Virus record (IMG/VR): IMGVR_UViG_3300043104_000334 | Reading direction: 5' to 3' (one strand) | Length of the DNA stretch: 64,000 nt | Origin: a virus | Taxonomy: Duplodnaviria; Caudoviricetes | Shown: positions 1 to 64,000 of the stretch, piece by piece | How the letters are laid out: each line of letters opens with the position of its first letter | Position numbering within the stretch: position 1 is the first letter of the stretch | Position numbers and translations under genes: made by a program | The notes under the pieces: model-generated | Database searches by the model: none | What the model saw: the letters and a program-made list of their open reading frames with translations, nothing else | What the model was told of the DNA's origin: nothing

Positions 1-590
1 GTAATTCTACAGTTTCCTTTTGTATTAACAATAATGATTTCATCACTGTTTGTTGTATTAACAGAACCGAATACAAAGTTAAATGGTGCGATAATCTCAA
101 TGTAATTATATTCACCAAAATCCCATAACTCACCTAATTTAACACCTTCGGTCTCTGTACTCATATTATTTGCCTTAGCTATGCCACTCGTTGACAAGCC
201 AACGTTAGCTAAGTTAAATATAGGATTATCACTGTCACTGTTATCCATTGTTAAATTAGTACTTGTAGCACCGGCGAATGTAGATGTTACAAATAAAGTT
301 TTTGCATTATATTTGTTTGTATTATTATTTCCATATAATGTAGCTAACGTGAACGTGGAGTTTGTTGTCTTAGACATTTCAGTCTGCGGACAGGTTAACT
401 TTCTACTACCCGTCATTTGTTGATAGAGCTCAACAGATGAATCTGTCTTACTCTTAACGTTACTTGGAGTGTAATAAGTTCCAACCGCGAAATCCTTTTC
501 ATCCTGCGTTGTATCATAGTTGTTAATAACGACAACAGCAATTATAATAAACCCTATAAACGCCAATGTCATAGCTACTCTATCTTTCAT
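1..590 (-). CDS. Partial hypothetical exported/membrane-anchored protein (runs off the window)
   Basis: ATG at 590 with GGAGG RBS at about 596-600; reads MKDRVAMTLAFIGFIIIAVVVINN... (N-terminal TM, then Thr/Asn/Ser-rich). Not in the ORF track because it is truncated. Confidence 0.75.
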   Translation of the reverse strand, partial: MKDRVAMTLAFIGFIIIAVVVINNYDTTQDEKDFAVGTYYTPSNVKSKTDSSVELYQQMTGSRKLTCPQTEMSKTTNSTFTLATLYGNNNTNKYNAKTLFVTSTFAGATSTNLTMDNSDSDNPIFNLANVGLSTSGIAKANNMSTETEGVKLGELWDFGEYNYIEIIAPFNFVFGSVNTTNSDEIIIVNTKGNCRI

Positions 591-631
591 TATAGCCTCC
601 TTGATTACATATCTTAATAGTTATGCAATCA

Positions 632-651
632 TACGGAGATTTCTCTCCGTA
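632..651 (-). terminator. Hairpin after FtsK gene (8-bp stem, GAAA loop, no U-tract on the minus strand)
   Basis: Minus strand TACGGAGA-GAAA-TCTCCGTA immediately after the stop at 655. Confidence 0.6.
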
Positions 652-654
652 CTT

Positions 655-3600
655 TTAAAGAACAATCTCAGAACTTGCAATCTCACGTTCGCATTCTGAA
701 ATGTAAAGCTTATCGCGTGTAATGTTTCCATCATGCCATGAGAATATCCATCCTGTCTTCATACCCTCATAGTTCTTTCCAGCTTGTCTTGTACCAATAC
801 ACTTATCGGAATCGTCAACAGAACACTTAGCTGCAATTCTGTAGTTACAAGCATTAACAGTAGCAAGTGCCATACCTGTCATTGTTGTTCCCATGAATAT
901 AATATGAATATTGTACTCACCACATGTCTGTAATAAGTTGTTCATATTCGTTCTAACGTTCATGTCTGTTTCAATTCCGAATCCCGGACCTTTATCCCAA
1001 CCAAGTAAGAATATCCAAATAGGTGTGTCTTTTCTACCTTTCTCTTTCCTTGCATTGTACAAACCTTGAATCCATTTTACAATTTCTTTAGGCTTGTTAT
1101 TCTCGTATAGCAGGTGTCCATGTTTATCAGGAAATGTTATGCAATTGTCAATATCACATAAGTATCCTAAATCATGAACCTGCGTATTGATAATAACAGT
1201 ACCGGGCACTTTATTATTCTTGATATTACACATAAGCTCTTGGAAGAACATTACAAAGTCTGTATAATCAGATAATACTGACATAATATTTGTATTATTC
1301 TTCGCAGTAAGAATTATGTTATCAGGTGCTTTATTCTGTGAGTAAGCCATCCGGTTTCCTAAGAAGAATACACCAGAATCAGGTAATGATTTCTTTACTG
1401 CAGGACTGTTATATGTATCTACTAACTGTTGAATAGGATGCTTTGTTACCTCTTCATAAGTGATAACATCTTTCTTAGGCATTTTTCTTTCTTCTGCCAG
1501 TAGAGCCATTCTTTTGATATGTTCTCGTAAATCATCATCAGGTATGAATGGAGTTCGATACCTAGGCTGGTCTTCATTAGAAATACCAGTAGCCTTAACA
1601 ATAAGAAATCCAAATTTCTCCTTAATATCAGAAGCTTTAGATGTACCAAGGATTTCCTGTGATACTTCTTTATCACAACGCAAAGCAAACCTTAAGGTGA
1701 ACTGCTGTAAGATATCAGCACTCAAAGTTTTCTTCATTGACTGCGACGTAAAGAAGATATGTACATTAGCTGCACGACCTACCTTGGCAATCTGAGTAAT
1801 ATCAGCCTTAATTAAATCAAGATTCTTCGGGTCAGCCTTTTCAAAGATAACCTGAAACTCATCTGCTATAAACAGTATGCGTGGCCAGCAGTTTTCTGTA
1901 TACCTTTCATCCCCTGTATCAGAAGCTTTCTGTCTCCAGAACTTGTTCCAACCAACAGCACCCTTTTGGTTAGGTGATGTTTTACCGTCAGGACAATAAG
2001 CCAACTCACTAACATATAGACTCGGGTCTTTAAGCACATCGTATCTGTGGTCAGCCTCAACACGTAACGCATGAAACAGCGAAGTAGCATAATCACCATC
2101 AGATGTACATAGACATGCCTTAATATGTGGTAACATATATGGACACTCATCATTAGGCAGGTAAAACTTAAACTCTGTTCCCTTAAAGTCAGTAAGCCAT
2201 AACTCAAGCTCTCTAGGCGAGTATTCCTTAGTTGCAGTGGCGATCAAGTGGTTAAGGAATACTGACTTACCAGCACCAGTACCACCAACACCAATAACAT
2301 GTACGTTACCAGTGTTACCAACCTCGAACGGTTTATATGATGTAGGATCACCATTAAGATAACCAGGATACAACTCCATATAATTATCTGCATTACCAGT
2401 CCACATCTTTGAGTCAGGAATTACATTATCAATGAATTCTTTCCAAGGCAATCCCTTCGGCTTAGATTTGGAAATAGCATCTGCGTAGTTTGAAGCAACC
2501 TTAGCACACCAATCATCATTTACGATATCAGTAATAGGATGCTCAATACTTTCAAATGGTCTCCTGAACACAAATGCTGTCTTAGACTGCATATAATCAG
2601 AAATCATCCAAATGAAGACACCACCAGTTGCTGAGTATTCAAAGAAGCTCTGAAGTTTTTCATCTTCCTCAATTGTCTTAGGCTGCGATAAAACCATAAG
2701 AATACGATACTCAATAGGAGTCATCCCTACTTCTTCACACTTCTTATTATACTCGTCTATTGTCTTACCTGACATAGCCTTGAAGTTCTCTTGTACGTAG
2801 GTAACAAGGTCATCAATAATTTTGGTAAGATCGTCGTTATAGAACTCCAAGTATTGATTTATTTCATTCTTGAATAAAGGCATTATGCTACGACCAAAGT
2901 CATTTGGGTCGTAAACAATTACCTTTACTTTACCCGGCGATACATTGCTGACTGCATTAACATACATAGCCTGTAAGAACTTGTTCATCTTAGATGTGTC
3001 GACACTAGGACGAATAACAATATTCCTTTGACCAACGTCAACAGTCTCTTCTATGCAATCATCATGAATACCGAGAGTGAATGTTCCGTTAAATGTAAGA
3101 TGCTGGGAGAATCTATCACCAAGAAACTTGTACTCACTCTTAAGTTTTTCATACTGTTTATTCATGTATGCAATCTCGGCTATGACATCAGCTTTGATTC
3201 TCTCTATCTTATTATTGAATGTTGTCTCAAGTTCTTTAAGATGTTTCTGATTCTCTGGTAATGCATCAGACCACGCTGCAATTACCTTTGAATTACGAGT
3301 ATCAGGATTACTCTCTTCGAACTTTGCTTCAACTTCATCATACATAGACTCAAACTTACTGAATCTCTCATCTTTATCAAGCATCTCATCAGTAAGCTCT
3401 TCTGGCAATAGTTGTGATTCGTCTAGAGCAGTGAATCCCATATTCTCTGGTTTTACGTTAAACGTAATAGCCAGCAAGATACTATAGAACTTTACTCTAT
3501 TTATATTCTGAATCTGGTTCACACCTAACGCGGTAAAGAATGCTATACTTACAAAATCAAGTATAGGTGTGAAACATGCAATAAGCATACCTATCAGAAC

Positions 3601-4230
3601 TATTCCCTGCATCATAGAGTCATCACAAACTTTCCGGAACTTAGCAATAACATTAGTTCCAGTAGACTCCTTTTGCATGTATGCGATATACTCATCATAT
3701 AAGCTGCTAAGCTCATTGGGCGTGAACATTGTTTCATCGATAGCAATATCAGATGTTGTTATGCCATACTGATTGCATACATTAAATATCTTATCTGAGT
3801 ATTCCTCAAGTGATTTTCGTTTTTCCTCGAGCATTCTAAAATCGGCGTTACCATCATTATTCTGATTGATAAGACACTGATTGTGTAACTTGTTTGAAGA
3901 CTCAATTTCATTCTTTAAACTTGTTATCTGCTCATCAACAGCAGAGTAAGTGGCTTCCTTATCAGAAAGCCACTTCTCCTGTTCCTTTGCTAGCTCATCT
4001 GTTATTACAGCTAAGACCACATCCAATGATAGGTCAAATTTGATACTGTCAAGAGCCGTTTTGAAATTTGTTAACTTACTCATGTGTGCCTTGTATGCAG
4101 ACAAAACTTCCGGTCTTTCTTCCTGAAATTTCTGCAGGCGCTCATCATACTGGTCAATCATCGTAATAAGCTTTTTATAAGGCTCATCTAATAACGCCAT
4201 AACATATTCTGCAATACTTAACATAGGCAC
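655..4230 (-). CDS. FtsK/SpoIIIE-family (EssC/EccC-like) membrane ATPase
   Basis: Walker A GGTGAGKS, DFKG, Walker B LFIADEFQ, GRAANVH arginine finger; N-terminal coiled coil and TM hairpin; apparently degenerate ATPase-like domains either side of the active one. Confidence 0.85.
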   Translation of the reverse strand: MPMLSIAEYVMALLDEPYKKLITMIDQYDERLQKFQEERPEVLSAYKAHMSKLTNFKTALDSIKFDLSLDVVLAVITDELAKEQEKWLSDKEATYSAVDEQITSLKNEIESSNKLHNQCLINQNNDGNADFRMLEEKRKSLEEYSDKIFNVCNQYGITTSDIAIDETMFTPNELSSLYDEYIAYMQKESTGTNVIAKFRKVCDDSMMQGIVLIGMLIACFTPILDFVSIAFFTALGVNQIQNINRVKFYSILLAITFNVKPENMGFTALDESQLLPEELTDEMLDKDERFSKFESMYDEVEAKFEESNPDTRNSKVIAAWSDALPENQKHLKELETTFNNKIERIKADVIAEIAYMNKQYEKLKSEYKFLGDRFSQHLTFNGTFTLGIHDDCIEETVDVGQRNIVIRPSVDTSKMNKFLQAMYVNAVSNVSPGKVKVIVYDPNDFGRSIMPLFKNEINQYLEFYNDDLTKIIDDLVTYVQENFKAMSGKTIDEYNKKCEEVGMTPIEYRILMVLSQPKTIEEDEKLQSFFEYSATGGVFIWMISDYMQSKTAFVFRRPFESIEHPITDIVNDDWCAKVASNYADAISKSKPKGLPWKEFIDNVIPDSKMWTGNADNYMELYPGYLNGDPTSYKPFEVGNTGNVHVIGVGGTGAGKSVFLNHLIATATKEYSPRELELWLTDFKGTEFKFYLPNDECPYMLPHIKACLCTSDGDYATSLFHALRVEADHRYDVLKDPSLYVSELAYCPDGKTSPNQKGAVGWNKFWRQKASDTGDERYTENCWPRILFIADEFQVIFEKADPKNLDLIKADITQIAKVGRAANVHIFFTSQSMKKTLSADILQQFTLRFALRCDKEVSQEILGTSKASDIKEKFGFLIVKATGISNEDQPRYRTPFIPDDDLREHIKRMALLAEERKMPKKDVITYEEVTKHPIQQLVDTYNSPAVKKSLPDSGVFFLGNRMAYSQNKAPDNIILTAKNNTNIMSVLSDYTDFVMFFQELMCNIKNNKVPGTVIINTQVHDLGYLCDIDNCITFPDKHGHLLYENNKPKEIVKWIQGLYNARKEKGRKDTPIWIFLLGWDKGPGFGIETDMNVRTNMNNLLQTCGEYNIHIIFMGTTMTGMALATVNACNYRIAAKCSVDDSDKCIGTRQAGKNYEGMKTGWIFSWHDGNITRDKLYISECEREIASSEIVL

Positions 4231-4237
4231 TCCTTAC

Positions 4238-4921
4238 CTAAACACATTCTCGTAAATCAAAATCATCTTTGGTGATTCCGAGTCTATCACCAAGTGTTCT
4301 CATTGGGATATCTCCCAACATGATACCTTTGTCCAAGTTGAAACTAAGATGCTCACAGTCTTCCTGAGATAACATCCCGGCAATACCATCTGGCATTATA
4401 GCCACACGAGACACATCAGGAATGTAAACTTCCCAATCTTTACCAACCTGTATCTTTCTGACGGACGTATTGATAAGCTTAATGGAGTTGCCACAAACAT
4501 TCTCAATAACATCTTTTAATGTGTATGCCTCGCCGTCACACGCAAAGCTACAGTTAGCGTAAGGTTTAAGCAACTGTACTGCTGTATTCATTGCAACATT
4601 GATATATTTCTTGTCACTTTCAGTAACCATTTTGTTTACAATGTATAACAGCTTCGCCGGAATACCAGCCATATAGTAATCCATCTTACATGCATAGAAA
4701 CATTCTACACACTTCCGGCTACCAATGACTTTCTTGACATCCGGAAACGTAGCAAAGAATGAATTTGCATCCTCAGTCTGATTATATACGGCCTTAATCT
4801 TTGAACTACACTGCAAGGCACGCTTGAACAAAATAAGGTCGTCATTCGTAATCTCTGGTACAACTGTTTTCTTCTTTTTACCATATATAATAGAATCGTT
4901 TAATTCTAACAATGATGTCAT
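4238..4921 (-). CDS. Hypothetical protein
   Basis: 227-aa ORF with RBS, coupled to neighbours. Confidence 0.7.
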   Translation of the reverse strand: MTSLLELNDSIIYGKKKKTVVPEITNDDLILFKRALQCSSKIKAVYNQTEDANSFFATFPDVKKVIGSRKCVECFYACKMDYYMAGIPAKLLYIVNKMVTESDKKYINVAMNTAVQLLKPYANCSFACDGEAYTLKDVIENVCGNSIKLINTSVRKIQVGKDWEVYIPDVSRVAIMPDGIAGMLSQEDCEHLSFNLDKGIMLGDIPMRTLGDRLGITKDDFDLRECV

Positions 4922-5496
4922 ACTGTACCTCCCTGTTTATGTCTTGCCTGTATAACCATGTCTGCAAGTGGCTTGAGGAAATTTGACAATGTTGCATCCT
5001 CAGGACCATGCACATTAAACTTGTAGACAGGACTTATATACTCCATAGTTGTCATAAGAGTGTACAAGTCATCCCGAAATATCCAGTAATCCTGACCGGT
5101 TGGAACGAAACTTGACTTCAGTAAAGAAACAGGCGGAACACTTACGATATTGATACCTACTGTACTCGTAAGTTTCTTCATCTGTTCAATAACTGGAGAC
5201 GCGTCCATGAAACTAGGCCACATCAGATAAGGCACCATTCCGGCATCAAAGTATCCTGTATTGACCCAATCCTGATGATACGTATTAAGATACATTACGT
5301 AATTATAATACATATCATAGTCCATAGTAGGCGCTACACAGTAGATATTGTTTCGCCGGTCGTAAGCAACCTTTGCCCCTTTGGAAATCATCTCATTTTT
5401 CCATTTTGCAAAATCAGCACTATCGTCCTGATTGTATATTCTTACCTGCTTGAAATTAGCAGTTACACGCTTAGCTTTAAAAACCTCGTCATTCAT
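4918..5496 (-). CDS. Hypothetical protein
   Basis: Likely start MNDEVF at 5496 with GAAAGGA RBS; avoids the overlap with the upstream gene. Confidence 0.7.
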   Translation of the reverse strand: MNDEVFKAKRVTANFKQVRIYNQDDSADFAKWKNEMISKGAKVAYDRRNNIYCVAPTMDYDMYYNYVMYLNTYHQDWVNTGYFDAGMVPYLMWPSFMDASPVIEQMKKLTSTVGINIVSVPPVSLLKSSFVPTGQDYWIFRDDLYTLMTTMEYISPVYKFNVHGPEDATLSNFLKPLADMVIQARHKQGGTV

Positions 5497-5509
5497 GGCA
5501 TAAGTCCTT

Positions 5510-6127
5510 TCACATAGATAATACTGTTGGTAGATAGTCCTCTTGCAAATATGCTCCACCATAATATGCAATGGCTCCGTTTGAGTTTATATTTACCTCA
5601 ATACAAAGTCTCCCGTCTCCATCAGCAATAGTACTACGTAAAGCACTTACCCAGTCAGTACCATTATCAGCCCTAAACATAAGTACTGCCTTACGTGACC
5701 TAAGCAATATATCAGAAGCAACTCTCCGTCTCTTTCGATAAACCTCAACACGTTTCCTGATATACTCTTCTCTGTTCTCACGTATAAGGTTAATAGGGAC
5801 AGTGTATTGTTTTTCGACAACACCAGAGTTATTCTCTGCATTAAAGTATTCCTGATATACATTTGGCTGCAAGTCAACCAAGTCTCTGTAGTCATTGAAA
5901 AACTTTATGTCACTCTGACTAACACAAGTAATCACCTTAGAATCCTTGAATTTAAAATCCTTAAGGAAATCACCTGCAAGCTTGTCTTCCAACATATACT
6001 CAACAGAACAGTTACACTCTGATAACATATTCAAATACTTTCTGAAAACATCACCATAGATTCTCTGTGTATCCAGACTTTTGCCGTCATAGCAGCTAGC
6101 CTTTGGAAATACTACAGTTACTTTCAT
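5510..6127 (-). CDS. Hypothetical protein (weak SLOG/YspA-like resemblance)
   Basis: 205-aa ORF in the operon; family call is only a weak impression. Confidence 0.6.
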   Translation of the reverse strand: MKVTVVFPKASCYDGKSLDTQRIYGDVFRKYLNMLSECNCSVEYMLEDKLAGDFLKDFKFKDSKVITCVSQSDIKFFNDYRDLVDLQPNVYQEYFNAENNSGVVEKQYTVPINLIRENREEYIRKRVEVYRKRRRVASDILLRSRKAVLMFRADNGTDWVSALRSTIADGDGRLCIEVNINSNGAIAYYGGAYLQEDYLPTVLSM

Positions 6128-6130
6128 TCT

Positions 6131-6598
6131 TTAATCCTCCGCTGTGACTCCCTTATCCTGCAAAAGCACTCCCTGTAAATGGTCATACTCATGCATAAAG
6201 ATTCTTGCTTTCTTATATGGGAGCCACTCAACTGTTTTAATATTATGCTCATCTACATACGATACTTTTATTAAAAGTGGTCTCTTAACAATGTATCGTT
6301 TGTCTCCCTCAGATAAACATCCCTCGTTTGACTTCTTTGACCCAAATGCAAATAATACTTTTGGGTTGTATACAACCTTTGGGTCTTTGCCTTTTGTGTA
6401 CCTTAACAAGACTGCACAATAAGGCATACCACACTGTACAGCAGATATGCCTTGAGCAGCTCCTTTTAAATCCCTGAATGTCGTTAACAAAACAATCCTA
6501 AGAGTTGAGACAAAATGATTGTCACGCATATCAACTTCTTTCGACACCTGATGCAGCGTTTTTACATCTGTCTCTACAGGACTCCTTTTTACTTTCAC
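6131..6598 (-). CDS. def: Peptide deformylase
   Basis: All three PDF motifs: GISAVQCG, EGCLS, HEYDHLQG. Confidence 0.93.
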   Translation of the reverse strand: MKVKRSPVETDVKTLHQVSKEVDMRDNHFVSTLRIVLLTTFRDLKGAAQGISAVQCGMPYCAVLLRYTKGKDPKVVYNPKVLFAFGSKKSNEGCLSEGDKRYIVKRPLLIKVSYVDEHNIKTVEWLPYKKARIFMHEYDHLQGVLLQDKGVTAED

Positions 6599-6612
6599 GT
6601 ATGCTTCATCTC

Positions 6613-7320
6613 CTACTTGAATGTGATATATTGAGTTACATCCAACCCGGCAGCAACCTGAATAAGGTACCCATCATACGTATAGTAATCATACTTAGAG
6701 GATGACCCTTTCATAAGCTGGTACTCCTTGTTGTTCTGTGTTACTGATACCGTTTGTGTGCAGTCATAAGTTCCCTGTGAAACCTTAGCTACACCCAAAA
6801 TAAGTGCACAGTCATTTCTTGCAGTGACCTGATCATATTCATTTCCGAATACAAAATTTCCGAAGTCTACATAAACTTGTGCGTTTGTAAGACTTACTGT
6901 ATTCATGAATTCATAGGCATACACAGCAACAGTTGTTGCGGGCAAGTCATTGGTCGTAACCTTGCAAATCATCCACATGTTATTACCAAGACTCTTTGCC
7001 ATTGTGAGACGTGAACCAAGGTACTCAGTGTAATAGTAGCAACCTTTATATTTGTCCATGTCCTCTTCCATGATACCTTGCGTATTTGATGTAATATTCG
7101 TTACATCAGTAGCATTGTCCAATGACAGCTCAAAGTATAAACCGCTATCAGCCGTCCCAGCTGCTTCATATCCGGAATAAGATTCCAGCTGTGTTTCTTT
7201 CCCGTCGATTTCAATTATACCGTTGTTCCACTCTACAGTAATATCTTCAGTCGGGTTGCCACTAGAGCAGCCCATTAAACATAGAGCGCATAGCATTAAT
7301 ACTGGAATTATCTTTTTCAT
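6613..7320 (-). CDS. Lipoprotein
   Basis: MKKIIPVLMLCALCLMG-C lipobox; acidic beta-rich body. Confidence 0.75.
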   Translation of the reverse strand: MKKIIPVLMLCALCLMGCSSGNPTEDITVEWNNGIIEIDGKETQLESYSGYEAAGTADSGLYFELSLDNATDVTNITSNTQGIMEEDMDKYKGCYYYTEYLGSRLTMAKSLGNNMWMICKVTTNDLPATTVAVYAYEFMNTVSLTNAQVYVDFGNFVFGNEYDQVTARNDCALILGVAKVSQGTYDCTQTVSVTQNNKEYQLMKGSSSKYDYYTYDGYLIQVAAGLDVTQYITFK

Positions 7321-8350
7321 CTATGATTCCTCTCCTTATGTTAATGATATCATTAACAAGTCCGCGAATTTTAATGTAGGTCAGCTTCGTAGAACTTGCT
7401 TCTTCTTCTGACAGTGTATCTATCATAAGCAGCAACTCTTTGTCGGCCCTAAGACTCGGAACCGTAATGACCTTGTTTGAGTTCAGCATCGGGCGTGACC
7501 ACGCTGTCTTCTTCGGTAAGAGATACCCTCTTGAGCAAATAACAGCACGCCGCATAGCCCGAATGTCAAGGTCAGTAGAGATATTATCGATGGCATTTAT
7601 CATATAAATTTCTGATGCCATTCTCACGAAATTGTAACCCGGCTCACCATCAATTACAGCAGAGATATTCTGCATGAAGTTGAACTTTGTATCATACTCT
7701 GTAAGTGCTGCATCTGACTTGATAAGCTTATCAATAATTTCTTTTGCGACAATTACTTCTGGAGACTCTTCAACATCATTAGGTAACTCAACGATTTCTT
7801 TTGTTTGATAGCCGTACTTTGTTGACTCCAAATCAAAGGCTACGTAATGCCCAATAAAGGAATTAAGCAGCTCTTCCATTTCTTCTGTTGTTGTATTAGA
7901 CGCAAACAGTCGAACCTGAAACTCCTTTGATTCTGAATCAATCATTGTACAGTCAAACCACTTTGCTTTAGGGGAACTCCCAAGCTGTACCACCGACATG
8001 AGTGCAATGCAGTTGGGATAGAACTCACCAAACCGGATGTTCTTACTCTCGATATTACAGATAGTTCTTTTATTTCCCTCCGGTATAAGCTTGATGTTTT
8101 CTGTACTTTCGACTGTCATGATATTCGAGATAATTACCAAGTCATAAACAACCATCTCCTGTTTACCTTTGATAACATCCGGACGACGCGTGTACATAAC
8201 ATCCTTGCCAACGAACTGTAACAGCTCTGTGGCATCACCAAATATTTTGACCGCATCAAAATCAATCTGAATCTCACAGTAGTCTAAGCCATCATCATAC
8301 TTTTCAATGAATGTAACTTTCTCTACTTTACCCTGTAGTCTCTCAATCAT
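7262..8350 (-). CDS. Hypothetical protein, possibly OB-fold plus degenerate HD (YhaM-like)
   Basis: QLGSSPKAKWFDCTMIDSESKEFQVRLF resembles the YhaM OB fold; the helical C-terminal half has no HD dipeptide. Confidence 0.4.
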   Translation of the reverse strand: MIERLQGKVEKVTFIEKYDDGLDYCEIQIDFDAVKIFGDATELLQFVGKDVMYTRRPDVIKGKQEMVVYDLVIISNIMTVESTENIKLIPEGNKRTICNIESKNIRFGEFYPNCIALMSVVQLGSSPKAKWFDCTMIDSESKEFQVRLFASNTTTEEMEELLNSFIGHYVAFDLESTKYGYQTKEIVELPNDVEESPEVIVAKEIIDKLIKSDAALTEYDTKFNFMQNISAVIDGEPGYNFVRMASEIYMINAIDNISTDLDIRAMRRAVICSRGYLLPKKTAWSRPMLNSNKVITVPSLRADKELLLMIDTLSEEEASSTKLTYIKIRGLVNDIINIRRGIIDEKDNSSINAMRSMFNGLL

Positions 8351-8670
8351 ATCTTTTTCCTTTCCTCATTTACGTAGACAAAGACAGTATCATCATAAAT
8401 ACAGATGATTAGGAAAACTGCCCTTACTAAGATACTTAATAACAGTTTAATAATGTGAACTTTATGGAACAAGCATCTCCACACTAAACTGAAGAATAGC
8501 ATCAACACTTCTGTTGCTACTATATTTCCGAACTTGACATGTATGCCAATCTTCCTCGCACTAAACATCAGTGTTGGCACTATAAGTAGTACATTGTATA
8601 ATGAGAATCCATTTATAAAGAATCCCGCAATCCAACATACGAATGCTGTTATAATAAATCCTGTAAGCAT
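8347..8670 (-). CDS. Small multi-pass membrane protein
   Basis: 107 aa, several hydrophobic segments. Confidence 0.7.
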   Translation of the reverse strand: MLTGFIITAFVCWIAGFFINGFSLYNVLLIVPTLMFSARKIGIHVKFGNIVATEVLMLFFSLVWRCLFHKVHIIKLLLSILVRAVFLIICIYDDTVFVYVNEERKKI

Positions 8671-8671
8671 A

Positions 8672-8884
8672 TCATATCAACTCCAATTCTTTTAATATGA
8701 GCGTGTAAGCACCCGGTTCTTTAAATAACTGCAAGTTCTGTCCGATTGGTAAATCATCATATGTAGATGACGTTACTGTTGCTCCTGTTTCAACGATACC
8801 TTCATCTTCAGAAACTTGAGCAGTACGACCAACTCGTACAAATCCAATGATAGCAATTATCACACAATAAATTATTAGGTCCAT
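8672..8884 (-). CDS. Small membrane-anchored protein
   Basis: 70 aa, N-terminal TM, in operon. Confidence 0.6.
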   Translation of the reverse strand: MDLIIYCVIIAIIGFVRVGRTAQVSEDEGIVETGATVTSSTYDDLPIGQNLQLFKEPGAYTLILKELELI

Positions 8885-8888
8885 AACT

Positions 8889-9179
8889 TTAAATGCAATT
8901 CAAGTATGTTACAATATCTCCAACATCTATCACTTCATCAGCAGACTTTCTGTAGGAGATATGACCAACAGTCCTAAGGAGTTTGCTGATATTATAAGCA
9001 CTTTCGCTTATGTTTGCAACAACTTTTCTCTTCCCATTGAACTCAACAATGAGTTGCATATCTCCTTTCTCAAGAGTTCTTACAACGACGGGTAACGTCT
9101 CATTAGGAGTTAGGACTACAACGCTAGGAAACTTCTCCTGCGTCTTTCTTTCTGTTAACTCCTGAATACTGAAACTCAT
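8889..9179 (-). CDS. Hypothetical protein
   Basis: 96 aa, ATGA-coupled to the upstream gene. Confidence 0.65.
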   Translation of the reverse strand: MSFSIQELTERKTQEKFPSVVVLTPNETLPVVVRTLEKGDMQLIVEFNGKRKVVANISESAYNISKLLRTVGHISYRKSADEVIDVGDIVTYLNCI

Positions 9180-9667
9180 CGCTTAAATGTATCCTCCTTA
9201 GCCTGTGCATGTCTAATGACGTTAGGCAGATATGCGCCGATAAAATACTGACCAAATGGGAACGCAATCGTGTAGAACAGCAGCTTAGCACCACGTAATG
9301 CATCAGCGTCATGTATCACCGTGTACACGAACATCATGTTGGAAACAATCCAGAAAGCAAGTACTGCCCAGAACAGAACAATACTTACCGTGCCGAGCGT
9401 GACATTCTGATAATACTTGTACCATACTCCAACCCTGAATACAGAGATAAGGATTACGAATATGGTCGAGAATGTTACAAGTCGGAGCCGCCCAAAGTAC
9501 TTGTACTCCGAACGAATAATGTTGACGATAGGGATACAGCAGATGACCCTTTCGCCGCCAGAGATTTCTCCCTCCATCTTTGAGATGCCCATTGACATAA
9601 GAGCCGGCGTCCAAAACATAATTGCAAGCAATCCTACAATAATTCCTGATACAAAAGTCTCACTCAT
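9176..9667 (-). CDS. Membrane protein
   Basis: 163 aa, 3-4 TM segments, GGAGG RBS. Confidence 0.75.
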   Translation of the reverse strand: MSETFVSGIIVGLLAIMFWTPALMSMGISKMEGEISGGERVICCIPIVNIIRSEYKYFGRLRLVTFSTIFVILISVFRVGVWYKYYQNVTLGTVSIVLFWAVLAFWIVSNMMFVYTVIHDADALRGAKLLFYTIAFPFGQYFIGAYLPNVIRHAQAKEDTFKR

Positions 9668-9681
9668 CGTTTTAACCCTCC

Positions 9682-10527
9682 TTAAACATCAAACTCATCG
9701 AGAACGGCATTTGCCGCCGCCGCTTCATTTTTCTTTTCACCAAGCATCTGGGTCTTAGCCGGTGCAGATGCACTAGGCTTAGGCTGTGAATCCTGCTTAG
9801 CTTCTTTCTTCTTCATTTCCTCGAACTCAGCATCCGATTTCTTCTTAAGCTCTCTGAGCTTTTTCACGATTGGGTCTTCTTCCTCTTCTACTTTTGGCTG
9901 AGGAGCGGGTGCTTCAACAGGCTTTGCTTGATGGACAACCGATTGTGTCTGAGCTGGCTGTTCCGGCTTAATAGATTCCTGCGTTTGCTGAGTAGGCTGA
10001 ACCGAAACACTCTGTGCAATAACTGGAGCAGCAAGCACCACCTTATCTTCAAGCGTAGAACAAAGGTCATCCCAAGAAGCTTCGTACTGTTTAAGTAATG
10101 CAGTCGGGATTGTCAGATTAGTCCGGATTTCTACCGGTACTAATGTCGTAGCATTAAAATCTATCAGCTGTGAAAGCTGATGAAGAATTCCGTAAGCCAT
10201 CTCTCTGTTTTCTGCGTCCCACTCAAGTCCCTGATTCTGAGCGCAATACATAAGGAATGGTGCAAGCATATTGATAGGCTCCGGCATCGTCTTTGCCATC
10301 TTTTCGATGGTAGACCGCAGGCCAGCATTTGTGATATAGATTTCTGTTTTCTTTGTCTTGATGGCATTGATAACTCTTTGAGTATCACCATCAAACCGGC
10401 TCTGCAACATTAGTGCCTGGTCATAAGTTGCTTTACTTACATAGACGCAGCCCTTAGACTCTACGTCATCTAAGAGCATAATATTTTTCATCTGTAAGCG
10501 ATATGGTTCTTTCTTGTAAAGTATCAT
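9682..10527 (-). CDS. Hypothetical protein with low-complexity Q/P/K/E linker and acidic tail
   Basis: 281-aa ORF ending LDEFDV. Confidence 0.7.
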   Translation of the reverse strand: MILYKKEPYRLQMKNIMLLDDVESKGCVYVSKATYDQALMLQSRFDGDTQRVINAIKTKKTEIYITNAGLRSTIEKMAKTMPEPINMLAPFLMYCAQNQGLEWDAENREMAYGILHQLSQLIDFNATTLVPVEIRTNLTIPTALLKQYEASWDDLCSTLEDKVVLAAPVIAQSVSVQPTQQTQESIKPEQPAQTQSVVHQAKPVEAPAPQPKVEEEEDPIVKKLRELKKKSDAEFEEMKKKEAKQDSQPKPSASAPAKTQMLGEKKNEAAAANAVLDEFDV

Positions 10528-11305
10528 TTACGTACACTCCTTCTTCATACAGTTTTAATATTGTTCTTATATCCATAAACTTTCCACGGTTATAATCCAA
10601 CGCATAGTTTAGCCTTACAATATTTTTATAAGGCAACAATGTTATCAATTTGGTCCCCTGTCCAGTCTTAAGATACGTTGTCTTTTCTTCCAAGAACTTT
10701 CTAGCTGACTTTCTGATTGCGTACATTACCAAATCATTACCAAAGTAATCGATGCACTTATTCAGATTACCAAATCTTCCTCTGTCCAACCTAAGAAACA
10801 TTATACAAACATTCCTAGGATAGACAACGCTATCAACCACGAACAATCTTGAAATTTCATCCTCAGTAATAGGACTCACATCCGGAAATGTTCTTTGCAA
10901 TAATTCCAAAGCAGCATCCATATCCTCATAACTATGACTTATCGAAAAGTACATTGTTCTGAGACAATTCTTTTTGAAGAGTATACCATACTTTGAAACC
11001 AATTCTTTGAACACCTCAAAATTAGACTTGGACTCCAAAAGTTGTACATCTGGCTTCTGCAACATAATATAATTCAATAGAGTTTCATTAACTTCTATGT
11101 AAATAATAAGTGTTGCATAACTGTTTGATACAGATATGAAGTTGATAATATCCTTATAGGAGTCTGTCTTAATCTTAATGTAATATGCACCAATGAGCGG
11201 GACTTCCAGTAGTTTAGCAATCTCATAGAAATCATCAAACTTACTGAACACATATTGAAACTCAGGCAGCTCAGCGCTCTTACTCTTTTTATAAAGATAA
11301 TACAC
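10466..11305 (-). CDS. Clamp-loader delta (HolA)-like protein, divergent
   Basis: KYGILFKKNCLRTMYFSISHSYEDMDAALELL...ITEDEISRLF resembles the HolA lid (GI.I...L....GNDL..L..ELEKL...IT.EDV..L); size fits. Confidence 0.45.
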   Translation of the reverse strand: MYYLYKKSKSAELPEFQYVFSKFDDFYEIAKLLEVPLIGAYYIKIKTDSYKDIINFISVSNSYATLIIYIEVNETLLNYIMLQKPDVQLLESKSNFEVFKELVSKYGILFKKNCLRTMYFSISHSYEDMDAALELLQRTFPDVSPITEDEISRLFVVDSVVYPRNVCIMFLRLDRGRFGNLNKCIDYFGNDLVMYAIRKSARKFLEEKTTYLKTGQGTKLITLLPYKNIVRLNYALDYNRGKFMDIRTILKLYEEGVYVNDTLQERTISLTDEKYYALR

Positions 11306-11663
11306 TAAGCTTTTCCTCCCTTTCTTTCATGATACTTTGATGCTGTTTAACACACTCCATCATATCAGCTATGTTTAAGTCCTCTAAATCTATTTGGCTC
11401 ATATATGCATCCCAAACACATAATAAGTCTTCATCACCCGACGCTACAATATCCTTGCGCTCCATCCCAATCAAATCCATAACAGAAATGAATCGCTCAG
11501 AATTAACTTCCACGAGCTTTGTAATAACTCCACCCTCGTCAGGACCAATCGTATCGTAAGGTAAATCGTCCATTTCAGCAATACGCTTATATGGGTCTTC
11601 AAGTCTGACTTTTACCTTATTACGAATAGGGTACTGTGATTCTATAAACCCAATAATATTCAT
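11289..11663 (-). CDS. Hypothetical protein, first gene after the promoter motif
   Basis: 124 aa, AAGGAG RBS. Confidence 0.7.
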   Translation of the reverse strand: MNIIGFIESQYPIRNKVKVRLEDPYKRIAEMDDLPYDTIGPDEGGVITKLVEVNSERFISVMDLIGMERKDIVASGDEDLLCVWDAYMSQIDLEDLNIADMMECVKQHQSIMKEREEKLSVLSL

Positions 11664-11690
11664 GTTAAGTTACTCCTTTCTTCATTTCTA

Positions 11691-11703
11691 CAATTATATA
11701 TGT
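11691..11703 (-). promoter_or_regulatory. Conserved promoter-like motif ACATATATAATTG (copy 1)
   Basis: Identical 13-mer at 21456 and 38611; all intergenic and upstream of operon starts; contains TATAAT. Confidence 0.75.
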
Positions 11704-11712
11704 CACGCTGAA

Positions 11713-12519
11713 TTATTTTTCTTCAGCATTAAGTTTATTCATTACCTCAACGAGATAACGAACAAATTGCTCTGATGTTACAATAGGTATACCACCACGT
11801 TTTGCTGCGTCTACCTTTCCTCTTGTTGTAGAGCCAGGCTCCCTGATAAGAAAGTCAACACCAGACTGTCTTTTTGTTTTCTGATGAAGAATTATAATTC
11901 TTCCTTTGCATGCCATATTAAGAGTATCAATAAAATCTTCTTTCGTCCTGTATCCATTTGGTGTTCCTGTAATCATTATAGTGAATACCGCTTCAGGACC
12001 TTTTGTAACTATTTCTTTAGGCCGCTTAACAAACTGAACATACTTAGCATTATCATAAATTTCATCTTTATTCTTATCAAGAACAGGACGCCACTTACCA
12101 TCGTACTTTTCATATAGTTCATCAAGTGTATAAATTCCGAGTGTCTTTGTTATGTTACCCCACTCGGAATCAACTCCCTCGAAACAGTGTATTCTCAAAA
12201 ACTGTTCCATTGTAACAAGTGGTTTGAAATTCCACAACTCGAACAACTGGAATGGAGATGTAGCATGTATAAGTGTAGCATCGTTTAAACACCCTGCAAA
12301 TCCAATTCCTTTTACGCCCAATAACTTCCTTGCAAAATCAGCCTTAGCTGCAACAAACCCATAACAATGCTCATTAGAACATTTTCTATTTGTGCACCTA
12401 AGGTCCTCATTATAATAGTTCATCATAGGTGAACCACAATGAGGACACTTAGATGGCAACTTGCCTTTTAACCAATCCGGTATATATGGGTCTTTATCGT
12501 GTTCAACCCAAATAGACAT
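11713..12519 (-). CDS. NAD-dependent DNA ligase, C-terminal half (Zn finger-HhH-BRCT)
   Basis: PSKCPHCGS...RKCSNEHC Zn finger; LGVKGIG HhH; BRCT TIMITG...VDFLI...KVDAAKRGGIPIVTSEQF; likely start MSIW at 12519. Confidence 0.85.
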   Translation of the reverse strand: MSIWVEHDKDPYIPDWLKGKLPSKCPHCGSPMMNYYNEDLRCTNRKCSNEHCYGFVAAKADFARKLLGVKGIGFAGCLNDATLIHATSPFQLFELWNFKPLVTMEQFLRIHCFEGVDSEWGNITKTLGIYTLDELYEKYDGKWRPVLDKNKDEIYDNAKYVQFVKRPKEIVTKGPEAVFTIMITGTPNGYRTKEDFIDTLNMACKGRIIILHQKTKRQSGVDFLIREPGSTTRGKVDAAKRGGIPIVTSEQFVRYLVEVMNKLNAEEK

Positions 12520-12535
12520 ACGTAATCTCCTTATC

Positions 12536-13585
12536 TTAGATAATTTCCAAGCTAGCACTCACAATGTAGATGTCATCCATGTCCTCAGTGGATTCAAAGT
12601 AATCATCACCAATAAGGTGCGTCCAGTAGGTATATGTTACAAGCACGTTACCACTATCATTAAGCTGATTCCATTCATCCGGCGTAACACTCACAAAGAA
12701 CCAATCCGCATGCTCATTGTCATCCAGATAAACCTTGATGAAGAGCTGGTTACCATAGACATCAATCTTCTCATAATCGAGGTTCTTCGTTTCTGTATAG
12801 GATGCACCAATCATTGTCCAATCAGTCATATCTGTACGCTCCGGGAGCGTAAGCCATGTCTGCGCTACATAGTGCTTGTATTCATCAGATGCTGTGTCAT
12901 ACAATGGTGCAATAGCCTCCTGAATCCAAGCGTCACGTTCCGCTTCAGCCTGAGTAATTAAATCAGCCGCCGGAACCTGCTGAGTTTGATAGGATTCAAT
13001 TTCATCACCAGTATAACCCGCAGCTCTTAACTGTGTAATCTCATCGGGTGTGTATAAGAATGTCTCTTCACCCACTGGATCGAGCCACTCGAGTCCCTCT
13101 GTACTTGTATCAACATCTGTACTAGAATCTCCACTTGGCTTAAGTAAGATATACCCGACGACAAGCACCGCTACAACAATAGCAGCAATACCAAATACAA
13201 GCGGTTTACTAAGCTGGAATCCACCGGAACCACCTGTCTGCGTCGTGTTGATGATAGTATCATTTGCAGTACCTTGCACAGTTTGCGTTTGCTGAGTCTG
13301 CTGTACCGGCTGAGCGGTAGAAGACGGCTGATAACTTTCAGTCTGCTGTAATACTACCTGCTGAGTGCTATCAGTAGCATTCGCTCTTGCACTCATCATC
13401 CTTTCACGGAGTTGCTCCTGCTGACTCTTATGAGATTGTTGAACTGGCTGACTCTGAATTGTCTGCTGTGTACTTGCAGCCCGCTGCGTATCTTCATTGT
13501 CTGGAACTTTATCACTACGCATCTGCTTCATAAGTTCACGCATCTTTTCTGCGTCTTCAGTAGTCATACCATTAAATCTATCCAT
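12536..13585 (-). CDS. Bitopic membrane protein (Gln-rich N-terminus, acidic outer domain)
   Basis: TM LVFGIAAIVVAVLVVGYILL. Confidence 0.75.
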   Translation of the reverse strand: MDRFNGMTTEDAEKMRELMKQMRSDKVPDNEDTQRAASTQQTIQSQPVQQSHKSQQEQLRERMMSARANATDSTQQVVLQQTESYQPSSTAQPVQQTQQTQTVQGTANDTIINTTQTGGSGGFQLSKPLVFGIAAIVVAVLVVGYILLKPSGDSSTDVDTSTEGLEWLDPVGEETFLYTPDEITQLRAAGYTGDEIESYQTQQVPAADLITQAEAERDAWIQEAIAPLYDTASDEYKHYVAQTWLTLPERTDMTDWTMIGASYTETKNLDYEKIDVYGNQLFIKVYLDDNEHADWFFVSVTPDEWNQLNDSGNVLVTYTYWTHLIGDDYFESTEDMDDIYIVSASLEII

Positions 13586-13586
13586 T

Positions 13587-16500
13587 TTATATTACCTCCG
13601 TAATCTTTCTATTTCGCACTTCGTCGAATACTGCATTAACCTCGTCCTCAAGGTAGTTTATTCTAAGCGGTGTTCTCATTGTCTTGTTACCAATTACGTA
13701 TACAACGGTGTAATAACCATCTGGTATGGTCAGCTTTTGAACACCCTGATTAACTGCTTCCTGTTCTTCAGCAGTCTTAAGGTTTGTAAGGTCTATAACA
13801 CATTCGTCCATAAGATATAACACGTCCGGATTCCTAACACATCTCTCTTCAACTGGTAATAACTCTTCAACATTCGAAATATCGTCCGCATCACCATTGT
13901 TATCATCTCCAGCCTCTTCAACAATAAGGTCACCGTTTGCATCAATATGAGTGTAGGTAGTCGACCACTCATCCATATCCATATACTGCGTAGTGTCCTC
14001 AGCTTCAACAGGTTTAGAAACGATTACTTCAAGAGTTCCATCTCTGTCAAGCTGTTCTATATAACGCTTAACAGACTCATGAATTCTCTCAACATGACTT
14101 AGCGGTTTTCTCTCTTTCTTTGTGAGCATTGTTTCAATAAGAGTATGCGTCAATGAATCATGCTGTACATGCTTAGCAACCTCGTCTACAGTTTTATACT
14201 TGGCAATTAAATCTTGCATATATTCCTTAATCTCATTGTTACGATAATCAGAAAGCACTTGCAAGTAATCATGCCCTGTAAGCATGTAGTTGCCTTTATG
14301 ATATTCCTCAACAACCTTATCGCGTAATGGAATATCGACCTCATACGCTGAATCTTTTCCCTGATACCAGTTGTCAATAAATGCTGGTGCCGCATAGAAT
14401 GGTGGCATATTCTCAATGTCTAATTCCATACATTCCTTAAACATTGAAATGATTTCTTCCTTAGGTATTGACTTATCATAAGATAAAAGAATTTCATCAT
14501 GAATAGGAAGGATCATTCTAACCATAGGTAGCATCTTACCATCATAATCCTTTTCCTTGTCCCATCCCTTTGCTCTGATATAGTTCCATACTTTGGTTTC
14601 TACTATCTTAAGCATCTGAGCACCAGTACCCTGCACCGGAGTATTATTACCAGAACGCACCATAGACTGCGCGAGCTTAGGGTCAACCGTAGGATCAAGC
14701 AATTCAGGAAAATATCTGTAGTAGCAGAATGCCGTTTTGATATAACCGTTCTTCTTTAGGAACTCTTCATTGTTCTTTAGGTAAGCCTTGATATGAGGCA
14801 GACCATTAAAGAAATCTGTAATCTTCTTACGTTCCTCTGCAAGATTCTCCTTAGTATAAGCCGGACCAAAATCTCTTCGCGCAAGTCCATATTCAGTCAT
14901 CATGTATACGACACCAAAGTTAACAGACTTACCTTTCTTTCTGTCTTCCTCCGAAATCATATACATAGGTTTCTTCTGGATAATGGATAGGATTGCTCGA
15001 TGAATATCAACACTAGCATCAGCCTCGAGTTCCATAAGGTCTTTCTGCCCAGCAAGTCCAGCTAGAATTCTAAGCTCTACCTGTTTCCAGTCACATGATA
15101 CTAAACCATGATGTGGGCTATCTGCAACAGCACAAGATTTCATAGTGTCTGAAAACTGATGCGCATCTGACGTCTGCCTGTTTGAACCTGCACCAACCTG
15201 ATTAATATAGAACTTAAAGTATCCATCAACACTGTGATTCATAAGACGGTTTAATGCACCAAGTTCCTTAAGACATTTCTTATAAGTCTGATAGATTACC
15301 AAGCTAGGGTACTTATTCTTAGCTAAGTCCTTTCCAGCTATTATAACCTTACCATTCCTGTCAACAATATCTTTAGGCACAGGAACATTTGGGTCAGCCT
15401 CACGATAACCAGTATCAATGATTCTATCTATAGCAAACTTTGATGTAGATGGCATACCCTTATTCGTACGTACTTCAACCTTACATCTAAGCTTGTTATA
15501 TAAAATATCTGATAATACCTCATAGGAATTAATATTTCTAGAGGTATGATGAATCTTCTTAAACATGTTACTAAGAAGTTCCACTTTATACTCTTCATCT
15601 TCAATCAGCTTTACAAGCCTCTGTTGGTCCATACGAATTCCATAGAACTCGTTCATCGCCTTTATAGGAGGCAATCCCATTTCGAGACTCATAACAAACG
15701 ATTCATCCTTAGGTAGCTTACTCATAAGATAAGGGTAAAGCTTTGCCGGAGACGTAGCATCAGGGCAACCATAAAGCTTTACAATCTCTGGTGGAAGAAC
15801 ATTGAACTTAACCGGTCCAATAAAGATATCTTCCAATGTAAGATAAAAGTTGTGGTCAACCTGTGCAGTAAGATTCTTCAGTGTATGTGAACCTTTCTTA
15901 ATAAGAGGATTTACGAGAACTGCGAGAAGATACGTATCAACATCACAGCGTATAATCTCCCTGTATTCTTCATAGAATCCTTCAATCTCGAACTTAACAT
16001 TATGTCCAAGAATGATTACTTCTGGGAAAGGTGGCTGATTATTTATGGCATCAAAAATCCTACGCAAAAACTCAAGTGGAAGATTGTATTCAAAGTTCTG
16101 CTGTCTGAACGGGAAATAGGTTGACCATTTTGTACCAAGTCCTAAGAACACACCAGTAATCCTGTTTGTTGATGCAGGACCCCAGTCTGTACTAAAGGAT
16201 TCAATATCGAATGACTTAAGTTGCTCTTTAGAGTTAATCCATTCAGTAAGTCTCTTCTCACCCTCTTCAAATGATTGAACAACTACATAATCGTTTGATG
16301 GGTCAATAACATGAGACACCTGTGGATATCTCCTAAGTAGCTCGTCATAAGAATAATATTCAGCCTGTTCAGTACGCACAGTATGACTTCTATCAACCCT
16401 CTGAACATCACTCATCAACTCATAGAGTTCCCAGTTGATAGGCTTATCAGATGCAATATAGATAGAGTCACTCACTTCAGCAATACGTATCTCACCAAGA

Positions 16501-16880
16501 TTAGTCTTGTAGAACTCACTTGCAATACGACCATTTACCATACTACGTTTGTACATCATAGTAGAAGTGTCGTTTTCTTTTGAAATGTCCATTATGAACA
16601 TTCCATCCTCAACTCTGACATCTTTCTTCTCTGCAACGTGCAGAAATGTAGACTCAGCCTTTATCTTCATGATACCGGAGATAATGTTCTTTTCCCCATA
16701 ACACTTCTCAACATTATTTGTCTGTATATAAGACGCAACACATTCAGAAGTATCAATGACGTTGTACTGCTCAATGTCAGTAAGAACGTCTATTCGTTCA
16801 TTAGATGAATTATCAGTATACCATACAATCGCATAAGCATCATTCGATGTACTGAAATTCACCGTTCCAATTTTTAGCAT
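13587..16880 (-). CDS. polA: Family A DNA polymerase with 3'-5' exonuclease and no 5'-3' exonuclease
   Basis: ExoI SFDIES, ExoII GHNVKFE, ExoIII YGCPDA; motif A DWKQVELRILA, motif B RKKGKSVNFGVVY, motif C IHDEIL. Confidence 0.93.
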   Translation of the reverse strand: MLKIGTVNFSTSNDAYAIVWYTDNSSNERIDVLTDIEQYNVIDTSECVASYIQTNNVEKCYGEKNIISGIMKIKAESTFLHVAEKKDVRVEDGMFIMDISKENDTSTMMYKRSMVNGRIASEFYKTNLGEIRIAEVSDSIYIASDKPINWELYELMSDVQRVDRSHTVRTEQAEYYSYDELLRRYPQVSHVIDPSNDYVVVQSFEEGEKRLTEWINSKEQLKSFDIESFSTDWGPASTNRITGVFLGLGTKWSTYFPFRQQNFEYNLPLEFLRRIFDAINNQPPFPEVIILGHNVKFEIEGFYEEYREIIRCDVDTYLLAVLVNPLIKKGSHTLKNLTAQVDHNFYLTLEDIFIGPVKFNVLPPEIVKLYGCPDATSPAKLYPYLMSKLPKDESFVMSLEMGLPPIKAMNEFYGIRMDQQRLVKLIEDEEYKVELLSNMFKKIHHTSRNINSYEVLSDILYNKLRCKVEVRTNKGMPSTSKFAIDRIIDTGYREADPNVPVPKDIVDRNGKVIIAGKDLAKNKYPSLVIYQTYKKCLKELGALNRLMNHSVDGYFKFYINQVGAGSNRQTSDAHQFSDTMKSCAVADSPHHGLVSCDWKQVELRILAGLAGQKDLMELEADASVDIHRAILSIIQKKPMYMISEEDRKKGKSVNFGVVYMMTEYGLARRDFGPAYTKENLAEERKKITDFFNGLPHIKAYLKNNEEFLKKNGYIKTAFCYYRYFPELLDPTVDPKLAQSMVRSGNNTPVQGTGAQMLKIVETKVWNYIRAKGWDKEKDYDGKMLPMVRMILPIHDEILLSYDKSIPKEEIISMFKECMELDIENMPPFYAAPAFIDNWYQGKDSAYEVDIPLRDKVVEEYHKGNYMLTGHDYLQVLSDYRNNEIKEYMQDLIAKYKTVDEVAKHVQHDSLTHTLIETMLTKKERKPLSHVERIHESVKRYIEQLDRDGTLEVIVSKPVEAEDTTQYMDMDEWSTTYTHIDANGDLIVEEAGDDNNGDADDISNVEELLPVEERCVRNPDVLYLMDECVIDLTNLKTAEEQEAVNQGVQKLTIPDGYYTVVYVIGNKTMRTPLRINYLEDEVNAVFDEVRNRKITEVI

Positions 16881-17415
16881 AACTTAGCACCTCACAGTCT
16901 ATTCTACTTGGCAGTAATGGTTTTGAATTTGAATCCTCTACTGAAAAGTAAAGATAACCATCACTAACACAAATAACAACTTCAGGTTTACCCCTAAAGA
17001 AACCACGATAAGAACTCTCTGCATTTATAAGTACATCAGCAAGAACCTGCATGATGTGATACCCGAAGCTCTGTTCTTCAGGACAACTATTATAGATATC
17101 CTGAATAGCAGAACGGAACTTCTTATCCATACTCATAAAGTCTTTTATACACCCAGAAAATTGCTTAGGGTCTTTAACCTGTCCTTTCATGATAAGCATA
17201 AGAACATACCGATATTTCTTTATGGTTTCCATCTCAAAATAACATTCTAATAACTGCACAACATCTGCTCTGCAAACAACCTTGTTTCGTATGCTGTTAT
17301 TACGATAGTAAAATTCGAGATTGTCCCAGTCCTTTATACCGGTATCATATGTTGTAACTGTGGTAGTACATTTTGTATACTTTATTGACACATCGTATTC
17401 ACTCAACATAGTCAA
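16840..17415 (-). CDS. Hypothetical protein
   Basis: 191-aa ORF, GGAGG RBS, TTG start. Confidence 0.7.
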   Translation of the reverse strand: MTMLSEYDVSIKYTKCTTTVTTYDTGIKDWDNLEFYYRNNSIRNKVVCRADVVQLLECYFEMETIKKYRYVLMLIMKGQVKDPKQFSGCIKDFMSMDKKFRSAIQDIYNSCPEEQSFGYHIMQVLADVLINAESSYRGFFRGKPEVVICVSDGYLYFSVEDSNSKPLLPSRIDCEVLSYAKNWNGEFQYIE

Positions 17416-17501
17416 CGTCCTCCACTTCGTCTTCCTCTTTTACGATAGTAAAACGCTTACCTTTGTCGATTAGTTCCTCAATAGAGCTATTCATGACATC
17501 A

Positions 17502-18971
17502 TCAATTGTTAGCTCCAAGACATCTCCAATGTGCCTCTGACTGTGATATCCCATAGGTCTCATACTCCTTTAATGCTTCGAAGCAGTCATCAATTTTGAG
17601 GTAGTAAACATCATCATACTCCTCTTCCAATGCTACAACGAAATTATACTTGGTTAATACAATACGGTAATCAGTTCTACCTTTGTATGTTCCAAAATAC
17701 TCACCAGGCAAGTCAAGTATCTCTTTCTTGAAGTGCAATAAACCGTTTGCTTCGAATGTAACAATCTGTCTGGGAACAGTAATATTCTTACCTTGCATAA
17801 CACTAAGTATGCGATCAAGTAAAGCAAGCGTAGTATCTTCATTTTCCTCGAGCAACTCATCATCAATCTCACCAAGCCTGTAGGCAAGCTTGATGCGCTC
17901 GGTTATGAAGAATGCTGATTTGTTATAATCAAATTCTTTATTATCCGACAATGTATTTATATACATGTTTGATTTCGAAGTGCTGAAAATATTCTCCGGC
18001 TTGAGTGCAACCATAAGTTCGATATCCACATCCTTAAACTCACTAAAGTACTCCTCATTAGTCGGAAGATATGTACAAATAATGCTGTTAATAAAGTCAT
18101 TATTGTATTCAACAGGGTCCTCGTCCCTATAATCTATTCCCAAGATACTTAAGGCATCCATGAACTTCACACATAGACCAAATTCAGCTTTGTGAGCATC
18201 AGGGTTAATAAATATCTTTGTTACATTAGGATAGATAATATATTTGTTATCGTCCTCATGCACGAAGTTTCTTTTATAATTACCGTTAGAATCGATAAGG
18301 AATGTTGGATACCATCTGAAATCCGTAACCGTAACATAATTACGTTTACGGTCCTTAGCTTTAATATCCATGTAAGCGAATATGAAAGAGAATAGATTGG
18401 CTTTATACTGTTTTGAGTAACTCCAGATAGACTTCATGATGTAAGGTAACTCTCTAACAGTTTCCTCGAATGCATCATTAGATATCATTTCATCCTGTCT
18501 AACCTGAAGAACCTTTTCTTCCTCAGTGTCTCCATCCCCATCATAGTTGCGTAAGGTACGAGTGTATGTTTCAACATTTGCGATTACTGGTGACTTGTTA
18601 TTCTTCTTATAACCGACACACATATTGATAACATACTCTTTTACTTTTGTACTCTCTACGCCATCTATAATTAAATCTTCAAGCGTAGAGTAATTGCCTA
18701 AGCTCTGTTCAACTTCCTGTAGCATTCCATACTGTTTCACTTCACGCACCATAGCAGGATTCAAGTCCTTATATGCATACAATGTGTACGCAAGAAACTC
18801 GGACTGTTTATACTTACTTTTAAGCGTGCCATTAAATTGCCTTTTGATTTCATCGGCTTCACCATTAAATGGACTAAAGCTGTCATACGTTGCAGGCCCT
18901 TCTCTTGTAATCAAATCCTCAAGCACAGTCTTGCTAGGATAGGCACTAAAGCATCTAGTTTGTCTTAACAC
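17502..18971 (-). CDS. Hypothetical protein
   Basis: 489-aa ORF, GTG start with AGGA/GGAGG upstream; no motif recognised. Confidence 0.75.
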   Translation of the reverse strand: MLRQTRCFSAYPSKTVLEDLITREGPATYDSFSPFNGEADEIKRQFNGTLKSKYKQSEFLAYTLYAYKDLNPAMVREVKQYGMLQEVEQSLGNYSTLEDLIIDGVESTKVKEYVINMCVGYKKNNKSPVIANVETYTRTLRNYDGDGDTEEEKVLQVRQDEMISNDAFEETVRELPYIMKSIWSYSKQYKANLFSFIFAYMDIKAKDRKRNYVTVTDFRWYPTFLIDSNGNYKRNFVHEDDNKYIIYPNVTKIFINPDAHKAEFGLCVKFMDALSILGIDYRDEDPVEYNNDFINSIICTYLPTNEEYFSEFKDVDIELMVALKPENIFSTSKSNMYINTLSDNKEFDYNKSAFFITERIKLAYRLGEIDDELLEENEDTTLALLDRILSVMQGKNITVPRQIVTFEANGLLHFKKEILDLPGEYFGTYKGRTDYRIVLTKYNFVVALEEEYDDVYYLKIDDCFEALKEYETYGISQSEAHWRCLGANN

Positions 18972-19179
18972 TCCTTATCCCCTCCAATAATAATGCTGTT
19001 TGCTCCCCAAGCATTACCCCAACTGTATAGTTTTCTCGCATATATCGTAATGCACCCATAGGGTCATCCGGATATACAGTTGTAAGATATGCTACCAACT
19101 CCTCAGGGCTATAGTCAGATTTCTCCCTGCCCTTAAGGGAATTAACATCAATTACTCTTTGAAATATGTTCTTCATCAT
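18955..19179 (-). CDS. Hypothetical protein
   Basis: 74 aa, in operon. Confidence 0.6.
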   Translation of the reverse strand: MMKNIFQRVIDVNSLKGREKSDYSPEELVAYLTTVYPDDPMGALRYMRENYTVGVMLGEQTALLLEGIRSVKTN

Positions 19180-19184
19180 TCACC

Positions 19185-19376
19185 TCAAATGCTGTTGAAC
19201 CAATTAGCAAAATCATCGACTGTTGACTCATCATTTATAACTTCCACTGTAGGTTCCTCTTCCTTGAAGTAGGAACCATCCTTGATAAGCAAGTAATATA
19301 GATAATTCCTATCCCTGTTTACTTTACCAGTAAGCATGCATAATTCTCGCATATAGATATCTTCAGATGGTTCCAT
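19185..19376 (-). CDS. Hypothetical protein
   Basis: 63 aa, GAGG RBS. Confidence 0.6.
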   Translation of the reverse strand: MEPSEDIYMRELCMLTGKVNRDRNYLYYLLIKDGSYFKEEEPTVEVINDESTVDDFANWFNSI

Positions 19377-19396
19377 ACTTATTTCCTCATTTCTTA

Positions 19397-20134
19397 TTAG
19401 TCTTCTGATTCATATTCCGAATCAATGTTTGTGTAAATATCCGGCTCCACACCGTTTGTTTTCATATCTTCCATTGGAATGTCATCATGTTTCTCTAACT
19501 CACCTGATATTGTAAGGCTCTCCGTTTCTTTATCCGCAGTCACAATCTGTTCTTTACGTTCACGTATTACATTTATCTGTATTATGTAAACCATGATTGC
19601 TACGATAGCGATAATCATGATGAACACAATCATATTTACATAATACTCTTTTAACCCGAAGCTGTGTGTGGCGACTACCATATTAATAATGATGATTACA
19701 GTAGATACACTGAACAGATTTGTAGCACGAATTATAACACTGTTCTTTGATATACTATCAATGTCATTACACTTCTGACACTGTGTCTTCGTTGTCTGGA
19801 TATTAACACAAGATACACAGATGAACCAGATGAACCAGCACACAATTGCACTGATGCCACAGAAAGCTTTTATAACATCTGTGCTCATAGAAACCGGTCT
19901 CTCAATGTCCGGTAACTTGATGGCGAGAACTGTACAAATTCCAAACCTTAAAACAAGCTGGAATATCTGTATACCAAACAGTGCACTCCAGACGGCATTG
20001 TTGTGTCTAGCATACATCCACACCGGCATAGCAAGAGATGCGATGATGATAAGCTCCCACGGTTGCAGCAGTCCTATTGAATAGGATAAGAAACTTCCAG
20101 CAACAAGGACATAAAATAATATACAACTACTCAT
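19397..20134 (-). CDS. Polytopic membrane protein
   Basis: About 6 TM segments; likely start MSSCIL at 20134 with GGGAGG RBS. Confidence 0.7.
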   Translation of the reverse strand: MSSCILFYVLVAGSFLSYSIGLLQPWELIIIASLAMPVWMYARHNNAVWSALFGIQIFQLVLRFGICTVLAIKLPDIERPVSMSTDVIKAFCGISAIVCWFIWFICVSCVNIQTTKTQCQKCNDIDSISKNSVIIRATNLFSVSTVIIIINMVVATHSFGLKEYYVNMIVFIMIIAIVAIMVYIIQINVIRERKEQIVTADKETESLTISGELEKHDDIPMEDMKTNGVEPDIYTNIDSEYESED

Positions 20135-20156
20135 AATAGTTACCCTCCCTTTAGTA

Positions 20157-20615
20157 TTATATAACGCACCCAGGCATATAGGCATTCATAATGTCAAGTG
20201 CCTTAGCATGCAAATTTGAAGACTTTCTGTCTGCACAGTATTCCTTTAATACACGTACCCTACATCCACATGAGTACATAGACATAGCGCAACAAAGTAC
20301 TGATGCCGCGGTAGAGATACCAATGATATCATACTCTGCATCTTTCCGGAACATAGAGCAATCAACATCATATCCCGGGACCACAATAACATTGTCACTC
20401 TGGTAATCTAAGTAAACATTGTCACTTGACATCATCTCACCGGAGCGCCTGAAATTTGTATCACCATTCATAGGCTTACGTACAATAGACATGACACTGT
20501 CATACTGGTCACTATTTCCATTGATGAAGTCGAGAATCTTTCTTTTCTGCTTCTTGTCAATAAGTGCCAGCTTCTCTTTCTGGCAACCAATAACAACTAA
20601 GTATCTGGTCTCCAT
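20157..20615 (-). CDS. Isochorismatase/cysteine-hydrolase-fold protein, degenerate
   Basis: LVVIGCQ (cf. LLVIDMQ), GISTAASVLCCA (cf. G..T..CV..TA), RVRVLKEYCAD...HAKALDIM. Confidence 0.65.
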   Translation of the reverse strand: METRYLVVIGCQKEKLALIDKKQKRKILDFINGNSDQYDSVMSIVRKPMNGDTNFRRSGEMMSSDNVYLDYQSDNVIVVPGYDVDCSMFRKDAEYDIIGISTAASVLCCAMSMYSCGCRVRVLKEYCADRKSSNLHAKALDIMNAYMPGCVI

Positions 20616-21115
20616 TATTCTTTTTCCTCCTTATACAATTTCATAGCTTCGACAATTTTCTTTATCATCTGTTCGTCATCCTCGTCTGTCTCAAATATGA
20701 CATGATATGATCTAGCATAAAACTCGATTGCCCATCTTGTTAGTGAGCCCCACTCTAACAGACCGGCAGAGTCCTTCATACCCTTTTTTGTGGACAGCTC
20801 ATCACAAACATCTCTGCAATCTTTGTAAAGTGTTTCTGCATAGGCACGAAGCTTTCTTCTTTCTGTGTACAGACCGAGCCTTACATCCATATAGAACTCA
20901 AGCCGAATTGCAGTTCCTTCAACGAGAGATTTCTTCATAGAGATTTCCCTTTCCTCGTCAGGATGTTCATTGTACAACTTTTCAAGTTCTTCACTCTCAT
21001 CTTTGAGAGTTTTAGCAAGGCTCTTTACATCTATGAATTCACACTCTTCGGTCTGTGCAAGCATTTTGTTGCATTCAGCTACAATTTGCTGAACCGAATT
21101 AACGACCTTACTCAT
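20615..21115 (-). CDS. Hypothetical helical protein
   Basis: 166 aa, coupled to neighbours. Confidence 0.7.
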   Translation of the reverse strand: MSKVVNSVQQIVAECNKMLAQTEECEFIDVKSLAKTLKDESEELEKLYNEHPDEEREISMKKSLVEGTAIRLEFYMDVRLGLYTERRKLRAYAETLYKDCRDVCDELSTKKGMKDSAGLLEWGSLTRWAIEFYARSYHVIFETDEDDEQMIKKIVEAMKLYKEEKE

Positions 21116-21438
21116 TGTTTATCTCCTTCATGATACTTATTTACTTTATTCATGTTTATCCTTTTCTCAAGCTCACTACAGGTTATATAGGTATCAGTAT
21201 AACCAACTACTCTTATACCCTTTGTCAAGTATTTACTCACCTGCAGTTTTCGTTCCATCGGAATTGATGTGTTCTTGAGAACACACATATTTATATAATA
21301 ACGTGTGTTGTGATAGATGGCATCTATATGCCTATATCTATCTGGCACCAATGTTTTAACATAGTTGCACAATTCTTCATAATTCTCTCGTAAAGCAATA
21401 ACTTTATCCAAATCGAACGAATCCGTTGCGATAATCAT
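21112..21438 (-). CDS. Hypothetical protein
   Basis: 108 aa, first gene after the promoter motif. Confidence 0.65.
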   Translation of the reverse strand: MIIATDSFDLDKVIALRENYEELCNYVKTLVPDRYRHIDAIYHNTRYYINMCVLKNTSIPMERKLQVSKYLTKGIRVVGYTDTYITCSELEKRINMNKVNKYHEGDKQ

Positions 21439-21455
21439 ACGTAATACCTACCTTT

Positions 21456-21468
21456 CAATTATATATGT
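21456..21468 (-). promoter_or_regulatory. Conserved promoter-like motif ACATATATAATTG (copy 2)
   Basis: Exact copy, 17 nt upstream of ATG 21438. Confidence 0.75.
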
Positions 21469-21487
21469 TATTAACATCTTCTTATAT

Positions 21488-21658
21488 TCAAAAGATTCTT
21501 AATAGGCCATACTGACACATATAATCTTCATCAATAGGAACGCCAATTGCTATGAGTGCATGCGTTAGTAAATCAAACAAAACAGCAATGCACACGATAG
21601 CAAACAGCATAGCAATGTACTCAAATACAAATGTAAGTACATCCTTAAATAATTTCAT
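21488..21658 (-). CDS. Small membrane protein (56 aa, not in ORF track)
   Basis: MKLFKDVLTFVFEYIAMLFAIVCIAVLFDLL...; start overlaps the Hsp70 stop (TGATG). Confidence 0.55.
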   Translation of the reverse strand: MKLFKDVLTFVFEYIAMLFAIVCIAVLFDLLTHALIAIGVPIDEDYMCQYGLLRIF

Positions 21659-22980
21659 CACTTCATAACGAGTTTAATCTGCTGGGTATCATTCGTCATA
21701 ATGTTCGTACAGGATAACGAAATTCTACCATTTCTGTCAACAGTAATCTCGATCTCGACAAGACCGGTATGAGCAGGCATGACCTCGCCATAATCATATA
21801 CCAGTGTACCAACGTACTCATTTTCACTGCAGAGAATTGAGTCACCCTGATAGAGATTAACATTAAGGTACCGTGTATCTTCTGTGTTATCAAACACCTT
21901 AATCTCCGTAACAGGAATAACCGTATTTTTCTCGATGATGACCTCAGCCATACCAAGACTGTTCTCGATACATAAGCATTTTGTTACATCATCGACTTCG
22001 CTCTCAGCAGTCCCGTTCTCCACCATTTCAGCATAGAGTGCAACACCCTTTGCCACAATAAGGTCAGCAGGAACATCACATGGGATACTTTCAAGACCGG
22101 TCTCCTCCATAACCCATTCCCGCAGATAAGGACATTCTGTTGATCCGCCAACAAAGACAATCTTTGGTTTCTCAGATTCCATAAGATTTGTCTGGATAAG
22201 CTGCTTTGTAAGTTTGATAGTTGGTGCAAAGATTTGTTTCATAATGCTTACGTAGTCTTCCTTTGTAAGCTTCCACGCACCATCAACACCCATAATGTCC
22301 ATATCAACGTACTGCTCAAGTCCTGTTTTCTGCAAAGCTTCTTTTGCTAACCGAACCTTTGATACAAGTACTTTGACTGAATCGGCCGAACGAAAACGCA
22401 TCTTTACTTTGCAGTCAGTCATAGCTTTATTGGCTAGTGCCCTGTCAAAGTTGTCTCCGGCAAGATGCCCATCACCATCCGTGGCAACAACAAAATAGTT
22501 ACCAACTCTTGAATCGAGAATAGTAACATCAAATGTTCCACCACCGAGGTCATAAACAACCACGAGGTCTTTTAAATCCCGGCATACATATAATGCCGCA
22601 GCTGTAGGCTCATTGATAAGACCATGCATTGTGAGACCTGCCTGTTCAGCAGCATCCCATACTGCTTGTCTCTGCGTATGTGAAAACTTTGCTGGTACCG
22701 ATACGACAATGTCCTCAATATATTCGCCAGTTCGCATAGAGGCTTTATTCACTAAGTCTCTTAATATAATTGCAGAACAAGCGATAGGCAACTTGCCGGA
22801 CGAACCAGTTGTCATGTTAATCTTATAGGACGATACAATATCCTTAGATACTACATCCCGGCTAACCTGAGCTTTCTTGGACACATCTACACTGGACGAC
22901 ACAAGCCCAGTATAGAGCTCATCACCATGCCCAATGAGAGAGTTTGTTGTTCCCAAATCAATTCCACAGATTCTACCCAT
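21658..22980 (-). CDS. Hsp70/DnaK-family protein, compact and lidless
   Basis: GIDLGTTNS, VSVPAKF, INEPTAAAL, DLGGGTFDVT, VGGST; SBD-beta IIEKNTVIP...LYQG; ends before the helical lid. Confidence 0.9.
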   Translation of the reverse strand: MGRICGIDLGTTNSLIGHGDELYTGLVSSSVDVSKKAQVSRDVVSKDIVSSYKINMTTGSSGKLPIACSAIILRDLVNKASMRTGEYIEDIVVSVPAKFSHTQRQAVWDAAEQAGLTMHGLINEPTAAALYVCRDLKDLVVVYDLGGGTFDVTILDSRVGNYFVVATDGDGHLAGDNFDRALANKAMTDCKVKMRFRSADSVKVLVSKVRLAKEALQKTGLEQYVDMDIMGVDGAWKLTKEDYVSIMKQIFAPTIKLTKQLIQTNLMESEKPKIVFVGGSTECPYLREWVMEETGLESIPCDVPADLIVAKGVALYAEMVENGTAESEVDDVTKCLCIENSLGMAEVIIEKNTVIPVTEIKVFDNTEDTRYLNVNLYQGDSILCSENEYVGTLVYDYGEVMPAHTGLVEIEITVDRNGRISLSCTNIMTNDTQQIKLVMK

Positions 22981-22994
22981 TAATCTTTCCTCCA

Positions 22995-23834
22995 TTATTC
23001 AACCAATGTTATTCCATCATTGGTTACCTCAATCAAGTATGACCATAAGTTATCACGTATAGTATCCTCAATTGATATGCTTAATATTCTGTTCTTATCA
23101 CACTGTATATAGGCGTATGCGTTGTATGTTTGACTGTAAGAGTTATACACTTCAATATATAACGCACCACCAAATGCAGTATCCACTGTTGTATCACAGA
23201 GAAGCTGAAAGTTATCCTCAACAGTAGGGTCACGATATGGAGTCATTTCAAAATATGATTCATAATCCGTTAACCCATTGCCAACTTCAACCTCAGCATC
23301 GAGTGTAATTCCGGATGGAGTGCAACCAAGATAATAGTCAAAGTTATATGCACTCAGGGCATCCTTTCTGAGTTCCTGAACTGTCATAGATTCTGGGTCA
23401 ACTTCTGTCACAGTTACCCGTGCTCCAGAAACATCACAAATAAGTGCACCCTCATCAAACCCGTAGGACATCAACCGCAGATTATCAGTACTCTGCAAGA
23501 TAAATCCATTTGAGAACTCATACTTGTCTACGATATCAATATCCTCAACATTTGTAGAAGTTACATCTTCACTTCCCGTTACATAAGATGTACCATCTTT
23601 GTTTATCGTAACTTTATTATTGAACTTAAGCTCCCTGTCCTGTTCATATGACCCAGCATCATCAGTAGATGTAACGTCATCGGACTCTGTAGAATTGGAA
23701 GCTTGAGTCTCCGTTGTGGTCTCAGTATTTGTAACTTCATTACTGGAAGAGGATTTACCTCTTCCAATAACGAATATTGCAATACCAATTATTACAACCA
23801 CCAGAATAGCGACTATAATAATTTTCTTTTTCAT
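22995..23834 (-). CDS. Membrane-anchored acidic surface protein
   Basis: MKKKIIIVAILVVVIIGIAIFVIG then S/T-rich linker. Confidence 0.75.
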   Translation of the reverse strand: MKKKIIIVAILVVVIIGIAIFVIGRGKSSSSNEVTNTETTTETQASNSTESDDVTSTDDAGSYEQDRELKFNNKVTINKDGTSYVTGSEDVTSTNVEDIDIVDKYEFSNGFILQSTDNLRLMSYGFDEGALICDVSGARVTVTEVDPESMTVQELRKDALSAYNFDYYLGCTPSGITLDAEVEVGNGLTDYESYFEMTPYRDPTVEDNFQLLCDTTVDTAFGGALYIEVYNSYSQTYNAYAYIQCDKNRILSISIEDTIRDNLWSYLIEVTNDGITLVE

Positions 23835-23842
23835 AGAACACC

Positions 23843-25729
23843 TCACTTGGTTACAAGTGTCTTCAACAGTTCAATCATTGTATCTGTGCTGTCATCCATG
23901 TTATCAGCATAGATTACCAGATAGTCATTGTCTATGGTGTAAACAGCCATGTAGCCTTTTGTTTGTGTCGCGTCATCAAAGTCGGTGTACGTAATGGTAT
24001 ACGGCACAATTCTACCAAGCTCAGTAACAGCAGCTTTTGTGTCTTCTGAATTGATAGAATAATCAAGGCTACTCATATCATTTGTTGAGTAGATACAAGT
24101 CTCCTTGTAAGTGTCAATCTTAGACGAATTGGAAGTCTCAATATAGTACTTGTTACCATTATAACTAAGGACAGTAACACTTGACGTAGAAGACGCTGTG
24201 TTGATAATAACATCGGACATATTCTCATTATCGATGTAATACGTACCAGCTGTAGTAACGAGAATTTGCATAGCACTGCTATCACCATCAACATCTGCTG
24301 TACCGTAACTGTAATCATCGGAAGAAAAATCAATACTTGTATCATCATCTTCATCCTGATTACCGCTCACCATCTGTGTGCCATCCTTAAAGATAATCGT
24401 AGACGTGAATGTAGTATCAGAATCAATTACGTAATTCCATCTACTGTAACGTGTACCATTGGAATCAGCAGGCCATTCATACACTTCCGGATATTTAGCC
24501 TGATAGGTCTGCTTAGCAGAGACAACTTCCTTTTCCTCTGTCTCTTCTTCTGTATCTGAAGATACATCAACTTCATTTACATCATCAGACTCTGAGCCGG
24601 TGTACTCACCTGCAAGGAACGTATTCTGCAATGTATCAAATGAGTAAGCTTCCTCATAATAAGGAATTCCATTTGTCACAAAGTAGTCTGTCACAGCCGT
24701 CTTTAAATCATCCTCAGAAACGTCATCAGCAATATCAATATTACTTAATCCGAGTACATCGAATGACTGCGCTTCTGTAATGTAGAATACGTTGTTTGCA
24801 TCATAATTCTGCAGAACGTATCCAATAGGAAATGCTCTTGTATCATCACCCGTACCAGTAAGCAGACTGTAATCAAAGTTTGCGTAAACCTCATATACAT
24901 CAACTCTTGTACCATCAAGCGAGTAAAGTGTACCAGCATAAGATGATGACATTCCGGTATAAATAGAATCAATGATAGCATTACCGTAAGAAGCCATATC
25001 ATCCTGACTTGCATCATCAGTATCTGACTCGTCTTCATCTGTCACACTTGAGCTATCATCCTGTAAATGAATTACACTAGACATTACGTCTGCAACTGCC
25101 GTGTCTACATCGCCGTAGTATACATATACTTTACCATCTGTTGTAGATAAAGTAGACTTTTCATACTCGGACACGCCAAGATACGAACCATCAATGTTAT
25201 TACCAGAACCGATGATGTTTAAATCGTCGTCCATCATCCAGCAACCTGACTCACTGTAAACAACAGTAATGATAGTTGAATTATTACTTGTTACCGTATT
25301 ATGACCATCAACATTTGTATAAGCCGCTGTTGCTTCTTCGTCAGCTCCAAATGATTCAACAGTATAGTCATAAGTAGCTGACCATTCGTCACCCTCAATG
25401 AACTCGACAATAATGGTGACAGTATAATCACCAATAATCGTCGTATCAAGTGAATTGACAATCTGTCCGGTGCTATCAAGAATTGCTTCCTGAACTACAC
25501 TTCCGGCAACACTATCATCCACAGAAATAATGTCATCAATTGTGACCTCATCACGAGCCGTATAGATTCCGGTTCCGATGACTGTTACTCTTGTATCCAC
25601 TTCTTCCGTAGAGACCTCTGTATCATCTGTGCTTCCTTTCTTGAATTTCTCCAGAGGATTTGTACAACCAGTAAGTATCATGCATGCAAGTAATGTAAGC
25701 ATGACAATAAGAGACAATTTCTTCTTCAT
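23843..25729 (-). CDS. Large acidic lipoprotein
   Basis: MKKKLSLIVMLTLLACMILTG-C lipobox; very D/E/T/S-rich. Confidence 0.8.
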   Translation of the reverse strand: MKKKLSLIVMLTLLACMILTGCTNPLEKFKKGSTDDTEVSTEEVDTRVTVIGTGIYTARDEVTIDDIISVDDSVAGSVVQEAILDSTGQIVNSLDTTIIGDYTVTIIVEFIEGDEWSATYDYTVESFGADEEATAAYTNVDGHNTVTSNNSTIITVVYSESGCWMMDDDLNIIGSGNNIDGSYLGVSEYEKSTLSTTDGKVYVYYGDVDTAVADVMSSVIHLQDDSSSVTDEDESDTDDASQDDMASYGNAIIDSIYTGMSSSYAGTLYSLDGTRVDVYEVYANFDYSLLTGTGDDTRAFPIGYVLQNYDANNVFYITEAQSFDVLGLSNIDIADDVSEDDLKTAVTDYFVTNGIPYYEEAYSFDTLQNTFLAGEYTGSESDDVNEVDVSSDTEEETEEKEVVSAKQTYQAKYPEVYEWPADSNGTRYSRWNYVIDSDTTFTSTIIFKDGTQMVSGNQDEDDDTSIDFSSDDYSYGTADVDGDSSAMQILVTTAGTYYIDNENMSDVIINTASSTSSVTVLSYNGNKYYIETSNSSKIDTYKETCIYSTNDMSSLDYSINSEDTKAAVTELGRIVPYTITYTDFDDATQTKGYMAVYTIDNDYLVIYADNMDDSTDTMIELLKTLVTK

Positions 25730-25750
25730 GATAATTTAATCCTTTCATAT

Positions 25751-26863
25751 TTAATTTTGTTTACGTATCATATCACGGTACGCTTCATATCTTCCACTCC
25801 ACTGTTGCTGCAATTGTGCAGTTTCAGTAGTGTCAAGAACAACATTTGCAGAACTCCTTAAGTTGAACGCAATAGGATATCCAACCTGCAAATTGTTCTC
25901 AACAATGTTTGCAATATTGTTTATTGATATCCTAGGGAACGTCTTACCCTCAACACTGATAGGATAACACTTAACTTTTAGGAATGTTCCATACATGCCC
26001 TGATTCTCTTCATAACCCTCTACAAAAGAATGCATGGCATGTTCTTCCCAAGCACCAAGCCGAATAGCATACTGATATTGGGAATTCTCAATAACTAGCC
26101 CATCTGTTAAATAACCATAGGCTCTGTTGATATAGGACATATACCAAATATATTTCTTAAGTTCCTCAAAGTTATTCACCCAAACAAACTTAGGTGACTT
26201 AAACCCGAGACTCTCAAGAACTTTATACTGGTCCTCAACTTCATCTCCATTCTCAACAAACATATTAAATGCTAAGAATGACAGATAGTCAACAGCAGAC
26301 CTAGCTAACGCCGACCTTACAGACGCACGCTGGTCATTATTACCGGTTATCATTTTGAATGCTTCCCACTTATCATTCGGAATAGACATCTCACCGGTTA
26401 TAGCTGTTCGTGCCTTGATAGGAATCTTCTGCGGAAATAGTTTATAAACGTTTTTAATGTCAAGATTAGTACCAGACCGCCCTCTAGTCTCAACATTTAC
26501 AATATTCCCATTGAAGTAGGACACTCTAGTGTTCCAGCCATCAATTTTGAAGGATAGTCGAGAACGCTCATTCAAACCTCTAAATACTTCATTGAACTCT
26601 TCTTCATTGTTAATGGAGTAAATAGACTCTGCCATGTAACCCATTGTAGGATTACAGATTAACCGTGACAGATTGTATTTCTTTAATAACTCTTCTGGAC
26701 ACTCATCAAATGACCAAGGCTGCTTCGAGTGAATATCATCTGGATACTCAAACTTGAAATGTCTCTCAAGCTTATCATACTCAATATCTGACAGTATTGG
26801 TTCTCCCATTAGATAGGTCCATCTCGCGATAATATATCGCTCATACGTATTGTCAATTACCAT
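25751..26863 (-). CDS. NAD-dependent DNA ligase, N-terminal half (Ia, adenylation and OB domains)
   Basis: Domain Ia YLMGEPILSDIEYDKL; motif I FKIDG; ETRGRSG; motif III TGE; motif IV TDGLVI; OB RISINNIANIVENNLQVG; stops before the Zn finger. Confidence 0.88.
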   Translation of the reverse strand: MVIDNTYERYIIARWTYLMGEPILSDIEYDKLERHFKFEYPDDIHSKQPWSFDECPEELLKKYNLSRLICNPTMGYMAESIYSINNEEEFNEVFRGLNERSRLSFKIDGWNTRVSYFNGNIVNVETRGRSGTNLDIKNVYKLFPQKIPIKARTAITGEMSIPNDKWEAFKMITGNNDQRASVRSALARSAVDYLSFLAFNMFVENGDEVEDQYKVLESLGFKSPKFVWVNNFEELKKYIWYMSYINRAYGYLTDGLVIENSQYQYAIRLGAWEEHAMHSFVEGYEENQGMYGTFLKVKCYPISVEGKTFPRISINNIANIVENNLQVGYPIAFNLRSSANVVLDTTETAQLQQQWSGRYEAYRDMIRKQN

Positions 26864-26865
26864 TC

Positions 26866-27363
26866 TTAGTTGCTCCTATCAATAACATTGATTGTAACTG
26901 ATTCTTTATTTGTGCTGTATAATGTTTCGTATTGCAAGTCTAGAGTAAGTACATTGTACACCTCAGAAACTGGCACACTAATAATGACATCACCCGGACT
27001 AAGTACTCCAGATGCAATAACCTCACTGCCATTTACAAGTGAATACTCAACATCACATATGTTATCATCATCACTTGTTAAGTTAATGTACAGTAAATCG
27101 TTGTAATATGTCGACATGCTGTTGTAATATACCTTAACAGTTTCATTATGTATATACATAATATTAAGAGTCACACATGCAATAATGATAAGCATACACA
27201 ATACTTCCCATTTACGCCCAGGCTTCCTACAGTAAACATTTGTTACATTTGTTTCTGCATTATACAGCATTTTCTTTACTAGGGTTTTATCTGGTTGGTC
27301 GAGATAATTTGTACCCTTGTAGACATAATTTGGTCTACCACGTATAACTTTAGTCTTTACCAT
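26866..27363 (-). CDS. Bitopic membrane protein
   Basis: 165 aa, one TM then a beta-rich domain. Confidence 0.7.
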   Translation of the reverse strand: MVKTKVIRGRPNYVYKGTNYLDQPDKTLVKKMLYNAETNVTNVYCRKPGRKWEVLCMLIIIACVTLNIMYIHNETVKVYYNSMSTYYNDLLYINLTSDDDNICDVEYSLVNGSEVIASGVLSPGDVIISVPVSEVYNVLTLDLQYETLYSTNKESVTINVIDRSN

Positions 27364-27380
27364 GCTTAATTCACCACATT

Positions 27381-27392
27381 CAGTTATATATG
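27381..27392 (-). promoter_or_regulatory. Variant promoter-like motif CATATATAACTG
   Basis: One mismatch within the 12-mer core; 17 nt upstream of ATG 27363, the same spacing as copy 2. Confidence 0.65.
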
Positions 27393-27417
27393 AAACATAA
27401 ACTAATTTACGTTCATT

Positions 27418-28413
27418 TTATTGAAAAAGCTCGTCTACTCCATAGGTAACACCATCAAGGTATAATGCTAGGTGTAAGTGCGGTCCCGTACATCTTGAAC
27501 CAGTACCACCTGACAATGCAATCGTTTGATACTGTTTAACTTCCTGTCCCTCTTTCACCTTAATCTCAGACAGATGACAAACAAGATATTTTACATTATC
27601 TCCACACTCAACCGTTACAAAATATCCAATAGTATCAGACCATCCACAGGATGATACTGTCCCGTTGAATAGTGCACCCACCTTTGTTCCAACTGCAGCT
27701 CTATAATCAGTACCTGCATGGAATCTAACTTCATTATGATTAAGAGGGTCAACTCTATAACCATATGTTGACGTTACATATTTATCATTTGGAAGAATCC
27801 ATTGAATATTCTTAACATCACCAAGATCATAAGCATCCATTGCTTCAACATATAAAGCTTTTGCATCTTCTAGCTGCTGTTCAACTGACGACAAATCACT
27901 CTCGATAGATTTATAAGAGTAATTCAATTTATAGTCATTAACAACAGAAAGCAGAGAATTCATATTTGATACATTGGATTTGTAAGAACCATCCAATTGC
28001 AATAAGGTATTAATATCAGCCGTAAGAACGTCGGAACTAATCTCACTTGCTATAGCATCATTCTTTGTTTTATAAACAGAGATACTGTCAAGTACATCGT
28101 TTAATTCTTCCTCTCTCTTAGCAATGTACTCTTCCATTATTGCATTATATTGTTCATTCATTGTCTGCTGAGCCTGCATTGATTGCAAGTCATTTTCAAT
28201 GGAATTGATTTCATCTTCAATATCTGATGTTACAGGACCACCTAATGTTAATCCATAGACATTAAGCAAGTCTTCTGTATTATCCGCATAAACCTGCATA
28301 GGTTGGGATGGTAGAATAGAAACTACCATCCCAATTACTATACTAGCCCTGTAAAGCTTCCTGCAGGCTGCGGAGCACATATGTGATTTCAGTATAGTCA
28401 CTACCGTCCTCAT
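27418..28413 (-). CDS. Secreted M23 metallopeptidase with coiled coil (peptidoglycan hydrolase)
   Basis: HAGTD (HxxxD) and GPHLH motifs; N-terminal signal; start MRTVV at 28413 with GAGGAGG RBS. Confidence 0.9.
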   Translation of the reverse strand: MRTVVTILKSHMCSAACRKLYRASIVIGMVVSILPSQPMQVYADNTEDLLNVYGLTLGGPVTSDIEDEINSIENDLQSMQAQQTMNEQYNAIMEEYIAKREEELNDVLDSISVYKTKNDAIASEISSDVLTADINTLLQLDGSYKSNVSNMNSLLSVVNDYKLNYSYKSIESDLSSVEQQLEDAKALYVEAMDAYDLGDVKNIQWILPNDKYVTSTYGYRVDPLNHNEVRFHAGTDYRAAVGTKVGALFNGTVSSCGWSDTIGYFVTVECGDNVKYLVCHLSEIKVKEGQEVKQYQTIALSGGTGSRCTGPHLHLALYLDGVTYGVDELFQ

Positions 28414-28669
28414 CTGTGTCCTCCTCACGTGTCATTGTATATCCGTCCACTTCCTCAGGCACCAACATAGCACCTTTTCGATTGTATCTCTGAAGCATAA
28501 GCATAGGCTCATTTGTATATACGTTGTAATATATCAATATGAGCGAATCGTCACCGGCCTCAAGTTCATCCCCAAAGATTTGAACGACATGTTTTTCCAT
28601 GTTAGATTTAAACACATAGTCACTGTTCATAATGTCGTCCCAATTCATTTTTAATAACTTATTCTGCAT
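28343..28669 (-). CDS. Hypothetical protein directly after beta'
   Basis: 108 aa, GGAGG RBS. Confidence 0.65.
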   Translation of the reverse strand: MQNKLLKMNWDDIMNSDYVFKSNMEKHVVQIFGDELEAGDDSLILIYYNVYTNEPMLMLQRYNRKGAMLVPEEVDGYTMTREEDTDEDGSDYTEITYVLRSLQEALQG

Positions 28670-28679
28670 TCGTAACCTC

Positions 28680-31600
28680 CTAAGATTCGACGTCGGAGCC
28701 TATGCCTATCCTTAATCCAAATGCGGCTCTTGTAATCGGATTTGACATTGAGTCATTAGGGTTCATCAAGATTGCCCTAGGCACATATGTATCCATATTT
28801 TCCATAAGGACACTCTCAAAGAAATCATTTTTATACTTTGGAAGAGCTTTCAAACCAAGTAACGTACGCATACTAAGCTGCTGCCCATTCACATCATTAC
28901 AAGCTTCAGGCCAAGTCAGGACAGAGCCAGCTTTATAATATGTCTTCTCACCAGTATGCAACGACTTGTAATCATAAACATTATTAGCATCAGCCCAAAG
29001 ATAGCATACAGACATTGAAGCTACGATTGTTTCAAAGTGCTTAAAGTTTACATCCTGCGTCATGAAAGTATCATATAGCTTTAATGCCAAATAGGATGCC
29101 GCTTTATCAAATCCCCTGTACCGTAACACTTCTTTCATGTTGAGATTACCCTGAATCTTCTGGAAAGAATCACCTTCGTATACATGGTCTTTTAATTTTG
29201 TCTGTGCATGAACGATAATCTTTTTGACAGCAAGTGAACGCATTCTTGATTTCACAATTCTGTCCTCAGGGTTATCAGGGATGATAAAGATTCTCTTGGT
29301 ACCATTACCAAGGTACTGCTCCCTTATTTTTCCATCCACCGGACTTATCATGTCGTACGTAAGAACTCCACGTTTACTCTTCCGTTTAGAAAAGTCATGA
29401 AGCTCAAAGTAATCTTCAATAAGCTGGAATGAAGATGTAAGGTTTGCATCAGTAACGACACCACCCTTTTGGAAGTTCTTCATTGTAAGCTGTGTACCCG
29501 GTTCACCAATAGCCTGTGCCGCAATAAAACCAACGGGTCTGCCGAGTTGTGGCTCATCTGTTCCAGCCGCAATATCCCTGCCATAGCACTTCTTGCAGAC
29601 AGGGCACTTGCAGTAAACTGGAGAACGCATCTCAACAATACCATCACCAGTCTCAACAAATTCATGTGTCTTAGGATTGATATATCCCCACGACTTATCA
29701 ATATGCTGGTAAGCCGCATTGATATTAGGGATGAATACAGACCTACTGTCTTGGCTGGTTCGATCAATACACCAACGACCAACGATAATCTTACTGAGAT
29801 ATTCTCTTGCAGCAAGCAACTGAGTTTTATACTCTGATGAATTCCTGAAAGCATCAACAACCTGCTTTGATGCGTTAGGCACACGAACGCCATACCTTGA
29901 AATCTGTGAATCATCAAGGAACGGTACAATGTCCTCAAGACTGAACTGCATACCCTCAGTTGTTTCACAATCTTCACTGAACACACTCATGATAGCGCCG
30001 GCATGTTCAAGCTTACGTGACATGTATCCCGGGTCAGCAGTAGCAAGTACCTTATCAGCAATACCCTTACGTGAACCATAAGCGGTAATGAATCCCTCGA
30101 GTCCTGTAAGATGACCTGAATAGCATCCGGCAATAATACTATTGAACGCTGTTGTATCATTCTTTTGTACACGACCCTTAAGACCAAATATCTGCATGAT
30201 ATTATTCTTGTCACCCTTACCACCGGACTTCATCATAGCGATATATCCATTATCATCTCCAAGGTTATTGACAAGATAATCTATAACTTCATCACGCAGT
30301 TCGTTCCACCGTTTATTGAAGTAGTTAGAGTATTCAGACTCAATCTCAATTCCAATGTTGACATACTCTTCACGCTCAAGCACATCTTTATTGAAATCAT
30401 CAATAAGTTGCTTTACGTGCTCCTTAACAGTGCTACTAACAATCGTTGAAATATTAGGCGGCCAAATCTTGGCAACTCTGAACCCAAGTTTTACAAGTCT
30501 GTTAATAGCATTTAAGAAGAAAGTCTTATTATTGCTATAAGCATTCTCCAAGATACTCGTAATCTGCTTCGCCTTGATTCCTTTACCCTTAAGGACCGTA
30601 GTAAGGTCCTGCGTATTGAAACCACAATAGATAGCATACTCCAATGCCGCTATTCCTGCTGTCTGCGTTCCAAACGGTGTCTCAACATTGTCATAGATAT
30701 TTATCTTCTGCTTACATACAGCATCATAGATATTTTTACCATGACCATTGTTCTGTGGAAGCCCCATCGATTTCGCGATATTATTCACATCAGCTTGTGA
30801 GAGATTCCTTGATTTTGTATTAGCCGTTGCTGTACTACACATCCATAGACCATAAATGATTTCATGCCGCATAACGATGGTGATTTCACCATTCTTTGGA
30901 TACCGGTAGTTGTTCGTAAAGGACATACGTTCACGTATCTCTTTATTTGCTTCAGCCGTCTGTGCCATATTAAAATGCATCTGGTCACCGTCGAAGTCAG
31001 CATTAAATGGCATAACGACAAGTGGGCTAAGCACAATCGCGTCACCATCAACCGGCTTAATCTTAAATGCTTCTATGCCTAGATAGAACAATGTAGGTTG
31101 TCTACCAGTAGGTCCAAACCTCGGTTCATATTCAAGCCATCTCTTAAGCAAGTCTTTATAAACCAAACCATCTACATCAGTTTTAGTAGAAGTAGATAAT
31201 CTTGCCAGATTCTTCTTTGTTACTTTCTTCGACAGGTCTGGGGCTTCATTACGGAGCCATTGTATAACACTTGGCTCTGCAATCTTATAGAGCATACTCC
31301 ATGGTATTCCTATTGTATCAATAGGCATCTCTGGGTCACAGGTAATTACTGTACGTCCCGAATAATCAATACGCACGCCCTGCATTCTACCACGCATGAG
31401 TCCCTCTTTACCAGTTATTGTATCTGAGATGGATTTATAATCCTTTAATCTTTGTTGCTGAATGACTTGGTCATCTCCAATAAAGATATTCCGGATATAC
31501 TGTACAACCTCTCTGTACTTATTTAACACAGCATAACAGGTTGCGTTTTGCTGCTGTTCAAGGATATCACGCAGTTCAGAGTTAGCATTTACGAGCTTGT

Positions 31601-32489
31601 TGTACTGCGATGTGATGACATCAACACGACCATCAATCGTAGGTCTATAACCCTCAGGCAGTACGAATATGTAACTAAGAATCTGACTTTTAAGTGCTTC
31701 CTTACCATCTCCATCAATCATAGAACTGAGCAAGCTAAGGATTGGAAATTGCTGCATGTTTGTTATATCATAGTTCTCAGTGTTGTCCAACATCTTAGCG
31801 TATACATCATCAATCCTATCTTCTGGCAAATCACCGCTTTCAAGGTCAATGAAATAGGTTCCAAATAACCAACCGTTTTCAATAGATACCCTACCAGAAA
31901 TAATATCTTCAGGGTCTACCGTAACGATAGGTCCAAGATTCAAAGTGCCTGCTTCATAGGCTGCTTTTTCGTCTTTCGATAAAACAGGTACAACATATGT
32001 GCCAATAAGCTTGTTACACAAGGAATCCCAAACATCTACCTCATCCAAAAGTTTCACAAGCAACTCCGCTCCAAATACATACCGCTCCCGGTCAAACATA
32101 GATGTACCAATATCTGCATTGGATACCATAGCTCCTACCTCATTATCATAAACAACATTTCCGTTTATGATTCCGGATATCATGTCTGAGCTTAATCCAA
32201 GTACAGTTCTCCATACCGGTGCTCCCCTACCTGCTAAGAAAGGATTAAGGACTCTGCATGTGAGGTCAATATACCCGACCCTTGTATATTTATCCTCGTA
32301 TATCTTATCATTGCAGTTAGGGTCATCAGAATGGTCTGCCTTTCCGAAGATTGAGGATGACACAACGTTGTGCTCATAATTATACGCTGTGTCAAGCCGC
32401 ACCATAGGAGCCGACGTAATTGACTGTCGTTCACTAGGGGCCATTCGCTTCTTATCATCTTTGTTTATTGGTCTAACAGAAATACTCAT
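28680..32489 (-). CDS. rpoC: DNA-directed RNA polymerase beta' subunit, divergent
   Basis: FNADFDGDQM catalytic loop; GKEGLMRGRMQGVRIDYSGRTVI; RQPTLF; bridge helix GSRKGIADKVLATADPGYMSRKL; C-terminal Zn site CKCPVCKKCYG; trigger loop IGEPGTQLTM. Confidence 0.95.
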   Translation of the reverse strand: MSISVRPINKDDKKRMAPSERQSITSAPMVRLDTAYNYEHNVVSSSIFGKADHSDDPNCNDKIYEDKYTRVGYIDLTCRVLNPFLAGRGAPVWRTVLGLSSDMISGIINGNVVYDNEVGAMVSNADIGTSMFDRERYVFGAELLVKLLDEVDVWDSLCNKLIGTYVVPVLSKDEKAAYEAGTLNLGPIVTVDPEDIISGRVSIENGWLFGTYFIDLESGDLPEDRIDDVYAKMLDNTENYDITNMQQFPILSLLSSMIDGDGKEALKSQILSYIFVLPEGYRPTIDGRVDVITSQYNKLVNANSELRDILEQQQNATCYAVLNKYREVVQYIRNIFIGDDQVIQQQRLKDYKSISDTITGKEGLMRGRMQGVRIDYSGRTVITCDPEMPIDTIGIPWSMLYKIAEPSVIQWLRNEAPDLSKKVTKKNLARLSTSTKTDVDGLVYKDLLKRWLEYEPRFGPTGRQPTLFYLGIEAFKIKPVDGDAIVLSPLVVMPFNADFDGDQMHFNMAQTAEANKEIRERMSFTNNYRYPKNGEITIVMRHEIIYGLWMCSTATANTKSRNLSQADVNNIAKSMGLPQNNGHGKNIYDAVCKQKINIYDNVETPFGTQTAGIAALEYAIYCGFNTQDLTTVLKGKGIKAKQITSILENAYSNNKTFFLNAINRLVKLGFRVAKIWPPNISTIVSSTVKEHVKQLIDDFNKDVLEREEYVNIGIEIESEYSNYFNKRWNELRDEVIDYLVNNLGDDNGYIAMMKSGGKGDKNNIMQIFGLKGRVQKNDTTAFNSIIAGCYSGHLTGLEGFITAYGSRKGIADKVLATADPGYMSRKLEHAGAIMSVFSEDCETTEGMQFSLEDIVPFLDDSQISRYGVRVPNASKQVVDAFRNSSEYKTQLLAAREYLSKIIVGRWCIDRTSQDSRSVFIPNINAAYQHIDKSWGYINPKTHEFVETGDGIVEMRSPVYCKCPVCKKCYGRDIAAGTDEPQLGRPVGFIAAQAIGEPGTQLTMKNFQKGGVVTDANLTSSFQLIEDYFELHDFSKRKSKRGVLTYDMISPVDGKIREQYLGNGTKRIFIIPDNPEDRIVKSRMRSLAVKKIIVHAQTKLKDHVYEGDSFQKIQGNLNMKEVLRYRGFDKAASYLALKLYDTFMTQDVNFKHFETIVASMSVCYLWADANNVYDYKSLHTGEKTYYKAGSVLTWPEACNDVNGQQLSMRTLLGLKALPKYKNDFFESVLMENMDTYVPRAILMNPNDSMSNPITRAAFGLRIGIGSDVES

Positions 32490-32492
32490 TGT

Positions 32493-33338
32493 TTATACCA
32501 ATCCCTTCCCGTAATCATGTAAAATCATTTCGAGTGCATGCTCATTTATCTCAGTCTTGTACACAAGTCTTAAGCCGTCAAGTCCTGAAACCGGAACTGC
32601 ACAAGTAAAGAACTTTGATAAATCATACACTGTTCTACATGGCATTATGTTGTCATACCCTTCATCAAACAATGCCTGCGTATCTGCATAATCCCAGTAC
32701 CCAGTACCTTTCTTGATGAACATGAATGTCGTGGCTACACCTGCACCCTCTCGTTTTAAATCGCAAATCTTAACGTGTGGCAACAACATCTCTGGATAAC
32801 TCGCTGGCTCAACATAAGAGTTCTGTGTATACCAAACAGTATCCGTTCCAAGATAGGGAACCCTATCAGAATCCGGTGGTCCCTCATAATCACACATAAG
32901 ACTACCGATTTCTTCTTTTGGCAACTTGAGAGCATTTGCGTGCCTTGTGCTAGCACGCATTGATGGCGAACGACCATGTCCCTCATCGAATTCCTTATTG
33001 TTCACAACCTCTTCATCAACACCGTAGAAGCAACCTTTTTCAGGGTTGATTCCACCATTCTCCACAGGAATGATATTACTCATAAGCATACCAAGTTCAA
33101 TGAGTGACATCCCATAGATATCATTCTGTCTGAACAATGAATGCTGATGCACATCGTCCCATCCATGATAGAACCCTATCACCCTCCAGTGTGGAATATT
33201 GTAGTCAAGCAAATCAGTTGAGAATCTGTTATAAACGATCATCAACTCATCTTTACTCAGCTGCTTGCTAAACTGTACAATACCATTTGATACCGTGCAG
33301 CCGGCAAAGCATTCCCCAACTAAAGATATTTCATTCAT
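32493..33338 (-). CDS. rpoA: Probable RNA polymerase alpha subunit (NTD only), highly divergent
   Basis: Colinear matches to alpha-NTD: NRFSTDLLDYNIPHWRVIGF ~ NSLRRILLSSLPG.AV; HSLF..DIYGMSLIEL ~ HEFSTIPGV.EDV.EI; LLPHVKICDL ~ ILNPDLHIATL; IKKGTGY ~ V.RGRGY; IMPCRTVY ~ IPIDSIY; DGLRLVYKTE ~ DKLTLEVWTD. Lies between beta and beta'; start MNEIS at 33338 (ATGA overlap). Confidence 0.7.
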   Translation of the reverse strand: MNEISLVGECFAGCTVSNGIVQFSKQLSKDELMIVYNRFSTDLLDYNIPHWRVIGFYHGWDDVHQHSLFRQNDIYGMSLIELGMLMSNIIPVENGGINPEKGCFYGVDEEVVNNKEFDEGHGRSPSMRASTRHANALKLPKEEIGSLMCDYEGPPDSDRVPYLGTDTVWYTQNSYVEPASYPEMLLPHVKICDLKREGAGVATTFMFIKKGTGYWDYADTQALFDEGYDNIMPCRTVYDLSKFFTCAVPVSGLDGLRLVYKTEINEHALEMILHDYGKGLV

Positions 33339-34018
33339 GAAATTCCTCCCGTAATAATGTACCCAATTGCAACCGCAGCAATAGCTACAGCCCAAGCAGC
33401 ATAGGTACAAGATTTATTCTTTGTACGAAGTGTCATAAATCTAATGTTTCTCTTCGTGATTGGAAATAAGACTGGACATCCCTCTACAGTAAGCATATCA
33501 GCAAACAGATGTGAGCAATACCCAACACACAACCCAAGCACACTATACTTCCATAAAGGGAAGTCTGATACACCAATTGCAAAGTAAAGCAATACTGGTA
33601 CTAATAATGTGTGCATTAAACCCCTGTGTCTTGTTGCCCACTGGAATGTTTTGCTATTATAAATAAACTTCTTTGCAACGGCAATTATAATAAATCCAAT
33701 AGCAATAAGCATAAGCTTATCTGCTTCAATACCATAGTTCTTGAATCCAAGCATTGTAACTATTGCAAGTATTCCTGCAATGAGTACACCGGCTAAGATA
33801 AGTAAATTCAATGTCTTTGTCGTAAGGTTTGTAATCACCTTACGCTTTCTACCAATCTTAGTCATATCGTGGTCAATATCAGGAAGCATACATCCAACTG
33901 CCGAAGCAGGCAGGATAAGCAACCCATAAGGGTCACCATATCCTTTTGACACGATACACGCACCTGCTATTCCAAATCCTATTCCAACTACTTTATGTTG
34001 TACACCTGTCATAGCCAT
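33335..34018 (-). CDS. YdjM-like membrane-bound metal-dependent hydrolase
   Basis: MTGVQH, LPDIDH, HRGLMHT, SHLFADMLT..G motifs; TM segments. Confidence 0.85.
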   Translation of the reverse strand: MAMTGVQHKVVGIGFGIAGACIVSKGYGDPYGLLILPASAVGCMLPDIDHDMTKIGRKRKVITNLTTKTLNLLILAGVLIAGILAIVTMLGFKNYGIEADKLMLIAIGFIIIAVAKKFIYNSKTFQWATRHRGLMHTLLVPVLLYFAIGVSDFPLWKYSVLGLCVGYCSHLFADMLTVEGCPVLFPITKRNIRFMTLRTKNKSCTYAAWAVAIAAVAIGYIITGGIS

Positions 34019-34079
34019 ACCTTTCTAGAACTACAACGTTCCACGTTATTTTGCATGAGACAGATAGTACCTCATACAA

Positions 34080-37000
34080 TTATTTCTGAAAACTTCCAAG
34101 GATTAGATTTGTTGCATTTTCAAACTCGTCATCTTCTTGACTTGCAACTGTGTCCTCGACAGCTTCAGAAGTATTACTCTTCACAGAGTTCTGCTTTTTG
34201 TTCGTATTCTTCTTGTACTGAACACTTGCCTGCTGAATAACACTAGGCTTCCAGTGCGCAAGCTGAGCACCATTATCCTTGTCAAGTGGAATGAACTCAC
34301 CATCATTAGGTTCACACATTACACCAAGTGCAAGGAAAGAATACAGAAACTGCGTAACTGCACGCCGCTGTCCGGGTGAGTCAATATGGTACTGCTTCCT
34401 GAGTTCGCCCGGGAAATATGTATCAATGTTGAAGTTATCTCTGGCAATGGCGTTATCACATCTTTCGTTTGTCAATTCATGTATATATGCAGATGCGCCA
34501 TAAGCACATAGCGCGTCAATCTCCATTGTACCAAATCTCTGTCCACCACCATTTGATGAACCGTGTGTAGGCGCATCTGTCATCTCACCATAAGGTTCCC
34601 AAATGTTCTGTCCGCCTCTTGCATGAATCTTCTTATGAGACTCCTGTATAAGCTTGAACACATGCAGATAAGCAACCACGATTTCTGTCTCAGTCATGTT
34701 TCCATCGTTATCCGGTAACATAACTTTTGTTGTGCCACGCTCATTGAAACATCCTGCATAAATACGAATGTCGTTGATAACCTCAACTAGATGTTGCTTG
34801 AAAGACTCAACGTGCTTTATGTGACTTTCATTAAGCAAATCACCATGTCTCAAGAATACAGCATTTAGGTCACCGGTAGAATTCATAAGGTCAACAGTAA
34901 GGGACATCAACATAGCAATCTCTTCCTCTGAAATACAGTTGTACGCATCTGATGAAAGTTTAAACTTGCACACATGAGAAAACAGCCCTGTATGAGATTC
35001 CTTTATCTGGCCAACATTCATACGTGAACCTACACCAAGTGGATTAAGACAAATATCCAATGGAAAACCATTTGCAAGACGTGGCATGTTAGATGTCTTT
35101 TCTTTCTTACTAAGAACACCTTTGTTACCATGTCGGTTAGACATCTTGTCACCACCACTAAACGGGTCGATAGAGACCGTATTCAGTGTCAAGCCATAAT
35201 TACCTGCTCTGTGTTCTGACTTGATAGAATCATATTTTTCATAGAATCCATAAGCCTTAGAAAGCGGAATATCTTTCTTCTTACTCTCCATGAATCGCCT
35301 ATCAGAGTAAGCAACACTAATTGAGCTACTAAGTTCCGGAGACATCCATCTACCGTTGTTTGATTTGCTCATACGGTAAGACCGAGTAGAGTTTGGGTTA
35401 CTTGTAAAGTCTTCCTTGTTGATTCTATAGGATGCAAGTCTGTTACACATTGATTCTGAAATATGCGCACCATCCTCATAATTGTAACCATCACAGATGT
35501 AACCAACAAGCGCATTACATCCAAGAGTTAAGATACCATTCTCAGAGATAAAATTTGAAGATACGAGCATCTGACCCTTATGGAATCTCTGCCCTACTTC
35601 AACGAGCACTTTCATCTTTGTTACAGAATAACCGCTATCAAAGTATTCATCAAACTGATAAATGGTACCATCAGAAATATCCTGTGAATCATACCGAACC
35701 GCAAGATGATACTTCTCTTCACGCCAGTTATATTCACATGTAACAACTGTACCGCTATCTTTTGCAATAATTCCAAACTTGTCGTTAAGCCATGCAAACT
35801 GCTCATAAGCACTCGTGATAACATCTGGTTCTTCTGCAAATACCAATCCCTTAGCCTGCTTCTCCTGTGCAACAGCAAAGATAGCACGCGCCGCATCATT
35901 ACTACTCATATACGGAATCGTGGATGACGCATAACTAAGCGACTGACTAGCATTGACATTGACGAAATCAACTTGACTGATAGGTCTGTATGCAAACGTA
36001 GATTTCTCGACAGAGTTTCTGGTGGGTACACGACACTGAACAATCTTAGTGTTATCCTTTACAACGTAATCACTGCCAAACTCAAGCGAGCAGATATCCG
36101 CAATTACATACCGCTCTTCATCCCGGCTAGTAAGAGGAATCTTCTTGTCAGTCTTAATAACTGACTGATTGCCAAGATGCTGTACTCTGTAATACAACGT
36201 AGACATCTTACCATCTGTAGAGATAACAGAGTCACAGCAGGAATTGTAAACTGTACCCATCTTCTGTGACTGCGGAATTTCATAAGCATCAATCTTCGCA
36301 TAAGAACCGATTGCAATTTCACGCTGAGAATCCGCAATGGAATGCTTGTTCGCCGTATAGACATTCACTTTTGTGCAAGCAGACTGATATGCAATAGGAT
36401 TATGGAGATTATCACCCTGCAACCGAACAATACATTTTGCTTCATCCCTAAGGTACTTCCAGAAGTTCTTTGTAAACGGATAGAATTCATTGTCGATTAA
36501 ATCGCGGTCAAGGAAATTCTGTCTCTTACCTTTATAGATTTCCTTGAACTTCCTATTCATTTGTTTGAATCCCTCACGGACTGCATAGCAGAATGCACGA
36601 TGGTACTGTTCCTCAATAGGAATTAAAACCTTTCTGAAACCTGCATCTGCATTTACAATTCGATCAATCCATTTGCCCTCAAACAACTTCACACAGAATG
36701 ATTGAAGTGCCATAAAGTCATACGTAGTGTAAGCACCATTAGCCGGTACAAAATCCTTGTCACAATTAAGGTAATACCAGTCACCATGTGGCTTACCAAT
36801 GTCTTTACCCCGGAACTGTCTGTTAGAGATAATCTCTTCGTAGAAGTTAAGAACTCTTACCTTTCCGCCGGACCTCTTGTCGCTCACCTTAATGGATTCC
36901 TTTCCATAAGCAACAATGACATCAAGCATATCGCTTGTAAGCTGTGTGCCTGATTCATAGATAATTGGTACCGGAAGTTTATCGTAGAACTTGGATGTAT

Positions 37001-38117
37001 ACATTCCATGCTCTTCCGGGAAATACTTTCGCAGCGACTTGGAAATTCTAAGACCTACAGGCGCAAACGGAATAAAGATATCTTCCGCCAGATAGAAACC
37101 CTCGATGTTTGGCACATACTTGATATAGAGTTTATAGACTCCATCGGCATTAAACAACCGAATCATATTACTGTCAACTACTTCACCAGCATGCGCAAGG
37201 ATTCTACCGTTTACAAGTTCCGACTCAACATCTCTTGCAAGTACCTCTCCAACAGCACGGTCAAGTGACAACAACTCATTCAAATCATCCCGAATAGCCG
37301 TATTGTCATAAGAGTCATCACCCTCACCATTCTCTTTGATACGCGTAAGAGTAAGCCTGGGAACGAGTTGTTTCTTGTAGTCGATACCATTTACGCTAGC
37401 AGAGTTAGCAACAATTCCACCAAGTCTCTGCTCTTTCTCTTCTTCATCCTTAAACATGTTAACAATGAAGAAGTTAGCAAACTCTTTAAAGAGTTCTTCT
37501 GGCTCATAGCCCTCATCCTTTGCCATTGCCACGATAAGGTCAAGCAACGTGTACTTAGTCTTAGACGACTTTCCACTCCGGTCAGACATCCGAATTTTTA
37601 ATGCGCTTGCATTATCATCAATCCAGATAGACCGAGTACCATTCTTAATCTTAAGACAAGCCGCCTTTGCAGTATTGTCATTTGCTTCGAACGATACCGT
37701 AGGCTCCTGCTCAAGCATATGTATGAATGCATACTGCTGGTTATCATACTCGATAATACCGTTCTCATAGACATGAGGAAGATTCATAACAGTGACGTCC
37801 TGAGCCTTATCAGGATTGAATCCCGGAATGTCAAACCTTACTGTAACATGATGTGTAAGGTCATTGTACTTTCCCGGGTCTACCTGTTTCACCTTGATTC
37901 TTTCAGCACTCGTTTTGAGCATATCAGGATTGCACTTAATAGCATTGATGAGAGCCGGCATGAACACGTTGAGTACATCCTCAACGGCCCGCTTATCCGT
38001 ATACTTCTTAAATGACTCGTAGACGGGACTTGGCTTCATGTCCGGTATAAGACTAGGTCTTGCAAGTTCATTCTGGTACGCGTATAATATATTTTTATTC
38101 TTGTCATAATCCAGCAT
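34080..38117 (-). CDS. rpoB: DNA-directed RNA polymerase beta subunit, divergent
   Basis: GYNYEDG, GDKMSNRHGNKGV, LNPLGVGSRMNVGQIKE, KIHAR, GGQRFGTMEIDAL..YGA. Confidence 0.95.
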   Translation of the reverse strand: MLDYDKNKNILYAYQNELARPSLIPDMKPSPVYESFKKYTDKRAVEDVLNVFMPALINAIKCNPDMLKTSAERIKVKQVDPGKYNDLTHHVTVRFDIPGFNPDKAQDVTVMNLPHVYENGIIEYDNQQYAFIHMLEQEPTVSFEANDNTAKAACLKIKNGTRSIWIDDNASALKIRMSDRSGKSSKTKYTLLDLIVAMAKDEGYEPEELFKEFANFFIVNMFKDEEEKEQRLGGIVANSASVNGIDYKKQLVPRLTLTRIKENGEGDDSYDNTAIRDDLNELLSLDRAVGEVLARDVESELVNGRILAHAGEVVDSNMIRLFNADGVYKLYIKYVPNIEGFYLAEDIFIPFAPVGLRISKSLRKYFPEEHGMYTSKFYDKLPVPIIYESGTQLTSDMLDVIVAYGKESIKVSDKRSGGKVRVLNFYEEIISNRQFRGKDIGKPHGDWYYLNCDKDFVPANGAYTTYDFMALQSFCVKLFEGKWIDRIVNADAGFRKVLIPIEEQYHRAFCYAVREGFKQMNRKFKEIYKGKRQNFLDRDLIDNEFYPFTKNFWKYLRDEAKCIVRLQGDNLHNPIAYQSACTKVNVYTANKHSIADSQREIAIGSYAKIDAYEIPQSQKMGTVYNSCCDSVISTDGKMSTLYYRVQHLGNQSVIKTDKKIPLTSRDEERYVIADICSLEFGSDYVVKDNTKIVQCRVPTRNSVEKSTFAYRPISQVDFVNVNASQSLSYASSTIPYMSSNDAARAIFAVAQEKQAKGLVFAEEPDVITSAYEQFAWLNDKFGIIAKDSGTVVTCEYNWREEKYHLAVRYDSQDISDGTIYQFDEYFDSGYSVTKMKVLVEVGQRFHKGQMLVSSNFISENGILTLGCNALVGYICDGYNYEDGAHISESMCNRLASYRINKEDFTSNPNSTRSYRMSKSNNGRWMSPELSSSISVAYSDRRFMESKKKDIPLSKAYGFYEKYDSIKSEHRAGNYGLTLNTVSIDPFSGGDKMSNRHGNKGVLSKKEKTSNMPRLANGFPLDICLNPLGVGSRMNVGQIKESHTGLFSHVCKFKLSSDAYNCISEEEIAMLMSLTVDLMNSTGDLNAVFLRHGDLLNESHIKHVESFKQHLVEVINDIRIYAGCFNERGTTKVMLPDNDGNMTETEIVVAYLHVFKLIQESHKKIHARGGQNIWEPYGEMTDAPTHGSSNGGGQRFGTMEIDALCAYGASAYIHELTNERCDNAIARDNFNIDTYFPGELRKQYHIDSPGQRRAVTQFLYSFLALGVMCEPNDGEFIPLDKDNGAQLAHWKPSVIQQASVQYKKNTNKKQNSVKSNTSEAVEDTVASQEDDEFENATNLILGSFQK

Positions 38118-38129
38118 AACACTGCTCCT

Positions 38130-38552
38130 TTATACTAAGTTGAATTTGCGAAGTAAGTCTTCGTCAAGCTCCTCCATTTCATCAGCATCATACTCACCCA
38201 TGTTTGTCACTTCTGCAGGCAGTGAAACCGGAACGTTATCACCCTCACAAAGAGGTATAGCAGTGATATCACCAAGGTCATCAACAACCAAGATGATTTT
38301 CTGACCTGCACACACTACCGGCAAAGCAACCTCCCAGTCATCTCCACACTCTGAGATAATGGTCGAGAAATCTTTCTCCGTATTCATGAAGTTACTGAAA
38401 TCTTCAATACCAGAAATCTCAATAACCTTGAGTCCGCCGTAAGCCGTAAAGGCAACCTGTACAAAGTCACCACTAGCCTTTGCGAAGATGCTTTCATCGT
38501 CCTCACCCATGTTCGCAAACCCTACTACCTGTGTCCATTCATTTCTTAGCAT
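38130..38552 (-). CDS. Acidic hypothetical protein, first gene of the RNAP operon
   Basis: 140 aa, AGGAGG RBS. Confidence 0.7.
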   Translation of the reverse strand: MLRNEWTQVVGFANMGEDDESIFAKASGDFVQVAFTAYGGLKVIEISGIEDFSNFMNTEKDFSTIISECGDDWEVALPVVCAGQKIILVVDDLGDITAIPLCEGDNVPVSLPAEVTNMGEYDADEMEELDEDLLRKFNLV

Positions 38553-38610
38553 AATAATAATGCCCTCCTTATTATTGTTTCTGGAAAGAATAGTTCTATA
38601 ACTCTTCTTT

Positions 38611-38623
38611 CAATTATATATGT
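38611..38623 (-). promoter_or_regulatory. Conserved promoter-like motif ACATATATAATTG (copy 3, RNAP operon)
   Basis: Exact copy, 58 nt upstream of ATG 38552. Confidence 0.75.
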
Positions 38624-38663
38624 GCTCAGTCAAGTTTCTTCTTCAGAAAATTAACTGAGCACA
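38621..38663. repeat. Inverted repeat abutting the RNAP-operon promoter
   Basis: TGTGCTCAGT (38621-30) / ACTGAGCACA (38654-63) with further imperfect inner pairing. Confidence 0.7.
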
Positions 38664-38666
38664 CTA

Positions 38667-38699
38667 TATTTTACAGGAGGAAAACCCTCCTGTAAAATA
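38667..38699 (-). terminator. 14-bp perfect hairpin after the giant adhesin gene
   Basis: TATTTTACAGGAGG-N5-CCTCCTGTAAAATA. Confidence 0.7.
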
Positions 38700-38708
38700 G
38701 TTGCTTAA

Positions 38709-41700
38709 TTAGTGTGTACCAGTTGTTGTCAAATCAGTCGTACTCGTATTGTATGCGTCATATACAACAAGAGGTGCCCATTTTGAGTCAATTTTGGTTA
38801 CTACTGTTCCGGTGGAAGAATATACATCAACTCCATTCTCACCTACTGTAATTGTATTGTTGTTACAATTATCTGGCTTATTGTCATTGCTGTAAAGCGT
38901 AATCTTATTATCTTTTCCACCATTCATCAGTCTCGCATCATATTCCAATTCATAGACACTACCCTGAACTGTAATACCAGCAAATGCAACAATAACCGAA
39001 TTCGGATGATCATTCTTAAGTTTTTGATTAGCTGTTAAGACTTCAGTCTTGGAAGTTGCTGCCCCTGCATATGTAGCAATTGTTGAGCTAGGTAAATTCA
39101 ATGTGAAATACCAACGCTGAGATTGCTTCATGAAATTAAGAGCTGTTACACCATTTCCTGTAGACCCACTCATTGCAGTACCGCCGAGCTGATTTGTACC
39201 AGTCCCTTCGGATGCATCTCCATAAAGATAAGATGAACCAATGTAGTCCAAATCATTACAATCAAGAACGATCTTTGATGCAGTACCGATATAATCATAT
39301 TTCTTATATGCAGCTTTATTTATGCCCCAATAAGATAATACAGTATCAGTATAACTCTCTTCAGTCGATGTTGTATTACGACGAGCCGCTTCAGTAGTAA
39401 GGTCAATAGAAAGACCTGTCTCAGTAAGCTTCTTCACATTAGCAGCACTGGTGTCACTATAATATAAAGTGTATGAACCAGAGCTACCAGCATAGAGGTC
39501 AATCGCATAAAACTTACCCTCACTGTAATCATATAGATAATAATGAGGAGTAATTGTCATAACGGCCGTTCTCGTATCTTCACCACTATTCTCATCCGCA
39601 ACTGATGACGGACCATCATCTCCACCAAATGAACCACCCTCAAGTGTATTGATACCATAATAATTACCAATAGTCTCAATATCAAAATAGGATGCATATC
39701 CAATCTTCAACTGTTCTGTTGAATAGGTAGAGTTACTCTGCAGAGAAGCTGCTGTCAATGGTAATGTACCCCACTCGCCTGCCTTACCTAATCCAGTTAT
39801 ACTACCATACCGATAATTGGTTACAGACAATGTAGCGTGTGATTGTGTCTGGGCCGTATGTCCTCTACTTGATAACATAATATCTGCAGTCGTAGTAAGA
39901 ATCTTTACTGGGTAACTCGAATCGACATTATGAACAACATTAGGAATAGACCATGAAGTTAGTGCTTTCTTAAATAATTCTGAATATCTAAAATCACCAA
40001 CATCTTCAAGAGCAAGATTTCCAATACGCCCAACAACCTCAATTGTAGTTGAACAATAAGTTGTATTATCTGCTACAAGGTTATAATCTCTTGTAATGTT
40101 TCTATTCTGATATTGATCAAAGTCGATATTCGAGCCAGCATTAATAGCTATCGTAGCAAATGTTACTGTTGCCGTAGTTGTTTCTTCAGCTGATGTAACA
40201 ACTTGGAATGAGTAATCAAGACCGTACTTAAATTCCGAATCACTTGACAGTGCATTTTGTAGAGCATCTGTCGCTCCATGGAATACACCTGAAGCTGCGT
40301 TAGTTAAACTACCATCTGAAGCTTTAGAAACAGAACCAGTATTGTTCTCAAGTGTATTACATCTATACTCAGAAAGATTTATCCAAGTATTTGCAGGTAT
40401 GGTGACAGTATCACCATTGACCTTTGTACCAATAACCGGGAATGTAAACATAACATCACGTTCTGCAACCCATCTGCCAGTATTCATATTGTTAGTATAA
40501 CCCTTAGCATTTGAGTTGATTTTTCCGGTATTAGAGTCAGCACCATTATAAGTGCATCCAACACCTAGAGATGCTGTAGCTACGCCGGCAATAGAGTCAC
40601 CATACGCATCATAGAAGTCACCGAAATCAGTTATCCATAAATGGACTGTATTTCCTATGACAACGTAGTTATTTTTGTTTGCTTCAGCAACGCCCTGCGT
40701 ACTTACTCGCATATCCTCGCCAGTCTCATCCTCAGCAGGACCGTTTCCATCATAGTCTCCGTATCCATTTCCAATTAACTGAGAATACTGAGAAGATACT
40801 GGGTCATGAATAAGAACATCGTTAAGAACACCATTATCAGAATCTGGTGAAAGCTTTGCTACATACTCAGTTTTTCTATCAGCCGTAATCTTTGGAGCAC
40901 TTACCTGTTCACTATCAACACACTGCTGACACAATGATTGATTACTGAAATCAAGTGCAAGATTATAATAAACATTCACACCGATAGGTGAAGTGTAAAC
41001 ACCATTTTTCGCAGTCTGAATCATTGAAATGTTACTAATTACTAATGCAGTACAATAATTAATTGTTGAACCATCACTAGTGTTTGTGTAACCTGAAACA
41101 TTTCCTGCTCCATTGTTGCTGACATTGGATCCACTACTTATGAGACTACCATTCAAGTATCTATTTACAGTAAAGCTTCCAATATTCGGATATGCAAATG
41201 TTGTATAATAACCATTGAATGTTTGTGTCTGTGCCGTTCCCTCACTCTTCGACACAAAATTTGTTCGTCCCGGTACTGTACTTGTTATTGGTACTGTTCT
41301 ACTATAACACGTTGCTACTATTATGTTGCTATTCTGTGACCATTTTTCACCATTTGTTACATATCCAGATAAGGTAGCCTTTGATAAAGAATCAATAAAT
41401 GATTCTCCTCTAATGATACCGTCAGATGAATATTTTACAGATGGATTAGAAGATACATGTCCAGTATAACCAACGTATAATGTTTTTGCATCGTTAAGAT
41501 TACCAACGTCATCATACTTATCCCAAAATACATTAGTGTTTAGTGTATTCTGCAATTCTTCTGCAGTACCGTATTTATTTGCATGATTGCGGTAATAAGT
41601 CTGTCCGTTCTCAGTAAATCCAAAATTAAACAGATTTATACCACTGTCGATAGCATAAGACTCAGCAAGAATATTCTGAGAACCAACGTTCGCAACACTA

Positions 41701-44700
41701 ATAGACATTGCATCTGAAATAATGTTAGCAGTATAACCGTTTTCTACACTGTTAGCACATTCCCATGCATTTACAACATGAAGTGCCTCTGTTAACGCTT
41801 GGTCGTCTGTTAAAACGTCACCAATCTTACTCTGGTAGTTTGTGTTACCATGACTGCTGTCCGCGTTCCAATGTGCTGTCTGCTTACCATAACTCTTACT
41901 AATAGACACACTATCAATTGCTCCACTATTCGCAAGAGTTCCTACAGAGTTGTCTGCAACAACAGTCATACTGATAGTACAATTTCCTAACCAATAATGT
42001 TCAGCACCATTGTCTCCAGACACAGTTGTAGATGTCCATCCATCTCCACTCTTGTACTGCGGACTTTTGAATTTCGTAAACCAAACTCTACCATTCGAGC
42101 CATTATAATCACCATTGGCTTTCCACATATCAACAGAGATATTTGTGTTGGAAGATGCTTGGCCTACAGCGCTACTCGATATTAAACTCGTATTTACGCT
42201 AGCTATTTCAGCACGCTCAAGTGTATAAACCTTAGCACTTAACAACTCTCGATAAGCATATACATCAACAGTCTCAACAAGTGAAAATGTAAATGTTTTT
42301 GTAGCCGGGTGAATTATATTCTGCGTGGCATGTGTTACTGTACAACCGTATCCAGCTGTATATCCATCACACGTTAATGTATCAGCTGTATAAGTGTATC
42401 CACTATAGGTTTTTGTACCAATCTTTACTGAACAAGCAGTAAGTAAATATCTTTGCTTATTACTTGTTGATGTTGGAGCTGTAACAGACTTTGAAGCTAC
42501 GCTTCCATCCCCTGACGCAGTCACATCACCAGTTGAACAATTGAATGTCACCGTGTAGTTACATGTATGCCCAGATGCTCCCCATGTTGGGTCTACGCCA
42601 CCACTAGCAGTAATTGTAAGAACTGTACCGCAACCTGCACAAGCACTAGAACTCTTCTGTTCTCCATTACCAGCTGACCACTTAGCAGAAGCAGTAAATC
42701 CAGCCACAGAAGTCGAATATGTTACACCATCCTTCGTGCATGTATGTGTCTGACCTGTTGCCGAAGCCATTACACCACCGCGTGTCGATTGCGTACCTGT
42801 CGCCCCACATGTATCACATGACCATGTATTAGTCAGACCGTTAGCATCTGCCGTGCCACTCTTTTCAGTCACATTCTGCGATTTTGAACCAAGTGTGTGC
42901 CCCGGACAACTAAGCGTACATCTTGCATTACTATCCTTACTACTAGCCCAAATATCAGTGATAGTTACCTTGAACTTTATAGTACGCGTGATAGCAGCAT
43001 TCTTGTTTTGTGCATTCTGAGTATCACTCTTATTGTTCTTGTACAATGCGTCTGACGTTTTTAACTGTTGACCATAGGCATGTATACGCCCGCTAAGGTC
43101 AATAGAACAAACACGACCACCTGCAGCTACTGCAAGGTTTTCAGTACTAGGGATTCCCTCAGATACATTCCAATCAGAAGCTAGGCCATCGTATGTGTTG
43201 CTCTTTGTTCCAGCACAGTTAGCGACTATCTCTGCATAGGCTTCAATATCACTTGTTGTACTGAATGTCCAGTCAATATGGTCAACTACATCCGGTCCAA
43301 CCCAGTCATTATAACTGTGACCAACATTATTGGTGTCATTTTCCAAACACCAGTAAGCATCACTACAATCTTCTATATCTGTTGGTATTACACTCGTTGA
43401 ATTAATTGTCACCGTGAACGAAGCAGGTGCTGACATATGACCAGCCTTTTCAGTCTTACTAGTACTCTGAGCAAGCTCTGATATATCAATATAATACTGT
43501 TGTTTTAACAGCTTTTTCAGTTCCGTTCCAGTAACAGTAAATTTATACGTACTAGTAGCACCCTTACTTGATGATGCACTAAACGACACATACGTACCAA
43601 TTGCTTCACTGTGCTTTGTTACTTCATCATATGTAGAAGAAGTACTAGCTCCTCTTATGTACATTCCCTTTATCAGACCGCTTACTCTCGGAGTCGGGGA
43701 TTTATCACATATACTATATTTTGGTGTTGCTTGTACAACTACTGTATATGACGCACTAGTATTCACGGCTTCTAGAGTATCATTATCAGCACCCAAATAT
43801 AATGCAAATGTTGCATTTTGATACTCTCCTTCAGTCAAGACTGTCTCTTCTTCGTGAACACTACTGAGTACACTGAAAGTATAGGATGTCGGACGGTCAC
43901 CAGTACTAAAGCAGTTATGACTTATTTCATTACCTACATCGAAATACTTGTCATAGTACAATATCTTGTTGCCAGTAATTTTTGCAGCTGAAACTGAGAC
44001 ACGCTTATCCTCAGAATCAGTATGCTTTTTAATACTAACTGAGAACTTTACGGAGCTAGCAAGAACAGTAGCATTCTTATTACCTTTTACCTTCTGAATA
44101 AATGATATTGGGTTCTCCTGATTAATTAATTGTTTAATCGCTACTTCATTTGCAGTAAATTGTAATGTTGCTGTCTCACCATAACTTCCAGATGCACTAA
44201 ACTCAATTCCTGATATCCCATTTGTACTCTTAAACTTGTATGCAGTTATCATACTTTTTGCATACGTTGTGTTTTCAGAATCACATGTTCCTTTGTTATA
44301 CTTGTTTGTATTGATTGATATGGAGATATCGTAACTTCCACTTCCAGTTATATTGTCTTTTGTACTATCTGCTGCATCAAAATACATAGTAAACTTAGTT
44401 GACTGTGCAGTACCAGTATACAACTTTGTTTTCGTAAGATGGTTTGTACTTTTTATGGAATAACTAAAATCACCAGCACTCGTGGCTTTCCAGCAGTTAT
44501 GGTTTGTTTTGCTGGTTGCTGACCAGTAGGGATCTACAGAATCACCGTTTTTATCTGTTGGCGCATCAACAGCTGTTACACTGTCGGTACTCGTCACACT
44601 TACAGTAAACTTAAGGCTGTGTGATAATACAGTACAGTCAGCATCCTTGACTCCAAAACTCAATTTAATACCGTCGCCTTTATCACCAAGGTAACCAGCA

Positions 44701-46076
44701 AGTTCTCCACCAGACATACCTTCATATACAAATGTAAGCTTACCATCAACTGTCTTCTTTTCAAATCCCTTTGGAGCAGTAGAAGTATAAGCCTCCACTT
44801 GAGTGGATGAACTGTCACATAGTAATTTCTTACTTAATGTTGTGGGCTCAACAGTTATTGTCACATTATAGCTGTCATTATAGTACTGGCCCTTTTTCTT
44901 AAAGTCTGCAATACTTGTATCTTTACCAACATCTAAATGTACTGTAAATATAGATTCCTGCGCAGTTTTATCAGTAAAGTCAGCCGCAGTGAGATGGTCT
45001 GTTGATGTTACATAGTATGTTAAATTTGGTTGGTTTATCTCCGCTTCCTCATCACAATTGAATACTCCGAAGTAACCACGTGCATAATAGTTCATACTAT
45101 TATACTTTACATACTGTGTACCGCACCATTGTTTCTGCGAACTGCCACCACTAGCTACTACACCCCAGCCCCGTTCATGACCATGATTATGCTGACCATC
45201 TAACCATGCTCTACAATATACATGTGCGTAAGTATTAACTGTACATTTGTTCTTCACTACATCTTTCATGAAGTCTGAAACACTTGAATAGCCTGTAGTC
45301 CAAGCGCTTCCATTACCAATATTCTTTAATATTTGTGATGGTTGATACACATTGATACCACCATCTGAGTACTTTTCTACAAATCCTACAGTCCATGTTA
45401 TGACTGGTAACTTATAATCTGGATACTTATTAGGGCTCTTGTACCAAGCTTTGAAGTTTGTAGCTACATCATCACCAGCAAGTGCTTTTAACACTGCCAC
45501 ATATGTGGTAATCTTATGTTTCTTAGTAGTACTATCATACGGAAATAAGTAGTCACTTATATCATTCTTACTTCCCCATAATATTTTCTGAATCAGTGTC
45601 TTAACTGTAGTATCAGTCACAGACGCTGTCGTCCAGTTATTACTACTATTAACCGTAAATTGTAACAGGTCAGCATTTGGAAGATAATCACTACTACCCA
45701 CAAGATACCCATATACATCTACTCCACTCGATATATTACCAGAATATACGGTATCACTATCTGATAACTTTTTACCAGTAGCCGCTCTCTGATTTACAAT
45801 AGTCTCTGCATCTGCCTCTAATCCATTCATGTTATCACGGCTGCTACAATACGTTGAAAGGTCAAGAGATGATATATAATCTACTTTTATTATAACTGCC
45901 GGACCGGCTTTTGCAATAGTTCCTGAACCACTCCAAGTGCTTGCATTTGCTGATTTACCATCATGAGAGCTTATTGACCCTCCATCACCGGCGCCATATG
46001 CAATAACACTTCCAGCACCAACTAATGCACATATGAGGAACATCAATGCTAATGATTTTTTAAGAATCTTTTTCAT
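38709..46076 (-). CDS. Giant secreted Tad-associated adhesin-like protein (2455 aa)
   Basis: Sec signal MKKILKKSLALMFLICALVGAG...; S/T/G/N-rich, beta-rich; three ~190-aa internal repeats; Cys-rich middle; last gene of the pilin cluster; ends GTH. Confidence 0.8.
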   Translation of the reverse strand: MKKILKKSLALMFLICALVGAGSVIAYGAGDGGSISSHDGKSANASTWSGSGTIAKAGPAVIIKVDYISSLDLSTYCSSRDNMNGLEADAETIVNQRAATGKKLSDSDTVYSGNISSGVDVYGYLVGSSDYLPNADLLQFTVNSSNNWTTASVTDTTVKTLIQKILWGSKNDISDYLFPYDSTTKKHKITTYVAVLKALAGDDVATNFKAWYKSPNKYPDYKLPVITWTVGFVEKYSDGGINVYQPSQILKNIGNGSAWTTGYSSVSDFMKDVVKNKCTVNTYAHVYCRAWLDGQHNHGHERGWGVVASGGSSQKQWCGTQYVKYNSMNYYARGYFGVFNCDEEAEINQPNLTYYVTSTDHLTAADFTDKTAQESIFTVHLDVGKDTSIADFKKKGQYYNDSYNVTITVEPTTLSKKLLCDSSSTQVEAYTSTAPKGFEKKTVDGKLTFVYEGMSGGELAGYLGDKGDGIKLSFGVKDADCTVLSHSLKFTVSVTSTDSVTAVDAPTDKNGDSVDPYWSATSKTNHNCWKATSAGDFSYSIKSTNHLTKTKLYTGTAQSTKFTMYFDAADSTKDNITGSGSYDISISINTNKYNKGTCDSENTTYAKSMITAYKFKSTNGISGIEFSASGSYGETATLQFTANEVAIKQLINQENPISFIQKVKGNKNATVLASSVKFSVSIKKHTDSEDKRVSVSAAKITGNKILYYDKYFDVGNEISHNCFSTGDRPTSYTFSVLSSVHEEETVLTEGEYQNATFALYLGADNDTLEAVNTSASYTVVVQATPKYSICDKSPTPRVSGLIKGMYIRGASTSSTYDEVTKHSEAIGTYVSFSASSSKGATSTYKFTVTGTELKKLLKQQYYIDISELAQSTSKTEKAGHMSAPASFTVTINSTSVIPTDIEDCSDAYWCLENDTNNVGHSYNDWVGPDVVDHIDWTFSTTSDIEAYAEIVANCAGTKSNTYDGLASDWNVSEGIPSTENLAVAAGGRVCSIDLSGRIHAYGQQLKTSDALYKNNKSDTQNAQNKNAAITRTIKFKVTITDIWASSKDSNARCTLSCPGHTLGSKSQNVTEKSGTADANGLTNTWSCDTCGATGTQSTRGGVMASATGQTHTCTKDGVTYSTSVAGFTASAKWSAGNGEQKSSSACAGCGTVLTITASGGVDPTWGASGHTCNYTVTFNCSTGDVTASGDGSVASKSVTAPTSTSNKQRYLLTACSVKIGTKTYSGYTYTADTLTCDGYTAGYGCTVTHATQNIIHPATKTFTFSLVETVDVYAYRELLSAKVYTLERAEIASVNTSLISSSAVGQASSNTNISVDMWKANGDYNGSNGRVWFTKFKSPQYKSGDGWTSTTVSGDNGAEHYWLGNCTISMTVVADNSVGTLANSGAIDSVSISKSYGKQTAHWNADSSHGNTNYQSKIGDVLTDDQALTEALHVVNAWECANSVENGYTANIISDAMSISVANVGSQNILAESYAIDSGINLFNFGFTENGQTYYRNHANKYGTAEELQNTLNTNVFWDKYDDVGNLNDAKTLYVGYTGHVSSNPSVKYSSDGIIRGESFIDSLSKATLSGYVTNGEKWSQNSNIIVATCYSRTVPITSTVPGRTNFVSKSEGTAQTQTFNGYYTTFAYPNIGSFTVNRYLNGSLISSGSNVSNNGAGNVSGYTNTSDGSTINYCTALVISNISMIQTAKNGVYTSPIGVNVYYNLALDFSNQSLCQQCVDSEQVSAPKITADRKTEYVAKLSPDSDNGVLNDVLIHDPVSSQYSQLIGNGYGDYDGNGPAEDETGEDMRVSTQGVAEANKNNYVVIGNTVHLWITDFGDFYDAYGDSIAGVATASLGVGCTYNGADSNTGKINSNAKGYTNNMNTGRWVAERDVMFTFPVIGTKVNGDTVTIPANTWINLSEYRCNTLENNTGSVSKASDGSLTNAASGVFHGATDALQNALSSDSEFKYGLDYSFQVVTSAEETTTATVTFATIAINAGSNIDFDQYQNRNITRDYNLVADNTTYCSTTIEVVGRIGNLALEDVGDFRYSELFKKALTSWSIPNVVHNVDSSYPVKILTTTADIMLSSRGHTAQTQSHATLSVTNYRYGSITGLGKAGEWGTLPLTAASLQSNSTYSTEQLKIGYASYFDIETIGNYYGINTLEGGSFGGDDGPSSVADENSGEDTRTAVMTITPHYYLYDYSEGKFYAIDLYAGSSGSYTLYYSDTSAANVKKLTETGLSIDLTTEAARRNTTSTEESYTDTVLSYWGINKAAYKKYDYIGTASKIVLDCNDLDYIGSSYLYGDASEGTGTNQLGGTAMSGSTGNGVTALNFMKQSQRWYFTLNLPSSTIATYAGAATSKTEVLTANQKLKNDHPNSVIVAFAGITVQGSVYELEYDARLMNGGKDNKITLYSNDNKPDNCNNNTITVGENGVDVYSSTGTVVTKIDSKWAPLVVYDAYNTSTTDLTTTGTH

Positions 46077-46079
46077 AGT

Positions 46080-47081
46080 TTAAATCCTCCCATTAATTTC
46101 AAAGTCATAGTCATAAGAATAACCATGCATGGCTGCGGTCTCTGGAGAGCTAAGCACCTCAAGGATAGTATAATCCTTTTCAATCTCCGTTCTATTCTCC
46201 GCCCATGTATACTTCTTTACTCCATTGTTATTCTTATAACAAATAACGTATTCAGCCTTATCAATCTTAGCACCACCAATACCGAACGTAACAGTATCAT
46301 ATAGAACTGTTCCATCTGATACAGACATATACGTAAGAACTGATGGAGAAGTAACCGGATTGGAACTTGTGAATTCTGTCATCTCAGACGGTATATAATA
46401 CTGAACGTCTGTATTACCCTCAAGTCCAATGTATAAAGCAGAATTGCAAGCATTCATCAAAGTTTCCGAAATCGTAACTTTTGCATTGTCACTACTACCA
46501 TATCCAGTTCCGCTCTTTAATGGTAAGTCATATTCCACTATAGGTAATCCATCAGAACCGGTGGATGTAAGACTACATTTTCCATAGGTGTCAGCACCAA
46601 GATAGTAAAAGTAGACATATCCGGTTGTATCAGTGACGCTATAAGGAAGCTTAGGAGTCCATTTATAATCGTAGGAGTCCATTGTCACTGAATTAACATC
46701 CTGTAGCACTCTTTGCTTACCATACAGATAGTAGCCATCATATCCAGCTACAATAAAGAACGGCATATAAGATTGCTCCAAATCCTCACGATTCTTCTCT
46801 GAATCTCCCCATCCAAGATTTCTGAGAAGAACAGCCTCGTAAGTATTAAGAGCAATCTCAGGTTCCACTTTCATAAACTCAGTATTGATATAATCTGTAT
46901 CAATATGAGTTCCATCTTCAAGCATATCCTGTGTAGCAGCATCAACCGCATAGTTCACTTGAAGATCAAGCTGTCTCTGTTGAAACTCATAGACTGCCTG
47001 CTGTTGCCAAGAAAAGAAATTAACAAAAGCAATGCAGTCCATAAGTATCGTTAAAGGCAGAGCAATTACCATCCACTTCAT
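46080..47081 (-). CDS. Tad minor pilin/TadG-like protein
   Basis: N-terminal TM followed by QLDLQVNYAVDAAT (TadG-like AxDAA); position in pilin cluster. Confidence 0.6.
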   Translation of the reverse strand: MKWMVIALPLTILMDCIAFVNFFSWQQQAVYEFQQRQLDLQVNYAVDAATQDMLEDGTHIDTDYINTEFMKVEPEIALNTYEAVLLRNLGWGDSEKNREDLEQSYMPFFIVAGYDGYYLYGKQRVLQDVNSVTMDSYDYKWTPKLPYSVTDTTGYVYFYYLGADTYGKCSLTSTGSDGLPIVEYDLPLKSGTGYGSSDNAKVTISETLMNACNSALYIGLEGNTDVQYYIPSEMTEFTSSNPVTSPSVLTYMSVSDGTVLYDTVTFGIGGAKIDKAEYVICYKNNNGVKKYTWAENRTEIEKDYTILEVLSSPETAAMHGYSYDYDFEINGRI

Positions 47082-47082
47082 A

Positions 47083-47544
47083 TTATCTCACCATCCCTGA
47101 TAATCGAATCTCCATGCTATTATAGGACATTCCCATCATAGCATTAGAGAGCTTTTGAAAAATATTGTAGCTGTCCTGCGTGATTACGATTGTACAAATA
47201 TCGCCCGTTCTCCATTCAGTATTCTCGTCAACCTCAGTATAAACCCACTCAGAAACATATTTACCAGATGCATCTGGGTCAGGGTTTACAATCTTCTCTT
47301 CACGATAATACTTATAAGAGAAATCACCATTACAACTCGCAATAGACAAGTTCAAATCTGAAATCGCTTTTTCAGTTATCTGTCCATTATCTATAACCAT
47401 ATCCACGAAGTTTCTTGCTGCTGTCTGGCATGTATTCATATCTGACCGCCATGTAATAACTCCAATGAAGTATGACGGTAGCACAATAAGACTCATGAAT
47501 AAGATGATAATGGCAATAACATTACTTACCACTGATTGTCTCAT
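47083..47544 (-). CDS. Pilin-like protein (TadE-like)
   Basis: N-terminal hydrophobic helix, ARNFVDMV..NGQIT, GD...IV; in the Tad cluster. Confidence 0.6.
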   Translation of the reverse strand: MRQSVVSNVIAIIILFMSLIVLPSYFIGVITWRSDMNTCQTAARNFVDMVIDNGQITEKAISDLNLSIASCNGDFSYKYYREEKIVNPDPDASGKYVSEWVYTEVDENTEWRTGDICTIVITQDSYNIFQKLSNAMMGMSYNSMEIRLSGMVR

Positions 47545-47547
47545 ATC

Positions 47548-48069
47548 TTATTTCCTCTCTTCAAAAATATTTACATACTGACTTGTTATCATCCACTGTT
47601 CATCCTTAGCGTTCCAAACCAAATAGAGATTTGTTCCAGCTAAAGACCAGTTAGATGTTGCACTTAACTGTGCTTTCCACTCATCAGTCTTGTTTTTATA
47701 AACATCATCAGTTAAAACTAACTTGTTGTTACCACTGATACACGAAGAAAACACAGAATTGGTATTATAAGAATAACGAACCAATCTGCCCTCACTAGGG
47801 CAATACTCGTCATTTATAATAGCCAATATCTGTGCTCCACCATAATCAATACTGACAGGTGCCAATGATGTTGGTACAAGCACTTTATGTCCGTCTATAG
47901 TTTGTAAAGTCCAATCAACTGAGTCAGACACTTTGTACACAGTCTTATCAGATAAATAGTCCATCTGAGTCGTGCTACATACATGGACCAGTGTGCATAA
48001 TAAAGGAATGCTTGCAACCATCATTGACACAATAAGAATCAATTCAGCCAATCCCGTTTGCACTTTCAT
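47548..48069 (-). CDS. Pilin-like protein
   Basis: MKVQTG-LAELILIV... hydrophobic N-terminus. Confidence 0.55.
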   Translation of the reverse strand: MKVQTGLAELILIVSMMVASIPLLCTLVHVCSTTQMDYLSDKTVYKVSDSVDWTLQTIDGHKVLVPTSLAPVSIDYGGAQILAIINDEYCPSEGRLVRYSYNTNSVFSSCISGNNKLVLTDDVYKNKTDEWKAQLSATSNWSLAGTNLYLVWNAKDEQWMITSQYVNIFEERK

Positions 48070-48071
48070 AA

Positions 48072-48488
48072 CTACTTTACCTCCGTTAGTATAACAGTCT
48101 TCATCATAGGGTTTAATCTGCCCTGTTCAACCTGAACAGAATACACCTTATTTTTGTTAGTAGTAAGCAGACACATAAGTTTTTGGCATTTTGTATCATT
48201 ATACTTGTATATGTATGTTGAACCAATAAGCACAGCATCAATTTCACCCTCGGCATCACAGATACTGGAATAGAGAACAGCTCCTGGCTTTGCATTCTTA
48301 CTGCTTACTGACACAACACTGGAAGAGCTAGATGCGTCAGCTGCTTCTCCATACGTATTAACATAGTTTGTTAATACATTTGTACATAGTACAAATATAC
48401 CCATAACTATACCAAGTAAGCCTGCCATCATCCACACTGTTATAGCAACACGCATAGTTTCACTTACTTCATCCTGCATTAAGCTCAC
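48072..48488 (-). CDS. Pilin-like protein (paralog of 49081-49776)
   Basis: DEVSETMRVAITV ~ EDVSATMRVGITV. Confidence 0.6.
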   Translation of the reverse strand: MSLMQDEVSETMRVAITVWMMAGLLGIVMGIFVLCTNVLTNYVNTYGEAADASSSSSVVSVSSKNAKPGAVLYSSICDAEGEIDAVLIGSTYIYKYNDTKCQKLMCLLTTNKNKVYSVQVEQGRLNPMMKTVILTEVK

Positions 48489-48499
48489 CTCCCTCGATG

Positions 48500-48970
48500 C
48501 TACATATAGTTGAACTTAATACCAGTGATAATACCACCGGCGTACCCATCTGCACTTACCGTATTATTAAGGTCCTCGACAAGATTTGCTCTAAATTTCT
48601 TTGTAGAACCGAGCACACCGGACAGATACGAATAAGTTACTTGACGCGTACCAGAGCTATCAGTTACATAAAATTTACCAGTACTTTTATCATTGAAATA
48701 TATAGTTGTGTTTATTTGGATAACTACATCCAAATCGTATCTGTAATATACCATTGCACTAAGTACATCTGTACTATACAGATTTGTTGTGCAATCATAC
48801 ATAGAATATTCTCTGTAATAATTTATTCTGTCAGACGTAGCCTGCTGTGTCGCAGAATAAGATGACAGAATTGTTGTACTACGCAGCAATAAAACTACTG
48901 CAGAAAGTATAGCTGCAGATATCATCATATCTACACCCATTGTAATATAATCATAAATTAGGTCAGTCAT
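48500..48970 (-). CDS. Pilin-like protein
   Basis: Hydrophobic N-terminus; EYSMYDCTTNLYSTDV ~ EFATYDNTKVSGTQV of the putative major pilin. Confidence 0.6.
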   Translation of the reverse strand: MTDLIYDYITMGVDMMISAAILSAVVLLLRSTTILSSYSATQQATSDRINYYREYSMYDCTTNLYSTDVLSAMVYYRYDLDVVIQINTTIYFNDKSTGKFYVTDSSGTRQVTYSYLSGVLGSTKKFRANLVEDLNNTVSADGYAGGIITGIKFNYM

Positions 48971-49028
48971 TTTCTTCGCTCTCCTTACAAATTATAGGTT
49001 GATATAAGTTATTAAAATAAGTTATATC

Positions 49029-49048
49029 AGAGGGACCGAAGTCCCTCT
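49029..49048 (-). terminator. Hairpin after the putative major pilin (cUUCGg loop)
   Basis: Minus strand AGAGGGAC-TTCG-GTCCCTCT. Confidence 0.7.
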
Positions 49049-49080
49049 AAGCTGATTTGACTGATCAACGCAGTTACAGA

Positions 49081-49776
49081 CTAGCTAAGCTGTCTGAAGA
49101 AGATACCGATGATAGAACCGGTCGGGTCCTTGATAAGTACAGAGCTGAATCTACCGGAGCTGAGCAGGTAAGCTGCATTACCAAGTTCCGTTGTTCCAAT
49201 AATATCGTATGAAGAATCTACGAGACCATTGGTGTTGTGCAGGTAACTTGTGTAGTTTGCTGAGCCAGCCTCACGATACAGTGATTCTTTGGCTGTAGTC
49301 TGTGTTCCATCAACCCATTTAACCAGATATGCGGTCTTAGCCTGTGACGTAATGAGAACGCCTTCAAGCGCATTGGAACCATTGGTTGCTGTTGCTGAAT
49401 TACCAGATTTTAAAGCAACAAGACTGTTCGTTGTTGATGATGACGCACCATCTTTGGTGAGCAGTGCACCATAGTTTACTGCAAGGTTTGTGGCACCGGT
49501 TGTCTGCTGAAGAGATGTTGTCTGAATTACGATAGCAACATCACGACCCTGGAACAATGACAACGCGGTAGCCACCTGTGTACCTGAAACCTTGGTATTG
49601 TCATAGGTAGCAAACTCCTGAGTTGATACACTATCAATACCGGACTGCAACGTAGTCTGACCGTTGCTTAACAACGAGTTACTCATAACCATAAGGTTAA
49701 GTACTGTTGCAACAAGCGCAGCTACAAGGATAACTGTAATACCAACACGCATTGTTGCGGAAACATCTTCTGACAT
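49081..49776 (-). CDS. Putative major pilin-like protein
   Basis: N-terminal hydrophobic helix; strong AAGGAGG RBS; own intergenic upstream region and downstream hairpin. Confidence 0.6.
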   Translation of the reverse strand: MSEDVSATMRVGITVILVAALVATVLNLMVMSNSLLSNGQTTLQSGIDSVSTQEFATYDNTKVSGTQVATALSLFQGRDVAIVIQTTSLQQTTGATNLAVNYGALLTKDGASSSTTNSLVALKSGNSATATNGSNALEGVLITSQAKTAYLVKWVDGTQTTAKESLYREAGSANYTSYLHNTNGLVDSSYDIIGTTELGNAAYLLSSGRFSSVLIKDPTGSIIGIFFRQLS

Positions 49777-49918
49777 ATTATATGTCCTCCTTAAAAGTAT
49801 TTTGCCTAGCCTACAATTTTGTAGCGGATAACTTTAATACAAGAATACTTAAGGATATCTTTAATACACGTATACGTAATTTATATCAATGCCTATGTGG
49901 GTAAGCAGTGATACCAGT

Positions 49919-50155
49919 TTATGACTTCTTCAGCCAAACAATGACGCCAATAAGCAGCACCAAATCCACAGCAAGGAGGATAAGGAACATAGGCGTAAAG
50001 CCGAACTTAACAGTGTTCACAATGAACATGATAAGCATGACCGGCAGGGCGATTGCCATGATTGCCAGTGCGATAGCGATGAATATGTAGAGTCCTCTCG
50101 ATTTTGTGTTTGAGCTTGAGCACATATAGCTCAGTTCTTCAAAGAATTCTTTCAT
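49919..50155 (-). CDS. Small 2-TM membrane protein
   Basis: 78 aa, two hydrophobic segments. Confidence 0.65.
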   Translation of the reverse strand: MKEFFEELSYMCSSSNTKSRGLYIFIAIALAIMAIALPVMLIMFIVNTVKFGFTPMFLILLAVDLVLLIGVIVWLKKS

Positions 50156-50156
50156 T

Positions 50157-50720
50157 TTACTTTACCTCCGAAATTACTTCCAAATTAACAATTGCAAACT
50201 CATACCCCTCCGAGTAACGTCTTTCCTTGACCGTTACTTCACACTCGAGTATAGACTGCTTTTTCACTGTTGACAGTTTCTTTGCCTGATTTCCAAATGC
50301 AACAACAGGCATTGCGTAAGGAGCTTTAAGCATATCCTTACTTTTAAGCGTAGCCATATAGAATGGCTTTGCATCAGGTCCGACTGTACGAAGATAGCAT
50401 TTATCTGAGTTAAGGAACATCCCCACAACCTTCCCATTCAGATACTTACTCAATTCAAATCCTTCGGACGGGACAAAGTCAAACTTCTTAACACATAAGC
50501 ACAAGTCTACCGGCTTGTCTGATGTACCTAATCTTGTAATGACCCAGTCACTCGTGACAATACAGTCACCAACAGAAATGTCATTGAAAATTGGAAGCAA
50601 GATTTTAAAACCTTTTAATGTTTCAACCTCCATCTTATGGAGATTGTACTTGAAGCCATTGATATCAACAACATCACCAATGTTTGCTTCAGTGATTCTT
50701 GCCTTTAATTCACAATTCAT
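50157..50720 (-). CDS. Single-stranded DNA-binding-like protein (tandem OB)
   Basis: PVVAFGNQAKKL...ILECEVTVKERRY resembles the SSB C..WG..A..L..G..V.GRL..R.Y signature. Confidence 0.55.
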   Translation of the reverse strand: MNCELKARITEANIGDVVDINGFKYNLHKMEVETLKGFKILLPIFNDISVGDCIVTSDWVITRLGTSDKPVDLCLCVKKFDFVPSEGFELSKYLNGKVVGMFLNSDKCYLRTVGPDAKPFYMATLKSKDMLKAPYAMPVVAFGNQAKKLSTVKKQSILECEVTVKERRYSEGYEFAIVNLEVISEVK

Positions 50721-50755
50721 ATGCGTACCCCTTTTGGCAATGTAACATAACTACA

Positions 50756-52756
50756 TTAACCAAAGTTACTTAAATTTGATAATGTGTCAACCATCTCAGA
50801 TACACCAAGAATAAGGACAGGCCCAATAAAGCATCCAATCAAAGCCAATGCTGCAGGAGCAACCGCAATAAGCTTTGCTGAATTCTTCCTTTGTTCAAGT
50901 TCCTCAGTTCTCAACATTTCTGTAATAGTCAACGTCTGTGCCTTGTCCAGTGCCATATCAGAAAATGCATCATGCAGACTAAGAGTATAAACACTACTCT
51001 TAAGTTTTCTCAATAGACGCTTAAAATCATTTACTGGACTTGAAGCTTCAAGTCTGTCCAAGGCAAGCATAGGGTTCGCTATATAAGAGTAGTGACACCT
51101 ACGAATAGCAGCCTTATGAACAGCAGCTTGTTTTTCCAACCAGCATAATGCTTTGTACACGTCCATCTTAGTTTCTGACAATACAATCATCATGGTCTGT
51201 AACTGCGACACATCATTTGTTGCCTCATACATAACAAGCTTCTTACGCATACTAAGTGTAATCTCTGGTATATGCCAACACAGTATTGCTACTACGTAAC
51301 ACACAAGCCACCACCACCAATAATAGTGTGCACCATGGTAGCCTTCATACTTTGTACGTAAGCGTTTCATCTGTTCTGAGGCATCTGAATCAGAAATACC
51401 AGTAATACGCCCTTGGACGTAACTTTGTAGGGTTTCGTCGTCATAGGCTTCATACTCTTCCTGATCCAGCTTCATAAAATCATCATCCATCATTACTATC
51501 TGGTTATGCTGTGTTTCGGTAACTGTCTGTGGAATAAAACTCAGGGAATTGTAATTATTGTAGAAGTTATCCCGCACAGTAATAGTACCAAACAGTAATA
51601 TAACAAAAGCCGCAAGAAACCCTGCAACAGCGTAAATCGGCTTTGCAGTGTAAATATATCTTATGTCTTTTGCGGACAATGAATCATTAAGCATGTTCTG
51701 TAGCTTTACTACAGTTTTATATTTCTTAGGCGAGATTGCATCCACAAAGTCACGAACTTTCTTGTTCTTACTAAGTTCGTCAATGGCTTTTGACTTATCA
51801 ATCTGATTAACGACACTAGGCCTACACGCCGTCGAAATATAATGGTAAGAGAACATGGTTGTAAGCATTATCGCTACATGCATAAACAATCCATAGTACC
51901 CTTTCAATAGGGAAGCTGTACCCGGTATCTGATTTAATAGATACCACTCAAATACAGGCATAATAATAAGACCTGCAAGCGATAACATCTGCAGGGAGTT
52001 AAATGCAATCTTCTGTTTTGTAAGACGCCGAATCTCAGCATCACACTCCTGTCTCAGAGTAGTCATATCCTCTGAGAATGAGTCAGCACCATTTTCATGT
52101 TTAACAGCACCATTCTCATTTACAATGTAACAGGTATTCGCGAATGTTTTGATAATCGCAACCGGATAAGAATGCTGAAACTGTTCAAGTCGTTCGGCAC
52201 CATTTGTATCTGTTAAGATACGATAAATGTTATTCATAGGCGTCTCGAGGTATTTACTCTTTTCAGCATACAAAACCGCTAATGGAATGTTATCTGTCTC
52301 AAGATACTTTTCGCGTACACTCGAGATTGTCATGGAACACTCTTCCATTAGCTTGATATAGATTTTGTCATTTTCTTTCTCTATTACCGACTGATAATAA
52401 ACGTATCCCATAAATCCCATAAGGATTGATACCAAAGCATCACGCATGATTACCATAGATACGACCGGTAGGATTATCATGATAGATACATTCTTCTCAA
52501 ATATCTTTACAGACTCTTCTTTTACCGTGTCAGAATCGTAACACGATAGAGATGCATACATCTCAACAATTCGTCTGAACGGACCACGAATGATTATGTT
52601 GTTATAATAAACAGCAAATCGATTATGCAGTTTCCGTTTTTGCTTAAGCGCGAACTCTTTGTTTTCCTTGGCCTTTGCTTTTGCAGTGAAGTATATAAAG
52701 GCTATAATAGTAGCAACGAGTATGCCTAAGTTCATAAGAATCATTTGCTTAGTCAT
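50756..52756 (-). CDS. Fused TadB/TadC-like pilus platform membrane protein
   Basis: 666 aa with two T2SSF-like helical/TM halves; associated with CpaF and pilins. Confidence 0.7.
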   Translation of the reverse strand: MTKQMILMNLGILVATIIAFIYFTAKAKAKENKEFALKQKRKLHNRFAVYYNNIIIRGPFRRIVEMYASLSCYDSDTVKEESVKIFEKNVSIMIILPVVSMVIMRDALVSILMGFMGYVYYQSVIEKENDKIYIKLMEECSMTISSVREKYLETDNIPLAVLYAEKSKYLETPMNNIYRILTDTNGAERLEQFQHSYPVAIIKTFANTCYIVNENGAVKHENGADSFSEDMTTLRQECDAEIRRLTKQKIAFNSLQMLSLAGLIIMPVFEWYLLNQIPGTASLLKGYYGLFMHVAIMLTTMFSYHYISTACRPSVVNQIDKSKAIDELSKNKKVRDFVDAISPKKYKTVVKLQNMLNDSLSAKDIRYIYTAKPIYAVAGFLAAFVILLFGTITVRDNFYNNYNSLSFIPQTVTETQHNQIVMMDDDFMKLDQEEYEAYDDETLQSYVQGRITGISDSDASEQMKRLRTKYEGYHGAHYYWWWWLVCYVVAILCWHIPEITLSMRKKLVMYEATNDVSQLQTMMIVLSETKMDVYKALCWLEKQAAVHKAAIRRCHYSYIANPMLALDRLEASSPVNDFKRLLRKLKSSVYTLSLHDAFSDMALDKAQTLTITEMLRTEELEQRKNSAKLIAVAPAALALIGCFIGPVLILGVSEMVDTLSNLSNFG

Positions 52757-52784
52757 TCTTATTTCTCCTTATACATAACTATAA

Positions 52785-53222
52785 TTAGGAACGATTCGAA
52801 TACGAGTAATTCATAGGATTTGTTTCACTACTCCAGAAGTACTCATTACTGTCATCCGGATTATACTTGATATCAAGTGATGTAGGGTAGTCAGGATTCG
52901 TATTGTAGTCAATAGCAAATGTAACCATCTCATTACTATCGTCTATGAAGTAGTAAGTGACAGTGTACTTAGTCCTAACACCTATTTCAGCATAAATGCC
53001 ACGCGAATACAAAACTTCGCATTTATTCACATCATAGACATCTGCGGTTGTAACTCCTGTACATCTCTGTTTTGCTTGATACAATTTAGTGTTTCCATAT
53101 ACAGCAGCAACAACAAGTAAAATCCAAAGTGGAATACAAATGATAGTCAAAATCTTTAATCCGTATCCTGCCAAATCGTTCTGTAAACATTTGTTTCCAA
53201 TTTCATTTGTCCGTACGTCCAT
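52785..53222 (-). CDS. DUF3592-like membrane protein, paralog 3
   Basis: TM then Y.V.Y...P....IKYNP....Y. Confidence 0.6.
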   Translation of the reverse strand: MDVRTNEIGNKCLQNDLAGYGLKILTIICIPLWILLVVAAVYGNTKLYQAKQRCTGVTTADVYDVNKCEVLYSRGIYAEIGVRTKYTVTYYFIDDSNEMVTFAIDYNTNPDYPTSLDIKYNPDDSNEYFWSSETNPMNYSYSNRS

Positions 53223-53225
53223 AGT

Positions 53226-53570
53226 CTAATCCTCCATTTTAACAATAAGATATTCACTAGGATAACTAGGATTATACCGTATGTTTATTGTATCAGGATA
53301 CCCAGTATCTGAATAAGTCTTTCTTACCGAAATTTGTTTATCGCTGTTAACCCGAGCTGTATAGACTACATTGTACCTTGTCTTATCTTTCCAGACTGTA
53401 CCTCTCATATCTTTAACTTCTGTAGCTGTTACAGTAGCAACTGCAGTAGATGTACAGCTTCTTTGCAATCTTACATTACCAGTAATACACAACATGACAA
53501 GAACCGTAAGCACGACTGTGCATGCAACTCTTACCTTGTGTTCATCTGATAACTTGAATCTCTTACGCAT
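53226..53570 (-). CDS. DUF3592-like membrane protein, paralog 2
   Basis: TM then YNVVY...YPDTINIRYNPSYPSEY. Confidence 0.6.
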   Translation of the reverse strand: MRKRFKLSDEHKVRVACTVVLTVLVMLCITGNVRLQRSCTSTAVATVTATEVKDMRGTVWKDKTRYNVVYTARVNSDKQISVRKTYSDTGYPDTINIRYNPSYPSEYLIVKMED

Positions 53571-53588
53571 GCGTAATCATCCTCCAAT

Positions 53589-53981
53589 CTAGGTCCTGTT
53601 TATCTTTGTCCAATCAACATTTTCACCAGCCTTGTAATAGTAATAATCACTAAGCTGTTTCTGATTGTATTTCACAGTAACATTGTCAGGATGTTCTTCC
53701 GTCCGATATGTTATAACGAACGTAATCTCTTCATTGTTGTTATCCTCAAACGCATAAGTAACATTGTACTTGAAGAATTCACTACTTGAGCCATCACCCT
53801 CATCAGTACATTCATAAGGAAGCTCCTGAACATATTTAACAGTAGCATCCTTATATACTGACTCCAACATACTAGTACTTGGTATCAAATAGGAATAAAT
53901 TAAAATTCCGAAAAATGATGAAAAGAAGCATATTGTGAAAGTTCTCATTCTCTTTCCAGAAGTACTACCTTTTCTTAACAT
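53589..53981 (-). CDS. DUF3592-like membrane protein, paralog 1
   Basis: TM then YNVTY...HPDNVTVKYNQ. Confidence 0.6.
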   Translation of the reverse strand: MLRKGSTSGKRMRTFTICFFSSFFGILIYSYLIPSTSMLESVYKDATVKYVQELPYECTDEGDGSSSEFFKYNVTYAFEDNNNEEITFVITYRTEEHPDNVTVKYNQKQLSDYYYYKAGENVDWTKINRT

Positions 53982-54033
53982 ATCTTTAGTCTCCTCTCTA
54001 AGTTTCCTTAGACATACGTATTTATGCTAGACC

Positions 54034-54059
54034 TACAGGAAACAATTTTGTTTCCTGTA
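54034..54059 (-). terminator. Hairpin after 54075-55436
   Basis: TACAGGAAACAA-NN-TTGTTTCCTGTA. Confidence 0.65.
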
Positions 54060-54074
54060 AGCTGTCATCCTTAT

Positions 54075-55436
54075 TTAAACTACACAGATTAAATCCCACT
54101 CTGACTTCTTTACCTGATGCTTAAGACTTGCAATCAGTGGACGATTCACAGACATTCCCATAGAGTCGATATCTTCCTGCAAGGCAATATACAAAGCTGC
54201 AGATACTGGCGTAGGCACATCACCAGAACTTTCAGCTGTGTCAAAATCAGATATGGCTTTCTTTGTTTTCTGATAAGTGCCAACTTCTGTCATGATAGGA
54301 GCAATCTGTATATAGAGTTTCCTACATGCAAGAGCAGACTTTAAGTCTCCGTTAATGTGCGCAATTTCTTTACGCTTCTTGTTAATGTCTTCATACGTAA
54401 TTGTAAGATACTCTTCTTTCTTCTCAGCCTTCCCATCAACAGTAACACCGATTTCTCCAACCGGAATAGCATCCCAGTCTTCTTTATTGACGCTGTATTT
54501 CATGGCATCAACAACAGGTGCATTCTTGGTTGTGCGCAGTATAGATATAGCCTCATCAAATGCTGCGATTACATCAGCAGCCATCTCCGGTACAGGTGTA
54601 TCTCTCCAGGCATCTCTAACTTTATCAGCAGTAAATGACCGTCCGAATTTATCGAATAATCCGGAAATCATATCGTACACCTTGCAGTATGCTTTTGCAC
54701 TGTCACTTTCATCGTCAAGAGCCTTAAGTCCATCAATCTTAAGATTGATTTCTTTAAGTGTAAGAACAAACTGTTCTTTCTCAGGCATAGCAACAGTTTT
54801 TACGTTTGCTGCATTCAAGAGCATCCGACGTTTCTCAGCATCTTTCTCGGTCATAAGTCCATTGTCAACGAGAGCCTGCAGATAGATTTCTTCTGCATTC
54901 TCAACACCATTGTCCCGATCATCATAATACTGTCTGCGGAGGACATCACCGAGTCTTTCCTTGGTATCCGTTGTATTCATAATCTCTCCGTAACGAGTCT
55001 TGAACTTAGCACTCTCCTCAGGTGTAAACTCGTAACCCTTTGCAATAAGCTGGATGTACAACTCAGCCGCACAGAGTTTAAGCTCCTTGTATTTCTCAAT
55101 CCATGTATTTGAACCGACAAGATAGCCAACATTAGCATCTACACGTTTTGCCCAGTTACCGACACCCATAATGAGGTTGGCTGCACATAGCTGCTTAAAG
55201 TAAGCTATGTCAGACTTAATTTCCTCAAACTCATCATGCATCTTTGTAAACTCTTCATCAGAGTAACATCCGAGGTTTAAAGCCTCCTTAAGAACATCAG
55301 TACCAATGTTCTCGCCATTCTTAATTTTCATAAGAGCCTGCCCTACAAGTTCAGCGCATCTCTTATCAAATATAAGATTACCGAAAGTTACTTCATCGTC
55401 TCTTAATTTGAAATTGAAACTAGGATTCCAACCCAT
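54075..55436 (-). CDS. Hypothetical protein with duplicated C-terminal domain
   Basis: 453 aa; two ~105-aa repeats ending MKYSVNKEDWDAI and LKHQVKKSEWDLI. Confidence 0.75.
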   Translation of the reverse strand: MGWNPSFNFKLRDDEVTFGNLIFDKRCAELVGQALMKIKNGENIGTDVLKEALNLGCYSDEEFTKMHDEFEEIKSDIAYFKQLCAANLIMGVGNWAKRVDANVGYLVGSNTWIEKYKELKLCAAELYIQLIAKGYEFTPEESAKFKTRYGEIMNTTDTKERLGDVLRRQYYDDRDNGVENAEEIYLQALVDNGLMTEKDAEKRRMLLNAANVKTVAMPEKEQFVLTLKEINLKIDGLKALDDESDSAKAYCKVYDMISGLFDKFGRSFTADKVRDAWRDTPVPEMAADVIAAFDEAISILRTTKNAPVVDAMKYSVNKEDWDAIPVGEIGVTVDGKAEKKEEYLTITYEDINKKRKEIAHINGDLKSALACRKLYIQIAPIMTEVGTYQKTKKAISDFDTAESSGDVPTPVSAALYIALQEDIDSMGMSVNRPLIASLKHQVKKSEWDLICVV

Positions 55437-55493
55437 GTTTTAAACCCTCCATGTAAGAATACTCAGCAGGTTAAGAGACTCATCTCTCCCTTA

Positions 55494-55505
55494 CACTGAT
55501 ATATG
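55494..55505 (-). promoter_or_regulatory. Variant promoter-like motif CATATATCAGTG
   Basis: Two mismatches to the core; 57 nt upstream of ATG 55436. Confidence 0.45.
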
Positions 55506-55619
55506 ATTTTCAGTTAATTTGTGTTTCATTTTTTAGTCATGTGAGATATAATATTTATTAATATTAAGTTCAACAAAGTTGACCACTTCCACAGACAAAC
55601 ACATTAAATTCAGTCACAG

Positions 55620-56046
55620 TTATCTTCCCTGCTCTCTTAACATGTCAGCCATTTTACTGCTTCGGTTTCCTGCAGTGAACCTTTGCCATATCTTTCTGCA
55701 ATATCACTAATTCTCTCTTGAATGGTCATATCCTGACCGGCAGGACCCGTAGTGATGTCTGCATAATTCAAAAGCCGCAGCATTGAAGAGTCATATTCTG
55801 TCTGCACAATACTGTGGTAACGAATCTCATTCCAGAACTTGTATCCTTGCTCTTTTAATAAGAATCCACCTTTCTCTGCATGTTCTTCCGGTCTCTTGGA
55901 AAACTCATAACCAATATCATGTAACATACCAAGTATGAACGCTTCATCCGGATTAACGGGATATACATCGTGTTCTGTTTCTGCCATCTTTTTCATTTTG
56001 TTGCTACTGACAAGCTGTGTCTTAATCTATCTTCTGAAATCCTCAT
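55620..56046 (-). pseudogene. HD-domain protein with two apparent -1 frameshifts
   Basis: MRISEDRLRHSLSVA (from 56046) is out of frame with MKKMAE...GMLHDIGY...LNYAD; adding one A near 56000 and one near 55653 restores ...VANKMKKMAE... and ...AVKMADMLREQGR*. Confidence 0.7.
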
Positions 56047-56129
56047 TTGCCTGTCTCTCCATTAATTAAGTAATTAACCTAAAGTCTAAAATAGGCATTC
56101 TATCAGCTTAATGTTTTGAACTGATAAAG

Positions 56130-56203
56130 TGGACCATATAGGACTTGAACCTATGACCAACCGGTTATGAGCCGGCCGCTCTCACCAACTGAGCTAATGG
56201 TCC
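56130..56203 (-). tRNA. tRNA with CAU anticodon, most likely tRNA-Ile2 (lysidine); CCA not encoded
   Basis: GGACCATTAGCTCAGTTGGTGAGAGCGGCCGGCT-CAT-AACCGGTTGGTCATAGGTTCAAGTCCTATATGGTCCA folds as a cloverleaf and resembles Firmicutes Ile2 (GGACC..TAGCTCAG...GGCTCATAACCG). Confidence 0.9.
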
Positions 56204-56209
56204 TGCTTG

Positions 56210-56431
56210 TTACATAAAATGACTACCTGCTAATATAGCATTAATTCTTGCATAACAACGTAAAATATTATTCAAACGCTGTTCCTTATTTTCCTCATAT
56301 TCTCTCTGCTCTTCAGGAGTTAAAGAACCCCACCATTCCTCATAAAGGTGCTCCTTGTACCAAGCAATAGCATCAAAGTATGGTGTTGTTCGATACCATC
56401 TAATCCTTTTCACATAAGCGTGAAATGCCAT
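56210..56431 (-). CDS. Small hypothetical protein
   Basis: Likely start MAFHAY near 56431 after AAGGAGG. Confidence 0.55.
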   Translation of the reverse strand: MAFHAYVKRIRWYRTTPYFDAIAWYKEHLYEEWWGSLTPEEQREYEENKEQRLNNILRCYARINAILAGSHFM

Positions 56432-56645
56432 ATTTACGGACCTCCTTATCGTAGTCACGTTTTATACTTGGATACGCAGCAACATAATGAGTGACATTTC
56501 CTTTACTCATGTATCCTGCACTATGCTGTATTTTATTTCTATGTTTTTCATAAAGTGATCCGCCCTGCATACCCAAGTCATGCATAAGCTGCACACGTTG
56601 TGCAATCTTCTTTTTCCTACGACTTCTTCTTTCTGCCCTGTTCAT
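56400..56645 (-). CDS. Small basic hypothetical protein
   Basis: MNRAERR start typical of phage small proteins. Confidence 0.6.
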   Translation of the reverse strand: MNRAERRSRRKKKIAQRVQLMHDLGMQGGSLYEKHRNKIQHSAGYMSKGNVTHYVAAYPSIKRDYDKEVRKYGISRLCEKD

Positions 56646-56650
56646 AAATG

Positions 56651-56914
56651 TTACCCCATATCCTGTTTCTTACATTTAAGTAGTTTACATCGTTTTCCCT
56701 GAATAGCTTCTACACTTCTGTGAATTATTTTCCCTAATTCAAAATCAGTTATGGAATGTTCGAGTATCATTTCACATTCCTCTACCGTGTATTGTTTATG
56801 ACTTCTATCAGCGAACTTTTTACTTTCATCATAATTCTGTTTACGCTGACGCGTTCTATATATTAGCGCTTTCTCTTTATCAGCATAAGCATGTATAGAT
56901 TTTGGCATAAGCAT
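56651..56914 (-). CDS. Small HTH (Myb-like) DNA-binding protein
   Basis: YTVEECEMIL...ELGKIIHRSVEAIQGKRCKL pattern. Confidence 0.55.
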   Translation of the reverse strand: MLMPKSIHAYADKEKALIYRTRQRKQNYDESKKFADRSHKQYTVEECEMILEHSITDFELGKIIHRSVEAIQGKRCKLLKCKKQDMG

Positions 56915-56922
56915 CTACCTCC

Positions 56923-57159
56923 TTATTGACCCTTATAAAGATGTGTTTCATTCTCACATGTTATGAATAACATGCTTTCCCGCTTTACAATACTTATGCC
57001 AGTTAGATATGTAGTCATATACTTTTCATCACGCAAAATGATATTTCTTTTCGGATATTTTCTACGCATCCTTGCAAACAGTGATGCATTATTAACAATA
57101 CAGATAGGTATGTTATAGTCTGTATTATCAATAACTCTTTCTATTCCTGCATCAATCAT
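56923..57159 (-). CDS. Small hypothetical protein
   Basis: 78 aa, GGAGG RBS. Confidence 0.6.
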   Translation of the reverse strand: MIDAGIERVIDNTDYNIPICIVNNASLFARMRRKYPKRNIILRDEKYMTTYLTGISIVKRESMLFITCENETHLYKGQ

Positions 57160-57203
57160 TGATTTCCTCCACTTTAAATACAGTAGTTAAGACCACTATA
57201 TTT

Positions 57204-57225
57204 AGAATGGGATTTCTCCCATTCT
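57204..57225 (-). terminator. Hairpin after cpaF (GAAA loop)
   Basis: Minus strand AGAATGGGA-GAAA-TCCCATTCT. Confidence 0.7.
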
Positions 57226-57230
57226 TTATT

Positions 57231-59090
57231 TTATGCTGTTAGCACGTGAGCCCAATTCTCACGATACCAAGCAATGAAATTCTTTCTGTCTTCACCTTTA
57301 AGCTTGGAGCAGATTCTTCTGAGCGCCTCCTCAGTGTAACCATCTTTCGCTTCGTATGTCATTGTTTCTGGATTAAACTCAATAATATGCCGTGACGTGA
57401 ATCTCACACGGTCTGTTGTACGCGTATAATATTCACGTTGTAAACTAGCCAGCTGGTCGATTGCATCAGCAACATTTTCTGACCGTTTAAGCTCCGGATA
57501 AGGTTCAATCTCGTTAAGCTTAACAATCTCAGAAATAAATGCGATGACACGTTCGCCCTTAACGAAGTCAAGATGTACATTGTTCTTGATTGCATCAAGA
57601 ACAGTTGACATTGCAACATCATGGTTCTCGTACTCACCACAAGCAACAAGCGAGTTTGTAAGACCGTTGATAAGGTCAGCATCTGTCTTTGCATGATGTG
57701 AGAAGATTGTAAATGCAGATGCAATAAGACAGAACTGAATCATACGAGCAGCAACGATGTCTTCTGCAACCTCACCAACCATTGAGAGATAACCATCAGT
57801 CTTCTTCAACAAGTCCTGTAGATTTGCAGCTGATACATAATCCGTGGGCTTAACAGTAAGAACGTTCTTCCATGGATAAAGCTCACGGATAGCCAACTCA
57901 AACGACATCTCCAAGATACGAATGTTAACCATAGCAACGTCCGCCATTGCAGCTTTCATCATTGAGGTCTTACCAGTATTCTGCTGTCCTGTAAATGCTG
58001 TTGTTTGCTCGCCACGCATTAAGTAGTATATAAGTGTGCTCGGTAGCTCCCAATTCTTGATACGTGGTTTGTTAAGTAATTTTTCCTTAACGTAGAGTCC
58101 ACTAGAGAACTTACGAACAAAACAAGCCCAGCATTCACCAGCTGGCGGTCGAATAGCAGTCACACGAGCACCATCATAAGCATCATTTACTTTGTACGGA
58201 GATTTCTCCGTCATTGGTGCAGTCGTACCCCATGCCACGAGCTGGTTGATAATTCGTTTCATTTCTTCCTCTGTACCAAAGCTAAGGAACGAGAAATGAA
58301 TCCACGTAGCTTTAAGCTGTACCCATACAGAGTTTACCGTTCTGTAAGGAACATTGTATGTGCCATCAATCACGTATCGAATAGAACCTGATGTACCAAA
58401 GTTGAAACCATCAATGTCAAGACCACGAAGTGTATCCGCAACACCAAATCCAAATCTATTCTGATAAACAAGAATTGTAATGATGTCAAGCATTTCGTTA
58501 TACTCAAGCTGATGTCCATCAAGTTCCTTTTCGAGAACTTCACTAAGAAAAGTCGAGTCAAATAAGCAACGTTTGTTAATTTCACCCGTTAACTCATTTT
58601 TGATTTCACGCTCTGTAGCGAGGTCATACTTATCACACAAATAAGCCATTGTATCAGTCTTATGCTGTTTCTTCACCATGTAAATAAGAACTTCCCACTG
58701 AATGTTAGGTTCAATGTAGTAGAGGTCATTGAAATCAACAACCTCCATACAATCTTGAACCTCAGGAAGTTCACGCTCAATAATCTGACGAATACACGAT
58801 AAGACCATATTCTTTGCTCTTTCAACACCGTACACACATTCATCAAGAGCTTTGGCAATTGTCCTCTTCTTATAAGACATAGCCTTGAAATGTGTATCTG
58901 TTGTGAGCATTAAGTCATCATCACGAACCAATTCAGCCAGCTCCGTAGAGACAAGTTCACCTAATGATTCTATAGTAATCTTGCTCTTATAGTCAGCTGT
59001 AGGTCTTTCATTCTTTCTTGAGCGATACATAAGAAAGGTTATACCGGCTAAGACAGCAATGGTAAATATAGATAAAACTATTTGTACCAT
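57231..59090 (-). CDS. cpaF: Tad/Flp pilus assembly ATPase CpaF/TadA (Firmicutes long form with N-terminal TM)
   Basis: DGARVTAIRPP, FVRKF, Walker A GQQNTGKTS, LEMSFEL Asp box, Walker B MVGEV, His box FSHHAKT. Confidence 0.88.
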   Translation of the reverse strand: MVQIVLSIFTIAVLAGITFLMYRSRKNERPTADYKSKITIESLGELVSTELAELVRDDDLMLTTDTHFKAMSYKKRTIAKALDECVYGVERAKNMVLSCIRQIIERELPEVQDCMEVVDFNDLYYIEPNIQWEVLIYMVKKQHKTDTMAYLCDKYDLATEREIKNELTGEINKRCLFDSTFLSEVLEKELDGHQLEYNEMLDIITILVYQNRFGFGVADTLRGLDIDGFNFGTSGSIRYVIDGTYNVPYRTVNSVWVQLKATWIHFSFLSFGTEEEMKRIINQLVAWGTTAPMTEKSPYKVNDAYDGARVTAIRPPAGECWACFVRKFSSGLYVKEKLLNKPRIKNWELPSTLIYYLMRGEQTTAFTGQQNTGKTSMMKAAMADVAMVNIRILEMSFELAIRELYPWKNVLTVKPTDYVSAANLQDLLKKTDGYLSMVGEVAEDIVAARMIQFCLIASAFTIFSHHAKTDADLINGLTNSLVACGEYENHDVAMSTVLDAIKNNVHLDFVKGERVIAFISEIVKLNEIEPYPELKRSENVADAIDQLASLQREYYTRTTDRVRFTSRHIIEFNPETMTYEAKDGYTEEALRRICSKLKGEDRKNFIAWYRENWAHVLTA

Positions 59091-59872
59091 CTATCAATAC
59101 CTCTTATAATCTTTCTATTTGGAGCATCAAACAGGAACTGCATGATCTCCAACATTGGTACACGGAAGTTAACGAGTTCATAATCACCAACAATGATGTT
59201 GTAAGCAGCCTTGTCAAGCTCACCATTGTAAGCCAGCTTTGCAAGCGCAGAACTACGCGGGAACTTGTAAAGGTTCTGCACAGAGACTTTCATTTGATCT
59301 GCCAGTCTCTTATCGGATGATACAGTTGCATCATGCTTTGACACAACAATAGCCCGGTTATACTTGAATGCCGGATTCTTCAACTTGCTTATTGTTTCAT
59401 TGAGCTTCCTTATTCCACGTGGCGATTGCTCCATAAGAAGCAAACAGCAATCACAGATACCGAGTACCCTCTCATTAAGCTCTGAGTTTATATCACCCGA
59501 AATCTCAATAAGAGTCAGGTCGACCGGAACCTTTTCGATTGCATCAATAAGGAAGTCCTCTTTCTCATTTTGTGCCATAGTTGAATTGAGTATGTCATAT
59601 ATAAAGACATGCTCATCCCCCGCCTGAACTCCATAGTTAAGGAGCTCTTTTGCATCATCATTGGAATTCTCGACCATAGCCTTGAGCATATAAGGGCTAT
59701 CAAGAACATCATTGGTCGCATAATTCGTAATCAACTCAATAATGTCCTTTGCATCACCGGTTGAGAAAACTGCGACATCTCTGCCCTGCGAACGTGAGTA
59801 TACACCACCAAGCGTTTCAATGAACGTTGACTTACCGCACGTCGGTACCACTGATATCACTGCTACTTTCAT
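59078..59872 (-). CDS. CpaE/TadZ-like ParA/MinD-family ATPase
   Basis: VAVISVVPTCGKST deviant Walker A; directly upstream of cpaF. Confidence 0.7.
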   Translation of the reverse strand: MKVAVISVVPTCGKSTFIETLGGVYSRSQGRDVAVFSTGDAKDIIELITNYATNDVLDSPYMLKAMVENSNDDAKELLNYGVQAGDEHVFIYDILNSTMAQNEKEDFLIDAIEKVPVDLTLIEISGDINSELNERVLGICDCCLLLMEQSPRGIRKLNETISKLKNPAFKYNRAIVVSKHDATVSSDKRLADQMKVSVQNLYKFPRSSALAKLAYNGELDKAAYNIIVGDYELVNFRVPMLEIMQFLFDAPNRKIIRGIDRWYK

Positions 59873-60575
59873 CTTTCACTCGTGCTCCTTTCGTAAACAT
59901 TCTTTCATCGATTGATAGGTAAGCACCAAAGAGTTTGTAAAGCTCCTTGATAAGCCCATCATCCGGTACCGGCATAATATGCCGAGATTCCATGCTCTCG
60001 ATGATCTCGAAAGACGGGAACTTGCACCATTTTGTCTTCTTATCATTCAACACTTCCTGAAGCACATCTTCATCCGTCTTCTCGACATGCCACTTGTTGA
60101 ATTCTCTGTCAGAAGCTTCCTGCTTCTCTTCTTCCTCTTCAGCGGGAGCATCTTTCGCTTTGGTTGACTTCTTGTTAGATTTCTCCTTAACCATCGGAGC
60201 AGGCGAACCAAACTTGATAATATTGGTCTTTTCATCCTGAATGATGTAGAGCAAGTCCTGCACATAGGACTCAGATATCCTGTTAGTAAGAATACATAAC
60301 AACATATCATAATCCGTAGCACCAACGTTATCATAAATAACGAAGTCATACTTAAGTGCGTCATAGCCGTCTGATGCTTTCATAGCATCAAGATCAGCTT
60401 CCGGATTGATAATAATCCGTACATTTCTGAATCCACCCTCAAGATCATTCTCAATCAGCCGAGAGAAATATTTGTTTGATGTATACACAGCTACCGTACC
60501 GTAATTGTAGAGAACCTTAATGAGAGGATAGATAATGATACGGGAATCTGTTTCTGATTTAATAGCAATCTGCAT
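59832..60575 (-). CDS. Tad-locus hypothetical protein (degenerate P-loop-like)
   Basis: Between cpaB and cpaE; YDFVIYD strand. Confidence 0.6.
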   Translation of the reverse strand: MQIAIKSETDSRIIIYPLIKVLYNYGTVAVYTSNKYFSRLIENDLEGGFRNVRIIINPEADLDAMKASDGYDALKYDFVIYDNVGATDYDMLLCILTNRISESYVQDLLYIIQDEKTNIIKFGSPAPMVKEKSNKKSTKAKDAPAEEEEEKQEASDREFNKWHVEKTDEDVLQEVLNDKKTKWCKFPSFEIIESMESRHIMPVPDDGLIKELYKLFGAYLSIDERMFTKGARVKDESSSDISGTDVR

Positions 60576-61612
60576 TATTGAATCGCCTCCAAGTCTTCAA
60601 CAGACTCTTCTAATGAATCTACAGCTTCTCCAGTTGCTGCATCCAAAGAAGTATCTGTGTCATATGTTGATGTGTCAGTAGTGCTACTTGTAGTTCCACT
60701 CTCTCCTACTACATTACCGTCTTCGTCAGTATGTTCTGCAACCCAAGCGGACTGCGCGGCAAGCTGTCCAGACAGCTGTGTTCTGATTCCTGAAATGAAG
60801 CTTGACGCAACACTGCTGTTATTACTGTCAGAATATAAGAGAAGAACCTGATCGATATGGCTGCGGAATGTTTCATTAATACATCTTGTTACATCCGTAA
60901 TGTTAGGGTTGAACCGAACATAATCTTCCATATCACTCTGAATAGGATAAAATGCAATAGTATCACTATTACCCGGCTCAAGATACTTTGTAACATACGC
61001 AACAGTAGTGGAAGGGTACGTAGCCAAATCCTGCAGTAAGGACATGAGAATTACATTCTCTTCCTCTGATACAAACAATGTAATTGTTGTACTGTTATAT
61101 AGCCGCATAATCTTTTTATGGCTTAAAACAATAAGTTCTTCACCATCAGGCAACATATAACGAATATCAATATAGTCGCCTACAACAGTACTTACCGGCA
61201 TGGATTCAAGCGTAAGCTCGAATGGGAACTTTGCAGTACCATCTTCATCATCTTCATCCATAAGCATGTCGAGCGATAGAATTGTTCCCGGCTGGATATC
61301 GACCTTGTAACTTTTGCCAACAAGCTGCGTAATATCGGTTACAGATGAGTCAGCAAGAGTAGAAGCAGGAATTGACACTGCCACCAAATCACCCTCAAGA
61401 ATCTCATTTCCGGAGTAAACCTTTTTGGTTACCTCATACACATCAACCATCGCACCGATTGCGTTAAGCTGAGCCTGCACCTGAGCATTCTGTGCCGCAA
61501 GCTGCTCATTCGTTGAAATCTGATTTTTATTCTGCTTATAGAAGTATATTGTTCCGGTAGCACCGAGTCCAATAACCAAGATAAACAAAATGATAATAAT
61601 CACTTTTTTCAT
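60575..61612 (-). CDS. SAF-domain CpaB/RcpC-like pilus assembly protein
   Basis: TM, then SAF (VYSGNEILEGDL...LVGKSYKVDIQPGTIL), then VGDYIDIR...IVLSHKKI. Confidence 0.8.
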   Translation of the reverse strand: MKKVIIIILFILVIGLGATGTIYFYKQNKNQISTNEQLAAQNAQVQAQLNAIGAMVDVYEVTKKVYSGNEILEGDLVAVSIPASTLADSSVTDITQLVGKSYKVDIQPGTILSLDMLMDEDDEDGTAKFPFELTLESMPVSTVVGDYIDIRYMLPDGEELIVLSHKKIMRLYNSTTITLFVSEEENVILMSLLQDLATYPSTTVAYVTKYLEPGNSDTIAFYPIQSDMEDYVRFNPNITDVTRCINETFRSHIDQVLLLYSDSNNSSVASSFISGIRTQLSGQLAAQSAWVAEHTDEDGNVVGESGTTSSTTDTSTYDTDTSLDAATGEAVDSLEESVEDLEAIQ

Positions 61613-61874
61613 TGTTTGATTGAAACCTCTCTTTCTATTTGCTTGGCTTTATTTAACCTTGTTAGGTATTTCATAATGCATTAAAGCATTACGTACGTAA
61701 TAATATAAAGAACATAAGAATTGCAACGACTATGTAAGACACTACTGTCTTATTTTTTATCTTATGCCCCTTTAATATAAATACAATCATAAAGCATAAG
61801 ACAGCTAACGGCATTGCACTTCCAATGTAGTGGAGTATCATCCATACAATATCTTTCATAGATAACCTCCCACA

Positions 61875-62462
61875 TTAAAGATACACAGTTCTTGTCTGGT
61901 CGTCCTCATTTTCGTCCTTTGAATGTTCATCTTTCCATTCATCAACAAGCATATCCATGTGTAACCAATCATGGAACTGTCCGTTATGAAAACCGTGACC
62001 ACGGTATCTTCCTGATATGGTAAAGCCACATTTTTCATAGCAATGCACAGCAGCTTTGTTTGTTTCGAGAACATCAAGATGAACACTGTGAACACCAAGC
62101 TCGTCAAAGCAGTATTTGCACATAAGCTCGATTACTTCTTTACCAAGACCAAGATGTCTGTAGACCGACTCACCTATGTTTATGGATAACCACGCAGCAA
62201 AATCTTTTGCTCTATGATCGATATGACAATACCCAATCATAGTGTCATTATCCTTAAACACGATACCCATACGCAGAACAGAATCATCATGTACCCAGCC
62301 AGGCATGCGTGTAATGTCAACTACCTTGTTGTTTTTCTCAAGGTTTACCACGGTAGCTTCTTCAGACATCCACTCAACATACTTCATAATGGCTTCATCA
62401 TCATCACGAAGAATTGAGAGATAAACCCTGTCACCGTTTATTCTACAAATATTCTTATCCAT
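61875..62462 (-). CDS. RimJ/RimL-family GNAT acetyltransferase
   Basis: INGDRVYLS, IGE..YRHLGLGKE, NKAAVHCYEKCGF; likely start MDKN at 62462. Confidence 0.85.
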   Translation of the reverse strand: MDKNICRINGDRVYLSILRDDDEAIMKYVEWMSEEATVVNLEKNNKVVDITRMPGWVHDDSVLRMGIVFKDNDTMIGYCHIDHRAKDFAAWLSINIGESVYRHLGLGKEVIELMCKYCFDELGVHSVHLDVLETNKAAVHCYEKCGFTISGRYRGHGFHNGQFHDWLHMDMLVDEWKDEHSKDENEDDQTRTVYL

Positions 62463-62463
62463 G

Positions 62464-62982
62464 TTATTTCGCTCCCCATCTGAAGTATTCCTTACCACCG
62501 ATAATGACCTGCTTTGAATCTGTATATTTATGAAAATAAGGAATATCAGCTTCAGTAGGGATATCCGTGAATAAAGTGTAGTCTGAGTATCTACCTGCAA
62601 CCTCGTTTATGAGTTTGTATGTATTGCTCGACATATGACCATCAGCCGGGCCAACAGCACACATAAACAATACATTTCTCACTTCCCTGTCAATAACAGG
62701 TTTAAGGAATGCGATGATACAGTCAAAGTAATGATGATACTCAGCCGGATGCTCTTTCTCAAACTTTGCAAGGTCAACCATAACAAGATAATCATTTTTA
62801 AGCTTGTAACTGTGGCCCTGCTCAATTATGAGTCTAGTATCCTCAGTGAACGCTGATATATACATGCTAGCAGCATTTTCTGTGTTAAACATGCTTGTGT
62901 ATAATCTGCTAGTGCTGTAGTACTCAGCAATACTCTGCATCGCCTTACTAACATCTGACTCACTCATCTGTTTAATTCCCAT
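62464..62982 (-). CDS. Hypothetical protein (possible degenerate GNAT fold)
   Basis: 172 aa adjacent to the GNAT gene; fold call is weak. Confidence 0.6.
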   Translation of the reverse strand: MGIKQMSESDVSKAMQSIAEYYSTSRLYTSMFNTENAASMYISAFTEDTRLIIEQGHSYKLKNDYLVMVDLAKFEKEHPAEYHHYFDCIIAFLKPVIDREVRNVLFMCAVGPADGHMSSNTYKLINEVAGRYSDYTLFTDIPTEADIPYFHKYTDSKQVIIGGKEYFRWGAK

Positions 62983-63874
62983 TGTTAGCCCTCCTCACTA
63001 CTAGTACGATTATCTCATCCTCCGTACGATTATAAGTACACTGGTTGGAAAACCGTAACCTGTTACTGTATATCCAATCCAATGGAATTACAGTAGTCTT
63101 TACCTTTAATATACCCATTCCACCCTCTTCAATGCTATTAGCAATTGTATCAAGGTTATGCTCAAGAGTGTCACTGTTATCTATGACAAACTCTTTTACA
63201 TTATCAGGAATAGGCGTTCTCACTGGCACGAGCATTGTATCATACTCATACTTTGCTGGTGCTGTTGCCTTAAGTTCATACACAATCTTTACACCACTCG
63301 TCTTAAAGATAAATTTGTAAAGATAAGTATAAATGCACACAGCATCTGTAACGTCATCCTTACGACCTGACCACCTGTTATTTAGGTCATCAAACCAATC
63401 CTTAGAACCTTTATGGTGTGTTTGTTTACGGTACTCTTCCGGTAGGATATGAGACTTCCATTCCCAGTTATTTATTCGCTTTGGTCTAACACCAAATGAA
63501 TCCTCAAATAGGAATATGAAATTATCGAAGATAGCCGTTATCTTATAACGACTCTCATGATAGTTTAATCCTCCGGATTTACCATTCTTACTGGTTTCAC
63601 TTTTCTTTGTGATGATGTCTTCAATACCCACCATCAAAATCTCGGCACCCTGAAATAGGGAACGAAGCTGTTTACGTGCAACAGCACATAAGTCATACAC
63701 GTCTGTCTCTGAGCCTTTACCAGATATCTCATAATCATCTAAGACATTACCATTGACATCTCCGACCACTATAGCAGAATTTGACTTTGACGAATCGATT
63801 GCAATGAGAATCTTCTTCCCACCATAAGATGGCATATATTCGTCAACTTCATATCCATTCTTAAAAATATGCAT
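62972..63874 (-). CDS. RuvC-like Holliday junction resolvase with C-terminal extension
   Basis: ILIAIDSSKSNSAIVV (first Asp), VGIED (Glu), NWEWKSHI, DDVTDAVCI. Confidence 0.75.
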   Translation of the reverse strand: MHIFKNGYEVDEYMPSYGGKKILIAIDSSKSNSAIVVGDVNGNVLDDYEISGKGSETDVYDLCAVARKQLRSLFQGAEILMVGIEDIITKKSETSKNGKSGGLNYHESRYKITAIFDNFIFLFEDSFGVRPKRINNWEWKSHILPEEYRKQTHHKGSKDWFDDLNNRWSGRKDDVTDAVCIYTYLYKFIFKTSGVKIVYELKATAPAKYEYDTMLVPVRTPIPDNVKEFVIDNSDTLEHNLDTIANSIEEGGMGILKVKTTVIPLDWIYSNRLRFSNQCTYNRTEDEIIVLVVRRANNGN

Positions 63875-63895
63875 ATAGGCACCTCATACTTAATT

Positions 63896-64000
63896 TTATT
63901 TCTTTAATTCTGAACGAACTCTCATAAGGATGTCTCCTAGGAATTCATCAGTAATCTCAGAATTACCAGTACTCAAAAGCTTTTTAGCTATACATTCATT
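63896..64000 (-). CDS. 3' end of a probable NADAR/YbiA-like protein (partial)
   Basis: ...KKLLSTGNSEITDEFLGDILMRVRSELKK* resembles the NADAR C-terminus LL.TG...LG..LM.VR..L. Confidence 0.5.
   Translation of the reverse strand, partial: NECIAKKLLSTGNSEITDEFLGDILMRVRSELKK

Follow-up and report, generated by a model that had tools for sequence, protein, structure and literature searches.

The DNA analyzed here, a stretch of 64,000 nucleotides (the window), makes up one third of a circular, single-strand-coded element of ~193 kb, which is on balance best read as a representative of a new lineage of giant T4SS- and Tad-bearing plasmids with private transcription in uncultured Bacillota. We know of no plasmid with a multisubunit RNA polymerase (RNAP), so that calling the element a plasmid stretches the term. 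The genes for VirB4, CpaF and RNAP β′ are core genes of the family to which the element belongs.

The circular map is derived from three near-identical contigs of ~193.2 kb (193,223, 193,287, and 193,322 bp) from three JGI samples, as these have different start points, located at positions 1, 56,385, and 46,289, respectively, in the coordinates of contig B. The start points of the contigs A and C fall within contig B and the Logan contig, and their passage across the ends of B itself was deduced from the bp totals. A comparison over 14 kb showed the window to be identical to positions 64,001-128,000 of contig B, an independent contig. The wider survey covered 142 kb of the 193-kb circle, the other 51 kb being B 1-34.8 kb and 176.8-193.1 kb. 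In these 142 kb there is one tRNA, no rRNA is found by Rfam and no ribosomal protein is matched by Pfam. Because of this result and the circular permutation of the three contigs, the element is supported to be a separate circular replicon of ~193 kb and not a piece of a cell, in agreement with the extrachromosomal nature proposed in the earlier note. The coding on one strand, also remarked upon there, is confirmed. All 66 window ORFs (at least 50 aa, after overlap filtering) are on the minus strand, except for one of 50 aa that is probably spurious; 98% of this strand is coding, the GC content is 0.37-0.41 and the GC skew is uniform (-0.11 to -0.19 across all 4-kb bins). In the 142 kb, 165 of 171 ORFs share one strand, which carries all gene calls of the collection, and the skew is +0.11 to +0.27 in 14 of 14 bins of 10 kb. 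The features of the window are listed in Table 1.

Table 1. Features of the window, with the evidence for each.
Feature	Position	Strand	Evidence
FtsK/SpoIIIE-family membrane ATPase, 1189 aa	655..4224	-	Pfam FtsK_SpoIIIE 3e-15; gene call on 16 contigs
Peptide deformylase (PDF)	6131..6598	-	Pfam 2e-21
Candidate lipoprotein	6613-7320	-	LMGC lipobox
281-aa protein, LigA-type C4 zinc finger	11713..12558	-	Pfam DNA_ligase_ZBD 0.0028, below cut-off
Family A DNA polymerase (PolA), 1097 aa	13587..16880	-	Pfam DNA_pol_A 1e-46
Hsp70/DnaK-like ATPase, 445 aa	21658..22995	-	Pfam HSP70 3e-62
Predicted lipoprotein, 628 aa	23843..25729	-	LTGC lipobox; no family match
NAD-dependent DNA ligase adenylation-domain protein, 370 aa	25751..26863	-	Pfam DNA_ligase_aden 3e-8
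M23 peptidase	27418..28428	-	Pfam 7.9e-22; position kept in relatives
RNAP β′, unsplit, 1241-1269 aa	28680..32489	-	Pfam Rpb1 domains 1, 2, 4, 5
RNAP α-NTD-like subunit, 281 aa, no CTD, between β and β′	32493..33338	-	Predicted fold
YdjM-family membrane hydrolase, within RNAP operon	33335..34018	-	Pfam YdjM 6e-25
RNAP β, unsplit, 1345 aa	34080..38117	-	Pfam RNA_pol_Rpb2_6 7.8e-34 and Rpb2_7
Acidic protein, 140 aa, heads RNAP operon	38130..38552	-	No Pfam match
Promoter-like motif ACATATATAATTG, upstream of RNAP operon	38611..38623	-	Sequence recurrence
Secreted giant protein, 2455 aa, candidate adhesin/surface protein	38709..46076	-	Signal-peptide-like N-terminus
Candidate pilin/pseudopilin set, six genes, 138-333 aa	46080..49776	-	One N-terminal hydrophobic helix each
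Polytopic membrane protein, 666 aa, candidate platform (TadB/C-like)	50756..52756	-	Six predicted TM segments
HD-domain protein	55637..55996	-	Pfam HD 9.7e-5
tRNA-Met (CAT)	56129..56203	-	ARAGORN; Rfam 73.3 bits
CpaF/TadA-like secretion ATPase, N-terminal TM helix, 619 aa	57231..59090	-	Profile A2 vs PDB
P-loop protein, 264 aa, ParA/TadZ-like position	59078..59872	-	N-terminal VPTCGKST P-loop; no Pfam match
Module protein, 247 aa	59832..60575	-	Position kept in megaplasmid modules; no family match
SAF-domain protein, N-terminal TM helix	60575..61612	-	Pfam SAF 5.9e-6
GNAT acetyltransferase, 195 aa as called	61875..62462	-	Pfam Acetyltransf_1/3/4, E about 1e-13
300-aa protein, probably the earlier RuvC-like candidate	62972..63874	-	Conserved gene call, 20 contigs

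The element encodes a bacterial-type RNAP that is, judged from its sequence, deeply divergent. The β′ family forms one clade, with a very long branch (2.9 substitutions per site), outside 27 bacterial RpoC proteins, and the NADFDGD motif is invariant across 19 family members. The gene between β and β′, for which sequence searches gave no match, is predicted to fold like the N-terminal domain of RNAP α. When its AlphaFold model (alignment A3, pLDDT 63, pTM 0.66) was compared to the PDB with Foldseek, all listed matches (ranks 1-50) were bacterial RNAP complexes, aligned at chains that usually represent α (E 1e-4, TM 0.40-0.50). The gene order of the operon is retained in relatives down to 33% β′ identity, and the YdjM gene keeps its position in relatives L001, L171, and L174. 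In L171, two genes (135 and 139 aa) occupy the interval of the acidic protein gene, either of which may be its counterpart; the 135-aa product matches Sigma70_r4. The promoter-like motif ACATATATAATTG has further exact copies at 21456-21468 and 11691-11703 and a near copy at 27381-27393; each of the three exact copies is intergenic and on the coding strand. Its 11-mer occurs five times on the coding strand of the 142 kb and not once on the opposite strand.

The informational genes reported earlier stand for the most part. Besides RNAP β and β′, PolA, a ligase domain, Hsp70, and PDF are recovered by Pfam and tRNA-Met by ARAGORN and Rfam, while no Pfam match to the families of the SSB-, HolA- and RuvC-like proteins was obtained for the window ORFs scanned; the probable RuvC-like candidate has no match in Pfam, NCBIfam or PDB sequences either. 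The ligase adenylation domain scores 33.9 bits against a Pfam cut-off of 27, and the zinc-finger protein may represent the other half of a ligase that is split. The informational core is even larger than first read, as it includes the α-NTD-like subunit and, in the rest of the 142 kb, a second PolA domain, RNase H, tmRNA, a DnaB-like helicase and primase parts. The 142 kb additionally contain four NADAR genes and one PARG gene, which we take to be possible anti-defence genes, as well as GGDEF and PilZ genes.

The Tad pilus proposed in the earlier note is supported by the profile of the 619-aa ATPase (A2), which matches CpaF structures best (E = 1.3e-23), followed by FlaI (7e-13) and, lower, PilB, GspE and VirB11. 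Moreover, 16 of its 26 homologs match T2SSE, and Atlas clusters and the JGI naming (CpaF) point in the same direction. The module opens with the SAF gene in the CpaB/RcpC position, with colinear homologs in the Bacillota megaplasmids pTHECO01 and pCY186, and the pTHECO01 gene that corresponds by position to the P-loop gene is annotated as ParA. The 666-aa candidate platform protein has colinear homologs that immediately follow the ATPase in pTHECO01 (E 3e-34) and in pCY186 (E 4e-22); its nearest named Atlas cluster is TadB (0.88), which serves as a lead only. The first and last genes of the candidate pilin set have colinear homologs in pTHECO01, and neither a prepilin motif nor a peptidase was identified for this set. 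The element encodes several giant surface proteins. The one in the window has no match in Pfam or PDB, and relatives carry a giant gene (2015-2685 aa) at the same locus. The adhesin and lipoproteins of the earlier note are plausible from sequence features (Table 1), and its M23 and FtsK genes are borne out by Pfam.

A VirB4 ATPase gene is located 31 kb upstream, adjoining four cell-wall hydrolase genes downstream of it (two Phage_lysozyme2 proteins, an M15_4 peptidase and a C39-like peptidase). The protein matches VirB4_plasma (1.6e-11), the CD1110 family (6.6e-9), and VirB4_CagE (5e-5) in NCBIfam and P-loop_TraG in Pfam (29.9 bits, cut-off 25.8), and the best 15 PDB matches of its predicted model are TrwK/VirB4 and Thermoanaerobacter VirB4 (E 1e-14, full length). 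Together with the colinearity of the Tad-like module with megaplasmids, this fold-verified VirB4 substantiates the plasmid-like contact module suggested before. The check for relaxase and VirB4 genes was thus positive for the latter, while the 142 kb revealed no relaxase, oriT or VirD4 and no Rep or partition gene of plasmid type, which counts against a plasmid. The FtsK-like ATPase is a candidate coupling or translocation ATPase by sequence. Its NCBIfam matches are EccCa (1e-16) and EssC (1.5e-9), both far under the family cut-offs, and it is closer to T7SS EccC/EssC than to known coupling proteins, which likewise counts against the plasmid reading. Unrelated proteins, beta-solenoid paralogs among them, share an N-terminal LLxAA leader, and the hydrolase cassettes in the 142 kb are polymorphic.

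VirB4, CpaF and β′ genes co-occur on contigs throughout the family, down to ~35% β′ identity: contigs of equal bp recur across the three lists of homologs (≥16 and ≥12 contigs), and VirB4 and CpaF are more conserved than β′. The family is large and uncatalogued, and its longest contigs are mostly ~150-335 kb. The host is probably an uncultured member of the Bacillota, from gut or rumen Clostridia, the tentative assignment to Clostridia being based on one Lachnospiraceae MAG label and on relatives dominated by Bacillota.

In the preferred reading, a giant conjugative-type (T4SS-bearing) plasmid would carry a virus-like core for private information processing that it either acquired or kept. The element's own polymerase would transcribe it from the recurrent intergenic motif CATATATAATTG, and its own replisome parts would replicate it in one direction. 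Spread, or action on neighbouring cells, would occur via contact, in which the Tad-like pilus and adhesins may hold cells together, hydrolases may open the cell wall and the VirB4 machine, for which the FtsK-like ATPase would serve as the coupling motor, may move DNA and/or LLxAA-leader proteins.

It is unlikely, though with a real chance, that the element is a huge phage or phage-plasmid, with a virion module that lies in the remaining 51 kb or has diverged beyond the reach of Pfam and PHROGs. The genes for VirB4, the Tad-like module and the surface proteins would then be accessory and serve lysogenic conversion, superinfection control or cell-to-cell spread. Huge phages, not plasmids, typically have private RNAP, tmRNA, tRNA, PDF, Hsp70, and NADAR/PARG genes, and orphan-rich content and one-strand coding are likewise typical of them; the two PolA domains, DnaB-like helicase, primase parts, ligase and RNase H complete this virus-like core. 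The circular map equally fits a circularly permuted phage genome, as expected from headful packaging, and the shared leader may recall capsid-targeting peptides. However, capsid, portal, terminase, tail, sheath, tube and baseplate genes had no Pfam match in 142 of the 193 kb. In the window, Pfam (all ORFs of at least 100 aa and four smaller ones), Rfam, and PHROGs (10 largest unknowns) gave the same outcome as the first reading, i.e., no ribosomal, metabolic or virion-like genes. PHROGs gave no credible match for 20 large unknown proteins, there being three weak matches (E 0.003-0.009), of which two are to families without a known function and one is a short match to an Rz-like spanin. Two conserved family markers are absent among 2.9 million IMG/VR contigs, although JGI metagenome contigs of the family exist, and the conservation of VirB4 and CpaF is unlike that of accessory cargo.

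A non-transmissible megaplasmid or chromid-like replicon is rather improbable as well. In that case, the task of the VirB4, Tad-like and EssC-like machines would be protein export or the assembly of surface structures (for adhesion, aggregation or interbacterial antagonism), and not the movement of the element's DNA. The lack of a recognised relaxase and VirD4 fits this explanation, as does the MOB-suite typing of related megaplasmids as non-mobilizable (35 of 35); many leader-tagged proteins resemble secreted cargo, the polymorphic hydrolase cassettes look like toxin/immunity arrays and the GGDEF and PilZ genes suggest control of surface behaviour. Yet Gram-positive conjugation systems have VirB4 adjoining wall hydrolases as their standard core, and the conservation of gene order across a wide and diverse family implies either horizontal spread or long co-descent. 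Furthermore, pXO16 conjugates efficiently although neither a relaxase nor an oriT has been found for it (PMC9673590). Finally, a chromosomal segment from a strongly reduced or highly divergent cell, or an assembly chimera of phage and plasmid, is an explanation close to refuted. The RNAP, PolA, DnaK-like, PDF, tRNA, and tmRNA genes are of a kind that a cell would have, but the circle closes in three samples, the 142 kb have a single tRNA and show no match to rRNA (Rfam) or ribosomal proteins (Pfam), and the window agrees with independent contig B. The Tad block is no product of mis-assembly, a possibility raised before: CpaF-like, VirB4-like and β′ genes are united on at least a dozen divergent contigs of the family, independent of one another.

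None of the catalogued plasmids and phages searched combines VirB4, a Tad-like pilus and giant surface proteins with an RNAP of its own, and the proposal of a new class of element is founded on this negative result in the databases and literature consulted. Relatives of β′ are present in neither INPHARED nor PLSDB, and pTHECO01 and pCY186 both lack a β′ gene. PLSDB does hold 35 Bacillota megaplasmids with the CpaF-like ATPase. The Tad-like module is colinear with its counterparts in pTHECO01 (five homologs) and pCY186 (three homologs). In pTHECO01, an HD phosphohydrolase likewise comes after the module and a 2391-aa Fn3 protein is encoded downstream of it, comparable to the HD-domain protein and the 2455-aa giant of the window.

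The window belongs to an approximately 193-kb replicon, here called the element, which combines its own bacterial-type RNA polymerase (RNAP) with contact genes and is probably a giant plasmid of the type IV secretion system (T4SS) type. No mismatches were found over the 14 kb compared between the window and JGI contig Ga0376452_0000007 (contig B, 193,223 bp). Near-identical contigs come from two other samples: Ga0484756_000004 (193,287 bp) starts at position 56,385 of contig B and Ga0484754_000004 (193,322 bp) at position 46,289, both starts being internal to contig B and to a Logan contig. To judge from their lengths, both would cross the ends of contig B, the junction itself lying outside the sequence seen. 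The near-equal sizes and the differing internal starts in three samples point to a circular map of 193.1-193.2 kb and thus to an autonomous circular replicon; the same picture would be expected from a circularly permuted linear genome. None of the gene look-ups made placed a gene of the family, i.e., of the element and its metagenomic relatives found by RNAP beta', on a contig larger than 1 Mb. A further contig of the same strain, 200,315 bp in length, also has the beta' gene and exceeds the three permuted contigs by approximately 7.1 kb; the extra part could be an inserted small element or an assembly wrap-around.

Within the window, 66 non-overlapping ORFs of at least 50 aa are located on the minus strand, of which 98% is coding, vs. 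a single one of 50 aa on the plus strand, as expected from the earlier note, which had placed all credible genes on one strand. The GC content of the window is 0.37-0.41, and its GC skew is negative in all 4-kb bins. In total, 142 of the 193 kb was examined (34.8-176.8 kb of contig B). In this region, one strand has 165 of the 171 ORFs, the called genes all point the same way and the GC skew is +0.11 to +0.27 in each 10-kb bin. A symmetric bidirectional replicon would flip its skew within 142 kb, and the megaplasmid pCY186 does show a sign change in the same analysis; the uniform skew therefore suggests unidirectional replication or a transcription-driven effect. No rRNA was detected by Rfam in the window and 108 kb of flanks, where only tRNA-Met and a tmRNA were found, and no ribosomal-protein gene matched Pfam in the 142 kb, which speaks against a cellular chromosome.

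Protein families in the window were assigned by Pfam matches (see the table), and SAF and GNAT domains are present as well. The RNAP, PolA, ligase, Hsp70, peptide deformylase (PDF), M23 and FtsK genes called earlier from the sequence alone were all confirmed in this way, and the tRNA-Met by ARAGORN and Rfam; for none of the SSB-, HolA- and RuvC-like calls was any support found. For about 50 window ORFs, Pfam gave no match. Of these unknowns, the ten largest gave nothing credible against PHROG, with two weak matches (E 0.003 and 0.009), and neither a 300-aa protein nor a 2455-aa protein has a PDB sequence match. A LigA-type zinc finger is encoded by a second gene, 13 kb away from that of the NAD-ligase adenylation domain. 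The two may be parts of a split ligase, the zinc-finger match being below the cut-off.

Features of the window and of its flanks on the element. Positions with an L prefix, and the strand given with them, refer to stretches flanking the window, all others to the window; upstream and downstream follow the minus-strand coding direction.
Feature	Position	Strand	Evidence or remark
FtsK/SpoIIIE ATPase, 1189 aa	655-4224	-	Pfam
Peptide deformylase	6131-6598	-	Pfam
Candidate promoter motif ACATATATAATTG	11691-11703, 21456-21468, 38611-38623 (exact); 27381-27393 (near)	coding strand only
LigA-type zinc finger	11713-12558
Family A DNA polymerase	13587-16880	-	Pfam
Hsp70	21658-22995	-	Pfam
NAD-ligase adenylation domain	25751-26863	-	Pfam
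M23 peptidase	27418-28428	-	Pfam
RNAP beta', unsplit, 1269 aa	28680-32489	-	Pfam
Predicted alpha-NTD-like protein	32493-33338		structural model
YdjM	33335-34018	-	Pfam
RNAP beta, unsplit, 1345 aa	34080-38117	-	Pfam
HD domain	55637-55996	-	Pfam
tRNA-Met	56129-56203	-	ARAGORN, Rfam
CpaF-like ATPase, 619 aa	57231-59090		profile against PDB
VirB4-family ATPase, 694 aa	L179:7828-9912		HMMs and fold; ~31 kb upstream of window
Hexapeptide/YdcK beta-solenoid paralogs	L179:721-7735, L182:5373-16987
Second PolA-domain gene, exonuclease-less, 438 aa	L184:18874-20190 (~58-59 kb of contig B)		just downstream of window
tmRNA, full-length	L193:8050-8473	+	Rfam RF00023, 98.9 bits, model positions 1-374
NADAR-family (four) and PARG-like (one) genes	L175:1330-2674, L175:9647-9979, L178:3645-4070, L193:15644-16213
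GGDEF	L175:4780-5787
PilZ	L193:11962-12630
Leader-bearing proteins	L182:5373-16987, L178:15724-16101, L188:16652-17206, L193:20331-21149		none in window

The RNAP genes are found in the order giant protein, small proteins, beta, YdjM, alpha-like protein, beta', another gene, M23, another gene, ligase and Hsp70, with PolA further on. This order is preserved in relatives down to 33% beta' identity, and the beta' motif NADFDGD is invariant in 19 family members. The protein encoded between YdjM and beta' has no sequence match, and its profile search against PDB was also blank. A model was built from five syntenic homologs (pLDDT 63, pTM 0.66), for which the PDB matches listed by Foldseek (ranks 1-50) are all bacterial RNAP complexes (E ~1e-4, TM 0.40-0.50); the aligned chains are those that usually represent the alpha subunit. 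The model suggests an alpha-NTD-like fold without the C-terminal domain. A Sigma70_r4 gene ahead of beta is present in one relative only (L171), and no omega subunit was found.

Metagenome assemblies in Logan, ENA, JGI and NCBI contain a large family of beta' relatives (33-77% identity), the longest contigs of which are mostly ~150-335 kb. In a tree with 27 RpoC proteins from sampled bacterial phyla, the family forms one clade (support 100), which does not branch within the Bacillota and has a distance of 2.9 substitutions per site from all 27. Given the long branch and the lack of a root, no origin is claimed for this beta'. In tblastn searches of phages and plasmids (INPHARED, PLSDB), beta' retrieved only matches of about 25% identity (22-31%) and no family relative; these matches are read as ordinary RpoC-type, i.e., bacterial sequence filed there and a few distant phage beta' proteins. 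A single-protein beta' pattern had no match in IMG/VR and GTDB genomes. With alignment patterns, the matches listed for both collections are ordinary rpoC, which does not establish absence from GTDB. To our knowledge, multisubunit RNAPs among mobile elements are known only in viruses, plasmids using the host enzyme, and full-text literature searches gave no description of a plasmid-like or extrachromosomal element with a multisubunit RNAP of its own.

Intergenic spacers that precede operons share a motif, (A)CATATATAATTG, and the exact 13-mer at 38611-38623 precedes the RNAP operon. Its 11-mer has five copies on the coding strand and zero on the other strand in the 142 kb. When 2 mismatches are allowed, the 8 copies observed vs. 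5.9 expected are not significant, so weight is given only to the exact, strand-specific, intergenic copies. On the basis of these copies, the motif may be a promoter used by the private polymerase.

Upstream of the window, the element encodes a VirB4-family ATPase, recognized both by HMM (NCBIfam VirB4_plasma, 1.6e-11; CD1110, 6.6e-9; Pfam PF19044 above its gathering score) and by fold, as its model gives full-length matches to TrwK/VirB4 (E 1e-14). Its profile had no match among PDB sequences, and in PLSDB there was nothing beyond a 25% partial match. Directly after it, genes for four wall hydrolases are located: two of the Phage_lysozyme2 family, one M15_4 peptidase and one C39-like peptidase. 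An array of a dozen or so beta-solenoid paralogs lies directly upstream of VirB4; these proteins also match bactofilin, and the Logan assembly breaks at this array. Further upstream, beyond the array, several large unknown proteins are encoded, including one of 1928 aa. At the downstream edge of the window, the best NCBIfam matches of the 1189-aa FtsK-family membrane ATPase are to EccC/EssC of type VII secretion, at 36-61 bits vs. family cut-offs of 347-778, and the two small proteins downstream of it have no WXG100 Pfam match on record. This ATPase is a candidate for the coupling protein of the T4SS (VirD4 or FtsK-like TcpA/TraB).

Besides VirB4, the element has a Tad-like module in the window. 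The profile of its 619-aa ATPase and 25 relatives has CpaF as its best three matches in PDB (E 1.3e-23), followed at lower ranks by archaeal FlaI and then by PilB, GspE and VirB11; 16 of the 26 homologs have a T2SSE match, and language-model neighbors concur with the CpaF-like assignment. Full-length homologs of 24-33% identity were found by tblastn in 35 large plasmids of cultured Bacillota. Two of these, pTHECO01 and pCY186, share the module, in which the genes for a SAF protein, a small protein and a ParA-like protein are followed by those for the TM-helix ATPase (~615 aa) and a polytopic protein (~670 aa) and by several genes with a single N-terminal helix. Five window proteins are colinear with pTHECO01 proteins and three with pCY186 proteins. 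In the window, the module is broken by tRNA-Met, by an HD gene and by a small number of other genes, and it ends at the 2455-aa secreted protein; in pTHECO01, SLH and giant surface proteins are located further downstream. The 666-aa polytopic protein directly follows the ATPase in the known megaplasmids, whereas other genes lie between them in the window. It has no Pfam T2SSF match, and its nearest named Atlas cluster is TadB (0.88), which is a lead only. The SAF domain of the first protein is a Pfam match, and the ParA-like label is given to a predicted P-loop protein after the annotation of its positional equivalent in pTHECO01. Six pilin-like genes encode an N-terminal helix and have neither a recognized Flp motif nor a Pfam match, and no A24 (prepilin) peptidase was matched in the window. 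The Tad pilus announced by the earlier note is supported by the CpaF-type ATPase; a Flp-type pilin and the prepilin peptidase (TadV) were not found in the window. Genes of c-di-GMP-type signaling (GGDEF, PilZ and HD) are present on the element, and as GGDEF and HD genes likewise adjoin the module in pTHECO01, there is a hint of c-di-GMP control of the module.

Several other genes are found outside the window. The tmRNA, not called by ARAGORN, is located at ~48 kb of contig B, 16 kb downstream of the window start, and gives the element, together with tRNA-Met and PDF, a small translation-rescue kit. The second PolA-domain gene has an RNase H, an FtsK-like fragment and a NERD nuclease as neighbors. 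The NADAR-family and PARG-like genes are scattered; they possibly encode reversers of ADP-ribosylation, i.e., anti-defense functions. Eleven proteins of several unrelated groups (beta-solenoid/LbH paralogs and others), all with a good ribosome-binding site, have in common the N-terminal leader M-x(2-4)-[DN]-x-LL-x-AA-[GS]-K, which may be an export or targeting signal.

Host and habitat are weakly constrained. Both the CpaF-like ATPase and the polytopic protein have mostly Bacillota relatives, one VirB4 homolog is labeled as from a Lachnospiraceae MAG, and the strong AGGAGG-type ribosome-binding sites are consistent with Bacillota. No VirB4 relative was present in a sample of 401 genomes of one Bacillota MAG family, taken as Lachnospiraceae from the MAG title. 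Nor did any stretch resembling the window turn up in the other genomes of the scan.

The classification as a T4SS-type giant plasmid is based on VirB4 and the adjacent hydrolases, on a module common to megaplasmids and on the negative results for virion proteins and in INPHARED/PLSDB and IMG/VR. Major capsid, portal, large terminase and tail proteins had no Pfam match in 142 of the 193 kb and 20 large unknown proteins gave nothing credible against PHROG, in agreement with the earlier note, which had seen no virion genes. These results speak against a phage or phage-plasmid, which is unlikely in spite of the features that point to it: a private RNAP, two PolA genes, a DnaB-like helicase, primase pieces, an RNase H and a ligase domain, next to tRNA, PDF, Hsp70 and a full-length tmRNA, the four NADAR genes and the PARG gene, and one-strand coding. 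Moreover, two family markers are absent from 2.9 million IMG/VR contigs, despite several JGI metagenome contigs of the family, and megablast of 25 kb against phages gave no match. A relaxase had no Pfam match in 142 of the 193 kb, and neither an oriT nor VirD4 nor a plasmid Rep/Par gene was recognized there. The missing relaxase and VirD4 would fit a non-transmissible secretion megaplasmid with VirB4 and Tad-like genes, a reading that is considered quite unlikely. A cell fragment or a chimera is hardly conceivable. The longest contigs in the beta' and VirB4 homolog lists coincide in size for at least 16 contigs and those in the beta' and CpaF lists for at least 12 (e.g., 206,824, 215,491, 231,634, 246,331 and 226,039 bp), and the overlap extends to members with ~35% beta' identity. 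Since the three genes travel together across the family, a chimeric assembly is ruled out, and the contact genes are core rather than cargo. Overall, the interpretation of the earlier note, an informational core joined to a plasmid-like contact module, is supported.

Beyond the giant T4SS-bearing plasmid, the element may prove to be a separate class. As a tentative and rather doubtful extension, the family would be a distinct, old lineage of giant replicons, neither ordinary plasmids nor capsid-forming viruses, with their own deep-branching RNAP and with VirB4/Tad contact transfer among Bacillota. Such a lineage would have its own beta, beta' and alpha, and probably its own specificity factor and promoter, and the VirB4/Tad apparatus would move the element between Bacillota cells. 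LLxAA-tagged proteins, conceivably the polymerase itself, might enter the recipient, which would allow host-independent expression of the incoming DNA. The beta' branch outside all sampled bacterial phyla bears on the origin of mobile-element polymerases, and the family escapes the current catalogs of phages and plasmids, yet is common in public metagenomes. As a self-contained transcription system with a putative promoter, the element is also accessible to in vitro testing.

Among known systems, the nearest relatives are those Bacillota megaplasmids that share the Tad-like module, namely Thermobacillus composti pTHECO01 (149 kb), Butyrivibrio proteoclasticus pCY186 and pCY360, Lysinibacillus sphaericus pBsph and Alkalihalophilus pseudofirmus pBpOF4-01. 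Like the element, they are circular, large (100-540 kb) and orphan-rich, with hydrolases and T4SS-type genes nearby. However, pTHECO01 and pCY186 are without beta', and pCY186, in which both strands are coding, has two replichores. Identity with a pCY186-type plasmid was rejected, with 3 shared proteins within 142 kb and beta' absent.

Among studied systems, a functional analog is pXO16 of Bacillus thuringiensis sv. israelensis, a 350-kb conjugative, orphan-rich plasmid whose transfer locus was recognized only via two ATPases and a wall hydrolase, for which no relaxase or oriT is known, and whose transfer is aided by large surface aggregation proteins (PMC9673590). No B. thuringiensis plasmid was matched in PLSDB by the CpaF-like ATPase, so that no homology to pXO16 was detected with this query, and, unlike for the element, no RNAP is reported for pXO16. 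In jumbo phages, several genes encode the split beta and beta', and alpha is absent, whereas beta (1345 aa) and beta' (1269 aa) of the element are unsplit, unlike in phiKZ and AR9, with the predicted alpha-NTD-like protein between them. Jumbo phages with multisubunit RNAP (phiKZ, AR9/PBS1 type) are described, in PMC7598289 and by established knowledge, as having beta/beta'-related polymerases that make them independent of host transcription, genomes of ~200 kb or more, many orphans, tRNAs and auxiliary translation genes. The element differs from them in that no virion genes were found in 142 kb and that VirB4 and Tad are core genes.

The Inocles, giant circular extrachromosomal elements of oral Streptococcus, were likewise discovered by metagenomics, are missing from plasmid and phage catalogs and are rich in cell-wall genes; their smallest group averages 245 kb, their GC content is 24-32%, and candidate origins and termini based on GC skew are given in the figures (10.1101/2024.09.30.615745). 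RpoS is reported for them, although the term "RNA polymerase" is absent from the main text (10.1101/2024.09.30.615745). Going by that description, identity with the Inocles was rejected because GC content and gene content differ. A widespread family that has both a complete-looking bacterial-type core polymerase and the ATPase that is the hallmark of conjugation would make the divide between bacterial plasmids and viruses less sharp, in a similar way as Borgs and Inocles do for other hosts.

Follow-up and report, generated by a model that had tools for sequence, protein, structure and literature searches.

A two-box promoter-like signal at operon heads of a mobile element that encodes its own RNA polymerase

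The RNA polymerase operon and the sites at operon heads

The 64-kb stretch of DNA that was analysed (hereafter the window) belongs to a mobile element of ~200 kb that encodes its own RNA polymerase (RNAP); the minus strand of the window is the coding strand for essentially every gene, and all features located below lie on this strand. The RNAP operon (27418-38552) starts with a gene for a 140-aa acidic protein (38130-38552), followed 12 nt further on by the beta subunit gene (34080-38117), and continues with genes for a YdjM-like protein (33335-34018; Pfam), a 282-aa protein (32493-33338), beta' (28680-32489), a 108-aa protein (28343-28669) and, as the last gene listed, an M23 peptidase (27418-28428). 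The beta and beta' genes, recognised by Pfam and alignment, are both unsplit. The 282-aa protein has the fold of the RNAP alpha N-terminal domain (AlphaFold2 and Foldseek; E value 1e-7 against RNAP alpha chains) and comes without the C-terminal domain; on the strength of this fold, its identification as a sigma factor was rejected. With beta, beta' and the predicted alpha-NTD, the element has a complete core polymerase. In alignments, no flap-tip helix is recognisable in beta, and the N-terminal Zn-binding domain is absent from beta', in agreement with the original prediction of an RNAP devoid of the flap tip and the Zn finger.

The 13-mer ACATATATAATTG is present in three exact copies on the minus strand, at 11691-11703, 21456-21468 and 38611-38623; no copies were found in 100 dinucleotide-preserving shuffles, and none is expected by chance. 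The variants CATATATAACTG at 27381-27392 and CATATATCAGTG at 55494-55505 are genuine members of the same motif, and all five occurrences are where the original prediction had located them. Site A (11691-11725) ends 27 nt before the ATG of a gene for a 124-aa protein (11289-11663) that heads an operon running towards an FtsK-like gene (here and below, distances are counted from the motif end to the following ATG, according to the ORF map and the sequence). Site B (21456-21490) lies 17 nt before the gene for a 108-aa protein (21112-21438), at the head of the operon leading to the family A DNA polymerase, and site D (27381-27415; variant TCATATATAACTG) lies 17 nt before the gene for a 165-aa protein (26866-27363), which is followed by a ligase adenylation-domain gene. 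Site E (55494-55528; variant TCATATATCAGTG) precedes, by 57 nt, the gene for a 453-aa protein (54075-55436), with a pseudopilin-like gene and a gene for a 2455-aa protein further downstream in the same operon. Finally, site C (38611-38645) heads the RNAP operon and ends 58 nt upstream of the ATG of the gene for the 140-aa protein, as anticipated in the claim that one copy precedes this operon.

The claim of a recurrent, orientation-specific signal at operon heads is borne out by these five coding-strand sites, 17-58 nt before gene starts. The accompanying statement that all copies are intergenic and in the coding orientation holds for the strand, the distances and the right-hand boxes, which are intergenic at all five sites. 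The left-hand TGAA boxes (see below) of two sites touch ORFs: that of site A falls within the final codons of the ORF before it, and the TGA of that of site B also terminates a small membrane ORF located upstream. The operons headed by the motif are roughly 5-17 kb long, all on one coding strand, and include genes for a DnaB-like helicase, a primase-like protein, PolA, a ligase and the RNAP subunits; the sites define an operon map. Two further copies were found within 29 kb upstream of the window, one of them intergenic and the other at the extreme end of a gene. Several operon heads have no copy of the motif, for example those at the gaps 49086-48965 and 54080-53976 or, in L096, the T4SS/lysozyme region.

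Two boxes at a fixed distance, conserved among related elements

At each of the five window sites, TGAA is found exactly 19 nt upstream of CATATAT (in site A, TGAA at 11725-11722, CATATAT at 11702-11696 and the TG that follows at 11692-11691), and a search of the window with TGAA-N19-CATAT returned seven minus-strand matches, five of which are the sites, and no plus-strand matches. The 13-mer is one half, the downstream one, of a promoter-like signal with two boxes, YTGAA-N19-CATATATwAnTG, with the fuller consensus (A/T-rich)-Y-TGAA, 19 unconserved nt, CATATAT-(A/T)-A-N-TG-(A/T)AA. We aligned 18 sites from eight elements, with beta identity down to 44%, and found the 19-nt spacing to be invariant. 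In the upstream box, T1, G2 and A3 are present in all 18 sites and A4 in 17; in the downstream box, C24 is present in 16 sites, ATATA in 18, T30 in 17, A32 and T34 in 18, and G35 in 17, although the conservation of TGA and TAT in the relatives is partly due to ascertainment, given that the seed regular expression demanded these bases; it made no such demand on the remaining invariant positions or on the synteny. Beyond the TG, A36 is found in 10 and A37 in 14 of the 18 sites, so that positions 34-37 read TG(A/T)A. The mean information per position is 1.46 bits in TGAA, 1.45 in CATATAT and 0.18 in the spacer, and in orthologous site pairs the boxes are 93-97% identical compared with a near random 32-35% for the spacer. 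The conservation pattern is footprint-shaped. Reading the signal as an RNA-level motif was rejected, the spacer being both unstructured and unconserved.

The original prediction was that of a -10-only promoter, which is at odds with a YTGAA box at the same distance in every aligned site. It had correctly noted that no TTGACA-like hexamer precedes TATAAT at 17 bp but overlooked the invariant TGAA 19 nt upstream of CATATAT, and the argument that an absent -35 element fits the loss of the flap tip fails because this second box exists.

A weight matrix built exclusively from relatives (13 sites from seven related elements) recovers exactly the five window sites (29.8 bits for C, 29.4 for E, 28.9 for B, 23.7 for D and 22.9 for A); the next best match scores 9.1, and the top score in 100 simulated 64-kb sequences was 19.2. 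In the reverse test, with a matrix from seven sites of this element, the syntenic gaps in the relatives, which precede the RNAP and ligase operons, ranked first. Site D has orthologues in the relatives L001-L007, and site C in L001-L006, being degenerate in L007. By sequence comparison, the motif is specific to the element and conserved among its relatives. A DNA search detected no relatives among phages or plasmids, none were found among GTDB species genomes or in IMG/VR, and a protein search for relatives elsewhere returned only cellular RpoB. The strict motif pattern matched 41 stretches across all IMG/VR, mostly once and in a few cases as tandem repeats, and the sparseness of these matches suggests that no known viral group uses the promoter. 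Neither the element family nor the motif was found described in the literature.

When read as nTGAAn and CATATA, the boxes are separated by 18 bp, which is the geometry of the sigma-70 family (two coding-strand boxes that precede genes and are a fixed ~16-19 bp apart) and by which transcription would start at or just after the conserved TG. We infer that the two-box motif is a promoter, with a start site predicted from this arrangement.

Candidate readers of the signal

On balance, it seems probable that the motif represents the main promoter class of the element and is read by a dedicated, non-housekeeping factor, presumably together with the element's own alpha2-beta-beta' core. Under this scenario, the 13-mer would be the downstream box of the main promoter class of the element family, and both boxes would be recognised by a specificity factor of their own, distinct from the housekeeping sigma of the host, that would work with the stripped-down core of the element. 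Because the RNAP operon has the same promoter, such a circuit would be autocatalytic, and it would be insulated from the host. With respect to the enzyme, we favour the element core combined with an unrecognised specificity factor; there is a precedent in the non-virion RNAPs of jumbo phages, which use a fifth subunit without sequence similarity to sigma (PMC7598289).

The search for such a factor covered ~93 kb of the element, about half of it. No sigma-70-family domain was detected in the window proteins with Pfam, NCBIfam and PHROGs (Pfam for 8 large and 20 further proteins; all three collections, via pseudo-alignment, for the remaining 51), and no sigma gene appears in the Pfam lists for ~29 kb more of the element or for the ~24-kb RNAP loci of the seven relatives. 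A profile search with four conserved uncharacterised families encoded near the RNAP genes yielded nothing relevant among PDB sequences, the 165-aa protein encoded after site D is predicted to be a beta-sandwich with one helix and gave no significant match (AlphaFold2 and Foldseek), and the 108-aa protein had no match in the ESM Atlas.

More tentatively, we can envisage a plasmid-like giant element of gut bacteria with private transcription, in which a minimal core (alpha-NTD dimer, flap-tip-less beta and Zn-domain-less beta') reads YTGAA-N19-CATATAT via a non-sigma-70-like subunit; this would imply -35-like recognition without docking of sigma region 4 on the flap tip. To our knowledge, all known bacterial holoenzymes use this docking for -35 recognition. 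If a core without flap tip and Zn finger does read both boxes, it would represent a new solution to promoter recognition for a bacterial-type RNAP and a naturally orthogonal promoter/polymerase pair. If, instead, the host core reads the motif, the element would carry or exploit an unrecognised sigma, and the role of its private polymerase would become the next question. The motif is a precise, testable handle on gene control in uncharacterised elements of ~150-270 kb with their own RNAP, and the 35-bp site can serve as bait for the specificity factor and as a template for in vitro transcription with the element enzyme versus the host enzyme.

The alternative that survives best, although we consider it rather unlikely, assigns the motif to the RNAP core of the host in combination with an alternative sigma, which would be either encoded by the element and unrecognised or a group-3 sigma of the host similar to sigma-E/K; the flap-less element RNAP would then read another promoter class, in a phage-like cascade. 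The canonical -35/-10 geometry is that of the normal host core, in which the flap tip docks sigma region 4. The nTGAAn-18 bp-CATATA arrangement conforms to it, whereas the element beta lacks the flap-tip helix and beta' the Zn-binding domain; this combination counts against the favoured assignment to the element core and argues for a host core with an alternative sigma. Furthermore, an RNAP operon read only by its own product would face a start-up problem after transfer to a new cell, which does not arise with the host core, and the several operon heads without the motif leave room for a second promoter class. Against this alternative, no sigma-70-family gene turned up in the ~93 kb examined or in the RNAP loci (~24 kb each) of the relatives, and the hosts may not sporulate.

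The comparison with known boxes cuts both ways. The -10 box, which is almost a clostridial sigma-E/K box, is close to those of C. difficile promoters (ATA-N16-CATATATA in spoIIID, CATATAAT in sigK P2, and also CATATTAT; PMC3789822), and speaks for the host core with an alternative sigma and against the favoured reading. Like the mother-cell sigma-E/K promoters of clostridia and bacilli, the motif has two boxes, a fixed spacer of ~18 bp and a -10 box starting with CATA, and CATATAT(A/T)A matches the CATA-type -10 pattern (CATAcAnT / CATAnnnTA). However, the positions 16-18 bp upstream, where ATA (sigma-E) or AC (sigma-K) should occur, are unconserved, and the element has YTGAA as its -35 box instead; its conserved block runs 5 nt further (A-N-TG), and the motif resides on a mobile element with its own core RNAP and no detectable sigma in the ~93 kb examined. 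The -35 box resembles that of the heat-shock promoters recognised by sigma-32 in E. coli (CTTGAA and CCCCATnT, with about 14 nt between them; PMC10216364), another point in favour of the host-core alternative. YTGAA fits CTTGAA, and CAT-n-T occurs within the -10 box, but the element has no CCCC run, the four positions before CAT being unconserved, and the distance from TGAA to CAT is 19 nt compared with 17 nt in dnaKp1. We know of no sigma-32 in Firmicutes.

Phage systems provide further parallels. In SPO1, gp28 and gp33/34 are phage sigmas that act on the host core and define phage-specific promoter classes. Jumbo phages without RNAP genes likewise combine phage-specific promoter classes with phage sigmas on the host core (PMC7598289). 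Both kinds of system share with the element a bipartite non-sigma-A consensus that is repeated before operons, but their sigma homologues are recognisable and they lack a core enzyme of their own. The multisubunit RNAPs of phiKZ and AR9 (virion and non-virion) are similar to that of the element in being element-encoded, reduced bacterial-type enzymes with element-specific promoters. The phiKZ/AR9-type promoters, however, consist of one box only, which is located near -10 or overlaps the start (an AT-rich 10-mer; TATG; AACA-N6-TA) (PMC7598289), whereas the motif is bipartite, and the element has unsplit beta and beta' genes and an alpha-NTD gene.

It is improbable that the two boxes form an operator that binds an element-encoded regulator and overlaps another promoter. 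TG(A/T)A at positions 34-37 does repeat the upstream TGAA (positions 1-4) 33 bp away, about three helical turns, as would half-sites of one protein, with a fixed placement relative to gene starts, but the downstream repeat is not perfect, conservation is highest in the asymmetric CATATAT block that separates the repeats, no alternative promoter is conserved around the sites, and the strict orientation and the location after terminator-like hairpins suit a promoter.

We rejected the originally proposed -10-only promoter with a functionless TGAA as highly implausible in view of the invariant second box: the early promoters of jumbo-phage virion RNAPs are indeed single AT-rich boxes of ~10 nt centred near -10 (PMC7598289), and both the flap tip and the Zn-binding domain are missing from the element RNAP, but TGA and, with one exception, the fourth A are retained at an invariant distance while the spacers are randomised, and neither chance nor shared ancestry can account for TGAA because the intervening 19 nt are only ~33% identical. 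Equally implausible, and likewise rejected, is a standard sigma-A promoter of the host with the embedded TATAAT as its -10 box: this hexamer is perfect at three window sites, but its sixth position is free (A3/C4/G4/T7 across the 18 sites), so that TATAAT is not the conserved register and the motif is not a sigma-A -10 element; moreover, the equivalents of A(-11) and T(-7) are not both retained in any register of the conserved block, conserved bases fall outside the hexamer, positions -15/-14 are AT rather than TG, nTGAAn lies 22 bp before TATAAT, with no TTGACA-like box at 16-18 bp, and a sigma-70 scan of three 20-kb stretches (1-60000) returned 73, 70 and 57 matches compared with 69.5, 67.2 and 68.8 in shuffled sequences, none of them at a motif site.

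Hairpins on both sides of site C

The site preceding the RNAP operon is flanked by two potential hairpins. Just upstream, a terminator-like, G+C-rich hairpin (38673-38693) closes the operon of the 2455-aa protein gene, and the relatives likewise have a hairpin at this place. Downstream, RNAfold predicts a stem-loop in the leader of the RNAP operon (38585-38610) that begins directly after the conserved TG and whose stem is maintained in L001, L002 and L003, where both of its sides have changed; the position of this predicted structure is consistent with transcription beginning at the TG or immediately downstream of it.

A bipartite signal at operon heads

The 13-mer ACATATATAATTG occurs exactly three times in the window, within the sites at 11691-11725, 21456-21490 and 38611-38645, always on the minus strand (0 occurrences in 100 shuffles), and both variant copies named in the original prediction (27381-27415 and 55494-55528, minus) are present in the sequence as well. 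All five sites precede an ATG by 17-58 nt, as had been predicted, and each of these start codons has a Shine-Dalgarno sequence. The "-10-only" reading of the signal is refuted: in every one of the five aligned sites, exactly 19 nt separate CATATAT from a second box, TGAA, on its upstream side, and the pattern TGAA-N19-CATAT matches the minus strand of the window seven times, five times at these sites, and never matches the plus strand. Therefore, the signal is bipartite.

Applied to the two strands of the window, a matrix built from 13 sites of related elements only picks out precisely these five sites (22.9-29.8 bits; next match, 9.1), and in 100 first-order Markov simulations the maximum score averaged 8.5 and never exceeded 19.2. 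Extension of the element 29 kb upstream of the window, via contigs 100% identical in the overlap, added two copies of the motif, one intergenic, before a primase-Zn-ribbon operon, and one right at a gene's end, ahead of a block that leads on to genes for RNase H and for a DnaB-like helicase. A search of all of IMG/VR with a strict version of the motif yielded only 41 matches, scattered or within tandem repeats.

Conservation among related elements

We compared the RNA polymerase (RNAP) neighborhood of seven relatives (L001-L007; beta identity from 79% to 44%), in which the gene order is kept. Two syntenic gaps, one separating the giant ORF from the small acidic genes and beta and the second lying between the M23 peptidase gene and the gene for a 165-aa protein, contain the two boxes at a spacing identical to that in the window, the exceptions being a degenerate first site in L007 (CAAATAT) and a variant second site in L003 (CTATATAAT). 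In the converse scan of the relatives, with a matrix from seven sites of the window's element, the syntenic gaps came out on top.

Over 18 aligned sites, TGA is invariant (18/18) and the fourth A is found in 17, and the positions of CATATAT are conserved in 16, 18, 18, 18, 18, 18 and 17 sites, the TGA and TAT bases being partly ascertained because the seed regular expression demanded them. This expression imposed neither the remaining invariant positions nor the syntenic placement. Further 3', one A/T position is followed by A (18/18), any base, T (18/18) and G (17/18). The mean information per position is 1.46 bits for TGAA and 1.45 bits for CATATAT vs 0.18 bits for the 19-nt spacer; between orthologous sites, box identity is 93-97% and spacer identity 32-35%. 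Judging from the alignments, this pattern is the phylogenetic footprint of two apparently protein-contacted boxes, and the original observation, which is confirmed, widens to a conserved, family-wide, two-box promoter-like element. The conserved TG together with the next A/T and A (motif positions 34-37) forms a TGAA-like word that lies exactly 33 bp, or about three helical turns, beyond the upstream TGAA.

Probable promoter class and candidate polymerases for the motif

If the boxes are taken as nTGAAn and CATATA, the resulting 18-bp spacer would correspond to sigma-70-family geometry, with the conserved TG at about -2/-1. The TATAAT embedded in the 13-mer does not mark the conserved register: its last base, equivalent to T(-7), is A3/C4/G4/T7 across sites; no register of the conserved block in the 18 aligned sites retains both the A(-11) and T(-7) equivalents, and no TG is found at -15/-14 of the embedded TATAAT. 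In the three 20-kb stretches scanned (1-60000), matches to sigma-70-type consensus sequences are not more common than after shuffling, and no such match falls on a site. The -10 box is very similar to those of the Clostridioides difficile mother-cell sigma-E/K promoters (spoIIID, ATA-N16-CATATATA; sigK, CATATAAT and CATATTAT; PMC3789822), but their -35 boxes, ATA and AC, are not conserved at the element sites. The -35 box resembles the CTTGAA of sigma-32 promoters (PMC10216364), but the CCCC of the sigma-32 -10 box is missing and the spacing is 2 nt longer. The analogy with jumbo-phage RNAPs implied in the original prediction does not hold because the promoters of those enzymes are single-box (PMC7598289).

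The element encodes a full RNAP core. The beta (34080-38117, minus) and beta' (28680-32489, minus) subunits are unsplit and very divergent, and the 282-aa protein encoded between the YdjM-like gene and beta' is predicted to adopt the fold of the RNAP alpha N-terminal domain (pLDDT 79.6, pTM 0.83; Foldseek matches at E 1e-7 with the alpha chains in many RNAP structures), ending without a C-terminal domain. In a protein search, beta shows only ~25% identity to cellular RpoB; its ~45 close relatives (44-80% identity) are on metagenomic contigs of 150-270 kb. In alignments with Escherichia coli and Bacillus subtilis, the beta flap is shortened by ~37 residues relative to B. subtilis, and no flap-tip helix can be recognized; beta' lacks the Zn-binding domain (~43 residues deleted) and has a shortened lid, and its clamp helices are present, though divergent. 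The N-terminal half of beta (residues 1 to ~600) has no Pfam lobe or protrusion domain match, and when PDB beta chains were searched with a profile, the top-scoring matched stretches started at about profile position 600, equivalent to about residue 505-525 of Firmicute beta.

Neither the window proteins nor the Pfam lists for the additional loci yielded a sigma-70-family domain, and none of the conserved unknown proteins adjoining the RNAP genes is sigma-like. The element keeps a complete private core, its dominant operon signal is the motif, and no sigma has been seen; for these reasons, we somewhat favor recognition by the element core with an unrecognizable specificity subunit, for which gp68/gp226 of phiKZ and AR9 provide a precedent. 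The other remaining reading, recognition by the host core with an alternative sigma factor, appears less likely, even if the canonical geometry of the boxes, the element beta without a flap tip and the start-up problem that arises if the RNAP operon runs from its own promoter all speak for it. The proposal that the motif serves the element RNAP as its cognate promoter is plausible, though unproven.

Leaders, operon-head genes and other features of the element

In the RNAP-operon leaders of the window (38585-38610, minus), L001 (9516-9543), L002 (9496-9523) and L003 (about 8589-8613), a stem-loop starts right after the TG; in L004-L006, a hairpin lies 8-18 nt further downstream. The stems differ among relatives yet pair, via two-sided changes (AAAGAA/TTCTTT, AAAGAAAA/TTTTCTTT, AAAGTA/TACTTT, AGATA/TATCT), and the loop includes GTTATAGA. 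The position of the stem-loop fits, indirectly, transcription starting at the TG rather than 7 nt after TATAAT, and the structure could be a stabilizing 5' hairpin or an autoregulatory site.

The RNAP operon begins with one to four genes per element for fast-evolving, very acidic proteins of ~130-170 aa (pI ~4; window 38130-38552; L003 8648-9954; L004/L005 9163-9986; L006 7205-9960) that have no meaningful family or PDB match; our guess is that they are DNA mimics or host-factor inhibitors. The 165-aa protein (26866-27363) that heads the operon behind the 27381-27415 site has, at its N-terminus, an invariant RGRP (AT-hook-like) motif, after which a beta-sandwich with one long helix is predicted with confidence (pLDDT 84); a structure search with this model gave no significant match. 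At 49001-49028 (minus) in the window, the gap that precedes the first pseudopilin-like gene contains a GATATR-N16-YATATC inverted repeat, conserved in L001 (about 465-492) and L002 (about 303-330); in the window, it comes after a terminator-like hairpin (49029-49048). The TGAA/CATATAT motif is absent at this operon head, and the repeat could serve as an operator or belong to a second promoter class.

The window has 39% G+C and a GC skew that is negative throughout, with essentially all long ORFs on the minus strand. Other products include a family A DNA polymerase, an FtsK-like ATPase, a split NAD-ligase, an M23 peptidase and YdjM-, Hsp70-, MreB- and CpaB-like proteins; a DNA-level search of phages and plasmids with the window gave no match. 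Upstream of the window (L096 1-9000 and L095, contigs of the same element), a TraG/VirB4-like P-loop protein, an M15 peptidase, two phage-lysozyme-like proteins, NADAR/PARG/DarT-like proteins and a GGDEF protein are encoded, a gene content suggestive of a conjugation or secretion module; this T4SS/lysozyme-like stretch contains no copy of the promoter motif. Inside the element, just upstream of the 55494-55528 site, a tRNA-Met (CAT) gene (56129-56203, minus) is flanked by three small basic ORFs (56210-56914) and an HD-domain gene.

Follow-up and report, generated by a model that had tools for sequence, protein, structure and literature searches.

A giant metagenomic element that probably carries an operon for its own bacterial-type core RNA polymerase

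The cellular RNA polymerase (RNAP) core has the composition alpha2-beta-beta'-omega, encoded by rpoA/B/C/Z. The plastid-encoded polymerase (rpoA, rpoB, rpoC1/C2) places a bacterial-type core with alpha on a small non-chromosomal replicon, with sigma encoded elsewhere, in the nucleus; it is a clear cyanobacterial orthologue with a split beta' and an alpha that is recognized by Pfam. Viruses, too, can carry an assembly-platform subunit: the NCLDV, which are viruses of eukaryotes, have Rpb3-like subunits of the eukaryotic type. A different arrangement is found in the RNAPs of the phiKZ/AR9 type, two-barrel polymerases related to beta/beta' that are encoded on giant non-chromosomal replicons and presumably confer independence from host transcription. 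These enzymes consist of 4-5 polypeptides, lack alpha and omega, and have a phage-specific fifth subunit in place of sigma (PMC7824862, PMC13282480, PMC7598289). The split beta/beta' without alpha, which the preliminary description of the DNA analyzed here had given as the mark of this type, is just what reviews of jumbo-phage RNAPs describe (PMC7824862, PMC13282480).

The window, by which we mean the whole 64-kb stretch of DNA that was analyzed, probably includes the operon with which a giant extrachromosomal element encodes a bacterial-type core RNAP of its own. Seven genes on the minus strand (38552-27418) form a single tightly packed operon, in the order 140-aa ORF, beta, YdjM hydrolase, alpha-like protein, beta', 108-aa ORF and M23 peptidase. 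The intergenic gaps measure 13, 61, -4, 3 and 10 nt, with the end of the hydrolase gene overlapping the start of the alpha-like gene by 4 nt, and sigma70-type promoters and terminators showed no enrichment within the operon. Gene calls, all on the minus strand, bear out the rpoB-hydrolase-rpoA-rpoC order first noticed. They also bear out a single operon, although one of larger extent that takes in the 140-aa ORF, the 108-aa ORF and the M23 peptidase as well. Six distinct relatives, with beta' identities of 33-100%, show the same succession of small ORF, beta, YdjM, alpha-like, beta', ~115-aa ORF, M23, ~170-aa ORF and ligase. In contrast to the cellular genes, the alpha gene lies between rpoB and rpoC and not in a ribosomal-protein operon, and the polymerase genes share their operon with a hydrolase and a peptidase on what appears to be a non-chromosomal replicon.

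The homologues of beta (34080..38117, 1345 aa) and beta' (28680..32489, 1269 aa) are each encoded by a single ORF. They share with the cellular enzyme the unsplit state, the domain order, the catalytic motifs, the bridge helix, the trigger loop and the clamp coiled-coil, and they differ from phiKZ/AR9-type subunits both in being unsplit and in being accompanied by a protein with the alpha fold. In beta, Pfam detects Rpb2_6 (117.8 bits, cut-off 23.4) and Rpb2_7 (31.7 bits), and the catalytic motifs GDKM..RHGNKG, KIHARG and GGQRFG.ME are retained. In beta', Rpb1_2, Rpb1_4 and Rpb1_5 score above the gathering threshold and domain 1 slightly under it. Alignment of beta' with its E. coli and B. subtilis counterparts shows NADFDGD, the bridge helix, the trigger loop (without SI3) and the second, C-terminal Zn site (C841/C960/C965/C968) to be intact. 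Across 26 members of the beta' family, no substitution occurs at N496, A497, D498, D500, G501 or D502, nor at the Zn-site cysteines. Both chains are apparently catalytically intact, in agreement with the preliminary description. They are nonetheless only ~25% identical to cellular subunits, as against 57-60% between E. coli and B. subtilis, and score far under the NCBIfam equivalog cut-offs, beta reaching 222 bits with TIGR02013 (RpoB, cut-off 801) and beta' 357 bits with TIGR02386 (RpoC, cut-off 963.5). Matches to jumbo-phage RNAP subunits by PHROG and tblastn are weaker than those to full-length cellular-type proteins.

Is this a stripped-down enzyme, as was first proposed? With respect to regulatory modules the term fits, for the alpha CTD, the N-terminal Zn ribbon of beta' (CxC...CxxC) and the flap-tip motif of beta, all found in cellular RNAP, are absent; the family consensus of beta' has no conserved Cys in the ribbon region. 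Judged by sequence alignment, the beta flap segment from GYNYED to GDKM is ~45 aa shorter than in B. subtilis (~120 aa versus ~165 aa), and the ..EE.LL.AIFG.. motif is missing from it. The flap-tip helix is the docking site for sigma region 4. With respect to size the term does not fit: beta and beta' are full-size chains with lineage-specific insertions, including one of ~80 aa after residue 150 of beta'.

The 281-aa protein (32493..33338) is encoded by an ORF with an ATG start and GGGAGG just upstream. Its assignment as alpha rests on a predicted structure. The AF2 model (pLDDT 95.5, pTM 0.93) has the two-domain fold of the cellular alpha-NTD, with a dimerization domain of two long helices and an inserted beta-rich domain. 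A Foldseek comparison with RpoA structures, which the preliminary description had suggested, yielded at least 335 PDB matches at E<=1e-3 (best 3.9e-8), and only RNAP alpha chains among the matches listed. VIA gave Z scores of 9.8-11.0 over 186-198 aligned residues (best Z 11.0 over 194 residues), placing residues 9-281 of the model onto alpha 9-222. The E. coli alpha-NTD crystal structure 1bdf matched with Z 10.0 over 193 residues (model 9-281, chain 12-222), and RpoA clusters of the ESM atlas with TM 0.51-0.52. The last NTD helix closes the protein, at the point from which alpha would continue into its linker and CTD, and a PF03118-type CTD is absent. AF2, Foldseek, VIA and the atlas agree on an alpha-NTD fold without CTD.

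The colinear likeness to alpha-NTD that had been claimed for this protein holds at the level of the fold but not at that of the sequence. Identity to cellular alphas in the structure matches is ~12-16%. Pfam and NCBIfam (PF01000/PF01193, TIGR02027) gave 0 matches with the protein and 64 family members, PHROGs gave none with the protein, a profile search of PDB sequences with the family returned nothing at E<=10, and hhalign of the family against 5 cellular RpoA proteins gave a probability of 0.9% (E 0.058). In BFVD, the sole viral fold matches were Rpb3-like proteins (Pithovirus Rpb3, E 1.3e-4), a weaker match than that to bacterial alpha (4e-8), and no protein of a prokaryotic virus matched. 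As modeled, the protein is a strongly diverged RNAP alpha reduced to its N-terminal domain, with a likeness confined to the fold. Members of its family are 225-313 aa long and fall into 72 clusters at 50% identity; positional orthologues match the family HMM with E values of 2e-96 to 3e-14, and the gene is strictly co-inherited with beta/beta' across a divergence that exceeds the one between bacterial phyla.

How might these subunits come together? If cellular RNAP is a guide, the alpha-like protein would form a dimer via its long helices (model residues 29-44 and 266-280), and this dimer would scaffold beta and beta', full-length chains that should supply both double-psi barrels and all catalytic elements, into an alpha2-beta-beta' core. 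If so, host alpha would not be needed by the element. One alpha-like subunit would bind beta and the other beta', as in the cellular enzyme; the strict co-inheritance of the alpha-like gene with those for beta and beta', and its translational coupling to them, lend this indirect support. The alpha CTD is the contact for UP elements and class I activators. Because that domain, the N-terminal Zn ribbon of beta' and a recognizable flap-tip helix are missing, the enzyme should escape much of the host's transcriptional control.

The operon belongs to a large metagenomic family; well over 100 assemblies contain contigs of it, 150-335 kb in size. Its beta' proteins fall into more than 120 clusters, encoded on contigs of up to 334,719 bp, with no contig above 1 Mb. 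The alpha-like family was not found in the 185,579 GTDB species genomes searched, MAGs included, and searches of IMG/VR, cultured phages and PLSDB plasmids did not find the family. Nor did the literature yield a description of an element-encoded core with unsplit beta/beta' and alpha; no phage or plasmid with this alpha-beta-beta' combination was found in databases or papers.

The RpoC phylogeny that had been called for gathers the beta' family into a single clade whose branch is very long (stem ~2.4 substitutions/site, unrooted tree), outside all 29 sampled bacteria. Capture of the core from a cell, as proposed, is not borne out by this tree: since the family falls outside all sampled bacteria and the tree is unrooted, neither the donor, the direction of transfer nor the age can be read from it. 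Unlike the plastid polymerase, then, the family has no identifiable cellular parent in the beta' tree. Among cultured phages, the 208-kb Rhizobium phage RHph_TM30 (Kleczkowskaviridae) also has a single-chain beta' homologue (1127 aa) with NADFDGD. However, that protein is 24% identical and forms a separate long branch, and neither beta (PF00562) nor an alpha-like gene is detectable in the RHph_TM30 genome. The Inocle elements of oral Streptococcus are likewise giant (245-395 kb), metagenomic and assignable to no known class of plasmid or phage (PMC12340149). They and the present elements are not the same family: Inocles have a GC content of 24-32%, compared with 39% here, and their description names DNA polymerase III, gyrase and RpoS, with no mention of an RNA polymerase core (PMC12340149).

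What kind of replicon carries the operon? The element is ~200 kb, unbinned, coded on one strand and composed mostly of ORFans. Its extrachromosomal nature was assessed on the 64-kb window and the 10-kb flanks of relatives, within which there is no translation apparatus or core metabolism; its size is bounded and it lies outside the species genomes. It could conceivably be a jumbo phage with virion genes too diverged to recognize, whose RNAP, virion or non-virion, gives a phiKZ/AR9-like independence from host transcription with unsplit subunits and an alpha; this reading departs from the one preferred here solely in the type of element. A size of 200-335 kb, coding on one strand and the possession of PolA, ligase, peptide deformylase, Hsp70 and a tRNA, all encoded here, are typical of huge phages (PMC7162821). 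We nevertheless consider a phage doubtful, in that the 16 proteins tested had no PHROG match except for the RNAP and the hydrolase, the family is missing from the IMG/VR and cultured-phage collections, a ParB (ParB_N) adjoins the operon in one relative, and an FtsK/SpoIIIE ATPase in the window may point to a Gram-positive conjugation apparatus.

Alternatively, the 281-aa protein could be a mimic of alpha directed at the host polymerase, for instance one that pairs with host alpha into nonfunctional heterodimers or ties up host beta/beta', with the element's own beta/beta' using host alpha. An alpha-NTD fold without CTD is the expected look of a dominant-negative form, and phages do target host alpha through other means (PMC7824862), but this explanation is improbable for a gene that is translationally coupled between those for beta and beta' and strictly inherited with them, and whose product, at such low identity, probably has interfaces that co-diverged with the equally diverged beta/beta' and not with a host protein. 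It is very unlikely that the contig stems from the greatly reduced genome of a cell that lives as symbiont or parasite of others and has this as its sole RNA polymerase. PolA, ligase, Hsp70, peptide deformylase and tRNA-Met, besides an RNAP core that includes alpha, would suit such a cell, but several observations speak against the cellular chromosome that the preliminary description had allowed for: the window contains no rRNA and only one tRNA (tRNA-Met), its 47 scanned ORFs include no ribosomal protein, translation factor or metabolic gene, the contigs never exceed 335 kb, the species genomes searched did not yield the family, and the genes of relatives include cotJABC and ParB, typical of accessory and partition functions.

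The remaining genes of the putative polymerase operon are conserved along with it. The first, an ORF of 140 aa whose product ends in an acidic tail (38130..38552), has 12 homologues and positional orthologues upstream of beta in five relatives (L004, L001, L089, L091 and L092); searches of Pfam, NCBIfam and the atlas gave no match. The membrane-bound metal-dependent hydrolase of the YdjM family (33335..34018; PF04307, E 6.1e-25) lies between the beta and alpha-like genes in every relative examined. The 108-aa ORF directly 3' of beta' (28343..28669) has positional orthologues of 115-122 aa in all relatives (tblastn E 3.6e-10 to L004). Its AF2 model (pLDDT 89.7) is beta-rich and has no PDB match by Foldseek, and the best match in a wide VIA search, the YdcD double-wing domain, is borderline (Z 8.1); the protein is not omega-like. 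The M23 peptidase gene (27418..28428; PF01551, E 7.9e-22) is syntenic in all relatives. Neither an omega homologue nor a sigma factor was found in the 64-kb window.

A bipartite promoter-like motif, TGAA-N19-CATATAT(AAT), lies on the minus strand 64 nt ahead of the operon's first gene (38616..38645), at the same position as in the relative L091. A motif scan located the next copy (27386..27415, minus strand) 3' of the M23 gene, the last gene ahead of it, at the start of the following transcription unit; L004 and L092 have it at the same position. Where 0.13 copies of TGAA-N19-CATATAT would be expected, the window has 5, each of them on the coding strand. The motif includes a -35-like box at the spacing of the sigma70 family, which fits poorly with an enzyme that has no recognizable flap tip, and for that reason the host holoenzyme may transcribe these operons. 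The motif precedes the polymerase operon and others, and the host enzyme would then be the polymerase that reads it. The promoter specificity of the element's own polymerase would come from a factor encoded outside the identified genes of the window, either a host sigma, for which the plastid polymerase offers a functional analogy, or a small protein with sigma region 4. Proteins of the latter kind adjoin the operon in two relatives.

The RNA polymerase (RNAP) genes of the window form an operon of seven closely spaced genes that extends from 38552 to 27418 on the minus strand, which is the coding strand throughout the 64 kb (GC about 39%, GC skew negative throughout). In operon order, the products are a small protein of 140 aa (38130-38552), a beta homologue of 1345 aa (34080-38117), a YdjM-family membrane hydrolase of 227 aa (33335-34018), the alpha-like protein of 281 aa (32493-33338), a beta' homologue of 1269 aa (28680-32489), a second small protein of 108 aa (28343-28669) and an M23 peptidase of 336 aa (27418-28428). 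The first six genes are separated by 13, 61, -4, 3 and 10 nt, and the alpha-like ORF starts with an ATG that has GGGAGG in front of it. This gene map confirms the coordinates and the order rpoB-hydrolase-rpoA-rpoC proposed in the preliminary description.

Pfam recognizes Rpb2_6/7 in beta and Rpb1_1/2/4/5 in beta' (Rpb1_1 just below gathering). Both subunits score higher against bacterial than against archaeal NCBI models, at levels well short of the equivalog cut-offs (222 bits versus 801 for rpoB, 357 versus 963.5 for rpoC), and both are about 25% identical to their counterparts in E. coli or B. subtilis, which are themselves 57-60% identical to each other. Alignment with these two bacteria indicates that beta retains GDKM..RHGNKG, KIHARG and GGQRFG.ME, while beta' retains NADFDGD, the bridge helix, the clamp coiled-coil region, the C-terminal Cys4 site and a trigger loop that lacks SI3. 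Beta' has no N-terminal CxC...CxxC Zn ribbon and carries an insertion of about 80 aa after residue 150; in beta, the segment expected to form the flap is about 45 aa shorter than its B. subtilis counterpart and lacks the flap-tip motif. With the catalytic motifs kept, and with the Asp triad and the four Zn cysteines of beta' invariant across 26 aligned family members, the element RNAP is very probably active. The enzyme had been called stripped-down, which is apt for its regulatory modules (Zn ribbon, flap-tip motif and alpha CTD are all absent) and not for its overall size (1345 and 1269 aa).

The alpha-like protein is assigned through its predicted fold. Pfam, PHROGs, NCBIfam and a PDB profile search returned nothing for it, and hhalign of a 64-sequence family profile against five cellular RpoA proteins gave a probability of only 0.9% (E 0.058). 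An AlphaFold2 model built from an alignment of the 64 family sequences, in contrast, is confident (pLDDT 95.5, pTM 0.93), and its Foldseek matches in the PDB are exclusively RNAP alpha chains, at least 335 of them at E<=1e-3 (best E 3.9e-8, probability 1.00). The proposed comparison of this ORF with RpoA was thus borne out by modelled structure and not by profile. VIA-align superimposes 186-198 residues on alpha chains with Z of 9.8-11.0; for one of these, crystal structure 1bdf of the E. coli alpha-NTD, chain residues 12-222 correspond to 9-281 of the model. The single stretch aligned by hhalign (181-240 with RpoA 117-172) is colinear with this match. RpoA clusters of the ESM atlas also match the model (TM 0.51-0.52); in a viral structure library the sole matches are giant-virus Rpb3 homologues (E 1.3e-4), with no phage protein among them. 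At the level of the modelled fold, then, the protein appears to be an alpha-NTD as had been suggested, and we infer that it assembles with beta and beta'. The suggestion that it has no CTD also holds, since the chain terminates at the last NTD helix of the predicted model and so has neither linker nor CTD. An exhaustive search recovered 72 clusters of this family at 50% identity, whose members are 225-313 aa long. Sequence-recognizable alphas without a CTD exist as well: one ESM-atlas cluster (105 proteins, about 243 aa each, commonest in Bacillota) has PF01000 and PF01193 and no alpha CTD, and these proteins may belong to other elements.

The operon is conserved beyond this window. A search with beta' retrieved full-length relatives, 32-77% identical, that fall into more than 120 clusters (at 90% identity); nearly all derive from metagenome assemblies, where their contigs reach at most 334,719 bp. 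Six distinct relatives (loci L001, L004, L005, L089, L091 and L092; beta' 33-100% identical) share the order small ORF, beta, YdjM, alpha-like, beta', ORF of about 115 aa, M23, ORF of about 170 aa, ligase, Hsp70 and PolA, and every alpha-like ORF at the syntenic position matches the family HMM (E 2e-96 to 3e-14). Contigs bearing two well-sampled members include dozens above 50 kb and none above 1 Mb. No member of the alpha-like family was detected among 185,579 GTDB species genomes, in IMG/VR, among cultured phages or in PLSDB, and beta' had no relative in IMG/VR; among the 599 stretches listed in the GTDB scan with the beta' family there were only cellular rpoC genes, 25-29% identical and from many phyla.

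The replicon, which extends roughly 140 kb beyond the window, is an extrachromosomal element and not a cell, as had been anticipated: the window has one tRNA-Met (56129-56203) and no rRNA, scanning of 47 ORFs in the 64 kb revealed no ribosomal-protein or metabolic genes, and the alpha-like family was not found among the GTDB species genomes. Other genes encode a peptide deformylase (6131-6598), a family-A DNA polymerase (PolA, 13587-16880), an Hsp70 (21658-22995), a NAD-ligase-type adenylation domain (25751-26863) and a GNAT acetyltransferase (61875-62600). The element could be either a phage or a plasmid-like conjugative element. None of the window proteins tested matched a PHROG virion family, and the 1191-aa FtsK/SpoIIIE-family ATPase (655-4230, minus strand; PF01580, E 3e-15) is equally plausible as an EssC-like protein of type VII secretion and as a TcpA/Orf21-type Gram-positive conjugative coupling protein. 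Hsp70, at 30-35% identity to Bacillota DnaK, is uninformative as a marker of the host phylum. One relative with a sigma70 region 4 protein also has ParB_N and cotJA/cotJB/cotJC upstream, which points to an endospore-forming Firmicute as the host and to a partition system.

Where does this polymerase belong? The preliminary description had envisaged the capture of a cell-derived core and proposed an RpoB/RpoC phylogeny, which was run for beta' with FastTree on 26 family members, 29 cellular sequences from at least eight phyla and the homologue of Rhizobium phage RHph_TM30. The family forms one clade with support of 100, and all of the cellular sequences lie across a branch with support of 99; the family stem is about 2.4 substitutions per site long, and family members diverge from one another at least as deeply as the sampled bacteria do. 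As an unrooted tree from a rapid method, in which long branches come together, it shows no affinity to any phylum and indicates neither a donor nor a capture event; it accommodates both an old independent lineage and a fast-evolving capture without separating them.

To our knowledge, the multisubunit RNAPs so far described from prokaryotic mobile elements and viruses all lack the alpha platform and are split or fused in non-cellular ways. Those of jumbo phages consist of four or five polypeptides and have neither alpha nor omega (PMC7824862, PMC13282480), whereas the element has unsplit beta and beta' along with an alpha-like protein. The cultured phage RHph_TM30 (MN988521.1, 208 kb) resembles the element in having an unsplit beta' homologue of 1127 aa with NADFDGD (7407-10790); unlike the element, it has this subunit alone, with no beta (PF00562) or alpha-like gene detectable in its genome. 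Identity with the Inocle elements was rejected, as these have a GC content of 24-32% versus about 39% here and their description does not mention RNAP (PMC12340149); a preprint on gut conjugative megaplasmids likewise does not mention RNAP (PMC12934698). No description of an element-borne alpha/beta/beta' set was found in the literature searched. Based on these comparisons, we rate the enzyme as a bacterial-type multisubunit RNAP on a mobile replicon, with a new subunit complement and a very deep branch.

A bolder reading, which we regard as unlikely, is that the family represents a bacterial-type RNAP lineage (alpha-NTD, beta, beta') that is deep and independent, sister to all sampled bacterial enzymes and not a recent capture. 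It would survive only on widespread giant extrachromosomal elements of endospore-forming Firmicutes, where it would transcribe autonomously from its own promoters, possibly of forespore type, insulated from host activators. If so, the element would be the first replicon that is neither cellular nor organellar to have a complete alpha2-beta-beta' core. The operon matters on four counts. A conserved and widespread element-borne alpha/beta/beta' set would mean that a complete cellular-type core can persist outside chromosomes and organelles, and a natural minimal core (no alpha CTD, Zn ribbon or flap tip, and no omega found) offers a test of which modules are needed for assembly and initiation. 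RNAP phylogeny gains a very long branch that is well sampled, with more than 120 clusters, and is relevant to the question of whether the RNAPs of viruses and plasmids escaped from cells or are old lineages in their own right. The gene set also points to a large family of elements of 150-335 kb that have yet to be classified and that today's catalogues of viruses and plasmids miss.

Five copies of the motif TGAA-N19-CATATAT are present in the window (11696-11725, 21461-21490, 27386-27415, 38616-38645 and 55499-55528) versus 0.13 expected, always on the coding (minus) strand. Every copy falls within or borders an intergenic gap that precedes a gene start, and the exact 13-mer ACATATATAATTG is common to three of them. 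One copy (38616-38645) lies 64 nt ahead of the first gene of the operon and another (27386-27415) immediately follows the M23 gene, and the motif recurs in relatives with beta' identity of about 37-40%, at the first of these positions in L091 and at the second in L004 and L092. This conservation argues that the operon is a defined transcription unit and the motif an element-wide promoter. Read as TGAAnn-N17-CATATAT, it resembles the Bacillus forespore sigmaG/sigmaF promoters, a likeness that serves as a lead only. Perfect hairpins without a T-tract, for example GTGCTCAGT...ACTGAGCAC, overlap the motif spacer at 38640-38690 and 11700-11740 (minus strand), and may serve either to terminate the preceding unit or as operator-like elements.

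The promoter could be used by the host holoenzyme, by the element core with a host sigma, or by the element core with a factor of its own. Pfam detected no sigma factor among the 47 window ORFs of at least 120 aa, nor did tblastn with the sigma-region-4 proteins of relatives find a match in the window. Two branches of the family have a sigma70 region 4 protein of 135-139 aa just upstream of the operon. Directly upstream of the operon in L089 (324-4135) and L090 (beta' 33% identical) are PurE (AIRC), cotJA, cotJB and a cotJC-type Mn catalase, together with a ParB_N protein and a 139-156-aa ECF-like or sigma70-region-4 protein, the last of which is a possible element-encoded initiation factor.

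A non-exhaustive look at the small ORFs of the window identified no omega. The conserved 108-aa protein encoded after beta' was rejected for this role: its AlphaFold2 model is confident (pLDDT 89.7) and beta-rich, and has no Foldseek match in the PDB. The best structural neighbor, itself borderline, is YdcD of E. coli, whose double-wing domain aligns over 98 residues at Z 8.1; an Rhs immunity protein comes next at Z 6.4. T4 MotA also binds DNA through a double-wing fold. The 140-aa protein (38130-38552, minus strand), encoded just before beta in all relatives, has no fold or family match, and the ESM atlas was negative by features and by structure; its strongly acidic C-terminal tail is reminiscent of the delta subunit or of sigma region 1.1. 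Directly upstream of the operon lies a 2455-aa ORFan (38709-46076, minus strand) with no Pfam match, and giant ORFs of 2128-2685 aa occupy the same position in relatives.

Follow-up and report, generated by a model that had tools for sequence, protein, structure and literature searches.

A rewritten sigma-docking face on the clamp helices of a bacterial-type RNA polymerase from a giant mobile element

How does a bacterial-type RNA polymerase choose its promoters when the face of beta' to which sigma docks has been rewritten? The question is raised by a giant uncultured gut mobile element which carries such an enzyme, and of which we analysed a stretch of 64,000 nucleotides (the window). Few protein interfaces of bacteria are as conserved as the contact between the beta' clamp helices and region 2.2 of sigma, which also serves as a drug target. 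A preliminary description of the window had noted that the element replaces clamp-helix residues needed for sigma70 binding, and had proposed that the core enzyme is insulated from the host sigmaA and depends on an initiation factor of its own.

The polymerase and its family

The beta' gene (28680–32489, minus strand) is a single unsplit ORF which codes for a bacterial-type protein of 1269 amino acids. The NADFDGD motif (residues 496–502), the magnesium-binding motif of the double-psi beta-barrel, is intact, and it is invariant in the family alignment. Pfam detects RNA_pol_Rpb1_2 (E 4e-22), with Rpb1 domains 1, 2, 4 and 5 in colinear order. The nearest solved relatives are bacterial beta' chains (E about 5e-71, phmmer against the PDB), and the model of residues 1–560 matches bacterial and plastid beta' with a Foldseek E-value of about 1e-22; cyanobacterial beta' is likewise among the best structural matches. 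The element enzyme thus shares with the cellular bacterial polymerase an unsplit beta', the domain order, the catalytic DFDGD, the place and core residues of the clamp coiled coil, and the second zinc site, which is kept. The beta gene (34080–38117, minus strand) is also a single ORF (1345 amino acids), in which Pfam finds Rpb2 domains 6 and 7, and which phmmer matches to E. coli RpoB. The gene calls of the relatives are likewise single, unsplit genes.

About 100 metagenomic relatives of beta' were found, at 26–77% identity; in terms of sequence clusters the family also numbers about 100, and its contigs reach about 270 kb. The 47 sequences with 45–77% overall identity to the query are referred to below as the closer relatives. 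No member of the family was found in IMG/VR, either by a single-sequence scan or with a family-specific DNA pattern, and the phage and plasmid collections contain no close relative of beta', the best matches being host-type rpoC at about 25% identity. The searches of viral and genome collections with patterns relying on universal motifs were, for that reason, dominated by cellular and giant-virus rpoC.

The sigma anchor points of the core

The clamp helices (residues 291–312, tip 313–317, residues 318–336; 31482–31619, minus strand) were delimited using the AF2 model, the alignments and the family profile. AF2 predicts the two-helix clamp coiled coil (helices 291–312 and 318–336) with a pLDDT of about 85–95. 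The core heptad positions of the coiled coil are conserved, the equivalents of E. coli Y269, N276 and L279 are kept, and the tip is two residues longer than in E. coli. The peptides quoted in the preliminary description, where they had been aligned by eye with E. coli, are encoded at 31482–31661 on the minus strand, inside the beta' ORF.

We aligned this region by three methods: pairwise HMMER against solved beta' chains, MAFFT with 122 sequences, and profile–profile hhalign; the E. coli residue numbering was verified on the rpoC of MG1655. For helix 1 the three aligners agree: they anchor E. coli Y269 on Y296 of the element, and pair R275, R278 and R281 with A302, E305 and D308, respectively. 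For helix 2, HMMER and hhalign pair I291, E295, M298 and A302 with Y319, K324, E327 and Y331, whereas the register of MAFFT, which is one residue off, gives V321, Y325, V328 and I332. Since V321, Y325, V328, I332 and I335 are hydrophobic in 101/101 family members, they form the buried core. This stripe corresponds to V292, K296, L299, V303 and L306 of E. coli, where I291, E295 and M298 contact sigma, and we therefore favour the register of HMMER and hhalign, allowing for an uncertainty of one residue. The R275→A substitution proposed earlier is borne out by all three aligners, while E295→K and A302→Y, which hold as K324 and Y331 in the favoured register, become Y325 and I332 in that of MAFFT; in either register, the three named residues are replaced.

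These replacements concern residues of documented importance: R275Q, E295K and A302D in E. coli beta' are reported to impair sigma70 binding or holoenzyme formation (PMC8321222), as the preliminary description had stated. The rewriting is in fact wider than it had seen. In a sigma32-RPo structure, the beta' side of the clamp-helix interface consists of R275, R278, R281, L282, L285, I291, E295 and M298 (PMC10216364). Seven of these eight residues, L285 included, are changed non-conservatively in the element, L282→I309 being the only conservative replacement, and the charge is reversed at the positions of R278, R281 and E295. The reversed residues E305, D308 and K324 are 91–94% conserved in the closer relatives (94% for the lysine at the E295 position). 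Family-wide, the three former arginine positions carry a net charge of −2 in 57/101 members and of −1 in 21/101, so that the patch is net acidic in 78/101; only 3 members have two or more basic residues there. While the cellular clamp helices (E. coli 260–309) dock region 2.2 of sigma70-family factors, those of the element have these contacts replaced, and an acidic patch instead of a basic one.

The conservation of the clamp helices has changed as well. Cellular beta' is about 100% conserved across this segment, which belongs to its most conserved 4%, but within the element family the conservation of the clamp helices is no more than average, and they evolve at the average rate. Between E. 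coli residues 263 and 309, the element keeps 4 of the 25 positions that are invariant in cellular enzymes, against 140/303 (46%) protein-wide (Fisher p=0.005), and the four survivors include buried core residues. The clamp coiled coil is retained as a scaffold, and the docking face for sigma region 2.2 is rewritten. A natural and widespread family keeps the scaffold of the clamp yet inverts the charge of its docking face.

Other parts of the core are also modified. The lid LPEGYRPTIDGRVD (31620–31661, minus strand) had been described as shortened, and it does have five residues fewer than in E. coli; the alignment gaps correspond to E. coli residues 252–253 and 258–260, and are present in 47/47 closer relatives and in nearly all other family members. 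In place of the N-terminal zinc-binding domain, beta' has a short cysteine-poor segment (32280–32351, minus strand): the four-cysteine domain is missing from 102/102 family sequences, which have at most 25 amino acids and 0–1 cysteine in this place, compared to 33 amino acids and 4 cysteines in cellular beta'. The flap of beta (35154–35462, minus strand) is reduced to about 100 amino acids between GYNYED and GDKMSNRHGNKG; compared with the E. coli flap minus its SI2 insertion, about 40 residues are missing, both here and in two relatives. We compared beta with the E. coli flap-tip residues for sigma region 4 (E898, K900, L901, I905 and F906); at the sequence level, the flap-tip helix motif (E. 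coli 897–906) has no counterpart in the beta of the window or of the same two relatives. Since the clamp face is rewritten, the zinc domain lost and the flap tip not seen, the three main anchor points of sigma70-family factors appear to be gone.

A promoter-like motif and the search for an initiation factor

The window contains five exact copies of a bipartite motif, TGAA-N19-CATATAT(A)A(T)TG (its class is written TGAA-N19-CATATATAATTG), against 0.13 expected. All five are intergenic and on the coding strand, upstream of five operons which include that of the polymerase. The copy at 38616–38645 precedes the polymerase operon, at 64 nt from its first gene; the others precede the ORFs 26866–27363 (copy at 27386–27415), 21112–21438 (21461–21490), 11289–11663 (11696–11725) and 54075–55436 (55499–55528), all copies being on the minus strand. 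The first three keep their position in a relative, L163, whose beta' is 69% identical. The downstream box contains TATAAT in 4/5 copies, 23 nt from the TGAA box, which is not a −35 spacing, and matches to the sigma70-type promoter consensus in the operon region are at chance level. Because of this TATAAT, recognition of the motif by the host sigma-A holoenzyme is conceivable. Conversely, if the motif were read only by the enzyme of the element, a bootstrapping problem would arise, since the polymerase operon itself sits behind the motif. RNA-library contigs span this operon; they carry no start-site information, and may result from DNA carry-over.

Regarding the factor that would read this motif, the earlier statement that there is no recognisable sigma holds in the window, where Pfam detects no sigma domain in 49 ORFs, but it needs to be qualified for the element, because a protein of 185 amino acids encoded outside the window has a helix-turn-helix of the sigma region 4 type, without region 2. 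Apart from this region-4-only protein, no full sigma was found over about 146 kb (about 75% of the element) using the precomputed Pfam matches on a near-identical contig, a scan which, being based on sequence, would miss a factor like gp226 of phage AR9, a sigma-like subunit that has 9.6% identity to sigmaE (PMC9209446).

The window encodes a candidate sigma-like factor, albeit a weak one: a conserved protein of 489 amino acids (17502–18971, minus strand), from an unnamed family with 233 representatives in an exhaustive search. It has no Pfam or PHROG match, and PHROGs are likewise uninformative for 32 distant family members. In its AF2 model, a unique N-terminal domain comes first and a helical domain second, and a segment of low confidence then leads to an alpha/beta domain at the C-terminus. 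The helical domain (residues 163–279) has, in a wide VIA search, chains of sigma-A domain 2 as its first, second and fourth matches (Z 3.9–4.6); these matches tie with unrelated helical proteins, and the aligned part of sigma (94–204) spans regions 1.2 to 2.1 rather than 2.2 to 2.4. A Foldseek search of the PDB with the model gives nothing at E<=0.001, and the family profile retrieves only non-significant troponin C rows from the PDB sequences. The predicted complex of beta' residues 268–360 with residues 155–345 of the candidate has a median score of 0.29 for a mark of 0.32, which speaks neither for nor against binding.

Two acidic proteins flank the polymerase genes. The first gene of the operon (38130–38552, minus strand) codes for 140 amino acids and is separated from the beta start codon by 12 nt; it has syntenic orthologues in L163 and in another relative, L164, where it is duplicated. 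The other protein (108 amino acids; 28343–28669, minus strand) begins 10 nt beyond the stop codon of beta', and its syntenic orthologues are 54% and 33% identical. Neither has a family match in Pfam or PHROGs. More generally, PHROGs give no informative match for 20 ORFs of the window, and the ESM Atlas no usable match for the 489- and 108-amino-acid proteins.

How the enzyme may initiate

We propose that the core most likely forms no canonical holoenzyme with the primary sigma of the host. The coiled coil is kept as a scaffold whose exposed docking face for region 2.2 has been replaced, with the basic patch R275/R278/R281 now Ala/Glu/Asp, E295 replaced by Lys, M298 by Glu, and both I291 and A302 by Tyr; the loss of the zinc-binding domain and the lack of a visible flap-tip helix would remove further sigma70 anchors. 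A specificity factor encoded by the element would dock on the rewritten face and direct initiation to element-specific promoters of the TGAA-N19-CATATATAATTG type, and the outcome would be a private transcription system. That the host sigma no longer binds, that there is a partner and which protein it is, and that the element polymerase reads the motif are inferred, and we give this explanation as a whole a probability of roughly 0.55. Such a system would, if true, explain how a giant element expresses about 200 genes without depending on the regulation of its host.

The insulation from the host sigma that had been proposed earlier is plausible, since the docking face, the zinc domain and the flap motif are altered, the ORFs scanned include no full sigma, and the element has its own promoter-like motif. 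One precedent stands against it. Hodgkinia, too, has other residues at beta' positions 275, 295 and 302 and lacks the flap-tip helix of beta, but Hodgkinia and other extreme endosymbionts retain a cognate sigma with a co-varying region 2.2, and these changes have been read as erosion by genome reduction (PMC8321222). The substitution of the same three positions therefore does not, by itself, prove sigma independence. Unlike that of Hodgkinia, the enzyme described here is encoded by a mobile element which coexists with an intact polymerase of the host; its charge inversion is consistent, and the searches gave no full sigma.

A bolder form of our proposal, to which we give clearly less than an even chance, is that of a fully orthogonal bacterial-type transcription system on a non-viral giant element, in which an unsplit core would have each of its sigma70 anchors either removed or inverted in charge, with a factor of a new family, forming a new class of holoenzyme outside the phiKZ/AR9 lineage. 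Its candidate factors are the 489-amino-acid protein, for its faint likeness to sigma domain 2, or the 185-amino-acid double-HTH protein, which could read both boxes of TGAA-N19-CATATAT. The non-virion RNA polymerases of jumbo phages (AR9 with gp226, phiKZ with gp68) are comparable in that a bacterial-type enzyme is encoded by a large non-cellular replicon, with its own promoter type and no sigma recognisable from sequence. The 489-amino-acid candidate is comparable in size and, judging from the model, in domain order. Unlike the phage enzymes, whose beta and beta' are each split into two polypeptides, the element has single ORFs of 1345 and 1269 amino acids, and none of the element ORFs searched has a PHROG or virion gene match. 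The family would provide a ready-made orthogonal polymerase, and a means of learning what may take the place of sigma on such a core.

It may also be that the clamp helices have no partner in initiation, so that their surface is under relaxed constraint, and that the enzyme starts without any factor, either by intrinsic promoter recognition or from single-stranded DNA, nicks or primers, as might occur when the element is transferred or replicated. The equivalents of the sigma-face residues are indeed conserved no better than average (48th percentile in the closer relatives, 64th family-wide; average in the former and poor across the whole family), a level which also fits relaxed constraint; our searches brought up no partner, and transfer-like genes, as well as genes for replication, are present on the element. 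We consider this unlikely, however, given the strong conservation of E305, D308 and K324 in the closer relatives, the family-wide recurrence of the acidic patch, and the conserved bipartite motif, which implies sequence-specific initiation. To our knowledge, all known multisubunit polymerases require a factor for promoter-specific starts.

Slightly less likely still is that the core uses a sigma70-family factor of the host, the substitutions being drift in a fast-evolving lineage; sigma would then be held by region 3 on the beta protrusion, by its finger in the cleft, or by an altered fit to the clamp helices. The TATAAT of the downstream box would suit such a factor, as would the lack of a full sigma in the window and over the about 146 kb, and beta' as a whole is very divergent (about 26% identity to cellular beta'). 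Drift of this kind is difficult to reconcile with a divergence that is significantly stronger in the clamp helices than in the rest of beta' (p=0.005), and with the non-conservative change of seven of the eight interface residues, including three charge reversals, one of which, E295K, is a known loss-of-binding change. The zinc domain and the flap-tip motif are missing too, and the 23 nt between TGAA and TATAAT are not a −35 spacing. Insulation from the host sigma, which we prefer, lends itself to direct tests by pull-down and by in vitro transcription on motif promoters.

Cellular clamp helices serve both sigma and NusG-family factors, and the element invests in elongation accessories, as it encodes its own Gre-like factor, but it is very improbable that the face was rewritten mainly for a partner in elongation or processivity, functionally analogous to NusG, RfaH or Spt5, with promoter choice made elsewhere, since no NGN or KOW domain is seen in the ORFs of the window or in the precomputed Pfam matches over about 146 kb, and this would leave unexplained why the zinc domain and the flap tip are lost together.

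Last, we note that the beta' gene is not a decaying pseudogene: its reading frame is uninterrupted, none of 100 relatives departs from the catalytic motifs, and most sites at which variant contigs differ are a multiple of three apart.

A divergent polymerase of bacterial type

Every credible gene of the window is encoded on the minus strand. The genes for beta' (28680-32489, minus strand, 1269 aa, with an intact NADFDGD motif) and beta (34080-38117, minus strand, 1345 aa) are bacterial in type but highly divergent. Among solved structures, the best matches to beta' are bacterial chains (E about 1e-71, with about 25% identity in the aligned regions), and searches of phage and plasmid collections with beta' gave nothing closer than host-type rpoC. 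The nearest known parallels are the non-virion polymerases of jumbo phages and the eroded polymerases of extreme endosymbionts; unlike the former, the element enzyme has unsplit subunits and a non-viral context, and unlike the latter, it stands beside an intact host enzyme and shows a consistent charge inversion.

The beta' family comprises about 100 metagenomic protein clusters (26-77% identity to the window beta') on contigs of up to 270 kb, the window itself being a segment of a 193,287-bp JGI metagenome contig. Although gut and rumen assemblies commonly contain this family, three different scans of IMG/VR retrieved no member of it; apparently, these elements are not classed as viral by virus-detection pipelines.

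Even a relative whose beta' is 39% identical keeps the gene order around the polymerase: giant protein, one or more small acidic proteins, beta, YdjM-like protein, 283-aa protein, beta', small acidic protein, M23 peptidase and ligase. The small acidic proteins (38130-38552 and 28343-28669) flank beta and beta' at a spacing of 10-12 nt. Distant relatives have both at syntenic positions, with the upstream one (38130-38552) duplicated in the syntenic relative L164, and neither matches any family; they are candidates for extra polymerase subunits, with omega- or delta-like roles. Short contigs of the polymerase operon (window 26500-39500) occur in four animal-gut metatranscriptome libraries from different studies, two at 99-100% identity and two representing a 95-99% variant, in which most differences are transitions whose spacing is a multiple of three, the pattern expected under purifying selection.

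The clamp helices of beta'

The preliminary description read three substitutions at sigma70-binding residues of the clamp helices (R275->A, E295->K and A302->Y) from peptides that map to 31482-31661. The E. coli beta' numbering was verified against MG1655 rpoC, and the helices were aligned by pairwise HMMER, by MAFFT (122 sequences) and by profile-profile hhalign (99.8% probability). The three methods agree on helix 1 (Y269=Y296, R275->A302, R278->E305, R281->D308). For helix 2, the alignments by HMMER and hhalign yield I291->Y319, E295->K324, M298->E327 and A302->Y331, while MAFFT is shifted by one residue, to V321, Y325, V328 and I332. We favour the former register, since the stripe V321/Y325/V328/I332/I335, hydrophobic in 101/101 family members with a 4-3-4-3 spacing, looks like a buried coiled-coil seam. 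As a second ground, the 2.5-A sigma32-RPo structure (PMC10216364) has I291, E295 and M298 among its listed sigma contacts, from which we infer that the E. coli seam is V292/K296/L299/V303/L306. The HMMER/hhalign register reproduces the original reading exactly, and the three named residues are replaced in either register. The lid, described as shortened, indeed lacks five residues, and the literature claim that R275Q, E295K and A302D impair sigma70 binding and holoenzyme formation is borne out (PMC8321222).

An AF2 model of beta' 1-560 (62-row alignment, mean pLDDT 82), whose structural matches are beta' chains of bacteria, cyanobacteria and plastids (E about 1e-22), has helices at 291-312 and 318-336 and a five-residue tip (pLDDT about 85-95). 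The clamp-helix scaffold is therefore kept, with a tip about two residues longer.

The observation is confirmed, and it extends further than first described. Across 19 diverse cellular sequences, which have a median pairwise identity of 60%, the clamp helices rank in the most conserved 4% of windows; in the element family they are average (60th percentile). The element keeps 46% of the 303 aligned beta' positions that are invariant in cells, and only 4 of the 25 within residues 263-309 (Fisher p=0.005), namely Y269, N276, L279 and Q300, the buried core among them. Among the eight interface residues of PMC10216364, the sole conservative change is L282->I309. Where cellular enzymes have three arginines opposite acidic residues of sigma region 2.2, the element has Ala, Glu and Asp; E295 has become Lys, the very mutation known to weaken binding, and M298 has become Glu. 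The net charge of the former arginine trio is -2 in 57/101 family members and -1 in 21/101, and two basic residues are retained in only 3/101.

E305, D308 and K324 are 91-94% conserved among 47 closer relatives; as a set, the sigma-face positions are conserved about as well as an average position, and poorly between distant members. This pattern fits a lineage-specific, co-evolving partner, and it also fits a main rival explanation, relaxed constraint on the clamp face combined with factor-independent starts.

Other sigma anchor points and a promoter-like motif

In 102/102 family sequences, a segment no longer than 25 residues and with 0-1 Cys takes the place of the N-terminal zinc-binding domain of beta'; the second zinc site is retained (C841, C960, C965 and C968 are invariant). 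In beta, the stretch from GYNYED to GDKMSNRHGNKG spans about 100 residues, and nothing equivalent to the flap-tip helix (E. coli 897-906) is apparent in the amino-acid sequence of the window beta or of two relatives.

The motif TGAA-N19-CATATAT has five exact copies in the window (0.13 expected), all intergenic, on the coding strand and 23-64 nt upstream of start codons, one of them preceding the first gene of the polymerase operon. In its longer form the downstream box reads CATATAT(A/C)A(T/C/G)TG; three copies stand at homologous places in a relative with 69% beta' identity, and the flanking DNA holds two more. The box includes TATAAT, but TGAA precedes this by 23 nt, a distance that does not fit a -35 element. 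Matches to a sigma70-type consensus in 27300-39000 are at chance level (36 observed, 35.9 expected). In the interval from the giant 2455-aa gene to the promoter-like motif lies a hairpin with an 8-bp stem, ACAGGAGG-GTTTT-CCTCCTGT (38668-38696, minus strand). Its flanks form the region's best sigma70-like match, TTTACA-17-TAAAAT; possible readings are a terminator, a host-type promoter that bootstraps the polymerase operon, or chance.

Candidate initiation factors

That the core is insulated from host sigma and needs its own initiation factor, as originally proposed, is plausible and has several independent lines in its favour, but it is unproven. Continued use of host sigma and a clamp face that serves as docking site for an elongation factor are, with relaxed constraint, the main rivals.

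As first stated, the window has no recognisable sigma: Pfam finds no sigma domain in its 49 ORFs (E<=0.1). Precomputed Pfam matches on a near-identical 161,903-bp contig were read for 14,832-160,515 (about 146 kb, 75% of the element), where the only sigma-related match is a 185-aa protein about 39 kb beyond the window start (L170:16068-16625, on that contig). It has a Sigma70_r4_2 domain (PF08281) at 44-89 (E 5e-6, above the gathering score) and a weak second HTH at 149-182, and lacks sigma region 2. With two DNA-binding modules, this protein could in principle recognise a promoter made of two boxes. It is present on 14 contigs of the element, and its relatives are few and fast-evolving.

The 489-aa protein (17502-18971), one of the ORFs named in the preliminary description, has a large family: clustering at 50% leaves 233 representatives, almost all of them 440-540 aa long, conserved over residues 1-330 and more variable in the C-terminal domain, with no Pfam or PHROG annotation for any member. 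Foldseek with its AF2 model (pLDDT 76) found nothing; when the helical domain at 163-279 was compared with 48,161 chains, sigma-A domain 2 came at ranks 1, 2 and 4, at a Z of only 3.9-4.6. AR9 gp226 is a precedent for a sigma-like subunit that is invisible to sequence methods (PMC9209446).

The element also encodes a 258-aa Gre-like transcript-cleavage factor (L171:15065-15841), with a GreA_GreB C-terminal domain (E 3e-7, above the gathering score) and a weak match to the N-terminal coiled coil. Elsewhere on the flanking DNA (L165:1330-2674, L165:9647-9979, L169:10862-11431 and L170:15249-16028) lie genes related to ADP-ribose or AMPylation (NADAR, NADAR-DarT1-like, PARG-like and Fic) and genes for GGDEF and PilZ proteins, which suggests that the element carries conflict or signalling modules.
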